A DNA stretch of 64,000 bases from Macrostomum lignano (lineage: Eukaryota). The translations under genes and the position numbers were made by a program. Of this stretch, positions 1-64,000 are shown piece by piece (the first letter of the stretch is position 1; every line of letters begins with the position of its first letter). The stretch is taken from assembly GCA_002269645.1 (NCBI GenBank), contig NIVC01000222.1:62001-126000 (forward strand), given 5' to 3'. The notes below the pieces were generated by a model that did not search any database, was not told where the DNA came from, and saw only the letters and a program-made list of their open reading frames with translations.

Positions 1-1560
1 GGTACGCTACAAAGAAGAGCTTGAAGTAAGAGAGTGCGCATCCTTCCTCGAGACTTCGGTCATGGTCGGCTCCGTTCGAGCGAAACAGAAGTAGACGGCA
101 TGGGCTTCTGTGAGATGCTGCAGACATCGGACTCGACAATGCGCTACAAAGAAGAGCTAGAAGTGAGAGAATGCGCTTCGTTCCTTGAGACATCCTTCAT
201 GGTCGGCTCCGTTCGAGCGAAACAGGATGTGGAGGACATGGGCGTCTGTGAGATGCTGCAGACATCAGTCGGGTCGGTACGCTACAAAGAAGAGCTTGAA
301 GTAAGAGAGTGCGCATCCTTCCTCGAGACTTCGGTCATGGTCGGCTCCGTTCGAGCGAAACAGGATGTGGAGGACATGGGCGTCTGTGAGATGCTGCAGA
401 CATCAGTCGGGTCGGTACGCTACAAGGAAGAGCTTGAAGTAAGAGAGTGCGCATCCTTCCTCGAGACTTCGGTCATGGTCGGCTCCGTTCGAGCGAAACA
501 GGATGTGGAGGACATGGGCGTCTGTGAGATGCTGCAGACATCGGACTCGACAATGCGCTACAAAGAAGAGCTAGAAGTGAGAGAATGCGCTTCGTTCCTT
601 GAGACATCCTTCATGGTCGGCTCCGTTCGAGCGAAACAGGATGTGGAGGACATGGGCGTCTGTGAGATGCTGCAGACATCGGACTCGACAATGCGCTACA
701 AAGAAGAGCTAGAAGTGAGAGAATGCGCTTCGTTCCTTGAGACATCCTTCATGGTCGGCTCCGTTCGAGCGAAACAGGATGTGGAGGACATGGGCGTCTG
801 TGAGATGCTGCAGACATCAGTCGGGTCGGTACGCTACAAAGAAGAGCTTGGAGTAAGAGAGTGCGCATCCTTCCTCGAGACTTCGGTCATGGTCGGCTCC
901 GTTCGAGCGAAACAAGAAGTAGACGGCATGGGCTTCTGTGAGATGCTGCAGACATCGGACTCGACAATGCGCTACAAAGAAGAGCTAGAAGTGAGAGAAT
1001 GCGCTTCGTTCCTTGAGACATCCTTCATGGTCGGCTCCGTTCGAGCGAAACAGGATGTGGAGGGCATGGGCGTCTGTGAGATGCTGCAGACATCAGTCGG
1101 GTCGGTACGCTACAAGGAAGAGCTTGAAGTAAGAGAGTGCGCATCCTTCCTCGAGACTTCGGTCATGGTCGGCTCCGTTCGAGCGAAACAGGATGTGGAG
1201 GACATGGGCGTCTATGAGATGCTGCAGACATCGGACTCGACAATGCGCTACAAAGAAGAGCTAGAAGTGAGAGAATGCGCTTCGTTCCTTGAGACATCCT
1301 TCATGGTCGGCTCCGTTCGAGCGAAACAGGATGTGGAGGACATGGGCGTCTGTGAGATGCTGCAGACATCAGTCGGGTCGGTACGCTACAAGGAAGAGCT
1401 TGAAGTGAGAGAATGCGCTTCGTTCCTTGAGACATCCTTCATGGTCGGCTCCGTTCGAGCGAAACAGGATGTGGAGGACATGGGCGTCTGTGAGAAGCTG
1501 CTTACATCAGACGGGTCGGTACGCTACAAGGACGAGCCGAAACTGGAAGCATGCGCCAGC
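1..1560 (+). repeat. Coding tandem repeat, 138 bp / 46 aa (MG[VF]CEMLQTS..RYKEELEVRECASFLETS[VF]MVGSVRAKQ), ~11 units with the last degenerate
   Basis: Direct reading. A-type and B-type half-units are shuffled rather than strictly alternating. Confidence 0.95.
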
Positions 1561-3279
1561 TCGCTCGAGTTCTCTTTCGAGCATGGCTCGGCTCGAGCAG
1601 AAGTTAAAGCTAAGAATTCTTCGGTGTGTGTCGATATGTCGAAGAAAGTGGTTATGATTGGAAATGGAATTAAGGCTTGTTACATACCAAAAGTTGTGTC
1701 ATTTGAAGGTTCGCTTTGTTTTGAATCGGTTGAAGGCTCGTGTGTTTTTGGAAGGAAATACGTGGAATCTTTTGTTAAGGCTCTTCCTGAGCTGCGTGCC
1801 ACGGGTTGTCACAAAGAATCCTTTACCTCCGACGCTGGTATTCGCTGTTGTAATAGCAACAAATTTGGATTTTGCGAAGCGGCTTTAGAGGTCCCTGTTC
1901 GGGATAGTTATGTTTCTGTCCGAGCTATCACTGAAGAAGCCATTGTTAAGGCTAACTATAGAGTGCTCTCAAAGAACAGCGGATCGTTTTGGTTGTTCAA
2001 AACCGGAAGTGCTAGCGTAAAAAAGCAGGATCAGGTTTTGATAAGATCTTCTGGAAGCCACTGGGAGAGTTTTGCTGCTAAGGAAATTTGCAGCACCCAT
2101 GCCTGCATCGAGGAGTCCAAGGAGTTTCGTGCCGCCATACTGAAATTCGACGCCTCAATTGTCCCAAATGAGTCGGCTTCGTTCGTTTCGAGTAGCGGCT
2201 GTTGCTACGAGGTGCAGTTAAACAGTATTTTAGTGTCAGTTAAGCCGGAGACTGTGTCAGCGCCGCACGCCCGTCTAGAAGCCAGCGTAACAAGACGCGA
2301 ACGAAGCGCATTGGGATCGACTGACTCCGTCAGCAGTGCTCGGACCCAGCTGGGTGTAACAAGGCGCGAAGGAACTGAATTGGAATCGACCGACTCCGTC
2401 AGCAGTGCCCGGGCACAGCTGGGTGTAACAAGGCATGAACGAACGGCATTGGGACCGACTGATTCCGCCAGCAGTGCTCGCACCCAGCTGGATGTAACAA
2501 GGCGCGAAGGAACTGCATTGGAATCGACTGACTCCGTCAGCAGTGCCCGGGCACAGCTGGGTGTAACAAGGCGCGAAGGAACCGCATTGGGATCGACTGA
2601 CTCCGTCAGCAGTGCCCGGGCACAGCTGGGTGTAACAAGGCGTGAAGGAACTTCATTGGAATCGACCGACTCCGTCAGCAGTGCCCGGGCCCAGCTGGGT
2701 GTAACAAGGCGTGAAGGAACTGCATTGGAATCGACCGACTCCGTCAGCAGTGCCCGGGCCCAGCTGGGTGTAACAAGGCATGAACGAACGGCATTGGGAC
2801 CGACTGATTCCGTCAGCAGTGCTCGCACCCAGCTAGGTGTAACAAGGCGCGAAGGAACCGCATTGGGATCGACCGACTCCGTCAGCAGTGCCCGGGCACA
2901 GCTGGGTGTAACAAGGCGCGAAGGAACCGCATTGGGATCGACTGACTCCGTCAGCAGTGCCCGGGCACAGCTGGGTGTAACAAGGCGTGAAGGAACTTCA
3001 TTGGAATCGACCGACTCCGTCAGCAGTGCTCGGACCCAGCTGGGTGTAACAAGGCGCGAAGGAACTGCATTGGAATCAACCGACTCCGTCAGCAGTGCCC
3101 GGGCCCAGCTGGGTGTAACAAGACGCGAAAGAACCGCATTGGGATCGACTGACTCCGGCAGCAGTGCTCGGACCCAGCTGGGTGTGCCAATTACTGCCAG
3201 GTTGACCTGGAGCCGGACTCCGCGTGGTTCACAGCTGGATTTGCGCAGCGACGATGGTGTTTTCGAAGGATTTGACTAA
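1..3279 (+). CDS. 3' end of an upstream giant repeat-protein gene (tandem relative of the 8378-38571 gene): 46-aa repeats, ~260-aa unique Cys/Ser-rich region, 13 x 23-aa repeats, stop
   Basis: Open frame to TAA at 3277-3279. The repeat frame also continues upstream of a 1-bp deletion near 88, so the ORF-track start (MRILPRDF) is artefactual. Repeat units match those at 27573-38110. Confidence 0.75.
2287..3183 (+). repeat. Coding tandem repeat, 69 bp / 23 aa (VTRREGTALGSTDSVSSARAQLG) x13
   Basis: Unit starts at 2287 and 2356 (period 69); 13 units counted in the translation. Confidence 0.95.
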
Positions 3280-3456
3280 TTCGATATGATCAATCATTTG
3301 CGAACATTGTATTATATTTTTGTAGCTTTATTCAGCACTTGGATCGAATATCTGGTAACCCGATAATCTTGAACGCTTATCTGTCTGCACTAATATTTCT
3401 TTTCTGCCGCAGTGCTGCTAGAGATGAAACAGTTAGGTTAAAATTGATTATTTTAA

Positions 3457-3661
3457 GCCCTGACAAGTGACAAGCCCTGACAAGTGACAAGCCCTGACAA
3501 GTGACAAGCCCTGACAAGTGACCAGTCCTGACAAGTGACCAGTCCTGACAAGTGACAAGCCCTGACAAGTGACAAGCCCTGACAAGTGACAAGCCCTGAC
3601 AAGTGACAAGCCCTGACAAGTGACAAGCCCTGACAAGTGACAAGCCCTGACAAGTGACAAG
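3457..3661. repeat. 17-bp minisatellite (GCCCTGACAAGTGACAA) x12
   Basis: Period 17 (3457, 3474...). It lies downstream of the stop at 3279 and just before AATAAA at ~3699. Confidence 0.95.
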
Positions 3662-4223
3662 CTTTTCCGAAAAAGTTAAATGACGAAATCGTTGATTGAA
3701 TAAAGCAATCCCGAAAGTAAAACAAAATTGATAAAAACTGTAGAATCTATGAAACAGGGCCTGCGACAATATCAATAACCAACGAAGAAGTAAACAGAAT
3801 TGTATTATTAGCAGCTATACTGCTTTTTATTTTGAATATTGACTAAATTAAATTTTTGGCTACCTGAGCAAAAGTTTTTAATAACTTGCTAATCTATAGA
3901 GTGATTTTGATTATAAATGATTAAGTCTAACATTCGCCCTCGTGTGCCCCGATCTTTTTCACCCTCTACTTATAACAAAAACTTATTCGTGCTTTTTCTA
4001 ATAACATATTTCTCTCTTCAGCTTTTTCGTATTTAGTTACTTGATAGCAAAATTATCAAAGTTATGCCGTTGGCGCCAGAATCTAGAATGCCAGCTTACC
4101 CTGTATGACTTCATTTTTAGTAAATATAAGGCCCCATTGAGCCAATTAACCGACGTGAAGTTCTTAACTTAAAAATTTTTGGAATTTTACTCTTTTTAAC
4201 TCATATCCCTTTGCTCCCTTAGC

Positions 4224-4692
4224 ATTGAATCTGCCTCTTTGATCCTTGAATGTGCCTCCAGTATCCTTGAATCTGCTTCCAGTATCCTTGAATCTGCCTC
4301 CAGTATCCTTGAATCTGCCTCCAGTATCCTTGAATCTGCTTCCAGTATCCTTGAATCTGCCTCCAGTATCCTTGCATCTGCCTTCAGTATCCTTGAATCT
4401 GCTTCCAGTATCCTTGAATCTGCCTCCAGTATCCTTGCATCTGCCTTCAGTATCCTTGAATCTGCTTCCAGTATCCTTGAATCTGCCTCCAGTATCCTTG
4501 CATCTGCCTTCAGTATCCTTGAATCTGCTTCCAGTATCCTTGAATCTGCCTCCAGTATCCTTGCATCTGCCTTCAGTATCCTTGAATCTGCTTCCAGTAT
4601 CCTTGAATCTGCCTCCAGTATCCTTGCATCTGCCTTCAGTATCCTTGAATCTGCCTCCAGTATCCTTGAATCTGTCTCTAGTGTCCTTGAAT
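4224..4692. repeat. 21-bp minisatellite (CAGTATCCTTGAATCTGCCTC), ~22 copies with a 63-bp trimeric higher-order pattern
   Basis: Direct reading; the minus frame gives (ILEADSR-ILEADSR-ILKADAR)n. Confidence 0.95.
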
Positions 4693-5262
4693 CCAGGGCA
4701 AAGGCTTCTGCTGGGAGACCTCGCATAACCCGTTCCAACTCGTTACTGACTGAGTTGTCAGCAAGCTGGATGACCGATAACTCTTGTTTTGCTTTACCAA
4801 AGAGCCAGAAGTATCCGGGAGCCAAATCTGGCAAGTACAGCGGATGAGGAAGTACATGGATCAAGTATCTCTCCAGAAAATTCCTCACGCTTTCTGTTGA
4901 ACGGACCTAATCATCGACGGACATTATCCCAATGGAAAACCGTTGCTGCTTGGCCAGGTCAAGATCTTTGTGGACAATCAAGTGGACAGGTCGTACAGAG
5001 AGGCTGAATTCGGCTGCCAATTCCTCAATTTTCACACGACGGCTCGAATCCACTGCTGTCTGAACAGGAGTGATTGTCTGACCGAGCGTTTGGTCTTCTT
5101 CGGGTTGAACTTCCGCTGGCCTTTGGTGCCAACTCCCTCTTTCACCTGTCAAATTAGGTGGCAGTTGCTCGTCTGGGTGGGCTTTGGACAGGGCCTCCTT
5201 TATTTCCTTCATTGCATAACCTGTTTTGGCCATGTCACACACAAATGCATCAGCGCTATTCA
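4693..5262 (-). mobile_element. Internally deleted, decayed mariner (Tc1/mariner) transposase remnant
   Basis: HTH-like segment SRRVKIEELAAEFSLSVRPVHLIVHKDLDLAK; second catalytic Asp region FHWDNVRR (~4930, different frame); HVLPHPLYLPDLAPGYFWLFGKAKQEL resembling mariner HPPYSPDLAPSDF. The WVPHEL/TGDE region is missing and no TIRs were identified. Confidence 0.8.
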
Positions 5263-5604
5263 TGGTCAAGCTGGACTGAGTTTGGCAAATCAAATCAAAT
5301 TGTTTTTAAGCTGAGGAGCTAAGGAGGTCGAAGGAGGTCATTGAATCGAGTTGTGATGAATCCTTGATAAAACTTGTCTATGGTGAAGAATGTGGGCTCC
5401 CATACCCCCAATATTTTCTATTCTAAAGCCTTCATGCCTATGGAAGATTTTCAGTTTTGTTGGTGCTTTGTAGGTAGGTCTAGAATACTGAAAAAATTGG
5501 CAATCACTAGGACCACTGCGAAAAAGCAAATGCTGCAGACTTTGTTCCCTTTTAAATATAGTCTGTACACTTTTATAAAAATGCTAAAAATTAAGACTCT
5601 ACGA

Positions 5605-5885
5605 GGCTGGGGTTGTAGTCTAGTGGTTGAACCGTCGGACTCACGACTGGAAGGTCGAGGGTTCGATTCCTGACCCACTCAGAACAATTTGTGTCCTTGA
5701 CATTGAGCAAAACACTCAACTCTGCATTGCTTCAGTTCACCCAGCTGTAAAACGGGTGCCAGCATTAGCTGGGGTAATTGAGGGTGTGTGTGGCGACCCC
5801 CCAGTCCTTGGACTGAACAGCCGTACGCAGCCTTCAGATGCGCCGCGCAATAGCTGCGGCTGATCAAATTGTATTATATTATAAA
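5605..5885 (+). mobile_element. tRNA-derived SINE with CORE-like central domain
   Basis: A-box TAGTCTAGTGG (5616) and B-box GGTTCGATTCC (5660). Then GTGTCCTTG..GCAAAACACTCAACTC..CACCCAGCTGTAAAACGGGTGCC, resembling the CORE-SINE domain, and an AT-rich tail. Confidence 0.75.
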
Positions 5886-6656
5886 AATCCTAAAAATACG
5901 CTGGTACCACAATGAAAAAAATGTTCTAACCGGAGCAATCCCGGCATTAAAGCCATGAAATTTCGGGATCCCGACTGATACCAAATCCCTAAAAATTTCA
6001 TTCCTTAAATAATCCCAAGATTGGAATGCCTAGGTATGGCACCCTTTGATTTCAGTTTTTCCAATGTTTCCCTTGTCTGGTTAACTGTTTACGGCTGTCT
6101 TAAAACCTCGCATCTTTAATCTGCTGCAGTGGCTGCAAACCAGAGTAAATAATGTCTGTCTACAGGAGCTAAAGTGAAGTGTAGAATTGCACTCATCAAC
6201 CTGCAAGCTTTAGGAGCTTTTGCTTGGATTTAAACCATGCAGCCAAATACCTTTGACCGAGTGGGCAGTGCTCACTCTTACCGTTGGTTTCTGCCGAAAT
6301 GCTCAAAGTTTTTTCTTCTGCAATTTTCTTTGCCTTTCTACGCCCGTCTTGCAGCAGCTCTGCTGCCCCGCTGCAACCCATAGGAGGGCGATTGTTGCCT
6401 CTTCTTCGTTTCGCCGGCCCTTCGATGCGAATTGAACAATAGCGTTTGCTTATAGGAGGTCTGAGGTCTGTCTGTCTCCATCTCACCTGATCCAGCAAGT
6501 TGCCCGCGGCATTTTTCTGAGAGCACGTTTCGCCGTGAAGTTTGTGCACCTCTATAGATGCAGACAGCTCTGGGCTTCAATAGCGTATTTACTCATAGGC
6601 AGACTCCGTGGACCAGTGAATACAATAGAGATTTAGAATTTTATGGTTCGTTTAAC

Positions 6657-6663
<7 letters not shown>

Positions 6664-6701
<38 letters not shown>
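6664..6701. repeat. (TC)n microsatellite, ~19 units
   Basis: Direct reading. Confidence 0.95.
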
Positions 6702-6703
<2 letters not shown>

Positions 6704-6894
6704 GAGGACAGACAGAATAAAATTGAGAAGCTGGTTCAGAGTCTGTCAAGCATAAAAGCAGCCTTACCAAGCCCCGAATACAAGGCAAGGCATTAACTTC
6801 AATACTAAAAACCCTGCTAACAGTTTCAAACCCTGCAAGCATTCAATTGCAAAACAGTTTCAAAAAGGTTCAATTTCTATTAATTTTTTGTGAG

Positions 6895-8364
6895 GTAAGT
6901 TTTCAAGTTATTCCTTACTGAAACAATTTGAAGTTTTGAATTCAGATTATTTACATGCTACACATTGTTCATTTGATTAGATTGTTAACTTTAATACTTT
7001 AATAATACATGTAGTCATTTATACAGTTTTGTAGAATGAACCCCCAGCGCATTGTCACATCCCCAGAATGGATCCCCCAGAGCATTGTCACATCCCCAGA
7101 ATAAACGCCCAGGGAATTGTCACATCACCAGAATAAACGCCCAGGGAATTGTCACATCCCCAGAATAAACGCCCAGGGAATTGTCACATCACCAGAATAA
7201 ACGCCCAGGGAATTGTCACATCCCCAGAATAAACGCCCAGGGAAATGTCACATCCCCAGAATGAACTCCCCAGCGCATTTTCACATCGCCAGAATGGATC
7301 CCCCAGAGCATTGTCGCATCCCCAGAATGGATCCCCCAGAGCATTGTCACATCGCCAGAATGGATCCCCCAGAGCATTGTCACATCGCCAGAATGGATCG
7401 CCCAGAGCATTGTCACATCGCCAGAATGAATCCCCCAGAGCATTGTCACATTCCCAGAATGGATCCCCCAGAGCATTGTCACATCCCCAGAATAAACGCC
7501 CAGGGCATTGTCACATCGCCAGAATGGATCGCCCAGAGCATTGTCACATCACCAGAATAAACGCCCAGGGCATTGTCACATCGCCAGAATGGATCGCCCA
7601 GAGCATTGTCACATCGCCAGAATGAATCCCCCAGAGCATTGTCACATCGCCAGAATGGATCCCCCAGAGCATTGTCACATCCCCAGAATGGATCCCCCAG
7701 AGCATTGTCACATCCCCAGAATGGATCCCCCAGAGCATTGTCACATTCCCAGAATGGATCCCCCAGAGCATTGTCACATCCCCAGAATGGATCCCCCAGA
7801 GCATTGTCACATTCCCAGAATGGATCCCCCAGAGCATTGTCACATCCCCAGAATGGATCCCCCAGAGCATTGTCCCATCCCCAGAATGGATCCCCCAGAG
7901 CATTGTCACATACCCAGAATGGATCCCCCAGAGCATTGTCACATCCCCAGAATAAACGCCCAGGGCATTGTCACACTCCAGAATGGATCCCCAGAGCATT
8001 GTCACATCACCAGAATAAACGCCCAGGGCATTGTCACACTCCAGAATGGATCCCCCAAAGCATTGTCACATCACCAGAATAAACGCCCATGGAATCGTCA
8101 CATCCCCAGAATAAACGCCCAGAGCATTGTCACATCCCCAGAATGAACCCCCAGGGCATTGTCACACTCCAGAATGAACCACAGTGCATGTCGAGCTCCA
8201 GAATGAACCCCCCAGCGCATTCCACGCCACAGAAAGAACACTTATCAAATAGTCCCAGAAGGCAGCCAACAAAGATAGACACGCGTGTTTATCTACCAAA
8301 AGCTGTCAATCTTGTATCTGAAACGTGAATCAAAAACGCCTCACCGCCTCCATCGCTTTTCCAG
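6895..8364 (+). other. Probable 5'-UTR intron of the plakin-like gene
   Basis: Strong donor GAG|GTAAGT at 6895 and acceptor CTTTTCCAG at 8364, 13 nt before the ATG at 8378. Confidence 0.5.
7034..8225. repeat. 32/33-bp minisatellite (CATTGTCACATCCCCAGAATGGATCCCCCAGAG and an AAACGCCCAGGG variant), ~36 copies
   Basis: Direct reading; it explains the HCHIPRMDPPE-type ORFs. Confidence 0.95.
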
Positions 8365-8377
8365 CCATTGTCAAACG

Positions 8378-8749
8378 ATGGCTTCGCTGGAGACGCCAGA
8401 CAACCCCGATGTAATCGAGGCGGCGCAAGCCTGGCTGACGGCCAACGCTGACGTGATCGCCTCGCCGCGACTGGGCTGCAGCCAGCAAGCCCTGCTGCAC
8501 CAGAGCCGAACGCAGGAGTCGCTCCTTGCCAAGATTGCCAGCCTAGAAGAGCAGCTGGCGATCGCTTCATCGTCCGAAGCGCAGAAGCTGCAGCAGGCTC
8601 GCGGCCAAGTGTCAATCAACAAGGACGCTATCGCCTACCTGAGACAGATCTCCAGCCTTGAAAGCAACCTAGCCGAGTGCTGCCGCCAAGTGGAAGGCCA
8701 GGCCATCGCTCTGTCCCAGCGTGACAACACGGAACTATTGGAGAAAAAG
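8378..8749 (+). CDS. Exon 1: helical / spectrin-like N-terminus (MASLETPDNP...ELLEKK)
   Basis: ATG at 8378, amphipathic helical sequence, donor AAG|GTGCGA in phase 0. Confidence 0.7.
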
Positions 8750-11700
8750 GTGCGAAATACTTAAATAGTGCTTCGTTCAAAATCCACTCACAAGCTTGAC
8801 AAGTTTCGAAAAGTACGAGGCATTATTGTAAAGTTACAAAGCTCAAAGCGCAGAAAGAATACACTTGAGAGATGCGAAAATTCAAATTTCGCCATTAAAA
8901 TTTGCTTTATTGCCGCGGTGGTAGCATTTCATAAAAAATGGCTTGTTGAACTTGCAAAAAAGCCTGAGCAAAGCACAGAACTACAAGTAGTGATGACTAG
9001 AAAGTCAGGGTCGCATTGAATATATCGATTTTTAGGACAAAAACCATGCAATAGCTTACATAAGATAACTCCGGTGCTCAGGTGTATGATAAATCATTAA
9101 TTTTCTTTAACTATTCCATAAAACGTCACTTCCCAGACTTTCTTTTTACTATATAAGAGCTATCAATCCTGCAAAGCGTTTGCTTAAACCCAAAACTTCA
9201 GCAACTCAGCAACGAGGTGTCGCAGACCTGGGAATGGGTGACTCGGCTCGGCGAGCTGACCCAGCTGCACCTGAAGAATTCGGCAGATTATCAATGGTTC
9301 TATCACGAAGCCAACGAGCTTGAAGAGGTGATCAACTCGCGAAATCTGGCTAACGCTCAAGTCGTTGGTTCGATTCCGCCAACAGGACAGCTGAGCTCTA
9401 TGCAGCGGATGAACACGGTCTTGAGTGTGAGTTTCTTCTGTGATTGCGGAAAAATGCAGGGGATAAATGGGATTAAATTGGATTTCGTGTCAAAGGGTCG
9501 GCAGGCAAATACAGTGGAGGAACGCAGAGGAAGACCAACGGGCCGCTGTCCCTCCATAACTAACTTTTGCCATCTGTTGGATGTGGCATACGAGCTGCAC
9601 TGGCCCAGAAGACAGTGGCAGGGGCGCCCACGAAGACACTGTATATCGCGGCGCCCTTTAGGGGTTGCGGCCTCCTCCAATGCTCATGGTCCAGCGAAAA
9701 AAGACAAGAAATACTCACAGAAGGGTTGTGAGTACGAAATCCTCTCACAACCAGAGTTGAGGCACGCCCTCGTGCACACGGGCTCACAAAGGGTGTACGT
9801 GTACAAGCAGCCCTTTGACTTTCTTACCTTCAGGCATGTACAACACCCTCTGTGCTTTGGGGGTTGGCCCTGATGGGTGAGAATCCAATAAATAACTTTA
9901 CCATCCACAGTCTTCATAATTATACGTCGGAAACCTTTTTACCTCCACTTGCAATGATGACTTGTAATAGGTGTACTGGTATCAAGGCGTGAAACCTAAA
10001 AAATATTTCTCTTTTCTTCAGGACAACTACTCACAGCTGCTGCTGCTGTCACAGCGCACCGACCAGCTGATGTCGAAGAGTCACAGCGTGGTGCCGCTGT
10101 ACCGCCGCTGCCAGCCAGTGGATGTTGGCTACCCGGCCAGAAATATTTTCCGTTTCGACGATGGAGAGGTTTGCTTGCTTATGCGTATCTGGGGTCTGCA
10201 GTGTGGGGTCTGCAGTGTGGGGTCTGCAGTGTGGGTCTGCAGTGTGGGGTCTGCAATGTTGGGTCTGCAGTGTGACGTCTGCAGTGGGGGGGGGTCTGCA
10301 GTGTGGGTCTGCAGTGTGGGGTCTGCAGTGTGGGGTCTGCAATCTTGGGTCTGCAGTGTGACGTCTGCAGTGTTGGGTCTGCAATGTGGGTCTGCAGTGT
10401 GGGTCTGCAGTGTGGGGTCTGCAATCTTGGGTCTGCAGTGTGACGTCTGCAGTGTGAGGTCTGCAGTTGGGGTCTGCAGTTGAGGTCTGCAATGTGGGGT
10501 CTGCAGTGTGGGGTCTGCAATCTTGGGTCTGCAGTGTGACGTCTGCAGTGTGAGGTCTGCAGTGTGGGGTCTGCAATGTGGGTCTGCAGTGTGGGGTCTG
10601 CAATCTTGGGTCTGCAGTGTGACGTCTGCAGTGTGAGGTCTGCAGTTGGGGTCTGCAGTTGAGGTCTGCAATGTGGGGTCTGCAGTGTGGGGTCTGCAAT
10701 CTTGGGTCTGCAGTGTGACGTCTGCAGTGTGGGGTCTGCAATGTGGGTCTGCAGTGTGGGGTCTGCAATCTTGGGTCTGCAGTGTGACGTCTGCAGTGTG
10801 AGGTCTGCAGTGTGGGGTCTGCAATGTGGATCTGCAGTGGGATATGCATGTTCCGATGTTCACTCACTATGCATCCTATGCTCACTGATGCATCCTATGC
10901 TCACTATGCATCCTATGCTCACTATGCATTCTATGCTCACTATGCATCCTATGCTCACTATGCATCCTATGCTCACTGATGCATCCTATGCTCACTATGC
11001 ATTCTATTCTCTCCCACCAGAACACTCTGAACAACTCCGAGGAGGTGACAGTACTGGACAACTCAAACTCATTCAACTGGAAGGTGGCCAAGGCCGATGG
11101 AACAGTGATGGAGGTGCCCAGCATCTGCATCTGGCTCCCGCCGCCAGACACTGAGGCTGTTGAAGTGGCTGTCGTGTGAGTCAGCCTAATTTCCCCACCG
11201 ATTTCCCCAAAAATTTTGCATTCTCACCAACGAATGGTCAACTTCGTATAACTTTAATGTATAACCAAGTAGACTTTGACAGAAAGGATGCAATGAAAGG
11301 AGTCAATCGAAGAAAAACATGCCGTAACTTTAGGGACGCTAAATTGCTTAGGACATGTGTCCCCAAGACGTTGTCCACTTCTGGATGGTGCGGTAGCTGA
11401 CTTTGCGGCCAAGGTCCCACTATCTTGACAACGGGCCCGGGTTGTTTGAAGGTACACGCCAGAGGCGCGGTCGCCACCAGTAACCTGTGCAGGAGTACAC
11501 CCGGTGAAAACTCCCACAAACGAGACGGAACTCCCGGTCTGTATAACAGACGAAGGTTCTTGACGCAACTGTACTAGAGATGGCCGATTGAGGGACTCCA
11601 TGCGAGTAATACAAGGACAGTCTAGTCCGTGCTGGAAATGAGGACTTTTGCATAGGGGGATCTTCTAGCTGGTAAGCGATAATTCTAGACCAAAATTCCC

Positions 11701-13402
11701 TCCTAAGCCTCAGGATCTCGAGGGTGGATAATAGATGACGCCATTTTAATGTCTTTCCAGTTCATATAGATGGATTCGATGCGGCAGGGGGATGAGGAAG
11801 TGCAGGTTCCAGAGCTCTCTCGTGGTGCACATTCTACAGGGACTTATTTAGAAGCACTGTTACTGCTATGATTATTTGATTGGGTTTGGCTCATACTCGG
11901 TGATCTCCACTCTGATCCTCAGTTTCTATTCCATGCCTTGTGACAGGCGCACTCTCTACTCACACTTCATAACACGACTAAGAGCAATGGGGGGAGATTC
12001 AAGGGTCGGTCCAGATAAAAAAGTTGCCAGTTCGGGTGCTTTCAGTTATCAGGGAAGGTTCGGTGTCGCGAGAAAACAGAACTGCACGAGGGATTGAAAC
12101 CCAGCGGACAGGAGAGGGGAAGATGCCGCTCAGGGCTCAAGACAAGCTCCTATTTATAGCCCCGAGATCATGTGTCACGCAAGACCGTGACCTGTCCTTG
12201 ACATCCGTTACCAAGCAACTCTGATGAGGTCACCCGCCAGCCGCGCTATGATTGGAGGAGACATTGGGGTGGGGAGAAGCGGAGAAAATTATTGATTATG
12301 GGGGATTATGTAACAGGCGGGGAAAAGCTTGGGCACATATAGGGGGTCGTAAAGCTGTCACATGATTGATTTCGAACAACAGAAAACAGGTGGGGTTGGT
12401 GCTCGGGGGAGCGGGTGGGCGATAAGCAGGAGTCATTGTGATAACTCATCCCAATGAATAATCCCAATGAGTCATCCCAAATGAGTCATCCCAATGAGTC
12501 ATCCCAATGAGTAATCACAATGAGTCATCCCAATGAGTCATCCCAATGAGTAATCACAATGAGTAATCCCAATGAGTCATCCCAATGAGTCATCCCAATG
12601 AGTCATCCCAATGAGTTATCTCAATGAGTAATCCCAATGAGTCATCCAAATGAGTCATCCCAATGAGTAATCCCAATGAGTAATCCCAATGAGTCATCCC
12701 AATGGCTCATCTCGGGGCACAGGTATCACAGAGGAGAAAGGGAGGTAGGATAAAAATTATTGGAGGCCCAGGGCGCTGCTACATTAAATGTAGTGTTTAG
12801 AAGTTTTTGAAATAATTTTTTAAGAGTTAGTTCGTCTACCTCGGTGGTCTGGTCCCCGACGTACGCGAGGATCTGCGTCGTCGCCGCGGGCTTGCCTGGG
12901 CTGCCTTCCGCTCTGTGAGGGCGGTCCTGCAGTCTGAGGCCCTTCCGGACCGCCAGAGGGCGGCTTTGTTTCAGGCGGTAGTCGAAACCGGCCTGCTTTA
13001 CAACGCCGAGACCTGGACGCTGACAGACTCGCTCGAACATCAAGTCGACGCGGCGCACGCTGGCCTGCTGCGCGCCGCCTTCAAGATCGGCGACGAGCGA
13101 GTCACCAACGCGGCACTCTATCGCCGCGACGGCCGGGCCCGTCCAAGTGACCTGCTCCGCCGTCGGTGACTCCAGCTGGCAGGCCACATCATCTGCGCCG
13201 AGTCGTACTGCCCAGAGCCGGTGCAGGAGGTGCTGCTGCTGACACTGCAGGCACCCTACCGGCGAGGACAGGCGCGCACTCGGCGTTTCGTCGTCTGCCT
13301 GCTGGCTGACGCCGGCGCCCCGGACTCTGCCGGCGGAGCGGCCTATGTTCGCACTCTGGCCTTGAGACGCACCCTGTGACACTAGAGACTATCCAGTGTA
13401 TT

Positions 13403-13456
<54 letters not shown>

Positions 13457-16400
13457 GCGGAAGGTGGTCTAGGGCTGCCTATGCAGGCAGTCCAAGAACC
13501 TAGCCACCAGATCGCCATCGGCCAAATCCTCCAGTTGGTGTAGGTCCGTCGCGTGCCGAGCTCCGGCCAGGGCCGGACATTCGAGGAAGTGGTCCTTGTC
13601 TTCTAAGAGGTCGCACCGGAGGCATCTGCTATCCTCCCTAGTGCTGATAGTACGCCGTAGAAAGATCGTGACCGGCACGCATTTGAGCTATGGAAACCTG
13701 AAGCGCGCGAGGGCGAGCAGGCATCGAGGGGGTCTTGCTGTAGACCCGCTTCAGCCGGTCATTCAGGAGAGGCTTATAGTTGATGAGACGGCGTATGCGG
13801 CTTCGGGCGGCCTCGATGTCGATCCCTAGAAGGTCCTGGGGGAGCAGAAAGGCGTTCTTTGCCTCGGTGTCGGCTCTCTCGTTACCGGGAGTCCCAGAAT
13901 GACCTGGGATCCACTGCAGGACCACGTCGGCGTGGCTCTCCACCTGCGTCAGCTTGCGCTTGAGCGACTCGAGCAGAGGGTTCAGGGAGTGCTGCCGACC
14001 TTTGAGCGCCGCAATGGCCGATTGGCTGTCGGTGAGGATCAGGGCAGAGTCCTGCTTTGTCTCAAGGATGTGGTCCAGGGCGAGGTGCAGAGCTGAGAGT
14101 TCAGCTTGGAACGAGCTACACCAGCGCCCGGTAGCAGCTCCCTCAATCCAAACCACCTGGCCCGAAGTAGGGGCGACTGCCACACAGGCTGCCCCTCCAT
14201 TCTCCGTTCCTTCGGATGCAGATCCGTCGGTGAAATAGTGGATCTTGCGGTCGCCCCATGATTTAATGGTGTCTTCCGTCGCCGACCGCCTGGTCTCTGG
14301 CGGATCGTTCCTGGAGATCGGCTGAGTCAGGTGTTCCCAAAGGGTGACCCGATCCTCGATTCTCGGAAGCCAGGGCTTGTTTCTGATCCAGTTCGATTCC
14401 CGGCGTGGGCAATGCAGAATCTGCTCGGATTCCAGCTTGGCTTGATCCCGGATCGGGTCGGGTCGGTTGTTGTTGTTGTTTTTTTCTAAAAAACAGAAGT
14501 TTTCCGGTATTTACGGTAACGTTATAATTTTTTGGCTAGCTACTGGAGCAATGATTTTCGTCGGGATAATTATTGTACAAACGATTTTTATTACTTTTAA
14601 CGTAATGACCTCTACACTTCCGTAGTACCTTTTTTAAATTAAAAAGTTCCTAACACACAAAAAACTTTTCTAGAATTCGACGCAAGCTGCGCAACACGTG
14701 GGCAAGTCTGCTAACCGAAGTTCAGCAGTGGCTGACGCAGTTCTACTCCGACTATTTGCAGAAGCTGCTCAGCAATGACACCGTGGTGAGCTGTTTAACG
14801 CTGACTAAAATCTGTTTCAAACGTAGTTTCTTTTTAACTATAATAAGATTTTATCAGACAGTAAGCTCTTCATTGCACCCTTATAGACTGCGGAGCCATC
14901 AGCTCAGCTGACATTCCTGAACTTTCTCACCCAGCTGGAGGAAGCCCTCAGTGACGGCCTACTGGGAGACGAGGGCCAGCAGCGCAGTCAGCTGGTTGAA
15001 GCGGTTCAAGCCGTTCGAGACCGACTCGTGCTCAGTTGTGAGTTATTCATGCTGATAATTACGTTTCAAATAATCTACCTAACGGGGATGGGCTTTAAGG
15101 TACCAAAGGACTCCAGTAATTCAATCTGAGAATTCAATCAAACTCCAGTTCAAAGAGCACTGCACGGTATTTTCAATTGAAGAGGCATCCTTCTACGAGT
15201 AGTTGAGTGGTCGCCAGCACTAGGGGCTTTAGCACCAGGGGCTTTAGTACCAGGGGCTTTAGCACCAGGGGCTTTAGCACCACGGGCTTTAGCACCAGGG
15301 GCTTTAGCACCAGGGGCTTTAGCACCACGGGCTTTAGCACCACGGGCTTTAGCACCACGGGCTTTAGCACCAGGGGCTATAGCACCAGGGGCTTTAGCAC
15401 CAGGGGCTTTAGCACCAGGGCTTTAGCACCACGGGCTTTAGCACCACGGGCTTTAGCACCACGGGCTTTAGCACCAGGGGCTTTAGCACCAGGGGCTATA
15501 GCACCAGGGGCTTTAGCACCACGGGCTTTAGCACCACGGGCTTTAGCACCGCGGGCTTTACCACCACGGGCTTTAGCACCACGGGCTTTAGCACCAGGGG
15601 CTTTAGCACCAGGGGCTTTAGCACCAGGGGCTTTAGTACCACGGGCTTTAGCACCAGGGGCTTTAGTACCAGGGGCTTTAGCACCAGGGGCTTTAGCACC
15701 AGGGGCTTTAGCACCACGGGCTTTAGCACCAGGGGCTTTAGCACCAGGGGCTTTAGCACCACGGGCTTTAGCACCAGGGGCTTTTACACTGGAGACTTTT
15801 ACACGGGCTTTAGAATTCAATGTCCAGGTATTAAAAATCACATAGTCGAGAAAACTTTCTGGTCACTTTCGCAAACTTTAAGTTTTATAATCTTGAAATT
15901 CTAATTCTCTTCAATGCTGTCGAGTTTTGAGCTATCAGAAGTTAACGGCGAGCTTTTTCGACTTGCTTGCTGAAACGCCCCCACACCGTTTCATCATTGC
16001 AGCGCCGGACCAGAGTTCGACGGTTCGCTCGAGCGACGCCGTTCTGCTTCGATCTTTGCTTGAGAAGCTGCTTGAGCACATGCGAAACTGGAAATGCCTC
16101 AACGAGCAGTTGGAATTTTTCAAGCGCGACCACAGCGGGCTAACGGAAGAGTCGGCTCAGATGATGACCGCCATTTCTGTCCTACAGTGAGTTCGGGCCA
16201 ACTCTAGGGGAACTCTTGTGTTGTTGTGATCACGCTTCAGTCTGTTTGTGAGCACGCTCCAGTCTGTTTGTGAGCACGCTCCAGTCTGTTTGTGATCACG
16301 CTCCAGTCTGTTTGTGATCACGCTCCAGTCTGTTTGTGATCACGCTCCAGTCTGTTTGTGATCACGCTCCAGTCTGTTTGTGAGCACGCTCCAGTCTGTT

Positions 16401-19400
16401 TGTGAGCATGCTCCAGTCTATTTGTGAGCATGCTCCAGTCTGTTTGTGAGCACGCTTCAGTCTATTTGTGAGCATGCTCCAGTCTGTTTGTGAGCATGCT
16501 ATAGTCTGTTTGTGAGCATGCTCCAGTCTGTTTGTGAGCATGCTCCAGTCTGTTTGTGAGCATGCTCCAGTCTGTTTGTGAGCATGCTCCAGTCTGTTTG
16601 TGATCACGCTCCAGTCTGTTTGTGAGCACGCTCCAGTCGGTTTGTGATCACGCTCCAGTCTGTTTGTGATCACGCTCCAGTCTGTTTGTGAGCACGCTCC
16701 AGTCTGTTTGTGAGCATGCTCCAGTCTGTTTGTGAGCACGCTCCAGTCTGTTTGTGAGCATGCTCCAGTCTGTTTGTGAGCACGCTCCAGTCTGTTTGTG
16801 AGCACGCTCCAGTCTGTTTGTGAGCATGCTCCAGTCTGTTTGTGAGCACGCTCCAGTCTGTTTGTGAGCACGCTCCAGTCTGTTCCTGAGAACGCTCTAT
16901 ATACGCTCTTATAAGTAACTTCTCAATGAATTTTGCAGGAAAATGCAGGAAGAAAGTGGAAAACAAATGGAAGATCTGCAGACCCGGATGCAGGATTGGA
17001 GTCTCTACTCAACTCGTTTGACAGAGGTCAGAAAATCAACAACAGTTAATCAAAGCGTCCAAGTAAGCAGAAAATTTGACTCAAGTTAAATTTGGATCAG
17101 TTTTGCACATCAAAAACTGTTTTTATTACCTACCCATTTATCTACAGCAGCGTGAAAGCCAGTCACTAGCAGTGCAAGTCACCGGGAGCTCGCAGACAGA
17201 CGGTCAATCGGTAACGAACTCGCAGAGAATGGACACCACCGATCTTCTATTCGAAGGTAGAAGAGGCAGCCTTCGCGACAGTCGCGAGTCTGAGTGGTAT
17301 CCCCTTCTCGAGTCCAGGCCAGTCGACCTAACCAGCATCCGGGATCTGACAGTCGCCAAGGATCAGGTCCGCCAGCAGCTCAGACGTGCGTCAATGAGCG
17401 AGAGCACGCAGACCAAACCGCCCCCAAGGAGTCCGGTGGGGCTCCTGTCTCCCACTTCGAAATCTGTGCAGGCCGGTTATTCGGAATATCGACAGAACTC
17501 TACTCAGGATATTGAGGATCCAGTATTTCGTCAGGCTGTGTACAACTACATTCAAGAGTACGAGTCCGAAGTAAAACGCTACCTGCACGAAAATATTCCG
17601 AGTCCGATAGTGCACTCTCAGTCCGCGTACGCTGCTGCATCGGCATCTGAGGGCCGATCCCAGCTGAGAGTTGGCGTCGAAGAAAAGTTAGAGTACTCGG
17701 AAACGCGAAAGCTTGCAACGGCAATTTCGAGCTCCAATGAAAGCGAAGCGAATGCGACTTCAAGCTCAGGCTCCGGCACCGGTGCTGCTGTTGGAAAAAC
17801 CCAAGCAGTCACGCGCGAGGCTGGCTGTCAAACTGCGCAGATACCAATAGCCAGCACAGGTTGCGATAAGCAGAGCGTGATGGCGGAGAGCAAGATTGCC
17901 TGCCACCTGCACTATACTGTGCAGAATGATCTGTTCTGTCTAGAAATAGAAAGCAGCGACTCAGAGACTCAAACAGATCAGTCTGGCCAAACAGTGGAGA
18001 CGGAAGAGAAACTCATTAAGTACGAAAGCCGGGTTGATGAGAGAGTCGAAAGACAAAGCGTAGACATCGAGATAAAAATCGAAGAGGAGACAAACCGTAA
18101 AAAGCTCATGGCAACTCAACCACCGAGAAAAGTAGAAGTTCAAGATGCCTGCGTAAAAACGACCTGTGAAACAGAGGAATCGGTTTTAGTTGTTAAGCAA
18201 CAAATAAAATATATGCAACTGTCTCAGGAGCTAGTCACTGCCGAACAGGGAGTCAACTGCGTAATCGAAAACCAAATTTCAGATTTTGAGTGTTCATTTG
18301 ACCTGGAATTTGCGGATAGCAGTGTAAATTGCAAAACTGAAGAAAAAACTCAGGAAATCAGCACTTGCGAAGTGCACTATGAGAACCTCTTTAGTGAAGC
18401 CGCACTTCAAACAGATTCTTTCACAGGCGAAAGCAGCATCTCCGTAAGCCCAAATCTTGCGTGCATGAGCGTTGAAATGGAAATTTCAACCGAAGATGCG
18501 TCTGTTTTATGCAAAGAGGAGACAAAAATTCGAGAGTGTTTCTCTTACTTAGAAAAATCTTATAAGGAAAGCAGCACCAAAGCACAGATGACAACGAAAG
18601 ACGTTTCTGTAATAGCCAAACAAGTCGTCAGCGAACTGGGATTTGCTGAAGAAGTGGAAAAAATCAAAGCAGTTAACAGCAACGTAAAATTCAGTAACAT
18701 GCCGAAAATTCTAGAGTGCAACAGCTCGCTTGAATTTATGCACGAAAATGCTGGTGTACGAGCACAGCCGACCGTAGATGAGATGGGCGTCTGTGAGCAA
18801 GTTATGTTCTCTCATGGTGCCATGAGATTCAAGGATGAACCAAAGGTCGAAGAGTGCGCCAGCTCGCTTGAGTTGTTGGTCAAGTCAGGCTTCGTTCGTA
18901 CGAAAACTAAAGTCCAAGAAGCTTCTGTGCAAGTCAATCAAGAAGTCGGAGAGATTGGCGTATACAACGAGGTACTAAGCGCGAGCGAAAACTTAAGATT
19001 CAAGGACGAACCGCAGGTCGAAGAGTGCGCCAGCTCGCTTGAGTTGTTAGTCAAGTCAGGCTTCGTTCGTACGAAAACTAAAGTCCAAGAAGCTTCTGTG
19101 CAAGTCAATCAAGAAGTCGAAGAGATTGGCGTATACAACGAGGTACAAAGCGCGAGCGAAAACGTAAGATTCAAGGACGAACCGAAGGTCGAAGAGTGCG
19201 CCAGCTCGCTTGAGCTTATACACAAAACGACTGGTGTGCGAGCACAGCCAACCGTGGATGAGATGGGCGTTTCTGAGACGCTGCTCACATCAGACGGGTC
19301 GGTACGCTACAAGGAGGAGCCGAAACTCAACGAGTGCTTCACATTCTCCGAGACCTCATTCCTGGAAGGCGCTATCCGAGTAGAGACACTTGTGAAGGAG

Positions 19401-22400
19401 GCTTCAGTTCAAGTGGAACAGCCAGTCGATGGCATGGGCGCCTGTGAGATGCTGCTTACATCAGTCGGGTCGGTACGCTACAAGGAAGAGCTTGAAGTAA
19501 GAGAGTGCTCCTCCTTCCTCGAGACTTCGGTCATGGTCGGCTCCGTTCAAGCAAAACAAGAAGTAGACGGCATGGGCTTCTGTGAGATGCTGCAGACATC
19601 AGACACGACAATGCGCTACAAAGAAGAGCTAGAAGTGAGAGACTGTGCATCGTTCCTCGAGACATCCGTCATGATGGGATCTGTTCGAGTGAAACAACAA
19701 ATAGACGACATGGGCGTCTGTGAGATGCTGCTCACATCAGACGGGTCCATACGCTACAAGGAGGAGCCGAAACTCGACGAGTGCTTCACATTCTCCGAGA
19801 CCACATTCCTGGAAGGCGCTATCAGAGTAGAGACACTTGTCAAGGAGGCTTCAGTTCAAGTGGAACAGCCAGTCGATGGAATGGGCGTCTTTGAGATGCT
19901 GCCCACATCAGACGGGTCGGTACGCTACAAGGAGGAGCCGAAACTCGACGAGTGCTTCACATTCTCCGAGACCACATTCCTGGAAGGCGCTATCAGAGTA
20001 GAGACACTTGTCAAGGAGGCTTCAGTTCAAGTGGAACAGCCAGTCGATGGCATGGGCGTCTGTGAGATGCTGCTCACATCAGACGGGTCCGTACGCTACA
20101 AGGAGGAGCCGAAACTCGACGAGTGCTTCACATTCTCCGAGACCACATTCCTGGAAGGCGCTATCCGAGTAGAGACACTTGTCAAGGAAGCTTCAGTTCA
20201 AATGGAACAGCCAGTCGATGGAATGGGCGTCTGTGAGATGCTGCCCACATCAGACGGGTCGGTACGCTACAAGGAAGAGCCGAAGCTCAACGAATGCGCC
20301 TCATTCCTGGAAACGACTGTCTTGAGTGAGTCCATTCGAGTAAGCCAGAGTGTGAACGACATGGGCTTCTGTGAGATGTTGGAGACATCAGACACGAAAA
20401 TGCGCTACAAAGAAGAGCTAGAAGTGAGAGACTGCGCATCGTTCCTCGAGACATCCGTCATGATGGGATCTGTTCGAGTGAAACAACAAATAGACGACAT
20501 GGGCGTCTGTGAGATGCTGCTCACATCAGACGGGTCCGTACGCTACAAGGAGGAGCCGAAACTCGACGAGTGCTTCACATTCTCCGAGACGACATTCCTG
20601 GAAGGCGCTATCAGAGTAGAGACACTTGTCAAGGAGGCTTCAGTTCAAGTGGAACAGCCAGTCGATGGCATGGGCGTCTGTGAGATGCTGCTCACATCAG
20701 ACGGGTCCGTACGCTACAAGGAGGAGCCGAAACTCGACGAGTGCTTCACATTCTCCGAGACGACATTCCTGGAAGGCGCTATCAGAGTAGAGACACTTGT
20801 CAAGGAAGCTTCAGTTCAAGTGGAACAGCCAGTCGATGGCATGGGCGTCTGTGAGATGCTGCTCACATCAGACGGTTCGGTACGCTACAAGGAGGAGCCG
20901 AAACTTGACGAGTGCTTCACATTCTCCGAGACCACATTCCTGGAAGGCGCTATCCGAGTAGAGACACTTGTCAAGGAAGCTTCAGTTCAAGTGGAACAGC
21001 CAGTCGATGGAATGGGCGTCTGTGAGATGCTGCCCACATCAGACGGGTCGGTACGCTACAAGGAAGAGCCGAAGCTCAACGAATGCGCCTCATTCCTGGA
21101 AACGACTGTCTTGAGTGAGTCCATTCGAGTAAGCCAGAGTGTGAACGACATGGGCTTCTGTGAGATGTTGGAGACATCAGACACGACAATGCGCTACAAA
21201 GAAGAGCTAGAAGTGAGAGAATGCGCATCGTTCCTCGAGACATCCGTCATGATGGGATCTGTTCGAGTGAAACAAGAAATAGACGACATGGGCGTCTGTG
21301 AGATGCTGCTCACATCAGACGGGTCCGTACGCTACAAGGAGGAGCCGAAACTCGACGAGTGCTTCACATTCTCCGAGACCACATTCCTGGAAGGCGCTAT
21401 CAGAGTAGAGACACTTGTCAAGGAGGCTTCAGTTCAAGTGGAACAGCCAGTCGATGGCATGGGCGTCTGTGAGATTCTGCTCACATCAGACGGTTCGGTA
21501 CGCTACAAGGAGGAGCCGAAACTCGACGAGTGCTTCACATTCTCCGAGACCACATTCCTGGAAGGCGCTATCAGAGTAGAGACACTTGTCAAGGAGGCTT
21601 CAGTTCAAGTGGAACAGCCAGTCGATGGCATGGGCGCCTGTGAGATGCTGCAGACATCAGACAGGTCGGTACGCTACAAGGAAGAGCTTGAAGTAAGAGA
21701 GTGCGCATCCTTCCTCGAGACTTCGGTCATGGTCGGCTCCGTTCGAGCGAAACAAGAAGTAGACGGCATGGGCTTCTGTGAGATGCTGCAGACATCGGAC
21801 TCGACAATGCGCTACAAAGAAGAGCTAGAAGTGAGAGAATGCGCTTCGTTCCTTGAGACATCCTTCATGGTCGGCTCCGTTCGAGCGAAACAGGATGTGG
21901 AGGACATGGGCGTCTGTGAGATGCTGCAGACATCAGTCGGGTCGGTACGCTACAAGGAAGAGCTTGAAGTAAGAGAGTGCGCATCCTTCCTCGAGACTTC
22001 GGTCATGGTCGGCTCCGTTCGAGCGAAACAAGAAGTAGACGGCATGGGCTTCTGTGAGATGCTGCAGACATCGGACTCGACAATGCGCTACAAAGAAGAG
22101 CTAGAAGTGAGAGAATGCGCTTCGTTCCTTGAGACATCCTTCATGGTCGGCTCCGTTCGAGCGAAACAAGAAATATACGACATGGGCGTCTGTGAGATGC
22201 TGCTCACATCAGACGGGTCCGTACGCTACAAGGAGGAGCCGAAACTCGACGAGTGCTTCACATTCTCCGAGACCACATTCCTGGAAGGCGCTATCAGAGT
22301 AGAGACACTTGTCAAGGAGGCTTCAGTTCAAGTGGAACAGCCAGTCGATGGCATGGGCGTCTGTGAGATTCTGCTCACATCAGACGGTTCGGTACGCTAC

Positions 22401-25400
22401 AAGGAGGAGCCGAAACTCGACGAGTGCTTCACATTCTCCGAGACCACATTCCTGGAAGGCGCTATCCGAGTAGAGACACTTGTCGAGGAAGCTTCAGTTC
22501 AAGTGGAACAGCCAGTCGATGGAATGGGCGTCTGTGAGATGCTGCCCACATCAGACGGGTCGGTACGCTACAAGGAAGAGCCGAAGCTCAACGAATGCGC
22601 CTCATTCCTGGAAACGACTGTCTTGAGTGAGTCCATTCGAGTAAGCCAGAGTGTGAACGACATGGGCTTCTGTGAGATGTTGGAGACATCAGACACGACA
22701 ATGCGCTACAAAGAAGAGCTAGAAGTGAGAGAATGCGCATCGTTCCTCGAGACATCCGTCATGATGGGATCTGTTCGAGTGAAACAAGAAATAGACGACA
22801 TGGGCGTCTGTGAGATGCTGCTCACATCAGACGGGTCCGTACGCTACAAGGAGGAGCCGAAACTCGACGAGTGCTTCACATTCTCCGAGACCACATTCCT
22901 GGAAGGCGCTATCAGAGTAGAGACACTTGTGAAGGAGGCTTCAGTTCAAGTGGAACAGCCAGTCGATGGCATGGGCGTCTGTGAGATGCTGCCCACATCA
23001 GACGGTTCGGTACGCTACAAGGACGAGCCGAAGCTCAACGAATGCGCCTCCTTCCTGGAAACGACTGTCTTGAGTGAGTCCATTCGAGTAAGCCAGAGTG
23101 TGAACGACATGGGCTTCTGTGAGATGTTGGAGACATCAGACGCGACAATGCGCTACAAAGAAGAGCTAGAAGTGAGAGAATGCGCATCGTTCCTCGAGAC
23201 ATCCGTCATGATGGGATCTGTTCGAGTGAAACAACAAATAGACGACATGGGCGTCTGTGAGATGCTGCTCACATCAGACGGGTCCGTACGCTACAAGGAG
23301 GAGCCGAAACTCGACGAGTGCTTCACATTCTCCGAGACCACATTCCTGGAAGGCGCTATCAGAGTAGAGACACTTGTCAAGGAGGCTTCAGTTCAAGTGG
23401 AACAGCCAGTCGATGGCATGGGCGTCTGTGAGATGCTGCTCACATCAGACGGTTCGGTACGCTACAAGGAGGAGCCGAAACTCGACGAGTGCTTCACATT
23501 CTCCGAGACCACATTCCTGGAAGGCGCTATCCGAGTAGAGACACTTGTCAAGGAAGCTTCAGTTCAAGTGGAACAGCCAGTCGATGGAATGGGCGTCTGT
23601 GAGATGCTGCCCACATCAGACGGGTCGGTACGCTACAAGAAAGAGCCGAAGCTCAACGAATGCGCCTCATTCCTGGAAACGACTGTCTTGAGTGAGTCCA
23701 TTCGAGTAAGCCAGAGTGTGAACGACATGGGCTTCTGTGAGATGTTGGAGACATCAGACACGAAAATGCGCTACAAAGAAGAGCTAGAAGTGAGAGACTG
23801 CGCATCGTTCCTCGAGACATCCGTCATGATGGGATCTGTTCGAGTGAAACAAGAAATAGACGAGATGGGCGTCTGTGAGATGCTGCTCACATCAGACGGG
23901 TCCGTACGCTACAAGGAGGAGCCGAAACTCGACGAGTGCTTCACATTCTCCGAGACCACATTCCTGGAAGGCGCTATCAGAGTAGAGACACTTGTCAAGG
24001 AGGCTTCAGTTCAAGTGGAACAGCCAGTCGATGGCATGGGCGTCTGTGAGATGCTGCTCACATCAGACGGGTCCGTACGCTACAAGGAGGAGCCGAAACT
24101 CGACGAGTGCTTCACATTCTCCGAGACCACATTCCTGGAAGGCGCTATCAGAGTAGAGACACTTGTCAAGGAGGCTTCAGTTCAAGTGGAACAGCCAGTC
24201 GATGGAATGGGCGTCTGTGAGATGCTGCCCACATCAGACGGGTCGGTACGCTACAAGGACGAGCCGAAGCTCAACGAATGCGCCTCATTCCTGGAAACGA
24301 CTGTCTTGAGTGAGTCCATTCGAGTAAGCCAGAGTGTGAACGACATGGGCTTCTGTGAGATGTTGGAGACATCAGACACGACAATGCGCTACAAAGAAGA
24401 GCTAGAAGTGAGAGACTGCGCATCGTTCCTCGAGACATCCGTCATGATGGGATCTGTTCGAGTGAAACAAGAAATAGACGACATGGGCGTCTGTGAGATG
24501 CTGCTCACATCAGACGGGTCCGTACGCTACAAGGAGGAGCCGAAACTCGACGAGTGCTTCACATTCTCCGAGACCACATTCCTGGAAGGCGCTATCAGAG
24601 TAGAGACACTTGTCAAGGAGGCTTCAGTTCAAGTGGAACAGCCAGTCGATGGCATGGGCGTCTGTGAGATTCTGCTCACATCAGACGGTTCGGTACGCTA
24701 CAAGGAGGAGCCGAAACTCGACGAGTGCTTCACATTCTCCGAGACCACATTCCTGGAAGGCGCTATCCGAGTAGAGACACTTGTGAAGGAGGCTTCAGTT
24801 CAAGTGGAACAGCCAGTCGATGGCATGGGCGTCTGTGAGATGCTGCCCACATCAGACGGTTCGGTACGCTACAAGGACGAGCCGAAGCTCAACGAATGCG
24901 CCTCATTCCTGGAAACGACTGTCTTGAGTGAGTCCATTCGAGTAAGCCAGAGTGTGAACGACATGGGCTTCTGTGAGATGTTGGAGACATCAGACGCGAC
25001 AATGCGCTACAAAGAAGAGCTAGAAGTGAGAGAATGCGCATCGTTCCTCGAGACATCCGTCATGATGGGATCTGTTCGAGTGAAACAAGAAATAGACGAC
25101 ATGGGCGTCTGTGAGATGCTGCTCACATCAGACGGGTCCGTACGCTACAAGGAGGAGCCGAAACTCGACGAGTGCTTCACATTCTCCGAGACCACATTCC
25201 TGGAAGGCGCTATCAGAGTAGAGACACTTGTCAAGGAGGCTTCAGTTCAAGTGGAACAGCCAGTCGATGGCATGGGCGTCTGTGAGATGCTGCTCACATC
25301 AGACGGTTCGGTACGCTACAAGGAGGAGCCGAAACTCGACGAGTGCTTCACATTCTCCGAGACCACATTCCTGGAAGGCGCTATCCGAGTAGAGACACTT

Positions 25401-28400
25401 GTCAAGGAAGCTTCAGTTCAAGTGGAACAGCCAGTCGATGGAATGGGCGTCTGTGAGATGCTGCCCACATCAGACGGGTCGGTACGCTACAAGGAAGAGC
25501 CGAAGCTCAACGAATGCGCCTCATTCCTGGAAACGACTGTCTTGAGTGAGTCCATTCGAGTAAGCCAGAGTGTGAACGACATGGGCTTCTGTGAGATGTT
25601 GGAGACATCAGACACGACAATGCGCTACAAAGAAGAGCTAGAAGTGAGAGAATGCGCATCGTTCCTCGAGACATCCGTCATGATGGGATCTGTTCGAGTG
25701 AAACAAGAAATAGACGACATGGGCGTCTGTGAGATGCTGCTCACATCAGACGGGTCCGTACGCTACAAGGAGGAGCCGAAACTCGACGAGTGCTTCACAT
25801 TCTCCGAGACCACATTCCTGGAAGGCGCTATCAGAGTAGAGACACTTGTGAAGGAGGCTTCAGTTCAAGTGGAACAGCCAGTCGATGGCATGGGCGTCTG
25901 TGAGATGCTGCCCACATCAGACGGTTCGGTACGCTACAAGGACGAGCCGAAGCTCAACGAATGCGCCTCCTTCCTGGAAACGACTGTCTTGAGTGAGTCC
26001 ATTCGAGTAAGCCAGAGTGTGAACGACATGGGCTTCTGTGAGATGTTGGAGACATCAGACGCGACAATGCGCTACAAAGAAGAGCTAGAAGTGAGAGAAT
26101 GCGCATCGTTCCTCGAGACATCCGTCATGATGGGATCTGTTCGAGTGAAACAACAAATAGACGACATGGGCGTCTGTGAGATGCTGCTCACATCAGACGG
26201 GTCCGTACGCTACAAGGAGGAGCCGAAACTCGACGAGTGCTTCACATTCTCCGAGACCACATTCCTGGAAGGCGCTATCAGAGTAGAGACACTTGTCAAG
26301 GAGGCTTCAGTTCAAGTGGAACAGCCAGTCGATGGCATGGGCGTCTGTGAGATGCTGCTCACATCAGACGGTTCGGTACGCTACAAGGAGGAGCCGAAAC
26401 TCGACTGGTGCTTCACATTCTCCGAGACCACATTCCTGGAAGGCGCTATCCGAGTAGAGACACTTGTCAAGGAAGCTTCAGTTCAAGTGGAACAGCCAGT
26501 CGATGGAATGGGCGTCTGTGAGATGCTGCCCACATCAGACGGGTCGGTACGCTACAAGAAAGAGCCGAAGCTCAACGAATGCGCCTCATTCCTGGAAACG
26601 ACTGTCTTGAGTGAGTCCATTCGAGTAAGCCAGAGTGTGAACGACATGGGCTTCTGTGAGATGTTGGAGACATCAGACACGAAAATGCGCTACAAAGAAG
26701 AGCTAGAAGTGAGAGACTGCGCATCGTTCCTCGAGACATCCGTCATGATGGGATCTGTTCGAGTGAAACAAGAAATAGACGACATGGGCGTCTGTGAGAT
26801 GCTGCTCACATCAGACGGGTCCATACGCTACAAGGAGGAGCCGAAACTCGACGAGTGCTTCACATTCTCCGAGACCACATTCCTGGAAGGCGCTATCAGA
26901 GTAGAGACACTTGTCAAGGAGGCTTCAGTTCAAGTGGAACAGCCAGTCGATGGCATGGGCGTCTGTGAGATGCTGCTCACATCAGACGGGTCCGTACGCT
27001 ACAAGGAGGAGCCGAAACTCGACGAGTGCTTCACATTCTCCGAGACCACATTCCTGGAAGGCGCTATCAGAGTAGAGACACTTGTCAAGGAGGCTTCAGT
27101 TCAAGTGGAACAGCCAGTCGATGGAATGGGCGTCTGTGAGATGCTGCCCACATCAGACGGGTCGGTACGCTACAAGGACGAGCCGAAGCTCAACGAATGC
27201 GCCTCATTCCTGGAAACGACTGTCTTGAGTGAGTCCATTCGAGTAAGCCAGAGTGTGAACGACATGGGCTTCTGTGAGATGTTGGAGACATCAGACACGA
27301 CAATGCGCTACAAAGAAGAGCTAGAAGTGAGAGACTGCGCATCGTTCCTCGAGACATCCGTCATGATGGGATCTGTTCGAGTGAAACAAGAAATAGACGA
27401 CATGGGCGTCTGTGAGATGCTGCTCACATCAGACGGGTCCGTACGCTACAAGGAGGAGCCGAAACTCGACGAGTGCTTCACATTCTCCGAGACCACATTC
27501 CTGGAAGGCGCTATCCGAGTAGAGACACTTGTCAAGGAAGCTTCAGTTCAAGTGGAACAGCCAGTCGATGGCATGGGCGCCTGTGAGATGCTGCAGACAT
27601 CAGTCGGGTCGGTACGCTACAAGGAAGAGCTTGAAGTAAGAGAGTGCGCATCCTTCCTCGAGACTTCGGTCATGGTCGGCTCCGTTCGAGCGAAACAAGA
27701 AGTAGACGGCATGGGCTTCTGTGAGATGCTGCAGACATCGGACTCGACAATGCGCTACAAAGAAGAGCTAGAAGTGAGAGAATGCGCTTCGTTCCTTGAG
27801 ACATCCTTCATGGTCGGCTCCGTTCGAGCGAAACAGGATGTGGAGGACATGGGCGTCTGTGAGATGCTGCAGACATCAGTCGGGTCGGTACGCTACAAGG
27901 AAGAGCTTGAAGTAAGAGAGTGCGCATCCTTCCTCGAGACTTCGGTCATGGTCGGCTCCGTTCGAGCGAAACAAGAAGTAGACGGCATGGGCTTCTGTGA
28001 GATGCTGCAGACATCGGACTCGACAATGCGCTACAAAGAAGAGCTAGAAGTGAGAGAATGCGCTTCGTTCCTTGAGACATCCTTCATGGTCGGCTCCGTT
28101 CGAGCGAAACAGGATGTGGAGGACATGGGCGTCTGTGAGATGCTGCAGACATCAGTCGGGTCGGTACGCTACAAGGAAGAGCTTGAAGTAAGAGAGTGCG
28201 CATCCTTCCTCGAGACTTCGGTCATGGTCGGCTCCGTTCGAGCGAAACAAGAAGTAGACGGCATGGGCTTCTGTGAGATGCTGCAGACATCGGACTCGAC
28301 AATGCGCTACAAAGAAGAGCTAGAAGTGAGAGAATGCGCTTCGTTCCTTGAAACATCCTTCATGGTCGGCTCCGTTCGAGCGAAACAGGATGTGGAGGAC

Positions 28401-31400
28401 ATGGGCGTCTGTGAGATGCTGCAGACATCAGTCGGGTCGGTACGCTACAAGGAAGAGCTTGAAGTAAGAGAGTGCGCATCCTTCCTCGAGACTTCGGTCA
28501 TGGTCGGCTCCGTTCGAGCGAAACAAGAAGTAGACGGCATGGGCTTCTGTGAGATGCTGCAGACATCGGACTCGACAATGCGCTACAAAGAAGAGCTAGA
28601 AGTGAGAGAATGCGCTTCGTTCCTTGAGACATCCTTCATGGTCGGCTCCGTTCGAGCGAAACAGGATGTGGAGGACATGGGCGTCTGTGAGATGCTGCAG
28701 ACATCAGTCGGGTCGGTACGCTACAAGGAAGAGCTTGAAGTAAGAGAGTGCGCATCCTTCCTCGAGACTTCGGTCATGGTCGGCTCCGTTCGAGCGAAAC
28801 AAAAAGTAGACGGCATGGGCTTCTGTGAGATGCTGCAGACATCGGACTCGACAATGCGCTACAAAGAAGAGCTAGAAGTGAAAGAATGCGCTTCGTTCCT
28901 TGAGACATCCTTCATGGTCGGCTCCGTTCGAGCGAAACAGGATGTGGAGGACATGGGCGTCTGTGAGATGCTGCAGACATCAGTCGGGTCGGTACGCTAC
29001 AAGGAAGAGCTTGAAGTAAGAGAGTGCGCATCCTTCCTCGAGACTTCGGTCATGGTCGGCTCCGTTCGAGCGAAACAAAAAGTAGACGGCATGGGCTTCT
29101 GTGAGATGCTGCAGACATCGGACTCGACAATGCGCTACAAAGAAGAGCTAGAAGTGAGAGAATGCGCTTCGTTCCTTGAGACATCCTTCATGGTCGGCTC
29201 CGTTCGAGCGAAACAGGATGTGGAGGACATGGGCGTCTGTGAGATGCTGCAGACATCAGTCGGGTCGGTACGCTACAAGGAAGAGCTTGAAGTAAGAGAG
29301 TGCGCATCCTTCCTCGAGACTTCGGTCATGGTCGGCTCCGTTCGAGCGAAACAAAAAGTAGACGGCATGGGCTTCTGTGAGATGCTGCAGACATCGGACT
29401 CGACAATGCGCTACAAAGAAGAGCTAGAAGTGAGAGAATGCGCTTCGTTCCTTGAGACATCCTTCATGGTCGGCTCCGTTCGAGCGAAACAGGATGTGGA
29501 GGACATGGGCGTCTGTGAGATGCTGCAGACATCAGTCGGGTCGGTACGCTACAAGGAAGAGCTTGAAGTAAGAGAGTGCGCATCCTTCCTCGAGACTTCG
29601 GTCATGGTCGGCTCCGTTCGAGCGAAACAAGAAGTAGACGGCATGGGCTTCTGTGAGATGCTGCAGACATCGGACTCGACAATGCGCTACAAAGAAGAGC
29701 TAGAAGTGAGAGAATGCGCTTCGTTCCTTGAGACATCCTTCATGGTCGGCTCCGTTCGAGCGAAACAGGATGTGGAGGACATGGGCGTCTGTGAGATGCT
29801 GCAGACATCAGTCGGGTCGGTACGCTACAAGGAAGAGCTTGAAGTAAGAGAGTGCGCATCCTTCCTCGAGACTTCGGTCATGCTCGGCTCCGTTCGAGCG
29901 AAACAAGAAGTAGACGGCATGGGCGTCTGTGAGATGCTGCAGACATCGGACTCGACAATGCGCTACAAAGAAGAGCTAGAAGTGAGAGAATGCGCTTCGT
30001 TCCTTGAGACATCCTTCATGGTCGGCTCCGTTCGAGCGAAACAGGATGTGGAGGACATGGGCGTCTGTGAGATGCTGCAGACATCAGTCGGGTCGGTACG
30101 CTACAAGGAAGAGCTTGAAGTAAGAGAGTGCGCATCCTTCCTCGAGACTTCGGTCATGGTCGGCTCCGTTCGAGCGAAACAAGAAGTAGACGGCATGGGC
30201 TTCTGTGAGATGCTGCAGACATCGGACTCGACAATGCGCTACAAAGAAGAGCTAGAAGTGAGAGAATGCGCTTCGTTCCTTGAGACATCCTTCATGGTCG
30301 GCTCCGTTCGAGCGAAACAGGATGTGGAGGACATGGGCGTCTGTGAGATGCTGCAGACATCAGTCGGGTCGGTACGCTACAAGGAAGAGCTTGAAGTAAG
30401 AGAGTGCGCATCCTTCCTCGAGACTTCGGTCATGGTCGGCTCCGTTCGAGCGAAACAAGAAGTAGACGGCATGGGCTTCTGTGAGATGCTGCAGACATCG
30501 GACTCGACAATGCGCTACAAAGAAGAGCTAGAAGTGAGAGAATGCGCTTCGTTCCTTGAGACATCCTTCATGGTCGGCTCCGTTCGAGCGAAACAGGATG
30601 TAGAGGACATGGGCGTCTGTGAGATGCTGCAGACATCAGTCGGGTCGGTACGCTACAAGGAGGAGCCGAAACTCGACGAGTGCTTCACATTCTCCGAGAC
30701 CACATTCCTGGAAGGCGCTATCAGAGTAGAGACACTTGTCAACGAGGCTTCAGTTCAAGTGGAACAGCCAGTCGATGGCATGGGCGTCTGTGAGATTCTG
30801 CTCACATCAGACGGTTCGGTACGCTACAAGGAGGAGCCGAAACTCGACGAGTGCTTCACATTCTCCGAGACCACATTCCTGGAAGGCGCTATCAAAGTAG
30901 AGACACTTGTCAAGGAGGCTTCAGTTCAAGTGGAACAGCCAGTCGATGGCATGGGCGCCTGTGAGATGCTGCAGACATCAGTCGGGTCGGTACGCTACAA
31001 GGAAGAGCTTGAAGTAAGAGAGTGCGCATCCTTCCTCGAGACTTCGGTCATGCTCGGCTCCGTTCGAGCGAAACAAGAAGTAGACGGCATGGGCGTCTGT
31101 GAGATGCTGCAGACATCGGACTCGACAATGCGCTACAAAGAAGAGCTAGAAGTGAGAGAATGCGCTTCGTTCCTTGAGACATCCTTCATGGTCGGCTCCG
31201 TTCGAGCGAAACAGGATGTGGAGGACATGGGCGTCTGTGAGATGCTGCAGACATCAGTCGGGTCGGTACGCTACAAGGAAGAGCTTGAAGTAAGAGAGTG
31301 CGCATCCTTCCTCGAGACTTCGGTCATGGTCGGCTCCGTTCGAGCGAAACAAGAAGTAGACGGCATGGGCTTCTGTGAGATGCTGCAGACATCGGACTCG

Positions 31401-34400
31401 ACAATGCGCTACAAAGAAGAGCTAGAAGTGAGAGAATGCGCTTCGTTCCTTGAGACATCCTTCATGGTCGGCTCCGTTCGAGCGAAACAGGATGTAGAGG
31501 ACATGGGCGTCTGTGAGATGCTGCAGACATCAGTCGGGTCGGTACGCTACAAAGAGGAGCCGAAACTCGACGAGTGCTTCACATTCTCCGAGACCACATT
31601 CCTGGAAGGCGCTATCAGAGTAGAGACACTTGTCAACGAGGCTTCAGTTTAAGTGGAACAGCCAGTCGATGGCATGGGCGTCTGTGAGATTCTGCTCACA
31701 TCAGACGGTTCGGTACGCTACAAGGAGGAGCCGAAACTCGACGAGTGCTTCACATTCTCCGAGACCACATTCCTGGAAGGCGCTATCAGAGTAGAGACAC
31801 TTGTCAAGGAGGCTTCAGTTCAAGTGGAACAGCCAGTCGATGGCATGGGCGCCTGTGAGATGCTGCAGACATCAGTCGGGTCGGTACGCTACAAGGAAGA
31901 GCTTGAAGTAAGAGAGTGCGCATCCTTCCTCGAGACTTCGGTCATGGTCGGCTCCGTTCGAGCGAAACAAGAAGTAGACGGCATGGGCTTCTGTGAGATG
32001 CTGCAGACATCGGACTCGACAATGCGCTACAAAGAAGAGCTAGAAGTGAGAGAATGCGCTTCGTTCCTTGAGACATCCTTCATGGTCGGCTCCGTTCGAG
32101 CGAAACAGGATGTGGAGGACATGGGCGTCTGTGAGATGCTGCAGACATCAGTCGGGTCGGTACGCTACAAGGAAGAGCTTGAAGTAAGAGAGTGCGCATC
32201 CTTCCTCGAGACTTCGGTCATGGTCGGCTCCGTTCGAGCGAAACAAGAAGTAGACGGCATGGGCTTCTGTGAGATGCTGCAGACATCGGACTCGACAATG
32301 CGCTACAAAGAAGAGCTAGAAGTGAGAGAATGCGCTTCGTTCCTTGAGACATCCTTCATGGTCGGCTCCGTTCGAGCGAAACAGGATGTGGAGGACATGG
32401 GCGTCTGTGAGATGCTGCAGACATCAGTCGGGTCGGTACGCTACAAGGAAGAGCTTGAAGTAAGAGAGTGCGCATCCTTCCTCGAGACTTCGGTCATGGT
32501 CGGCTCCGTTCGAGCGAAACAAGAAGTAGACGGCATGGGCTTCTGTGAGATGCTGCAGACATCGGACTCGACAATGCGCTACAAAGAAGAGCTAGAAGTG
32601 AGAGAATGCGCTTCGTTCCTTGAGACATCCTTCATGGTCGGCTCCGTTCGAGCGAAACAGGATGTGGAGGACATGGGCGTCTGTGAGATGCTGCAGACAT
32701 CAGTCGGGTCGGTACGCTACAAGGAAGAGCTTGAAGTAAGAGAGTGCGCATCCTTCCTCGAGACTTCGGTCATGGTCGGCTCCGTTCGAGCGAAACAAGA
32801 AGTAGACGGCATGGGCTTCTGTGAGATGCTGCAGACATCGGACTCGACAATGCGCTACAAAGAAGAGCTAGAAGTGAGAGAATGCGCTTCGTTCCTTGAG
32901 ACATCCTTCATGGTCGGCTCCGTTCGAGCGAAACAGGATGTGGAGGACATGGGCGTCTGTGAGATGCTGCAGACATCAGTCGGGTCGGTACGCTACAAGG
33001 AAGAGCTTGAAGTAAGAGAGTGCGCATCCTTCCTCGAGACTTCGGTCATGGTCGGCTCCGTTCGAGCGAAACAAGAAGTAGACGGCATGGGCTTCTGTGA
33101 GATGCTGCAGACATCGGACTCGACAATGCGCTACAAAGAAGAGCTAGAAGTGAGAGAATGCGCTTCGTTCCTTGAGACATCCTTCATGGTCGGCTCCGTT
33201 CGAGCGAAACAGGATGTGGAGGACATGGGCGTCTGTGAGATGCTGCAGACATCAGTCGGGTCGGTACGCTACAAGGAAGAGCTTGAAGTAAGAGAGTGCG
33301 CATCCTTCCTCGAGACTTCGGTCATGGTCGGCTCCGTTCGAGCGAAACAAGAAGTAGACGGCATGGGCTTCTGTGAGATGCTGCAGACATCGGACTCGAC
33401 AATGCGCTACAAAGAAGAGCTAGAAGTGAGAGAATGCGCTTCGTTCCTTGAGACATCCTTCATGGTCGGCTCCGTTCGAGCGAAACAGGATGTGGAGGAC
33501 ATGGGCGTCTGTGAGATGCTGCAGACATCAGTCGGGTCGGTACGCTACAAGGAAGAGCTTGAAGTAAGAGAGTGCGCATCCTTCCTCGAGACTTCGGTCA
33601 TGGTCGGCTCCGTTCGAGCGAAACAAGAAGTAGACGGCATGGGCTTCTGTGAGATGCTGCAGACATCGGACTCGACAATGCGCTACAAAGAAGAGCTAGA
33701 AGTGAGAGAATGCGCTTCGTTCCTTGAGACATCCTTCATGGTCGGCTCCGTTCGAGCGAAACAGGATGTGGAGGACATGGGCGTCTGTGAGATGCTGCAG
33801 ACATCAGTCGGGTCGGTACGCTACAAGGAAGAGCTTGAAGTAAGAGAGTGCGCATCCTTCCTCGAGACTTCGGTCATGGTCGGCTCCGTTCGAGCGAAAC
33901 AAGAAGTAGACGGCATGGGCTTCTGTGAGATGCTGCAGACATCGGACTCGACAATGCGCTACAAAGAAGAGCTAGAAGTGAGAGAATGCGCTTCGTTCCT
34001 TGAGACATCCTTCATGGTCGGCTCCGTTCGAGCGAAACAGGATGTGGAGGACATGGGCGTCTGTGAGATGCTGCAGACATCAGTCGGGTCGGTACGCTAC
34101 AAGGAAGAGCTTGAAGTAAGAGAGTGCGCATCCTTCCTCGAGACTTCGGTCATGGTCGGCTCCGTTCGAGCGAAACAAGAAGTAGACGGCATGGGCTTCT
34201 GTGAGATGCTGCAGACATCGGACTCGACAATGCGCTACAAAGAAGAGCTAGAAGTGAGAGAATGCGCTTCGTTCCTTGAGACATCCTTCATGGTCGGCTC
34301 CGTTCGAGCGAAACAGGATGTGGAGGACATGGGCGTCTGTGAGATGCTGCAGACATCAGTCGGGTCGGTACGCTACAAGGAAGAGCTTGAAGTAAGAGAG

Positions 34401-37400
34401 TGCGCATCCTTCCTCGAGACTTCGGTCATGGTCGGCTCCGTTCGAGCGAAACAAGAAGTAGACGGCATGGGCTTCTGTGAGATGCTGCAGACATCGGACT
34501 CGACAATGCGCTACAAAGAAGAGCTAGAAGTGAGAGAATGCGCTTCGTTCCTTGAGACATCCTTCATGGTCGGCTCCGTTCGAGCGAAACAGGATGTGGA
34601 GGACATGGGCGTCTGTGAGATGCTGCAGACATCAGTCGGGTCGGTACGCTACAAGGAAGAGCTTGAAGTAAGAGAGTGCGCATCCTTCCTCGAGACTTCG
34701 GTCATGGTCGGCTCCGTTCGAGCGAAACAAGAAGTAGACGGCATGGGCTTCTGTGAGATGCTGCAGACATCGGACTCGACAATGCGCTACAAAGAAGAGC
34801 TAGAAGTGAGAGAATGCGCTTCGTTCCTTGAGACATCCTTCATGGTCGGCTCCGTTCGAGCGAAACAGGATGTGGAGGACATGGGCGTCTGTGAGATGCT
34901 GCAGACATCAGTCGGGTCGGTACGCTACAAGGAAGAGCTTGAAGTAAGAGAGTGCGCATCCTTCCTCGAGACTTCGGTCATGGTCGGCTCCGTTCGAGCG
35001 AAACAAGAAGTAGACGGCATGGGCTTCTGTGAGATGCTGCAGACATCGGACTCGACAATGCGCTACAAAGAAGAGCTAGAAGTGAGAGAATGCGCTTCGT
35101 TCCTTGAGACATCCTTCATGGTCGGCTCCGTTCGAGCGAAACAGGATGTGGAGGACATGGGCGTCTGTGAGATGCTGCAGACATCAGTCGGGTCGGTACG
35201 CTACAAGGAAGAGCTTGAAGTAAGAGAGTGCGCATCCTTCCTCGAGACTTCGGTCATGGTCGGCTCCGTTCGAGCGAAACAAGAAGTAGACGGCATGGGC
35301 TTCTGTGAGATGCTGCAGACATCGGACTCGACAATGCGCTACAAAGAAGAGCTAGAAGTGAGAGAATGCGCTTCGTTCCTTGAGACATCCTTCATGGTCG
35401 GCTCCGTTCGAGCGAAACAGGATGTGGAGGACATGGGCGTCTGTGAGATGCTGCAGACATCAGTCGGGTCGGTACGCTACAAGGAAGAGCTTGAAGTAAG
35501 AGAGTGCGCATCCTTCCTCGAGACTTCGGTCATGGTCGGCTCCGTTCGAGCGAAACAAGAAGTAGACGGCATGGGCTTCTGTGAGATGCTGCAGACATCG
35601 GACTCGACAATGCGCTACAAAGAAGAGCTAGAAGTGAGAGAATGCGCTTCGTTCCTTGAGACATCCTTCATGGTCGGCTCCGTTCGAGCGAAACAGGATG
35701 TGGAGGACATGGGCGTCTGTGAGATGCTGCAGACATCAGTCGGGTCGGTACGCTACAAGGAAGAGCTTGAAGTAAGAGAGTGCGCATCCTTCCTCGAGAC
35801 TTCGGTCATGGTCGGCTCCGTTCGAGCGAAACAGAAGTAGACGGCATGGGCTCTGTGAGATGCTGCAGACATCGGACTCGACAATGCGCTACAAAGAAGA
35901 GCTAGAAGTGAGAGAATGCGCTTCGTTCCTTGAGACATCCTTCATGGTCGGCTCCGTTCGAGCGAAACAGGATGTGGAGGACATGGGCGTCTGTGAGATG
36001 CTGCAGACATCAGTCGGGTCGGTACGCTACAAGGAAGAGCTTGAAGTAAGAGAGTGCGCATCCTTCCTCGAGACTTCGGTCATGGTCGGCTCCGTTCGAG
36101 CGAAACAAGAAGTAGACGGCATGGGCTTCTGTGAGATGCTGCAGACATCGGACTCGACAATGCGCTACAAAGAAGAGCTAGAAGTGAGAGAATGCGCTTC
36201 GTTCCTTGAGACATCCTTCATGGTCGGCTCCGTTCGAGCGAAACAGGATGTGGAGGACATGGGCGTCTGTGAGATGCTGCAGACATCAGTCGGGTCGGTA
36301 CGCTACAAGGAAGAGCTTGAAGTAAGAGAGTGCGCATCCTTCCTCGAGACTTCGGTCATGGTCGGCTCCGTTCGAGCGAAACAGAAGTAGACGGCATGGG
36401 CTCTGTGAGATGCTGCAGACATCGGACTCGACAATGCGCTACAAAGAAGAGCTAGAAGTGAGAGAATGCGCTTCGTTCCTTGAGACATCCTTCATGGTCG
36501 GCTCCGTTCGAGCGAAACAGGATGTGGAGGACATGGGCGTCTGTGAGATGCTGCAGACATCAGTCGGGTCGGTACGCTACAAGGAAGAGCTTGAAGTAAG
36601 AGAGTGCGCATCCTTCCTCGAGACTTCGGTCATGGTCGGCTCCGTTCGAGCGAAACAGAAGTAGACGGCATGGGCTTCTGTGAGATGCTGCAGACATCGG
36701 ACTCGACAATGCGCTACAAAGAAGAGCTAGAAGTGAGAGAATGCGCTTCGTTCCTTGAGACATCCTTCATGGTCGGCTCCGTTCGAGCGAAACAGGATGT
36801 GGAGGACATGGGCGTCTGTGAGATGCTGCAGACATCAGTCGGGTCGGTACGCTACAAGGAAGAGCTTGAAGTAAGAGAGTGCGCATCCTTCCTCGAGACT
36901 TCGGTCATGGTCGGCTCCGTTCGAGCGAAACAAGAAGTAGACGGCATGGGCTTCTGTGAGATGCTGCAGACATCGGACTCGACAATGCGCTACAAAGAAG
37001 AGCTAGAAGTGAGAGAATGCGCTTCGTTCCTTGAGACATCCTTCATGGTCGGCTCCGTTCGAGCGAAACAGGATGTGGAGGACATGGGCGTCTGTGAGAT
37101 GCTGCAGACATCAGTCGGGTCGGTACGCTACAAGGAAGAGCTTGAAGTAAGAGAGTGCGCATCCTTCCTCGAGACTTCGGTCATGGTCGGCTCCGTTCGA
37201 GCGAAACAGAAGTAGAGGCATGGGCTTCTGTGAGATGCTGCAGACATCGGACTCGACAATGCGCTACAAAGAAGAGCTAGAAGTGAGAGAATGCGCTTCG
37301 TTCCTTGAGACATCCTTCATGGTCGGCTCCGTTCGAGCGAAACAGGATGTGGAGGACATGGGCGTCTGTGAGATGCTGCAGACATCAGTCGGGTCGGTAC

Positions 37401-38571
37401 GCTACAAGGAAGAGCTTGAAGTAAGAGAGTGCGCATCCTTCCTCGAGACTTCGGTCATGGTCGGCTCCGTTCGAGCGAAACAAGAAGTAGACGGCATGGG
37501 CTTCTGTGAGATGCTGCAGACATCGGACTCGACAATGCGCTACAAAGAAGAGCTAGAAGTGAGAGAATGCGCTTCGTTCCTTGAGACATCCTTCATGGTC
37601 GGCTCCGTTCGAGCGAAACAGGATGTGGAGGACATGGGCGTCTGTGAGATGCTGCAGACATCAGTCGGGTCGGTACGCTACAAGGAAGAGCTTGAAGTAA
37701 GAGAGTGCGCATCCTTCCTCGAGACTTCGGTCATGGTCGGCTCCGTTCGAGCGAAACAAGAAGTAGACGGCATGGGCTTCTGTGAGATGCTGCAGACATC
37801 GGACTCGACAATGCGCTACAAAGAAGAGCTAGAAGTGAGAGAATGCGCTTCGTTCCTTGAGACATCCTTCATGGTCGGCTCCGTTCGAGCGAAACAGGAT
37901 GTGGAGGACATGGGCGTCTGTGAGATGCTGCAGACATCAGTCGGGTCGGTACGCTACAAGGAAGAGCTTGAAGTAAGAGAGTGCGCATCCTTCCTCGAGA
38001 CTTCGGTCATGGTCGGCTCCGTTCGAGCGAAACAAGAAGTAGACGGCATGGGCTTCTGTGAGATGCTGCAGACATCGGACTCGACAATGCGCTACAAAGA
38101 AGAGCTAGAAGTGAGAGAATGCAGACATCGGTCGGCTCCGTTCGAGCGAAACAGGATGTGTGAGATGCTGCAGACATCAGTCGGGTCGGTACGCTACAAG
38201 GAAGAGCTTGAAGTAAGAGAGTGCGCATCCTTCCTCGAGACTTCGGTCAGAGCGATAGACGGCACTTCTGTGAGATGCTGTCGGACTCGACAATGCGCTA
38301 CAAAGAAGAGCTAGAAGTGAGAGAGTGTGTCAGCTTTCTTGAACGTCATTTTGTTCAGAGTGAACTTTTGGTTTCTCCTAATTCTTCAAGCGTTGGTGTT
38401 CAGTGCAACCAGCCGATTGATTCTACGTCCGTTTGTTTTGAGGTTTCGACATCGACTGGGTTTATTTCGACTTTCGCAGCATTCGCCGATGCGTCGGCTC
38501 AAGTTTTTCAAGAAGTCCGTGGAACTGGTCTTCTTATCGAAGAGAAAGTTTTCGTTACTCCTTTCGATTAA
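8378..38571 (+). CDS. Giant plakin-domain (spectrin-repeat/SH3) protein with a massive tandem-repeat tail; 9 coding exons
   Basis: Exons 8378-8749, 9202-9426, 10022-10168, 11021-11175, 14674-14785, 14887-15037, 16003-16186, 16939-17062, 17148-(31652/38571). All introns are GT..AG with phases 0,0,0,2,0,1,2,0 that join in frame (first 8 exons = 1470 nt = 490 aa). Plakin motifs are in exons 2-5. Confidence 0.8.
9202..9426 (+). CDS. Exon 2: plakin spectrin-repeat segment
   Basis: SQTWEWVTRLGELTQLHLKNSADYQWFYHEANE aligns by eye with dystonin/MACF1 [33 protein letters not shown]. Acceptor CTTCAG, donor GTGAGT at 9427. Confidence 0.85.
10022..10168 (+). CDS. Exon 3: spectrin repeat leading into the SH3
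   Basis: QLMSKSHSVVPLYRR resembles plakin LMGKAKTIIQLKPR. Acceptor TTTTCTTCAG, donor GAG|GTTTGC. Confidence 0.85.
10190..10840. repeat. Intronic CTGCAG-rich minisatellite (GGGGTCTGCAGTGTG and variants, ~13-16 bp)
   Basis: Direct reading. Confidence 0.9.
10863..11004. repeat. Intronic 18-bp minisatellite (CTCACTATGCATCCTATG), ~8 copies
   Basis: Direct reading; it ends at the polypyrimidine tract of the exon 4 acceptor. Confidence 0.9.
11021..11175 (+). CDS. Exon 4: plakin-type SH3 domain
   Basis: EEVTVLDNSNSFNWKVAKADGTVMEVPSICIWLPPPDTEAVEVA matches the plakin SH3 signature (dystonin [44 protein letters not shown]). Donor GTGAGT at 11176, phase 2. Confidence 0.92.
12446..12704. repeat. Intronic 13-bp minisatellite (TCATCCCAATGAG), ~20 copies
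   Basis: Direct reading. Confidence 0.95.
12831..13402 (+). mobile_element. 5'-truncated RTE-like LINE (C-terminal part of ORF2), inactivated
   Basis: FVYLGG..DLRRRRGLAWAAF..LFQAVVETGLLYNAETWTLT..LQLAGHI, typical of the RTE post-RT region; in-frame TGA at 13167. Confidence 0.85.
13403..13455. repeat. (TTG/AAC)n microsatellite, ~17 units, at the junction of two LINEs
   Basis: Direct reading. Confidence 0.95.
13456..14465 (-). mobile_element. 5'-truncated RNase H-containing non-LTR retrotransposon (I/R1-group-like), 3' end
   Basis: RNase H motifs HYFTDGS, SFQAELSAL, ILTDSQSA, LQWIPGH and GNERAD. After a frameshift comes a CCHC knuckle (CLRCDLLEDKDHFLEC), followed by (AAC)n. Confidence 0.9.
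14674..14785 (+). CDS. Exon 5 (helical, post-SH3)
   Basis: Acceptor CTTTTCTAG (phase 2 completes Val); IRRKLRNTWASLLTEVQQW; donor GTGAGC. Confidence 0.8.
14887..15037 (+). CDS. Exon 6 (helical)
   Basis: Acceptor CCCTTATAG; open frame TAEPSAQLTFLNFLTQLEEALS...; donor GTGAGT, phase 1. Confidence 0.8.
15216..15812. repeat. Intronic 15-bp minisatellite (GGGGCTTTAGCACCA), ~39 copies
   Basis: Direct reading; source of the (ALAPG)n and (VLKPL)n ORFs. Confidence 0.95.
16003..16186 (+). CDS. Exon 7 (helical)
   Basis: Acceptor CATTGCAG, phase 1; LLRSLLEKLLEHMRNWKCLNEQLEFF; donor GTGAGT, phase 2. Confidence 0.8.
16225..16883. repeat. Intronic 22-bp minisatellite (CTCCAGTCTGTTTGTGAGCACG), ~30 copies
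   Basis: Period 22 (16257, 16279...). Confidence 0.95.
16939..17062 (+). CDS. Exon 8 (coiled-coil-like)
   Basis: Acceptor TTTTGCAG, phase 2; KMQEESGKQMEDLQTRMQDW; donor GTAAGC, phase 0. Confidence 0.8.
17148..38571 (+). CDS. Exon 9: giant terminal exon (unique acidic region, repeat arrays, short unique C-terminus ending VFVTPFD)
   Basis: Acceptor TCTACAG(CAG) at 17147, in the frame of the 4858-aa ORF. Open to TAA 31650-31652, then the same frame is open to ~35834. Indels follow, then a unique tail ending TAA at 38571. Confidence 0.75.
18783..27572 (+). repeat. Coding repeat zone 1: 171-bp/57-aa P units mixed with 138-bp/46-aa N and T units in (P)1-3-N-T cassettes; first three units degenerate
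   Basis: P = MGVCEMLLTSDGSVRYKEEPKLDECFTFSETTFLEGAIRVETLVKEASVQVEQPVDG; N ends NECASFLETTVLSESIRVSQSVND; T ends SVMMGSVRVKQEIDD. Confidence 0.95.
27573..38340 (+). repeat. Coding repeat zone 2: near-perfect 276-bp (A+B, 92-aa) dimer array with two P-unit interruptions
   Basis: A = MGVCEMLQTSVGSVRYKEELEVRECASFLETSVMVGSVRAKQEVDG; B = MGFCEMLQTSDSTMRYKEELEVRECASFLETSFMVGSVRAKQDVED. P units occur near 30660-30955 and 31555-31845. Confidence 0.95.
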
Positions 38572-39139
38572 TATTTTTAATTTGATACAAAATGGATACA
38601 ATTTTATGATTATTTTAAGTAGCAAGAAACTTTTTCCAGTTTCAATCTCTTCAACGTTTTGTGCTTTTTTAGCTTCAGAAACGTTTAAATATTTATTGGT
38701 TTTATGTTTTAGATAGCTAAGAAATAGATGGGCCCCTGCTTTTGCTATAAATTGCAATTGGGGTTCTTTTTAGTTGAATTTAACTAAACTTGGTGCAGCG
38801 AATTTCGAGTTATTAGCTGTTAGCTTTAAATTTTATGTAGCTTTTTAAAATCTTACAAATTAAGGTAGCATGAAGTGAGCAGGTTAATGCTTAATGGAAT
38901 AAAATCACAGTACCATTAAGGTAGTCTAACTTATATATACTTTTTATTGCATACGTGGTGCAAGCCAGTGAGTTGTGGCCTGTCTATTGTTTTAATATCC
39001 GTCCAAATTACCCGTACAATATAAAGTTGCTTTTTTCGTTTCAACGAGTACCCTATTTTCTTGTGGTCATGAATATCTTTTAAACATTGAAATCAAACAT
39101 ACATGGATTATGCAGGTATTTAAAAATAATTTTGTTGAT

Positions 39140-39464
39140 CAGTGGCGGATCCAGGAATTCTGTTTGGGAAGTGGCGGACTGTCAGGGGGCGCCAATGACA
39201 ATCACAAATGGGGGCGCCAGGGGGCCAATGTTGCGCCAGTGGAGCTAGGTTTAGTTTTATTACCCTTTGCTGTCTTAGTTTGGAGGGGCACTAAAAATCT
39301 TCATATGGGGTGGGCCAGTAGCAGGGTGGGGGTCGCGCAGCAGATGTCAGTCTTTATGCACCTGGATGAATCCTTTCCGTAAGGTCGGTGTGCATTGGCG
39401 TCAGTGGGGGCGCCATAAACCCATGACCGAAATTTTCCCCCCCGCCCCCCTAAATCCGCCCTTG
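39140..39464. mobile_element. hAT-type MITE
   Basis: Imperfect TIRs CAGTGGCGGATCCAG / CTAAATCCGCCCTTG; flanking 8-mers TTGTTGAT / TTGTTGCT (7/8 match, consistent with an 8-bp TSD). Confidence 0.7.
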
Positions 39465-40219
39465 TTGTTGCTTAACATTATTTTTACTAAATAACACAAT
39501 TCAATGTGAAAGTGAAACTGATTACAGTATAGTGACTAACATTAGATTTATCTTTTGTTTATTTGAACAATAATACATGTTACGTTTTACTGCGACGCAT
39601 GCAGTAGTGCATCATTCGATTTTTTCAATTTTGCTCGTGGTAGTTATTACATTACTGTTATTACAGTAGAATTATTATGTATGGTATCCGGTTTTTAGTT
39701 TTTTTAATTTACTTCCTAATATTTTTATTTAAAGTTAGTTTAAAAACAGTGCTGAGCTGGCCTCGGATTTTTTTGCTATAAAACGCTATCTTTGGCTGAA
39801 GATATTGCTCTTTGCTAGAGACATTGCTGCACAACACTATGTGCTTCAGAATAGAGATCATACAAGTACATGTACGTCATTTTAAGTAGTTTTTCTATCA
39901 TTCATAAAATAAATAGTAAATTCGTATCATTAGATAATCATATACGATGCTCTATCATTCGTTGAAACTTACTCTACATTTGCTTAAGTCTTTAACATTG
40001 TAAAATGGTGTGGTTTTACGTTACCCTACGTGCGTACTTGTACCAGTAAGATAGCTTGTATATACGCGTATACACGTGTTCTATATTGCTACATCTACAT
40101 GTGTGATAGCTATGATGCACGGACGCGTGGCGACAATGATGCAATTCGATATTACTATATAGTAAACAATGATAAATTATTATTATTACACTTAAATTAT
40201 TATTATAATAGTAACGCGC

Positions 40220-40550
40220 GACGTAACTATCACCCACACCTGCGCCTCAAGTCACCTGCACGCTTCTGCTATCGCCCCCGCGCAGCTGCCACTTCGGCCG
40301 AGGCCCGCAAATCAGCCAAGTACACCGACCTGGGCGACCACGATGACTTCCACCCGGTCGGTGTGAAAATGCTGCAGTTGCCTTCGGCCCCCATGCCCTG
40401 AAGCTATACATGTAGTTGTCGCCCTTGCGGCCTGCATCCGCGCTAATTCTGGGGAGCGGGGGATCCGGGTGCGCATCTTCCGCCGACTCGGGGCAGTTGT
40501 TCCCAGGCTAGAAACGCCCCGCACCATTTTCGCCTCCCACGCCCACGCCA
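40220..40550 (+). mobile_element. Decayed 3' fragment of a CRE-like (restriction-like endonuclease) non-LTR retrotransposon
   Basis: Across frameshifts: DVTITHTCASSHL / AAATSAEARKSAKYTDL..DFHPVGV / AFGPHALKL / IFRRLGAVV..NARTI. This follows the DVT..AE.RK..KY..PVAVETLG.WG..QRLS..QRGNA pattern of CRE C-termini. Confidence 0.65.
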
Positions 40551-41924
40551 CACTCACGTCTACGGGAGGCCCGCTGCTGAGTTTTGTTTCTTGCTTTTTA
40601 CATCCTATGGGTAATTTTTTAACTACTTTGATGCTTAGCTCATTTCGAGTCACAAATTGTTATTATTGTTATTATTAATATTATCATTATTATAAATAAT
40701 ATCATTCATAGATTAGATGATACTGCTGCACCCCAGCCACCCGTCCCCCAATCATGTACGTTGCTATTGCTATCGATTACTCAGCCCCTCTCACCCCTTC
40801 GCTTCCCAGTGTCAAAAACTCCGGCGAATCGCGCAGCGAAATGTCCCGGGAAACTGCAGCGAATCACCGGAGAAAAAACGCCGTTTTTTTACAGCCTACT
40901 TATAGTAGCATACTATGCGCATGAAATTAATCGAATCCTTTATAATTAGGCTGGTAGTTTACATTATAGGTTCACCGTGATAAAAAAATAGTGAAGACTA
41001 TTTCATAACACAATTTAATAGAATTATTTAATTTTATAGATTATCAGATTTTATATTTTATCAGTATTTTATTATGCTTACGAAAATATACCAGTATAAA
41101 AAATGTCAGCAAATTAATAGCAGATAGAGTGATATTGCATTTTAATATATGCGCATGCATATTGCATACTGCTATTGGATGCAGTGAGAAACACACTACG
41201 TTAAATTCAATATTTTCACAGAGCAATTGATTAGGGCAGAAAATTTCATTTTAAACTTTGTAAAGCCAAATGTAAGCGTTATCAAACTTGTAAAAGAATA
41301 ATTGTTTAGGAACGCTCTGAAAGGACTGATTGATAAGCAAGGAAGACAAGTTACAATTTGAAGAAAAACATATGCATTTATGAGTAAAGGTAATTAAGAC
41401 ATAAATCATATATATTGCCGCGCATGTATGAACATGTTATATACAATTAGCATTAGCACTAAAGATGCAAAAAATTACCACTTACACGATTGAAATAGGT
41501 TAAGGAAAGAAATTACGAAAGTAAACAGTTAATTCATGTTACAAAAGAAGAGTAAAAGGCGCACATTGACTGATGTATACGTATGCTTTATGATACTTTT
41601 AATAAATACAGGCTTTCTCTCGGTCGCACGTTCATTACCTACATGGCGTCGCAAGCAGGGGCCTTTTCATATTGCTTGCTCTGGTTCCAGAACCAGAACC
41701 AATTTGTGAAGTATAACTTTTTGTCTCCATAACTAGAGGGAGATACGTACTATAAAGTTTTTATTATTGAATGACAATCGCCAAGAAGAAAGTGAAAAAT
41801 TGTGCTAAGTTAGGTTGTTAAGGCAGTCGAATATTAACAGAGTTTAATAGTTATACTGCTGTTTTTCTTGGAATTCCGAACCGATTCTGGTTCTGGAATT
41901 GGTAATATGAAAAGGCCCCAGGAT

Positions 41925-42490
41925 CTGGACGAACACCGTCGGATGAAATCACGTGTGGCTGACATACTGAAGAAACACCAACTTTCAGTTTCTTGCGATT
42001 AAGTTTTAAATTCGACTGACGGGCTTCATTGAGCACCTTGAGTAGCTTCTGATCGTGCCATCAACTGACTTTCACGAGTGATCGCAAGCGTTCACACTGC
42101 AATCAACTGACATATACTGAGGAGAATGAGTGGGCTGGGGTTAAGAGGAGGGTGAACGCAAGTTTTCCAATTTTTTTCGCGAGTAATACTGTGCGCACAT
42201 ATCTCCAGCTGAGCCCAGATTCGTGCATCTTTTCAGCAAGTTTGAGAAAACTACTTTGTGCTTTGAATTCAATACCAGTGTACAGTCTGTATCAGAGTAC
42301 AAAGGCCAGCGCTCTTATTGATATAACTGGCGCGAGCTAACAAAAAACCAAGCACCTACACTTTTCCGATCGTCCTTTTTCCTGGTATTTCGATTGTCAA
42401 TCAGGGTGCCGAAGGTCGTATATAAACAGGATTTTCTTGCACATTGTTTACCAGAGGTTCCAGCGGCAACCAACAGGCGCTGTTTTTTCA
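41925..42490 (-). mobile_element. Fragmented Gypsy-like LTR retrotransposon internal sequence (RT end, possible gag pieces)
   Basis: HDQKLLKVLNEARQSNLKLNRKK..HVISSDGVRPDP matches the Gypsy RT C-terminal HD..L..VL..NLKLN.EKC..GH.IS..G..PDP. The upstream gag similarity is weak. Confidence 0.6.
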
Positions 42491-42511
42491 CACTTGCCAT
42501 TTCGCTTACGT

Positions 42512-42928
42512 CAGGGGGTCAGCAAACTTTTTTACCCCAAGGGCCAGAGCAGATAAAGAACCTAGAGCATGACTGCGTCCGGAGGAATTGAAGGAGGAGA
42601 TGAGAGAGGGATCATAAAAAAGAAGGAAGGGAGATGGGAGAAGGGAGAGGCGAGGGAATAAAGGAGCAAAGATGAGAGGAGAGGAGAGATGAATTAGGCT
42701 AGGAGAGTAGAAAAGAGAAGAGAGAGGGATCGAGTAGAGGAATAAAGAGAGAGGAGAGAAGAAGAGGGGAGAGAAGAAGAGTGGAGAGAAGAGAGAAGAG
42801 CACTGAGAAGAGACAAACATTGAGCGGGCCGAGTTACTATTGTGCAGTTTCAAAGGACCGCGAGGGCCGGATGAAGAGACTTTGCGGGCCGCATGTGGCC
42901 TGCGGGCCTGAGTTTGCCGCGACCCCTG
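42512..42928. mobile_element. hAT (Charlie-like) MITE with an internal purine-rich tract
   Basis: TIRs CAGGGGGTCAGCAAACT / AGTTTGCCGCGACCCCTG; degenerate 8-bp flanks GCTTACGT / GCTCATAT; GA-rich interior ~42590-42810. Confidence 0.75.
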
Positions 42929-43470
42929 GCTCATATGATGGAAAATAATAAAAATAGTTAATAACCTGCTGGGGTGTGATGACCAATCAATTTTGAAGCG
43001 ACAGTCAGACTAGACAGAGATTTGTTAAAATAGAGTGGCTTGAGTTGAATTTCGTGTGTTGCGCATTTTTGGGTGCTGTCTAAGAGGCAAGCTGTAGTTA
43101 GCTGCGATTTCAAGTGAACACAGAAAAATTATGAAATTCTGTGTGGTCAAACGAGTCATGTGATTTGGTCTTTCATTTGATTGCAATGTGAATGAGCCTT
43201 AAAGCGTGCTACCTTACCTGAATAATTTTACATTCTTTCTTATTTGGGCCCCCGAAGCTAGTGGAGACTAGATTGGTAGTAAGGTATCTAAAAAGTAAAA
43301 ATAACTTAGGCCTCTCAGCTAGAACTAAAACTATAGTTTCCAAAGCTTTTTAAACTTAGCAGCCGCAGTGAGCAATTTATCTCTGCATGGCAACGTCCAC
43401 TTTGTTTGAATCGGTAAAATGTTTGCGTAAAGCCAGTGGTGGAAATTCGAACGAAATAATTTAGCGCAGA

Positions 43471-43864
43471 TTGAAAAAAAGAAAAGAAAATCAGCAACAT
43501 ATTAAACTCTACAAAAACGCCTATCTCTACAAAAAAATCTGCAAGCCCGACCTGTCAAATTACTTTCCATGCACATTTAGAAACAAAAAATTCTTAACAA
43601 CTCTCCTAAAACTGAAATGCGAGATTACACCCAACTTTTTTTTCTCAAGAACCATGTAAAATGTGTGGAGCGCGAATTGGTTCTGACATTCTACACTACT
43701 TGACCGAATGTCCACAAACTGAAGAGATCAGGAAAAAATACTTCTGCGATCAATACCTCTTAAATGGCAATCAAATACACAAGATAGGATATGCTACAAA
43801 TGAAAAAAGAGTCAGAAAAGAACTCACTGGTGTAGCTAAAATATATGAAGTCATGAATAGCTAA
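43471..43864 (+). mobile_element. Probable 3' fragment of a non-LTR retrotransposon ORF2 (CCHC knuckle)
   Basis: PCKMCGARIGSDILHYLTECPQTEEIRKKY in a broken, A-rich coding-like stretch. Confidence 0.45.
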
Positions 43865-44482
43865 AACAGTTAAACAAACTGAATCAGATACATTAGCAGT
43901 GTAATAAATCCGCTTTTCAGTTATTTATTCAAAAATAAGCGCTTTCAAAAATACTGCTATTGTAATTACGGTTATATATGCTTAGATATATTGGCATAAA
44001 ATAGTTATTTTTTTTCTTTATTTTTTTTCTCTTTTCGATTTTTCGTTCGAACTTTACTCGCAACTTATCGTAATCAAAGTAATCTCGCAATTAAAGCTAA
44101 TACCTCGTAATTCGTACTCATTTTTGTATTAATATTTATACTCGATGTTAGTTGTTAGTCGTCACTTTTCGCCCAAAAATACCGTAAAAATTCTGGCGCG
44201 CTTTCAAATACTTTATCTTTTACAATAACTCGTCATGCAATCGTCGTCAACGTCAAATCGTCTTTAAACCTCTATTTCGAAAATTTTTCCAAATACACAG
44301 CTCTATAATATATTGGCCAAACAGGCTAATCGCCTGAGCCAACTTCTTACTACTAATTGATTCCGCGGCCCTGCTGCAATTATTATCATCGACATCGATT
44401 ATGAAGATTCTCCAGCACATTATGCACGTAATCGTTCCTAGTCATGCAAGATCGTTGTCTTAATTACCATGCACTAACCAAA

Positions 44483-44593
44483 GGGAGTCATTTCGTCATC
44501 CACCAGGCGCAATTGTGTTGGGAGTCATTTCGTCATTCACCAAGCGCAATTGTGTTGGGAGTCATTTCGTCATCTACCAAGCGCAATTGTGTT
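44483..44593. repeat. 37-bp tandem repeat x3 (GGGAGTCATTTCGTCATCCACCAGGCGCAATTGTGTT)
   Basis: Units start at 44483, 44520 and 44557. Confidence 0.9.
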
Positions 44594-46041
44594 TATTCTA
44601 AGTGAAATTTAGTATATAGGCCTATATGTTAGGCCTATGTCAATAGGCCTATCTCCATCAGGCTATAAAATATAGACAAAAGTTGCTTAGAATTAGTTTT
44701 TATAGGCCCCTATCATCATCTGTAATTTTATTTTAATATCTAGAAAGTCTAGAAGACTTGGCATCAATTTATTGGATCAAAATTTCAGTTTAACTTTGTG
44801 CCATGTGTTCATATTTGTAGGCCTAACTAGTACGTAGGCCTAACCTTTGTACATTTGTAATTTTGTACCTTTTGGCCAGGAGGCATTGCAGCTATCCTGC
44901 AGAATCATTTGTTAAACTCAATCTATATGCACATTTTTAGCTATTGACATGAAATTTTCGAAATTATAGCATTGCATTTACATTGTCATCAATCAATTTT
45001 TTTATCACTTGGTATCAAAGACCTACTTAGTAGGCCTATGAAATTTTGGCACTTATGGCAATAGGCATAGACCTATGGTTTGCTTTAAAGTATTTGTAAT
45101 TTTGGTATCCTAAGACTATGTATAGGTGCCACTAATATCAAATTTGTTAATAGGCCTTCTCCTTATCTAGGCCTAATTCAACAACTCAAAGCAGATCAAA
45201 GCATGCCCAGTTGATAAAATGAAACAACTTTTGAATTATAGTTATTCAAAGCCAAATGCATATAGGCCTAGGGCCTAAAGCATTTAGCATTTGTTCAAAA
45301 TTTTATTAATAGGCACCTAGTTTATTGGCCTATGGCTAATATTAAATATTTATTTCTTTATCATTGTCTAGGCTTATTGTTCTTTTTAAAATATCTCTTC
45401 TTTGTTATAGGGGCCTAATTGATAAGATAAAAGAATTTATAAGAGAATGAAATATGATTTTTTTATTTATTTCTAATTATATTAGGCCTAGCCTACTTCT
45501 CAAAAGATAAAAATTAATCAAGTAAAAAGTTAGGTCTATTAGAAATACTATAAAAGACAAATAATCATAATGACTAGGCTAATAAATAAAATACATTAAA
45601 AAATGTTGAAAATTAAGGAGACAAAAGGATTTATAACTTTTTTTTTAAATCACTAATTTAAAAAAAAGTTTTTACTCAGGCCCAAAAAATAAAAATTTTC
45701 AAATAAAATAAAAAATATTAAAAAACATTTTTCAAAATCTCATTGTAGTCTTTATGTTAAAGCACAACTTAAGAAAGTATTAAAATCATCAATGTTAGGC
45801 AAGTTTCAGCTTGAAAAGTAAGTAACTCATAGTTAAATAACTTTCAATTCCAAAGAAAATAACTAAAATAAGAAATAAGAAAAATACAAAATAGAAAATG
45901 CTGGTATAATATGTTATATACTCATACATAAAATATAGTAGAAGTTGTATTATATTTCACCACTGTTTAAGCTGAAGATCTAGATACAAGTAGCCTATAT
46001 CAATTTCATTAAGGCTTTAAGTCTTTAGCCAATTAAAATCT

Positions 46042-46080
46042 ATGCCGATGAGTTCAGCCAGTGGGCTTGTAGAGGTTGAG
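46042..46080 (+). CDS. CPPED1: Tentative first coding exon of CPPED1 (MPMSSASGLVEVE)
   Basis: ATG followed by 13 codons and donor GAG|GTGGGT in phase 0, which matches the next exon. No sequence-similarity support. Confidence 0.35.
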
Positions 46081-47795
46081 GTGGGTGCAGCACAAGGCCT
46101 AGAACAGTGTATGCCCCGCACAATCTTTTCTTGTAGAAAAGGCAATTCTCACCTCCCCACTGAGTCTTTGAACCGCGCTTCCTTTTATTTCCTATAGATT
46201 TTCTTACTCGTGTAGCATGATCATCAATGTCTAAATTGTTAAAATATTAACCAAAATTTCAAAATGATTTTCGATGAATGGTGTCGAAATTTGAAATTGA
46301 AATTGAAATTATTTCGATGCAAAATTAGTTTCAAAATTCGGAATATCAAAATCGAAATCGAACTTGAATAACTATGACACCTTTCAGTGACATAAATGTT
46401 GCATCATCTAATTAGTTATCATATTAGTGCTGTAAATTAATTTACTTACAAGATTCAATCTATCTTGGGCTTATACTATATCTATCTAGTATCTGAATTG
46501 AATGGAACTTAATTCTTATATATCTTATCTAACTAATTCCAATTACTAATACTAACTGACATTACATTTGTGCAATTTGATAACTTTACTGTGTTTGTGT
46601 ATAGTGCATGTAAAGTCCGTTGCATTTGCATTTAAAAAAACAAAGTAATGATTACACTTAAACAATGATTGCCTAAAAATGTTTCTGCAACTTAAGTTTA
46701 AATGACTCAAAGGTCCTGAAGTACTTAATTACACTTTAAAAATATATTTTATTCCAAGAATAGACAATTGTCAAAACAAACAATATGACATTGAATTTTG
46801 TGTTTTCATTTTTTAATTTACTTTTTTTTCAAAAGTTTTATTTCTTTATGTTATATGTTTGCAAATCAAAATGTTTGCATAATTTTGTTTTTTATTTTTT
46901 CATATTCAGAAGGATTTCTAAAAGAGTGAGACTTTTTTCGGATTTAGATATTCCGATCCATCGCTAATTTTGACTCTTTACAAATATAAACTATAAACAG
47001 AGCTAGATAATTTTTGACCAATAAATGTGTCATAATCAGTAATAATACTTCAGCTGACTTTAAGGTTGTATGATTCATTCTTGTTGCTTTAGTCTGTTTA
47101 GTTTTTTAATAGGATAAATTTACCATACTGTAGGTATAGTTTTATATTGCTAACTTTATTTAGAATCAATGATAACCTTCTAGCAGCCTTAAAAAAACCT
47201 TAAAAAACAAGAAAAAATGATCTAGGACAAAAATGGCTGCAATTTGATAGATAGACCATAGTTTACAAGACATTAATTAATTTGATTTGTGTCATTGCTA
47301 TACAATAAAAAATATAATTAGCCACAAAAGAGTTAAATTATTCTTAGTCATTCTGTTAACTTGTTTAAGTAGTTACCAATAATTCTTTCATTCTATTAAC
47401 ATATGATTCTATGATACTTAAAATGTGCTCTGACTTAAAAAGACCCCATGATCTATAATATTAATATATCTTTTTACCTTTGTATTACTATATTTTGGTA
47501 AAAGTTTTGCACTTTTGGGAAATATTTAGTACAGGCAGTTTAGCACCTAAAGTTTCATTTTCAAGTACTAGAACTAGAAGTACTAGACTTTTCAAAAAGT
47601 AACTTCTAATACCAAAAGTGCCAGAAGTGTGAGAACTGTGCCCAACACTAGAAATCATAAATATTTTTTTTTCAATTGCATATGCAAGCATACATGTGCA
47701 ATTACATGTTTGCTAATATTTAAAGTATAATTAGACTTGGTAAGGCTGTAGCATATCTTCAATAAGATAATTCAACATATTAAACAAATTTTCAG

Positions 47796-50700
47796 GAGAA
47801 CTCCACTGTTAGTGTAAGAGTTGCTCGTGGTCTGAATGGGCATTTAGAAGGTCTACTAGATGAGACTGATTGGTCTGGAGAATTCTGCTTTGTACAAGCA
47901 GCTGATACTCAGTTTGGACTTATTAGCCGGTATGTTTTTATTTTATTCTTTTAATAAATGTACTTTTCAAACTAATGAATTTAAGCTTATAAACTCCATA
48001 ATTATATACTGTTGTGTCAGGAATAAAATAAATAACCACCAATAGAGCAAGGTCTCAAAGCCTGCTCAAGGTCTGTCTTTTACTGTCTTCTTTCTTCTCT
48101 TTTTTTCTTCTCCTCTCCTCTCCTTTCTCCCTATCTCTCTTCTCCATCTGGCAATGGAGGTAAAAGAATTCACTATAGTTCACTACTAGCAATCTTCGCC
48201 CCCCGATGGGGGACATCTGGTTAGAATCCTTGTTCTTTACAAATAACAAATAGACAGCGAACTAAAGCCTTCAAAAAACAACAACAGACATTCCCTCTAA
48301 AAACAAAACATCCCAAGACAGCAAGCATCCTCAGACAGCATTCAAGCATCGATCCCAAAATAGCAAGCATCCCCCAGGTAGCAAGCATCCCCCCGATAGC
48401 AAGCAACCCCAGATAGCAAGCATCCCCCAGACCCCAGATAGTAAGCATTCCCCCAGACCCCAGATAGCAAGCATTCCCCCAGACCCCAGATAGTAAGCAT
48501 CCCCCAGATAGCAAGCATCCCCCAGATCGCAAGCATCCCCCAGATCGCAAGCATCCCCCAGATAGCAAGCACCCCAAATAGTAAGCATCCACCATACAAT
48601 AAGTAAAGTAGCTAGTGCTACAATTTCCTTAGCTCTATAGTGGCTCCTTTAAAATTGGCATGACGCTTACTTTTACGTTTGAAATTGTGTAAATTTTATG
48701 TTTGACATGGTGGCTCTTTAATGTTTGACATGGTGGCTTTTTAATGTTTGACATGGTGGCTCTTTAATGTTTGACATGGTGGCTCTTTTATGTTCTACAT
48801 GGTGGCTCTCTTATGTTTGATTCAGGGTTTTTTTAATGTCTGACATGGTGTCTCTTTATTGTTTGACATGGTGGCGTTTTACTGTTTGACATTATGGCTC
48901 TTTAATTTTTGACATGGTGGCTCTTTTATGTTTGAAATGGTGGCTCTTTATGTTAGACATGGTGGCTCTTTAATGTTCGACATGGTGGCTCTTTAATGTT
49001 AGACATGATGGCTCTTTAATGTTTGACATTGCGGCTCTTTTAATGTTTGACATGGTGGCTCTTTTATGTTGGACATGGTGGCTCTTTTTTGCTTGACATG
49101 GTGGCTCTTTACTGTTTGACATGGTGGCTCTTTAATGTTCGAAATGGTGGCTCTTTAATGTTTGACATGATGGCTCTTTTATGTTTGACATGGTGGCTCT
49201 TTTATGTTGGACATAGTGGTTCTTTAATGTTCGACATTGGTTGCTCTTTTATGTTCAAAAAGGTGGCTTTTTAATGTTAGACATGGTGGCTCTTTAATGT
49301 TCGACATGGTGGCTCTTTAATGTTAGACATGGTGGCTCTTTATTGTTCGACATGATGGCTCTTTAATGTTTGACATTGCGGCTCTTTAATGTTTGACATG
49401 GTGGCTCCTTTATGTTTGACATGGTGGCTCTTTTTTGATTGACATGGTGGCTCCTTTATGTTTGACATGATGGCTCTTTTATGTTTGACATGGTGGCTCT
49501 TTAATGTTTTACGTGGTGGCTCTTTAATGTTCTTCATGGTAGCTCTTTTATGTTTGACATGGAGTCACGAATATACTTGACATGGTGACTCGTTATTGTT
49601 CGACATGGTGGCTCTTCTATGTTTGACATGGTAGCACTTTAATGTTTGACATGCTGGCTCTATAATGTTTGACATGGAGTCACATATATGTTGGACATGG
49701 TGGCTCTTTAATGTTCGACATGGTGGCTCTTTAATGTTTGACATGGTGGCTCTTCAATGTTTGACATGATGGCTCTTCAATGTTTGACATTGCGGCTCTT
49801 TAATGTTTGACATGGTGGCTCCTTTATGTTTGACATGGTGGCTGTTTTAAGTTTGACATGGTGGCTCTTTTTTGATTGACATGGTGGCTCCTTTATGTTT
49901 GACATGATGGCTCTTTTATATTTGACATGGTGGCTCTTTTATGTTTGACATGGTGGCTGTTTTATGTTTGACATGGTGGCTCTTCTATGTTTGACATGGT
50001 GGCTCTTTAATGTTCTACATGGTGGCTCTCTTATGTTTGATTCGGGTTTTTTTTAATGTCTGACATGGTGTCCCTTTATTGTTTGACATAGTGGCTCTTT
50101 TATGTTTGACATGATGGCTCTTTAATGTTCGACATGGTGGCTCTTTAATGTTTGACATGGTGGCTCTTTAATGTTTGACCTGGTGGCACCTTAATGTAAT
50201 GATGGCTCTTTAATGTTTGAAATGGTGGCTCTTTAATGTTCGACATGGTGGCTCCTTTATGTTTAACATGGTGCTCTTAAATGTTTGACATCGTGGCTCT
50301 TTAATGTTTGACATGGTGGCTCTCTAGTGTTTCACATGGAGTCACGTCTGTGTTTGACATGGAGTCACGTATATATTTGGCATGGAGTCACGTATATGCT
50401 TTTCATGGTGGCTCTTTTATGTTTGACATGGTGGGTCTTTAATGCTTGACATGGTGGCTCTTTAATTTTTGACATGATGGCTCTTTAATGTTCGACATGA
50501 TGGCTGTTTAATGTTTGTTATGTAGTCATGTGTATATGTTTTACATGGTGGCTCTTTTATGTGTGACATGGAGTCACGTATATATTTGACATGGAGTCAC
50601 ATATATGTTTGACATGATGGCTCTTTTATGTTTGACATGGTGGCTCTTTTATGTTTGACATGGTGGCTGTTTTATGTTTGACATGGTGGCTCTTCTATGT

Positions 50701-53700
50701 TTGACATGGTGGCTCCTTAATGTTCTACATGGTGGCTCTCTTATGTTTGATTCGGGTTTTTTTTAATGTCTGACATGGTGTCCCTTTATTGTTTGACATA
50801 GTGGCTCTTTTATGTTTGACATGATGGCTCTTTAATGTTCGACATGGTGGCTCTTTAATGTTTGACATGGTGGCTCTTTAATGTTTGACCTGGTGGCACC
50901 TTAATGTAATGATGGCTCTTTAATGTTTGAAATGGTGGCTCTTTAATGTTCGACATGGTGGCTCCTTTATGTTTAACATGGTGCTCTTAAATGTTTGACA
51001 TCGTGGCTCTTTAATGTTTGACATGGTGGCTCTCTAGTGTTTCACATGGAGTCACGTCTGTGTTTGACATGGAGTCACGTATATATTTGGCATGGAGTCA
51101 CGTATATGCTTTTCATGGTGGCTCTTTTATGTTTGACATGGTGGGTCTTTAATGTTTGACATGGTGGCTCTTTAATTTTTGACATGATGGCTCTTTAATG
51201 TTCGACATGATGGCTGTTTAATGTTTGTTATGTAGTCATGTGTATATGTTTTACATGGTGGCTCTTTTATGTGTGACATGGAGTCACGTATATATTTGAC
51301 ATGGAGTCACATATATGTTTGACATGGTGGCTCTTTAGTGTTCGATATGGTGGCTGTTTAATGTTTGACATAGTGGCTATTTTATGTTTGACATAGTGGC
51401 TCTTTAATGTCTGACATGGTGGCTCTTTAATGTTTGACATGGTGGCTCTTTTATGTTCGACATGGTGGCTCTTTAATGTACGACATAATGGCTCGTTTAT
51501 TTTCGACATGGTGGCTCTTTAGTGTTTGACATGGCTTTTTAATGTTTGACATGGTGGCTCTTTTATGCTTGACATGGTGGCTCTTTAACGTTCGACATGG
51601 TGGCTCTTTAATGTTTGACATGGTGGCTCTTTTATGCTTGACATGGTGGCTCTTTAATGTTTGACATAAAGTCACTTATACATGGTGTCTCTTAAATATT
51701 AGACATGGTGGCTCGTTTAGGTTTGACATGTTGGCTCTTTTATGTTTGACATGGTGGCTCTTTTATGTTCGACATGGTGGCTCTTTTTTGTTCTACATGG
51801 TAACTCTTTTATGTTTGATACGGTGGCTTTTTAATATCTGACATGGTGGCTCATCTATGTTTGACATTGTGGCTCTTCTGTGTTTGACATGGTGGCTGTT
51901 TAATGTTTGACATGGTGGCTCTTTAATGTACGACATAATGGCTCGTTTAAGTTGGACATGGTGGCTTTTTAATGTTTGACATGGTAGCTCTGTTATGTTC
52001 GACATGGTGGCTCTTTTAGGTTTGACATGGTGGCTCTTAAATGTTTCACATGGTGGCTCTTAAATGTCTTACATGGTGGCTCTTTTATGTTTGACAATGT
52101 GGCTGTTTAATGTTTTACATGGCGGCTCTTTTATGTTCGACATGGTGGCTCTTTAATGTTTGACATGCTAGCTCTTTAATGTTCGACATAGTGGCTCTTT
52201 TATGTTTGGCATGGTGGCTATTTAATGTTCTTCATGGTGGCTCTTTTACGTTTGACATGGTGGGTCTTTAATGTTCGACGTGGTGGCTCTTTAATTTTCG
52301 AAATGGTGACTCTTTTATGTTTCACATGGTGGCTCTTTAATGTTTGACATAGAGTGACGTATATGTTTTACATGGTGCCCATGTAATGTTTGACATGGTG
52401 CCTCTTTTATGTTTGACATTGTGCTTTTTTATGTTTAGCAGTTTCGTGTTTTCAAGGTGTTTTAATAAAAAAATCTTTTTGCAGCACTAAGATTGGAACC
52501 CAGGTCGCTGCATTAGCATTCCAGTCTGTTCGCATCTATGCTATCTCTTTTCAATTGGCGAACATGATTTGTGGCCCTTATAATTCAATGCTTACAGCAA
52601 GTTGGTTAGAGTAAAAAGTTATGACATAATCAATTTCTTAGTCAGCCAGTATCAGTGTCAATTTAAGTTAGCAATATTGTTACGCAATTTCAATCAAGTT
52701 GTGTGTGCATTTCTTTGGCACTGTTTTCAACTTGTTGTGATGCAATCTTTATCAGAATTGAAATTCAGTCAGTCAGTTTTTTCTCTAGCATTCTTACAAT
52801 GCATTTCAGATCGAAAGAGCCGCTTGACCTTTGCGAAAAAGCCTGTTTTTCGAATATTTAATCCCTTTAATATTGAGCAATTTTTTAGCCAAGATGCATG
52901 TACCGTCCCAGGAAAATTTCTGATCGAATGGTGCAAGTTTGAAGAAAATCGGTTGAGCCATTTTTTCTGAAATCTATCGCATACCTACCCACATACATAC
53001 AGACAACTCATTTTTAGTATATAGGATTGTCTACCCACCCCGCTTTTCCAGCTCGGCCTGGCAGTGGGCCAGCTGCTGCTGCTCGCCCTCGCCCAGTTCC
53101 CCGACCTGCCGGTGCCGAACGCGCTGGCCTTCGGCCTCCTGACCTTCAGCTGCTCACCTGGCGGCTCAGGCAGCAACATGTGGACCTACACATCTGGATA
53201 GAATCTCTGTTCTCTACAAGTAACAAAAAGACAGCCAGAAAATCCTTCACAAAGAGCCAGACAAACTGCTCAAATGAAGTGAATTGCAATAAGAAATCTT
53301 CCCAAGACCACAAGCATCCCCCAGATAGCAAGCATTCCCCAGATAGCAAGCATCCCTCAAATAGCAAGCATCCCCCAGATAGCAAGCATCCCCCAGATAG
53401 CAAGCATCCCCCAGATAGCAAGCATCCCCCAGATAGCAAACATCCCCCAGCCAGATAGCAAGCATCCCCCAGATAGCAAGCATTCCCCAGATAGCAAACA
53501 TTCCCCAGATAGCAAGCATTCCCCAGATAGCAAGCATCCCTCAGATAGCAAGCATACCCCAAATAGCAAGCATCCCTCAGATAGCAAGCATCCCTCAGAT
53601 AGCAAGCATCCCCCAGATAGCAAGCATCACTCAGATAGCAAGCATCCCTCAGATAGCAAGCATCCACCAGATAGCAAGTATCCCTCAGATAGCAAGCATC

Positions 53701-56700
53701 CCCCAAATTGCAAGCATCGCCCAGATAGCAAGCATCCCCCAGAAAGCAAGCATCCTCCAAATAGCAAGCATCCCCCAGATAGCAAGCATCACTCAGATAG
53801 CAAGCATCCCTCAGATAGCAAGCATCCACCAGATAGCAAGCATCCCTCAGATAGCAAGCATCCCCCAAATTGCAAGCATCGCCCAGATAGCAAGCATCCC
53901 CCAGAAAGCAAGCATCCCCCAAATAGCAACCATCCACCAGACAAAAAGTAGCTAGAGCGACAATTTCCTTAGCTTTATAGTGGCTCCTTTAAATTGGCAT
54001 GGCGCTTTATACCTTTACATTTGAAATTGTATATCTTGAATGTTTGACATGGTGGCTCTTTTATGTTTGACATGGTGGCTCTTTATTGTTCGACATGGTG
54101 GCTTTTTTATGTTTGACATGGTGGCTCTTGTATGTTCGACATGGTGGCTCTTTTAATGGTCGACATGGTGGCTCTTTAATGTTCTTCATGTTGGCTCTTT
54201 TATGTTTGACATGCTGGCTTTTTTATGTTTGACATGGTGGCTCTTTTATGTTCGACATGGTGGCTCTTTTATGTTCTACATGGCTGCTCTTTTATGTTCG
54301 ACATGGTGGCTCTTGTATGTTCGACATGGTCGCTCTTTTGGGTTTGAAATGGTGGCTCTTTAATATTTGACAAGGTGGCCCTTTAATGTTTAACATGGTG
54401 GCTCTTTAAATTTCGAAATGGTGGCTCCTTAATTTTCGAAATGGTGGCTGTTTTATGTTTGACATGGTGGCTCTTTAATGTTCGACATGGTGGCTCTTTA
54501 ATGTTCTTAATGGTGTCTGTTTTATGTTTGACATGGTGGCTCTTTATTGTTCGACATGGTGGCTCTTTAATTTTCGAAATGGTGGCTGTTTTATGTTTGA
54601 CATGGTGGCTCTTTAATATTTGACAAGGTGGCCCTTTAATGTTTAACATGGTGGCTCTTTAATTTTCGAAATGGTGGCTCCTTAATTTTCGAAATGGTGG
54701 CTCTTTTATGTTTGACATGGTGGCTCTTTAATGTTCGACATGGTGGCTCTTTAATGTTCGACATGGTGGCTCTTTAATGTTCTTAATGGTGTCTGTTTTA
54801 TGTTCGACATGGTGGCTCTTTTATGTTCGACATGGTGGCTCTTTAATGTTCGACATGGTAACTCTTTTATGTTTGATATGGTGGCTCTTTTATGTTCGAC
54901 ATGGTGGCTCTTTAATGTTCGACATGGTGGCTCCTTTAGGTTTGAAATGGTGGCTCTTTAATGTTTGACATTGTGGCTCTTTTATGTTCGACATGGTGGC
55001 TCTTTTAGGTTTGACATGGTGACTCTTAAATGTTTGACATGGTGGCTCTTTAATGTTTGACATGGTGGCTCTTTAATATTTGACATAAAGTCACATATAT
55101 GTTTGACATGGTGGCTCCTAAATGTTTGACATGGTGGCTCTTTAATGTTCGACATGGTGGCTCCTTAATTTTCGAAATGGTGGCTCCTTAATTTTCGAAA
55201 TGGTGGCTGCTTTATGTTTGACATGGTGGCTCTTTAATGTTTGACATGGTAACTCTTTTATGTTTGATATGGCTGCTCTTTTATGTTCGACATGGTGGCT
55301 CTTTAATGTTCGACATGGTGGCTCCTTTAGGTTTTAAATGGTGGCTCTTTAATGTTTGACATTGTGGCTCTTTTATGTTCGACATGGTGGCTCTTTTAGG
55401 TTTGACATGGTGACTCTTAAATGTTTGACATGGTGGCTCTTTAATGTTTGACATGGTGGCTCTTTAATATTTGACATAAAGTCACATATATGTTTGACAT
55501 GGTGGCTCCTAAATGTTTGACATGGTGGCTCTTTATGTTTGACATGGTGGCTCTTTTATGTTCGACATGGTGGATCTTTTTTGTTCTACATGGTAACTCT
55601 TTTATGTTTGATACGGTGGCTTTTGAATGTCTGACATGTTGGCTCTTTTATGTTTGACATGGTGGCTCTTAATTGTTTGACATAGTGGCTCTTTAATGTT
55701 CAAAATGGTGGCTCTTTAATGTTCGAAATGGTGGCTCTTTAATGTTCGAAATGGTGGCTGTTTTATGTTTGACATGGTGGCTCTTTTATGTTCGACATGG
55801 TGGCTCTTTAATGTTCGACATGGTAGCTCTTTAATGTTCGACATGGTAGCTCTTTTATGTTTGACATGGTAACTCTTTTATGTTCGATATGTTGGCTCTT
55901 CTATGTTTGACATTGCGCTTCTTTGATGTTTAGCAGTTTTGTTGTGTTTTTAAGGTGTTTTAATAAAAAAATCTTTTTGCACTACTATGATTCGAACCCA
56001 GGTCGCTACATTAGCATTCCAGTCTGTTCGCATCAGGGCTATCTCTTTTCAATTGGAGAACATGAATTGTGGCCCTTATAATTCAATTCTTACAGCAAGT
56101 CAATTGGAGTAAAAAGTTATGACATAATCAATTTCTCAGTCAGCCAGTATCAGTCTCAATTTAAGTTAGCAATATGGTTACGCAATTTAAATCAAGTCGT
56201 GTGTGCATTTCTTCGGTACTGTTTTCAACTTGTTGTGATGCAATCTTTATCAGAATTGAAATTCAGTCAGTCAGTTTTTTCTCTAGCATTCTTACAATGC
56301 ATTTCAGATCGAAAGAGCTGCTTGACCTTTGCAAAAAAGCATGTTTTTCGAATATTTAATCCCTTTAATATTGAGCAATTTTTTAGCCAAGATGCATGTA
56401 CCGTCCCAGGAAAATTTCTGATCGAATGGTGCAAGTTTGAAGAAAATCGGTTGAGCCATTTTTTCTGAAATCTATCGCATACCTACCTACCTACCTACCC
56501 ACAGACAACTCATTTTTAGTATATAGGAAGTTTGAAGAAAATCGGTTGAGCCATTTTTTCTGAAATCTATCGCATACCTACCTACCTACCTACCCACAGA
56601 CAACTCATTTTTAGTATATAGGATTATTAATTATCTACATATGATATTCTTCTATTTCTACTGTGACAAGTATAGCATATAGGATTTAATATAGTTAAAT

Positions 56701-59104
56701 TTTTCTTGAAGTTCAGACTGTCAGTTCATTTTCCACTATAATAATGCCTACTAAAAATACAAGTAATATTCTACTAGTCTACTTAAAGTAAACGGCGATG
56801 CAAAATCCCGCAGAAAAACAAGCTGATTAGTAATAATTCTTAATCAATATCAATGACAGCTACATCGACAAGGCGGATCCTCAGCCAGCGGATTCGCCAA
56901 CCAATCGCGATGCAGACATTGCCAAGGAGGTGCACTTAACTCGCCGACTTGTCAGCGAAGTAAACGCAATTTCGCCGGCGCCTCGTTTTCTCATCGTCTG
57001 CGGCGATATGATCGACGCATTTCCTGTTGCCGTTAGAGACGAGAATGGCGAACAGAGGCGCGAGCGGGAACAGAGGCGACAGCGTCAGCTGCGAGCGTTT
57101 GCTGACTGTTTTAGACAGTTGCGATCTGATATTCCTTTGGTGTGCGTCTGCGGCAATCACGATATTGGCGATGCGCCCACGCCTGAATCTGTGAGCAGCT
57201 CTTTGTATCTTGAGGACCTTTGGAATGAGAGATCCCCAGTTGCTGGGGCAGCCTCTAAGATCCACAGTTGCTGGGCCAGCCTTCCAGAGTGTCAGTTGCT
57301 GGGCCAGCCTCCCAGATCCTCAGTTGCTGGGCCAGCCTCCCAGCTCCTCAGTTGCTGGGCCAGCCTCCCAGATCCTCAGTTGCTGGGCCAGCCTCCCAAA
57401 TCCTCAATTGCTGGGCCAGCCTCCCAGATCCTCAGTTGCTGGGCCAGCCTCCCAAATCCTCAATTGCTGGGCCAGCCTCCCAGATCCTCAGTTGCTAGGC
57501 CAGCCTCCCAGCTCCTCAGTTGCTGGGCCAGCCTCCCAGATCCTCAGTTGCTGGGCCAGCCTCCCAAATCCTCAATTGCTGGGCCAGCCTCCCAGATCCT
57601 CAGTTGCTGGGCCAGCCTCCCAGATCCTCAGTTGCTGGGCCAGCCTCCCAAATCCTCAATTGCTGGGCCAGCCTCCCAGATCCTCAGTTGCTGGGCCAGC
57701 CTCCCAAATCCTCAATTGCTGGGCCAGCCTCCCAGATCCTCAGTTGCTAGGCCAGCCTCCCAGCTCCTCAGTTGCTGGGCCAGCCTCCCAGATCCTCAGT
57801 TGCTGGGCCAGCCTCCCAAATCCTCAATTGCTGGGCCAGCCTCCCAGATCCTCAGTTGCTGGGCCAGCCTCCCAGATCCCCAGTTGCTCGGCCAGCCTCC
57901 CAGATCCTCAGTTGCTAGGCCAGCCTCCCAGATCCTCAGTTGATGGGGCAGCCTCCCAGATCCTCAGTTGATGGGGCAGCCTCCCAGCTCCTCAGTTGCT
58001 GGGCCAGCCTCCCAGATCCTCACTTTCTGGACCAGCCTCCCAGATCCTCAGTTTCTGGGCCAGCCTCCCAGATATTCAGTTGCTGGGCCAGCCTCCCAAA
58101 TCCTCAATTGCTGGGCCAGCCTCCCAGATCCTCAGTTGCTGGGGCAGCCTCCCAGATCCTCAGTTGTTGGGGTAGCCTCTAAGATCCACAGTTGCTTGGC
58201 TAGGCTTCCAGAGTGTCAGTTGCTGGGCCAGCCTCCCAGATATTCAGTTGCTGGGCCAGCCTCCCAAATCCTGAATTGCTGGGCCAGCCTCTCAAATCCT
58301 TAGTTGCTGGGCCAGCCTCCAAGCTCCTCAGTTGCTAGGCCAGCCTCCCAGATCCTCACTTTCTGGACCAGCCTCCCAGATCCTCAGTTTCTGGGCCAGC
58401 CTCCCAGATCCTCAGTTGCTGGGGCAGCCTCCCAGATCCTCAATTGCTCGGCCAGCCTCCCAGATCCTCAGTTGCTGGGGCAGCCTCCCAGATCCTCAGT
58501 TGCCAGGCCCAGCCTCCTAGAGTGTCAGTTGCTGGGCCAGCCTTGGGTTATCATAAAAAAAACTCCAAAAACTCCGCCACAGGTGGGCATCTACCGTCAG
58601 ACTTGGGGCGACGACTACTTCGAGTTCTGGATCGGTGGCTGCCAGATGCTGGTAGTGAATTCTCAGTATTACGTCAACAGCAGCCAAGTACCGGAGGAGA
58701 AGTCCGCAATGACTCGCTGGCTGATGACGCGCCTCAGCCAGGGCAAACCGGCGCATCGCATTTTATTCATGCACGTGCCGCCGTTCCTTACTGACGCCCA
58801 CTCGGATGCCGACAGCTACTTCACTCTGCCCAAAGCTGACCGTCTGCCACTGCTGGACGCCTGCCTTGAGGCCGGAGTGTCGGCCATATTCTGCGGTCAC
58901 TATCATCGCAATGCTGGCGGAGTCTATCGGGATAAACTACCGGTTGTTGTCACTTCGGCTGTTGGCGCTCAGATTGGCAACGATCGTCATGGCTATCGTT
59001 TAGTAACCGTTGCTAAGGACGCTGTTCGGCATAGTTACGTTGATTTGGCGTGCGAACCGGTTAATCTAACGGATGGCGCGGATGGTTGCAAGGCGTGCCA
59101 GTGA
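47796..59104 (+). CDS. CPPED1: Calcineurin-like metallophosphoesterase CPPED1 (exons 47796-47929, 56860-57190, 58583-59104)
   Basis: WSGEFCFVQAADTQFGLI, PRFLIVCGDMIDA, PLVCVCGNHDIGDAPT, TWGDDYFEFWIGG, NSQYY, FMHVPPF and FCGHYHRNAGG follow human CPPED1 in order. Phases 2 and 0 join in frame at GT-AG sites. Confidence 0.92.
48310..48595. repeat. 18-bp satellite (ATAGCAAGCATCCCCCAG), array 1
   Basis: Direct reading. Confidence 0.9.
48698..52430. repeat. 23-bp satellite (GACATGGTGGCTCTTTAATGTTT), ~160 copies with an internal 710-bp duplication
   Basis: Period 23 (48727, 48750); the variant TTCGGGTTTT recurs at 50041 and 50751. Confidence 0.95.
53052..53189 (+). pseudogene. Orphan exon fragment of an SLC10 (sodium/bile-acid symporter family) gene
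   Basis: Acceptor CCGCTTTTCCAG, then LGLAVGQLLLLALAQFPDLPVPNALAFGLLTFSCSPGGSGSNMWTY (cf. SLC10 GCCPGGTASNILAY). It is fused to element sequence with a stop at 53199 and has no convincing donor site. Confidence 0.7.
53310..53940. repeat. 18-bp satellite (ATAGCAAGCATCCCCCAG), array 2, ~35 copies
   Basis: Direct reading. Confidence 0.95.
54038..55930. repeat. 23-bp satellite, array 2, ~80 copies with an internal 391-bp (17-mer) duplication
   Basis: The variant TGACATAAAGTCAC recurs at 55081 and 55472. Confidence 0.95.
57236..58545. repeat. Intronic 28-bp minisatellite (CAGTTGCTGGGCCAGCCTCCCAGATCCT), ~46 copies
   Basis: Period 28 (57321, 57349); it fills the last CPPED1 intron. Confidence 0.95.
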
Positions 59105-59235
59105 TTTGAGTTAAAGAATATTTTTTATGGTAGCTATCGATTTTGATAATTGATTTTTTCGAGAGCGTTTCGAACTAAATGTAGTGGAGGCTTAGAACTC
59201 TGAGTGGACATAGTAATCTTGGTTTTGTTGTCAAG

Positions 59236-59806
59236 ATCTAGAACTGGATACTATGGTTGCTAAGGAGATCTAAAACTAAATAGCTTGGTTGCCAAGGAGA
59301 TCTTGAGCTGGATGCTATGGTTGCCAAGGAGATCTTGAACTGGATGCTATGGTTGCCAAGGAGATCTAGAAATGGATACTATGGTTGCCAAGGAGATCTA
59401 AAACTAAATAGCTTGGTTGCCAAGGAGATCTTGAGCTGGATGCTATGGTTGCCAAGGAGATCTTGAGCTGGATGCTATGGTTGCCAAGGAGATCTTGAAC
59501 TATGCTATGGTTGCCAAGGAGATCTAGACTGGATGCTATGGTTGCTAAGGAGATCTTGAACCGGATGCTATGGTTGCCAAGGAGATCCTTGGCTATGGTT
59601 GCCAAGGAGATCTTGAGCTGGATGCTATGGTTGCCAAGGAGATCTAGAACTGTATGCTATGGTTGCCAAGGAGATCTAGAACTGTATGCTATGGTTGCCA
59701 AGGAGATCTAGAACTGTATGCTATGGTTGCCAAGGAGATCTAGACTGGATGCTATGGTTGCTAAGGAGATCTTGAACCGGATGCTATGGTTGCCAAGGAG
59801 ATCTCT
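59236..59806. repeat. 31/32-bp minisatellite (GGATGCTATGGTTGCCAAGGAGATCTTGAGCT), ~18 copies
   Basis: Period 32 (59310, 59342); located between the convergent CPPED1 and BTB 3' ends. Confidence 0.92.
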
Positions 59807-60328
59807 AAAACTGAATACTGTGGTTGTCAAAACCATTTTGAAATATAAATTGGTAGTCAAGAAGCTCCTTGTAGCCTGTGAAATTTGCACTAATAGGACT
59901 ATAAAATTTGGCAGCCAAGATCCTCCGGGTCACGTAAGGTCTAGATTTTGTATCGAAGAATTTTTCTTCAATTTTTACTTTTGAAAACTAGTTTTCTTCG
60001 TTCCTGGTTTCTCGTATGGGTTAGTGTTTCAACTAGCACCTGTGCATATTCAGAAAAGAAATAGTTTTATTCCAGATTATGTTCAAAACAAATTGAATCA
60101 ATAATGTTCGATTGGTTCGTATATATTCGCTACCGCATATTGTGTATTTATGCATTCAATCAAATTTATCGTTGCCAAAAAAGTAAATTGTGTCGAGTAA
60201 TTGATTTCAATATTTGTGATTTTTCTATTAGTAAATTTGTTTTTTAATTCATTGATATTTGCTGGATTGTAGGAGACAATAGGAAACAGTATGTTTTTAT
60301 GAAAAATCACAGCGGTCAAAAAAGTTTA

Positions 60329-61510
60329 TTATTGATTGCTCCCAGCTTCCATTAGCTTCATCCTGGCCAAGGCCAGCGCGCATTTGTCCTCCTTGTCCAT
60401 CCGGTGAAACGCGTCGTTGCCTAAAATTTTTTCAACGCTCCATTTTGTTAGACGATTTAGGCAGACGGATTCCAGCTGTTGGCAATTGTAAGTTCTGGCT
60501 AGCGCGTAGCCTTCCATTGGGCAGGGTAGGTCAGATTCCACTGTGCCAGCATCGCAACTGTAATGCTGATGATGCTGGGCGTAGGAGCTGACAATAAGTT
60601 CCTCGGCCGTCTCCTTGATATGATCAATCTGGTATTCATCAGCTAGAACTAGTATGGCCGGGGCCAGGCGTAAACTCAATCTGCGAGGCGTTGCCGGCTG
60701 CAATAGTAACAGTAGTTCTTCAATTTCAATGGCTGATTTACCTGGCAGCCTAATTAGACGTTTAGAATATGATTGAGTCTCGTCTTGCTCCTTAGTAACT
60801 GTCACTAGGCTTGCCTGGCTAATTATTTTAGCGAATACTGGTGAAGCCATCGTTAACAGATCGCAGAACGTGTGAAATCGTTTGCCTTCGACTTCGACTA
60901 TTAGGTTACTGTCGGGATTATGTCCAGTCTCGGACAGGTCCGTTAACCGGACAGTCTTCTTCGGACTGGCCCCCAGAGGACAAGTTTGAGTAGACCTACT
61001 AGAGTAGTGCAGATTCTCCGGCGGAAACCAATCGCTGTGTACAATGTCGAAGTCTACCAAGATTCGATAGCGATCCTTATAGTTGGCATCGTGTCGCACA
61101 AGATCCTTGCGTACCCAGAATAGTGTCGCTTCAAATTTATTAGTCCAGATGCTCAGCTTAGATTGGAATGCTAATTCTTTCCAAGCGTTCTCTTTGCATA
61201 GGTATTTACAGCGCAACAGCAGGTGGCACACTCGCAATGGAAATACTGTTTTAATTCTTAAATAGAAGAGTCTCCTCTGGCCTTCTAATAGACAGTGCAT
61301 CGAGCAGACCAGATTCTCAGCGGCGGATTTTAGCTCGCGAGTTTCCAAATCCTCAGACAATGGCAAATTCAAAGAGAAATCAATTAGGCGCTTTGCTGTG
61401 CACCAGCTTCCATTGTCAGGTACGTAGAACTGCGCCTGTAATGGGTGTAGGAATGCTGTTGACAAGCGACTCTCTTCGTGCTGTCTTTTGCTCGCCTTCG
61501 CGTCCTGCAT
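60329..61510 (-). CDS. Intronless BTB/POZ-domain protein, 393 aa
   Basis: SNLIVEVEGKRFHTFCDLLTMASPVFAKII..IRLPGKSAIEIEELLLLL..ILVLADEYQIDHIKETAEELI is a BTB signature in the C-terminal half. Confidence 0.85.
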   Translation of the reverse strand: MQDAKASKRQHEESRLSTAFLHPLQAQFYVPDNGSWCTAKRLIDFSLNLPLSEDLETRELKSAAENLVCSMHCLLEGQRRLFYLRIKTVFPLRVCHLLLRCKYLCKENAWKELAFQSKLSIWTNKFEATLFWVRKDLVRHDANYKDRYRILVDFDIVHSDWFPPENLHYSSRSTQTCPLGASPKKTVRLTDLSETGHNPDSNLIVEVEGKRFHTFCDLLTMASPVFAKIISQASLVTVTKEQDETQSYSKRLIRLPGKSAIEIEELLLLLQPATPRRLSLRLAPAILVLADEYQIDHIKETAEELIVSSYAQHHQHYSCDAGTVESDLPCPMEGYALARTYNCQQLESVCLNRLTKWSVEKILGNDAFHRMDKEDKCALALARMKLMEAGSNQ

Positions 61511-62457
61511 ACTTGGTGTTGGATGTTATACACTGTCCCCGTGGTTTGCTTTGCTAAGCTTGAATGGGCTTATATAGTTGTAGCTAGGGGTGCCTATTCC
61601 TGCTCGCCATTGATCAGTCATCATCATTCCCTATTCAAAACCGAGCCATTCACAGCTGGATGCTCAATCTTCTGGGGTTAATTAGTTTACTCCTCTTCCC
61701 CCTTTCCCTTCCTCTATACTACCGCTTCGTTGCTCCACGCGACTAATTATATTTTTTAATCCAATCCGGAACGCAAGAGAGAGGATCACGCGTTCCGACG
61801 TTGTTACTGAGGATTCTCGGCTGAATAGTCGCCTAGTATGCTAATTAAATCATAAAAAGCTCCTATACCAAAAAAACAACTTTGATCTGAATAGTCACGA
61901 AAGCGCGGCGCGATGGTAGTCAATTTTTGTATCAAATATATGTATATTTACGAGTTATGTTGCCTAATTGAGTCAAGGCCGTTTATCAAAGCATAAATTC
62001 ATGCTTACGTCGTATGTTAAGCAGAATTCGAAGCGGTTAGTACCCAACTAATTAGTCTCAGCTCCGGTTTACACTGGTGATGGGATAACTCCGTACGACC
62101 AATATCTCAAAATCTTTTGTCAAATTAAGCTGACACACTCGCCCGTGAAGGTTGTCTTGTGATGCACGACCGCCCTCCCCAAGGCACTGTACTCAAGGTC
62201 TGTACATGCCTAATGATTATAAAGTCTAAAAGACCTACTTAGAGTATCCGGGCGCTGGAACGTGCTCAAGAGTCGGACGATTTCGTCAAAAGCTTTGCGT
62301 CAGGGTGCCCACAATCCCCTTGCCAGTATATTATCTTTGTTTTTGTTATGATTTCAACTACTGACAGTAAGTAGTATGCATTCCGATAACAATTTATGTC
62401 GGTGCAATAGTCGGCTAAGTCAATTAAATCAATAAAGAACCAGTTTATCTGCTGTCC

Positions 62458-62871
62458 ATGTCCTCCTACTCCATGCCAACAATGGACTCTAGCTGCACTT
62501 TAATAGTTCACGGTTTGCCGCACAATACAACGCCAGACATCTTGGCTAAACAAATGGGCCGCTGGGGACAAGTTGATCGAGTCTTACTCTGTCCGGATCC
62601 CGGCTACGTGCATGCCGACACTCTGGGATCTCTGGTTGGCCCTCTGTGGGCTCTAGTAGCCTATGTTGATCCTGCTTCAGCTGTGGAAGCCTTGAACTCT
62701 TGCCAGGAGTCTAATGTATTTCAACTCCGCCGATATCGATCGCCCACTGATCCGCCGTTTGATGAGGCTAGCGATGGCCAGCTGATGATGCCTAACGCTG
62801 CTGGGGCTTCGGCTACGCCGACTCTAACTGGTCAACTCGAACTTCTGCGCGCTAAATGCGCTGAACTGCAG
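62458..62871 (+). CDS. Exon 1 of an RRM-like / coiled-coil protein gene
   Basis: TLIVHGLPHNTTPDILAKQMGRWGQVDRVLL..WALVAYVDPASAVEAL follows the RRM pattern; donor CAG|GTGAGT in phase 0. Confidence 0.7.
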
Positions 62872-63007
62872 GTGAGTGGGGCTGGCCGTTGGTGGAATCT
62901 CCTCATATTTTACCTACATAAAAAGCTTTACAGAAATCAATAATGAAACCACTCAAATACAAATGTACCAATAAATACCAATATACCAATAAATCAAATC
63001 AAATATT

Positions 63008-63388
63008 AATCCCTAATGACCTCGGGTAGACTGAAATGATCCCTAATAACCTCAAGCGGACTAAAGTAGTCCCTAATGACCCCAGATAGACTAAAATAAT
63101 CCCTAATGACCCCAGATAGACTAAAATAATCCCTAACGACCCCAGATAGACTAAAATAATCCCTAATTGACCCCAGATTGACTGAAATGATCCCTAATGA
63201 CCCCAGATAGACTAAAATAGTCCCTAATGGCCCCAGATGGACTAGAATAATCCCTAATGACCCCAGAAGGACTAAAAAAAATTCCCTAATGACCCCAGAT
63301 AGACTGAAATAATCCCTAATGATCCCAGAGAGACTTAAATAATCCCTAATGACTCCAGATGGACTGAAATAATCCCTAAAGACCTCGA
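63008..63388. repeat. Intronic 30-bp minisatellite (AATCCCTAATGACCCCAGATAGACTAAAAT), ~12 copies
   Basis: Direct reading. Confidence 0.92.
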
Positions 63389-63500
63389 ATTAGCAAAAAG
63401 CGAGCTTTAAGTCCTGATAAACCTCAAATGTAAAGTAGAAGAATAAAAATAGCCTATCAAGAATACAGGCACAATTCTTTGCTTCCACATTTTCATCCAG

Positions 63501-63807
63501 GCTGAGAACCAACGCCTAGCCAGCGCAGTCTACGACAAAGACAAAACCACACGCCTCCTGCTAGCCAACGTTGAAGCCTGGAAGCAGAAGCTCGACTGCG
63601 TTGAAAAGAGCAAAGCCCAAGACGTGCAGCGTCTGCAATCCTTCATACAAGATCTAGATCGTATCGGTGAGCAGCTGGTTGGCGGCATCGGGGCGATGCG
63701 GATGCAACTAGAGGAGCGTCGAGCTGCCGAAATGGCCATGCAGGCTGGCCTGCGCCGCCTGCAGGAGTTGGAGAGGGAAAATGCTACTCTGCTGAGTATC
63801 CTGCATG
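63501..63807 (+). CDS. Exon 2 of the RRM-like / coiled-coil gene (coiled coil); the gene probably continues past the window
   Basis: Acceptor TTTTCATCCAG in phase 0; AENQRLASAVYDKDK..LRRLQELERENATLLSILH; donor G|GTGAGT. Confidence 0.75.
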
Positions 63808-63810
63808 GTG

Positions 63811-63992
63811 AGTGTACTTACCCCACTTCCCAGTGTACTCGGTGAGACACCCACCCCACTCAGCAGTGTACTCTGTGAGACACCCACCCCACTCCCCAGT
63901 TTACTCAGTGAGACACCCACCCCACTCCCCAGTGTACTCAGTGAGACACCCACCCCACTCCCCAGTGTACTCAGTGAGACACCCACCCCACC
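63811..63992. repeat. Intronic 33-bp minisatellite (AGTGTACTCAGTGAGACACCCACCCCACTCCCC), ~5.5 copies
   Basis: Direct reading; it begins within the donor site. Confidence 0.9.
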
Positions 63993-64000
63993 TCTAAGTG

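Follow-up and report, generated by a model that had tools for sequence, protein, structure and literature searches.

A short plakin-type head and a giant exon of lineage-specific repeats in a gene of Macrostomum lignano

The window, which is the whole stretch of 64,000 nucleotides analyzed here from contig NIVC01000222.1 of Macrostomum lignano, contains a plus-strand gene in which eight small exons, all with GT-AG borders, are joined in frame (8378-17062) and followed by a giant exon that starts at 17148/17151 (Table 1). Splicing of eight small exons in frame onto a giant exon had been proposed in a first-pass annotation, and both the intron borders and the splice phases agree with it. The head encoded by the small exons, given earlier as 490 aa, is corrected to 504 aa, with the donor of exon 2 at 9426 and not at 9360. 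The sequence of the paralogue L002 is identical through the donor at 9426 and diverges 10 nt beyond it, the P0005 protein joins MQRMNTVLS to DNF at the position matching this exon end, and extending exon 2 to 9426 renders the alignment with plectin (3pe0) nearly gapless.

Exon 1 is preceded by an in-frame stop approximately 100 nt 5', ends in an AAG-gtgcga donor, and has a counterpart in L002 (at 8285-8587) with 50% amino-acid identity. The junction between exons 3 and 4 (FRFDDGE-NTL) is conserved in P0001 and P0005; exon 6 had no tblastn match in L002. Two motifs had been reported for the head. The first, NS....WKV....G....VPS.C...PPP..EA, matches exactly at head residues 276 to 308. The second, W.W..L..HL, is present, but its spacing had been misjudged: residues 148 to 175 read W.W, then 10 residues, then HL.....Y..F..EA. 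A tRNA scan, run in view of the GGTTCGATTCC motif of exon 2, detected no tRNA.

Table 1. Coordinates of the plakin-headed gene and of the neighboring paralogue within the window
Feature	Position	Strand	Description
Upstream tandem paralogue, 3' end	1..3279	+	Same 46-aa units, ~330-aa Cys-rich unique tail, ~11 copies of a 27-aa repeat (VTRREGTALESTDSVSSARAQLG)
Exon 1	8378..8749	+	124 codons, ATG at 8378; N-terminal head segment, helical/coiled
Exon 2	9160..9426	+	89 codons; spectrin-repeat helix with WEW...HLKNSADYQWFYHEA; 3' end is a GTGAGT donor
Exon 3	10022..10168	+	49 codons; end of SR4 and first half of plakin SH3 (from ~10094)
Exon 4	11021..11175	+	Second half of SH3 (to ~11140), NSNSFNWKV...VPSICIWLPPPDTEA; phase 2 end, gtgagt donor
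Exon 5	14674..14785	+	Helical, SR5 continuation; splice phases fit; colinear with P0001; homologues in L001 and L002
Exon 6	14887..15037	+	Helical; splice phase and P0001 colinearity; homologue in L001
Exon 7	16003..16186	+	Helical; splice phase, P0001 colinearity, L001/L002 homologues
Exon 8	16939..17062	+	Last small exon; donor CAA-gtaagc
Unique acidic Ser/Glu-rich region	17151..18635	+	495 aa; conserved motif VYNYIQEYESEVKRYLHENIPSPIV, then degenerate Cys-containing proto-repeats
In-frame repeat array	18636..31649	+	86 units of 46 aa (138 bp) or 57 aa (171 bp)
First in-frame stop	31650..31652	+	TAA where sister units have CAA; ends the 5,337-aa product
Post-stop array, same frame	31653..35840	+	One 57-aa unit and 28 nearly identical 46-aa units
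Frame-shifted array	35841..38122	+	Six units of 137/136 nt, starts 35709-37084
Decayed partial units, then non-repeat	38123..38571	+	Partial units to ~38330; stop at 38571; ORF fragment is P0007

The joining of the head to the giant exon, likewise part of the initial claim, is backed by gene models from an annotation derived from RNA-seq. UniProt model P0003 bridges exons 8 and 9 (...VNQSVQ-RESQ..., 17062 to 17151), an 885-aa NCBI gene model with an SH3_10 domain reaches into exon 9 in L001 (NIVC01000828.1, 96 to 97% identical to the window), and the model of the paralogue P0005, on contig NIVC01003798.1, covers the SH3 through the repeats. Both P0001 and P0005 are colinear homologues from exon 3 through the repeats. 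The public M. lignano annotation was RNA-seq-guided (PMC5730564). It holds pieces of the gene only as fragments, either hypothetical proteins or entries misnamed "Nesprin-1" and "AMOTL1," which the gene model presented here corrects; the models in L001 and on the P0005 contig are BOX15_Mlig000934 models. Exact-product look-ups of P0003 and P0001 returned no record, and literature searches for Macrostomum or flatworms with plakin or nesprin names, or for the locus tag, found no paper on the gene. The exons differ from those of L001 by 1.0 to 2.4% (2.4% in exon 8) and intron 7 differs by 6.9%, such that exons are 3 to 7 times less diverged, and there are zero indels across 3.1 kb.

Judged from homology, the head is a short plakin domain, in which a plakin-type SH3 is inserted among helical spectrin-type repeats. 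Pfam SH3_10 (PF17902) matches over its full length (model positions 1 to 65 of 65) with 47.3 to 49.7 bits against a cut-off of 22.8 (E = 2.2e-12 to 3.8e-13), bearing out the plakin head that had been recognized from its motifs; the domain spans the exon 3/4 junction and is precomputed also on P0001, P0005, and the L001 gene. The same HMMER check returned no match of the head to the Pfam Spectrin model, the other part of that claim. With phmmer, head residues 134 to 314 align nearly without gaps to residues 82 to 263 of the plectin chain (3pe0; E = 6.2e-10), and residues 126 to 318 align to residues 159 to 352 of the desmoplakin chain (3r6n; E = 1.5e-9), these being the only significant PDB relatives of the head. 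The SH3 is embedded between SR4 and SR5, colinear at the sequence level with solved plakin domains. No plakins outside M. lignano were recovered at E <= 10 when the head was searched against a set of 5.8 billion proteins. An AF2 model of the paralogue head (P0005 residues 1 to 304) contains a helix, four strands, and long helices at a pLDDT of 46; Foldseek of this model against the PDB gave nothing at E <= 0.001, with SH3 domains and desmoplakin 3r6n appearing only at E of ~1, and at the level of fold the spectrin repeats that follow the SH3 are accordingly putative.

Pfam detected no CH actin-binding, plakin-repeat, GAR, or EF-hand domains in the head, the unique region, the units, or the paralogue tail, visual inspection of a three-frame translation of 3280-8380 revealed nothing resembling a CH exon, and no actin-, intermediate filament-, or microtubule-binding module was found in the gene. 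Neither a signal peptide nor a long hydrophobic segment was evident by eye at the N-terminus or in the paralogue tail, which, together with the acidic composition, points to a cytoplasmic protein.

The giant exon opens with the unique acidic region that the first-pass annotation had placed after the head, and the translation confirms it. The region has no Pfam match, aligns to P0001, and is 1.0% diverged from L001 with zero indels. Each of the repeat units that follow contains two cysteines, and the 46-aa unit consists of two halves of ~23 aa with the motif x-C-x-x-hydrophobic-L-x-T-S-V-x-x-G-S-V-R-x-K-x-E. The whole array (18636-38330) amounts to ~131 units of 138 or 171 bp; TRF reports these two periods and higher-order periods of 276/447 bp from 18825 to 38122. 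Intact 46/57-aa units number 135 across the window, and ~125 of these belong to this gene; the six units with frameshifts and some fragments come in addition. The unit count is in agreement with the ~130 Cys-containing repeats originally reported. An open frame of 4,858 codons and unit lengths that are always a multiple of three for 17 kb are far beyond chance. The product to the first stop has a mass of ~597 kDa, a pI of 4.4, and a net charge of about -484.

None of the databases searched contains the repeat unit outside M. lignano. Among 1.84 billion proteins, searched exhaustively with a unit profile, it was found in no other species, a profile search of the PDB yielded 0 matches at E <= 10, and there was no match to Pfam PF00681 ("Plectin") at E <= 1, as expected from the earlier view that the repeat belongs to no known family. 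The Pfam matches within the repeats (T6SS_Tdi1_C, DAOA, AOC_like, CBM_21, RRM_9, and H2TH_5) were rejected as sums of weak repeated matches, since zero stretches pass on their own. Likewise set aside were P0006 and P0008, from the unit profile search, which are unrelated tandem-repeat and zinc-finger proteins matched over 12 to 19 residues per repeat. An AF2 model of five consecutive units, based on an alignment of 55 rows taken from the units of the window itself, has a pLDDT of 26 and no secondary structure.

The repeats run through the 21-kb exon as had been described, but the exon is not one ORF. Its frame is open from 17076/17148 to 31649, i.e., for 14.5 kb, and is then broken by the TAA at 31650, by the six frameshifted units, and by decay at 38.1 to 38.3 kb. 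Of the product size first suggested (5,300 to 7,600 aa), the lower figure holds, at 5,337 aa, whereas the upper one could be reached only by reading through the stop and correcting six or more frameshifts. The frameshifted units span 35709-37220, each losing 1 to 2 nt at the AKQ(E)VDGMG junction, and the lesion recurs at a spacing of 550 nt. The stretch from 31653 to 35840 is a very young amplification that would be translated only if the TAA is spurious. No homologue of the family C-terminal tail was found in 3280-64000 by blastn and tblastn. Because it is without the distinct tail of the upstream tandem paralogue, the window copy may be a 3'-truncated duplicate.

That paralogue, whose 3' end occupies positions 1 to 3279 of the window and whose stop lies at 3279, went unseen in the earlier reading. 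The L002 paralogue carries the same Cys-rich tail and 27-aa repeats at its end, and the tails of both terminate in ...RSDDGVFEGFD and a stop, with no hydrophobic span by reading. P0005 and L001 have their exon structure, head, VY.YI.E.E.EVK.YL unique-region motif, and 57/46-aa units in common with the window gene, but in P0005 the array covers ~9 to 10 kb and is followed by the Cys-rich tail and the 27-aa repeats, neither of which the window gene has. The family comprises at least two old paralogue lineages with one architecture. The paralogue heads are 48 to 53% identical, and unit lengths of 57 and 46 aa recur in the consensuses of type I and type II alike, with dN/dS values of ~0.5 and ~0.27, a sign of constraint, as is the low exon divergence from L001.

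The best overall explanation, which taken as a whole we regard as moderately probable, is that the window holds a real, transcribed gene of M. lignano whose product is a very large cytoplasmic protein of the scaffold type, built from a plakin head and a giant lineage-specific repeat exon. With a plakin-type head and a repeat found nowhere else, the gene looks like a lineage-specific cytoskeletal linker, and from ~180 residues of head homology we infer that its product may act as a giant scaffold anchored at junctions or on the cytoskeleton. Against a linker, neither the Pfam scans of the gene nor inspection by eye of the 5 kb preceding it recognized a second binding module. The SR4-SH3-SR5 head would, as in other plakins, attach the protein to a cytoskeletal partner or to a membrane-associated plaque at junctions, and the polyanionic repeat region could form a micrometer-scale rod, spring, or spacer; with such a head and such repeats, the protein probably serves as a scaffold in plaques or the cell web. 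The cysteines, spaced regularly along it, may permit metal or oxidative cross-linking. In full-length members of the family, the Cys-rich tail and 27-aa repeats would give a second attachment end. The window copy, with a stop inside the array and no tail, would serve as a filler or as a tether with a single attachment end, or else it may be turning into a pseudogene.

The features of the 3' end could also mean that the window copy is a decaying, 3'-truncated tandem duplicate (a young pseudogene or a source of a tail-less product) and that the tailed paralogues, upstream and of the L002 type, are the working genes. We consider this possible but unlikely. The TAA at 31650 replaces the CAA of sister units, and the six frameshifted units are confined to the last 2.5 kb, where re-amplification of the same lesion at 550-nt spacing argues against random sequencing error. 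In addition, the array terminates in partial units (38123-38330), and the tail that is common to both other family members is absent from 3280-64000. Yet the head exons, every splice site, and the 14.5-kb ORF are intact, and divergence from the 97% copy is 3 to 7 times lower in the exons than in intron 7. Because the stop lies in the last exon, nonsense-mediated decay would not be triggered, and the 5,337-aa product can still be expected. The frame persists for 4.2 kb beyond the TAA, suggesting that this stop is either very recent or an error.

There is a slim chance that the Cys-Glu-rich unit of 23/46 aa folds into a mini-module of a new kind, e.g., paired beta-hairpins, that polymerizes or cross-links through metal or disulfides into a plakin-anchored intracellular polymer; AlphaFold would be blind to its fold owing to too little sequence diversity. 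Were this so, the array would be a previously unknown cytoskeletal material of a flatworm-specific structure (the epidermal cell web, the anchor-cell core, and an intracellular hard part are candidates), and the family tail would be a domain of a new type that binds filaments or membranes. It is quite improbable that the copy number of the array, the stop, and the frameshifts are long-read assembly artifacts of a near-perfect tandem repeat and that the true gene runs on into a tail like that of the paralogues. The units between 31653 and 35840 are virtually identical, which is where assemblers miscount copies, the frameshifts arise from loss of 1 nt, for the most part within short runs such as GG and TT, the array of the Mlig_3_7 paralogue L002 also has three frame changes, and the M. 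lignano assembly is redundant and repeat-rich (PMC5730564). However, the window and L001 differ by no indels over 3.1 kb, off-length units are absent from the 17 kb before 35.7 kb, a clustering that random error would not produce, and the decay to partial units followed by unrelated AT-rich sequence is structural and not a matter of base-calling. A nesprin-like or spectraplakin-like linker, or an array of highly diverged plakin repeats, is very improbable: the UniRef name of P0003 is "Nesprin-1," and giant Shot isoforms are reported to have a plakin domain and then one very large repeat exon (PMC2173965), but there is no CH domain and no Pfam Spectrin match, a KASH-like transmembrane C-terminus was not seen in the gene or the paralogue tails, and the units matched neither PF00681 at E up to 1 nor any plakin in the PDB or among 1.84e9 proteins.

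In this gene of an early-branching flatworm, a plakin SR-SH3-SR head has been recombined with an entirely lineage-specific tail of >4,000 residues, a combination that two or more old paralogue lineages have retained. Plakins are commonly presented as a fixed set of modules: CH domains, plakin domain, rod, plakin repeats, spectrin rod, and GAR. Should the head target junctional plaques, the family would represent a natural experiment in replacing cytolinker tails. Flatworms have no cuticle and depend on intracellular webs, and the gene may therefore be a handle on poorly understood flatworm structures; because M. lignano is amenable to transgenesis and RNAi, its function is directly testable.

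Among known systems, plectin and desmoplakin come closest to the head, with SR4-SH3-SR5 regions that share its W-x-W...HLK..A.Y..F helix and an SH3 with WKV...VPS.C...PPP..EA, although identity is low. The SH3 lies inside the helical repeat region in all plakins and likewise in M. lignano. Other plakins have six to nine spectrin repeats, whereas the M. lignano head, of ~500 aa, has roughly four helical repeats and is followed by no rod, plakin-repeat, CH, or GAR module. The CH domains, long spectrin-repeat rod, and C-terminal EF-hand/GAR of spectraplakins were not found, the gene ending in a novel array and its paralogues in an unrelated tail, nor were the KASH transmembrane domain and CH domains of nesprins. 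A small folded head encoded by small exons and followed by a single giant exon of highly charged tandem repeats also occurs in AHNAK/desmoyokin, trichohyalin, and filaggrin (S100-fused-type) proteins, which have PDZ or S100 heads and are submembranous or cytoskeleton-associated scaffolds; this resemblance is an analogy in layout, with unrelated repeats and no sequence relationship. The giant isoform of Short stop (Shot), as reported by Roeper and Brown (2003, PMC2173965), combines an N-terminal plakin-type region with a very large exon of tandem plakin repeats and is junction associated. Although the repeats of Shot are bona fide plakin repeats in a gene that has CH, spectrin-rod, EF-hand, and GAR modules, and the M. 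lignano units match no plakin-repeat model in a gene that is without these modules, the two genes are alike in having a plakin-type N-terminus and one very large tandem-repeat exon.

The gene encodes a cytoplasmic-looking giant protein in which a plakin SR-SH3-SR head is followed by a novel polyanionic repeat body, and this protein is present in two old paralogue lineages. An ORF scan of the window recovered 4,858 codons on the + strand (17076-31652), with further ORFs of the same repeat lying 3' and reaching 38314/38571; the minus strand contains no comparable ORF. The segments open upstream of the giant exon bear both motifs quoted in the first-pass annotation, the second (NS....WKV....G....VPS.C...PPP..EA) as an exact match and the first with ten residues, not five, between W.W and HL. 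Splice sites located around each open segment yield eight small head exons that have GT-AG borders throughout and, as proposed, join in frame to the giant exon, with consistent split codons (GT+A at exons 4/5, T+CG at 6/7, and CA+G at 7/8). The head comprises 504 aa rather than the 490 aa first reported, with exon 2 ending at a GTGAGT donor at 9426/9427. The paralogous locus L002 (NIVC01003798.1) is near-identical up to this donor and divergent ten bases beyond it; in line with the 9426 donor, P0005, the NCBI model at L002, fuses ...MQRMNTVLS straight to the exon 3 sequence DNF..., and the 22 residues from the extended exon 2 remove a 14-residue gap from the alignment with plectin.

The closest relative of the head by homology is the plakin domain, as had been claimed. 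Pfam SH3_10 (PF17902) matches at full length (1-65/65, E = 3.8e-13 and 2.2e-12) across the exon 3/4 junction, at twice the gathering score. Only two of all PDB sequences match significantly: 3pe0, an SR4-SH3-SR5 fragment of plectin (6.2e-10, with residues 134-314 of the query aligned to 82-263 of the chain), and 3r6n, a desmoplakin fragment of four repeats (1.5e-9). Judged by these sequence alignments, the SH3 and its SR context place the product among plakin-domain proteins. Pfam spectrin, CH, plakin-repeat, EF-hand, and GAR models had no match anywhere scanned. The 5 kb that separates exon 1 from the upstream gene, a region full of minisatellites, showed no CH-like exon. AlphaFold modeled the head fragment of a paralogue as a helix, four strands, and long helices at a pLDDT of only 46, and Foldseek returned no significant match with this model.

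Three database proteins or models agree with the first-pass annotation in joining head to giant exon, two of them from other copies. M. lignano proteins match both the head and the beginning of the giant exon. One of these UniRef entries, P0003 (A0A1I8H8D0), which like P0002 (A0A1I8GZB3) is 100% identical to the window over exon 8, reads ...TTVNQSVQ|RESQSLAVQ..., joining 17062 to 17151, where the acceptor is the second AG of CAGCAG. At L001, a locus on contig NIVC01000828.1 of GCA_002269645.1, the NCBI annotation gives an 885-aa product with SH3_10 that extends from the head into exon 9; this model is 3'-truncated rather than stopped, as the frame runs on past its end. P0005 (1,377 aa, of which P0001 is a fragment) is colinear with the window model from exon 3 onward, through the SH3, the rest of the head, and the unique region, into the 57/46-aa units, with all exon junctions ungapped or nearly so. 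GenBank annotation of M. lignano derives from an RNA-seq transcriptome assembled with genome guidance (StringTie/TACO, mapped de novo transcripts, and TransDecoder ORFs) (PMC5730564), and the L001 and L002 models therefore constitute transcript evidence for a sister copy and a paralogue, not for this exact copy. Sequences homologous to exons 1 and 2 (50% and 67% identity) precede the annotated start at L002. Its exon 1 homologue (L002 8135-8587) has no in-frame ATG after the upstream stop; this type II gene may take its start codon from an exon still farther upstream or from a trans-spliced leader, and the window gene might do so too, despite its ATG at 8378.

The array is coding and not satellite, because its frame is open for 14.5 kb, its units are regular in length, both consensus lengths are kept between paralogues, and dN/dS is below 1. 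Tandem Repeats Finder reports periods of 138 and 171 bp, with higher-order periods of 276 and 447 bp (18825-38122), and every unit over 17 kb is 138 (a, 46 aa) or 171 (B, 57 aa) nt. There are 86 in-frame units within 18636-31649 (order BBaBaaBBBaaBBBaaBBaaaaBBaa...) and 135 intact units, representing 40 distinct sequences, in all frames of the window, about 10 of them from the upstream gene. The window (type I) and L002 (type II) consensus units retain both lengths despite 54% and 37% identity, and dN/dS is estimated at ~0.5 (B units) and 0.27 (a units), from synonymous sites that are close to saturation. Positions G2, C25, E30, R15, K17, E19, and R39 are invariant or nearly so, most units have a second Cys at position 4, and within the 46-aa unit a ~23-aa motif is duplicated (alignment score of 43 versus 17 ± 4 when shuffled, attained in 0 of 2,000 shuffles). 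The region is acidic (pI 4.35, net charge -436; E 15%, V 12%, S 10%, C 3.9%), and by calculation its GRAVY of -0.24 falls on the "foldable" side when charge is plotted against hydropathy; AlphaFold gave units a pLDDT of 26, without secondary structure.

The repeat was described at first pass as unrecognized, and this holds across every search. Pfam yielded only zero-stretch artefacts, a unit profile found no PDB sequence at E ≤ 10, and only one M. lignano fragment was matched when 5.8 billion proteins were searched with a word index. When 1.84 billion representatives were searched exhaustively with an HMMER profile, the matches were only P0005, P0004, and P0007, the last being the window's own ORF at 38284-38571, plus two proteins rejected as spurious repeat proteins.

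Toward its 3' end the array deteriorates. A CAA-to-TAA change shuts the frame at 31650, within a recent duplicate of the unit at 30609, and almost identical units continue in frame for another 4.2 kb. Between 35709 and 37084 lie the starts of six shortened units (137 or 136 nt), with the same junction lesion recurring at a spacing of 550 nt, and at 38123-38330 the array breaks up into partial units followed by unrelated AT-rich sequence. We think that the TAA and frameshift lesions are real rather than sequencing noise, because the window and L001 differ by zero indels over 3.1 kb and the first 17 kb of the array contains no unit of deviant length. The predicted product is 5,337 aa, at the lower end of the 5,300 to 7,600 aa originally estimated; the upper figure is not supported.

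L001 is 96 to 97% identical to window 13281-21687 and is a near-identical second copy of the locus; duplicated blocks of at least 95% identity make up 180 Mb of the published Mlig_3_7 assembly (PMC5730564). In that assembly, L001 15075-18834 contains a 1.5-kb N run and then a second copy of the giant-exon start (16580-18834, matching window 17088-19337 at 97.7%); the public assembly of L001 is broken or duplicated inside the array. A serious though less likely rival, which overlaps our reading, takes the window copy to be a truncated duplicate, possibly decaying: the tail is missing and the 3' end has decayed, but none of the eight head exons or their splice sites is damaged, and divergence from L001 is lower in exon 8 (2.4%) and the unique part of exon 9 (1.0%) than in intron 7 (6.9%). 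The 14 synonymous and 20 nonsynonymous changes in exon 9 indicate relaxed purifying selection.

The missing tail can be recognized from a tandem upstream paralogue, overlooked in the first-pass annotation, although that annotation was largely correct. The part of this paralogue in the window (34-3279) consists of ten 46-aa units, a unique Cys-rich region of ~330 aa, and about eleven 27-aa repeats (VTRREGTALESTDSVSSARAQLG) before the stop. This tail has no Pfam match and is absent from 3280-64000 by blastn and tblastn. L002, otherwise 48% identical, ends in a nearly identical tail (about 23900-25083); the complete family architecture is thus head, unique region, array, and tail.

Additional features of the window
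Feature	Position	Strand	Details
3' end of tandem upstream paralogue	1-3279	+	Same 46-aa units, tail, stop at 3279
Retroelement remnant	13641-14183	-	In intron 4 (11176-14673); RNase H PF00075 (E 1.2e-11) and RVT_3 match
Minisatellites	4200-4850, 7200-8150, 10200-10900, 15180-15850		Intergenic and in introns 3 and 6
Calcineurin-like metallophosphoesterase gene	56930-59104	+	Pfam Metallophos E 6e-4
393-aa ORF	60329-61510	-	Weak BTB/POZ match, E 0.0025
161-aa ORF	62458-62943	+	Weak RRM_1 match, E 0.0012

The retroelement remnant accounts for the unusual length (3.5 kb) of intron 4, and a simple repeat at about 13400-13480 reads as poly-Leu/poly-Val codons. The minisatellites, typical of the repeat-rich M. 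lignano genome, are open in several frames and generate spurious ORFs (SILESASSILE, HCHIPRMDPPE, GLQCGVCSVGSAV, GALAPGALAP). The 3' two-thirds of exon 2 (window 9214-9436, L002 9815-10037) have ~93 to 100% DNA identity in paralogues whose heads are otherwise ~50 to 70% identical in protein, which points to gene conversion over this tract or to an additional RNA-level constraint. This stretch contains GGTTCGATTCC, a tRNA T-arm-like motif found also in intergenic sequence around 5650; it may be SINE derived, and ARAGORN detected no tRNA there. The metallophosphoesterase gene carries GDxxD/GNHD (56930-57250) and GHYHRN (within 58304-59104) motifs and is broken by a ~1-kb minisatellite reading as SCWASLPDPQLLGQPP repeats. 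The 393-aa and 161-aa ORFs are probably neighboring genes.

Plakin domains of plectin, BPAG1e, and desmoplakin target a junctional plaque or cytoskeletal partner, and the head might do likewise. The repeat body could act as a long rod, spring, or spacer, its 4,338 residues exceeding one micrometer in span if extended; regular Cys flanked by Glu may permit metal or oxidative cross-linking, and the tail of full-length members would provide a second attachment site. The structure served is a matter of speculation: epidermal cell web, muscle attachments, anchor cells, or intracellular hard parts. We found no literature on this gene, which is already in public annotation as unnamed or misnamed fragments. 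The family, whose function we infer, is thus far known from a single species; this copy is 3'-truncated. The novelty is a plakin head with a lineage-restricted tail. The gene lacks the modules that define spectraplakins, nesprins (its automatic UniProt name), and plakin-repeat proteins. By architecture, it is closest to the giant Shot isoforms, in which a single, very large repeat exon follows the plakin region (PMC2173965), whereas AHNAK and S100-fused proteins resemble it by analogy only.
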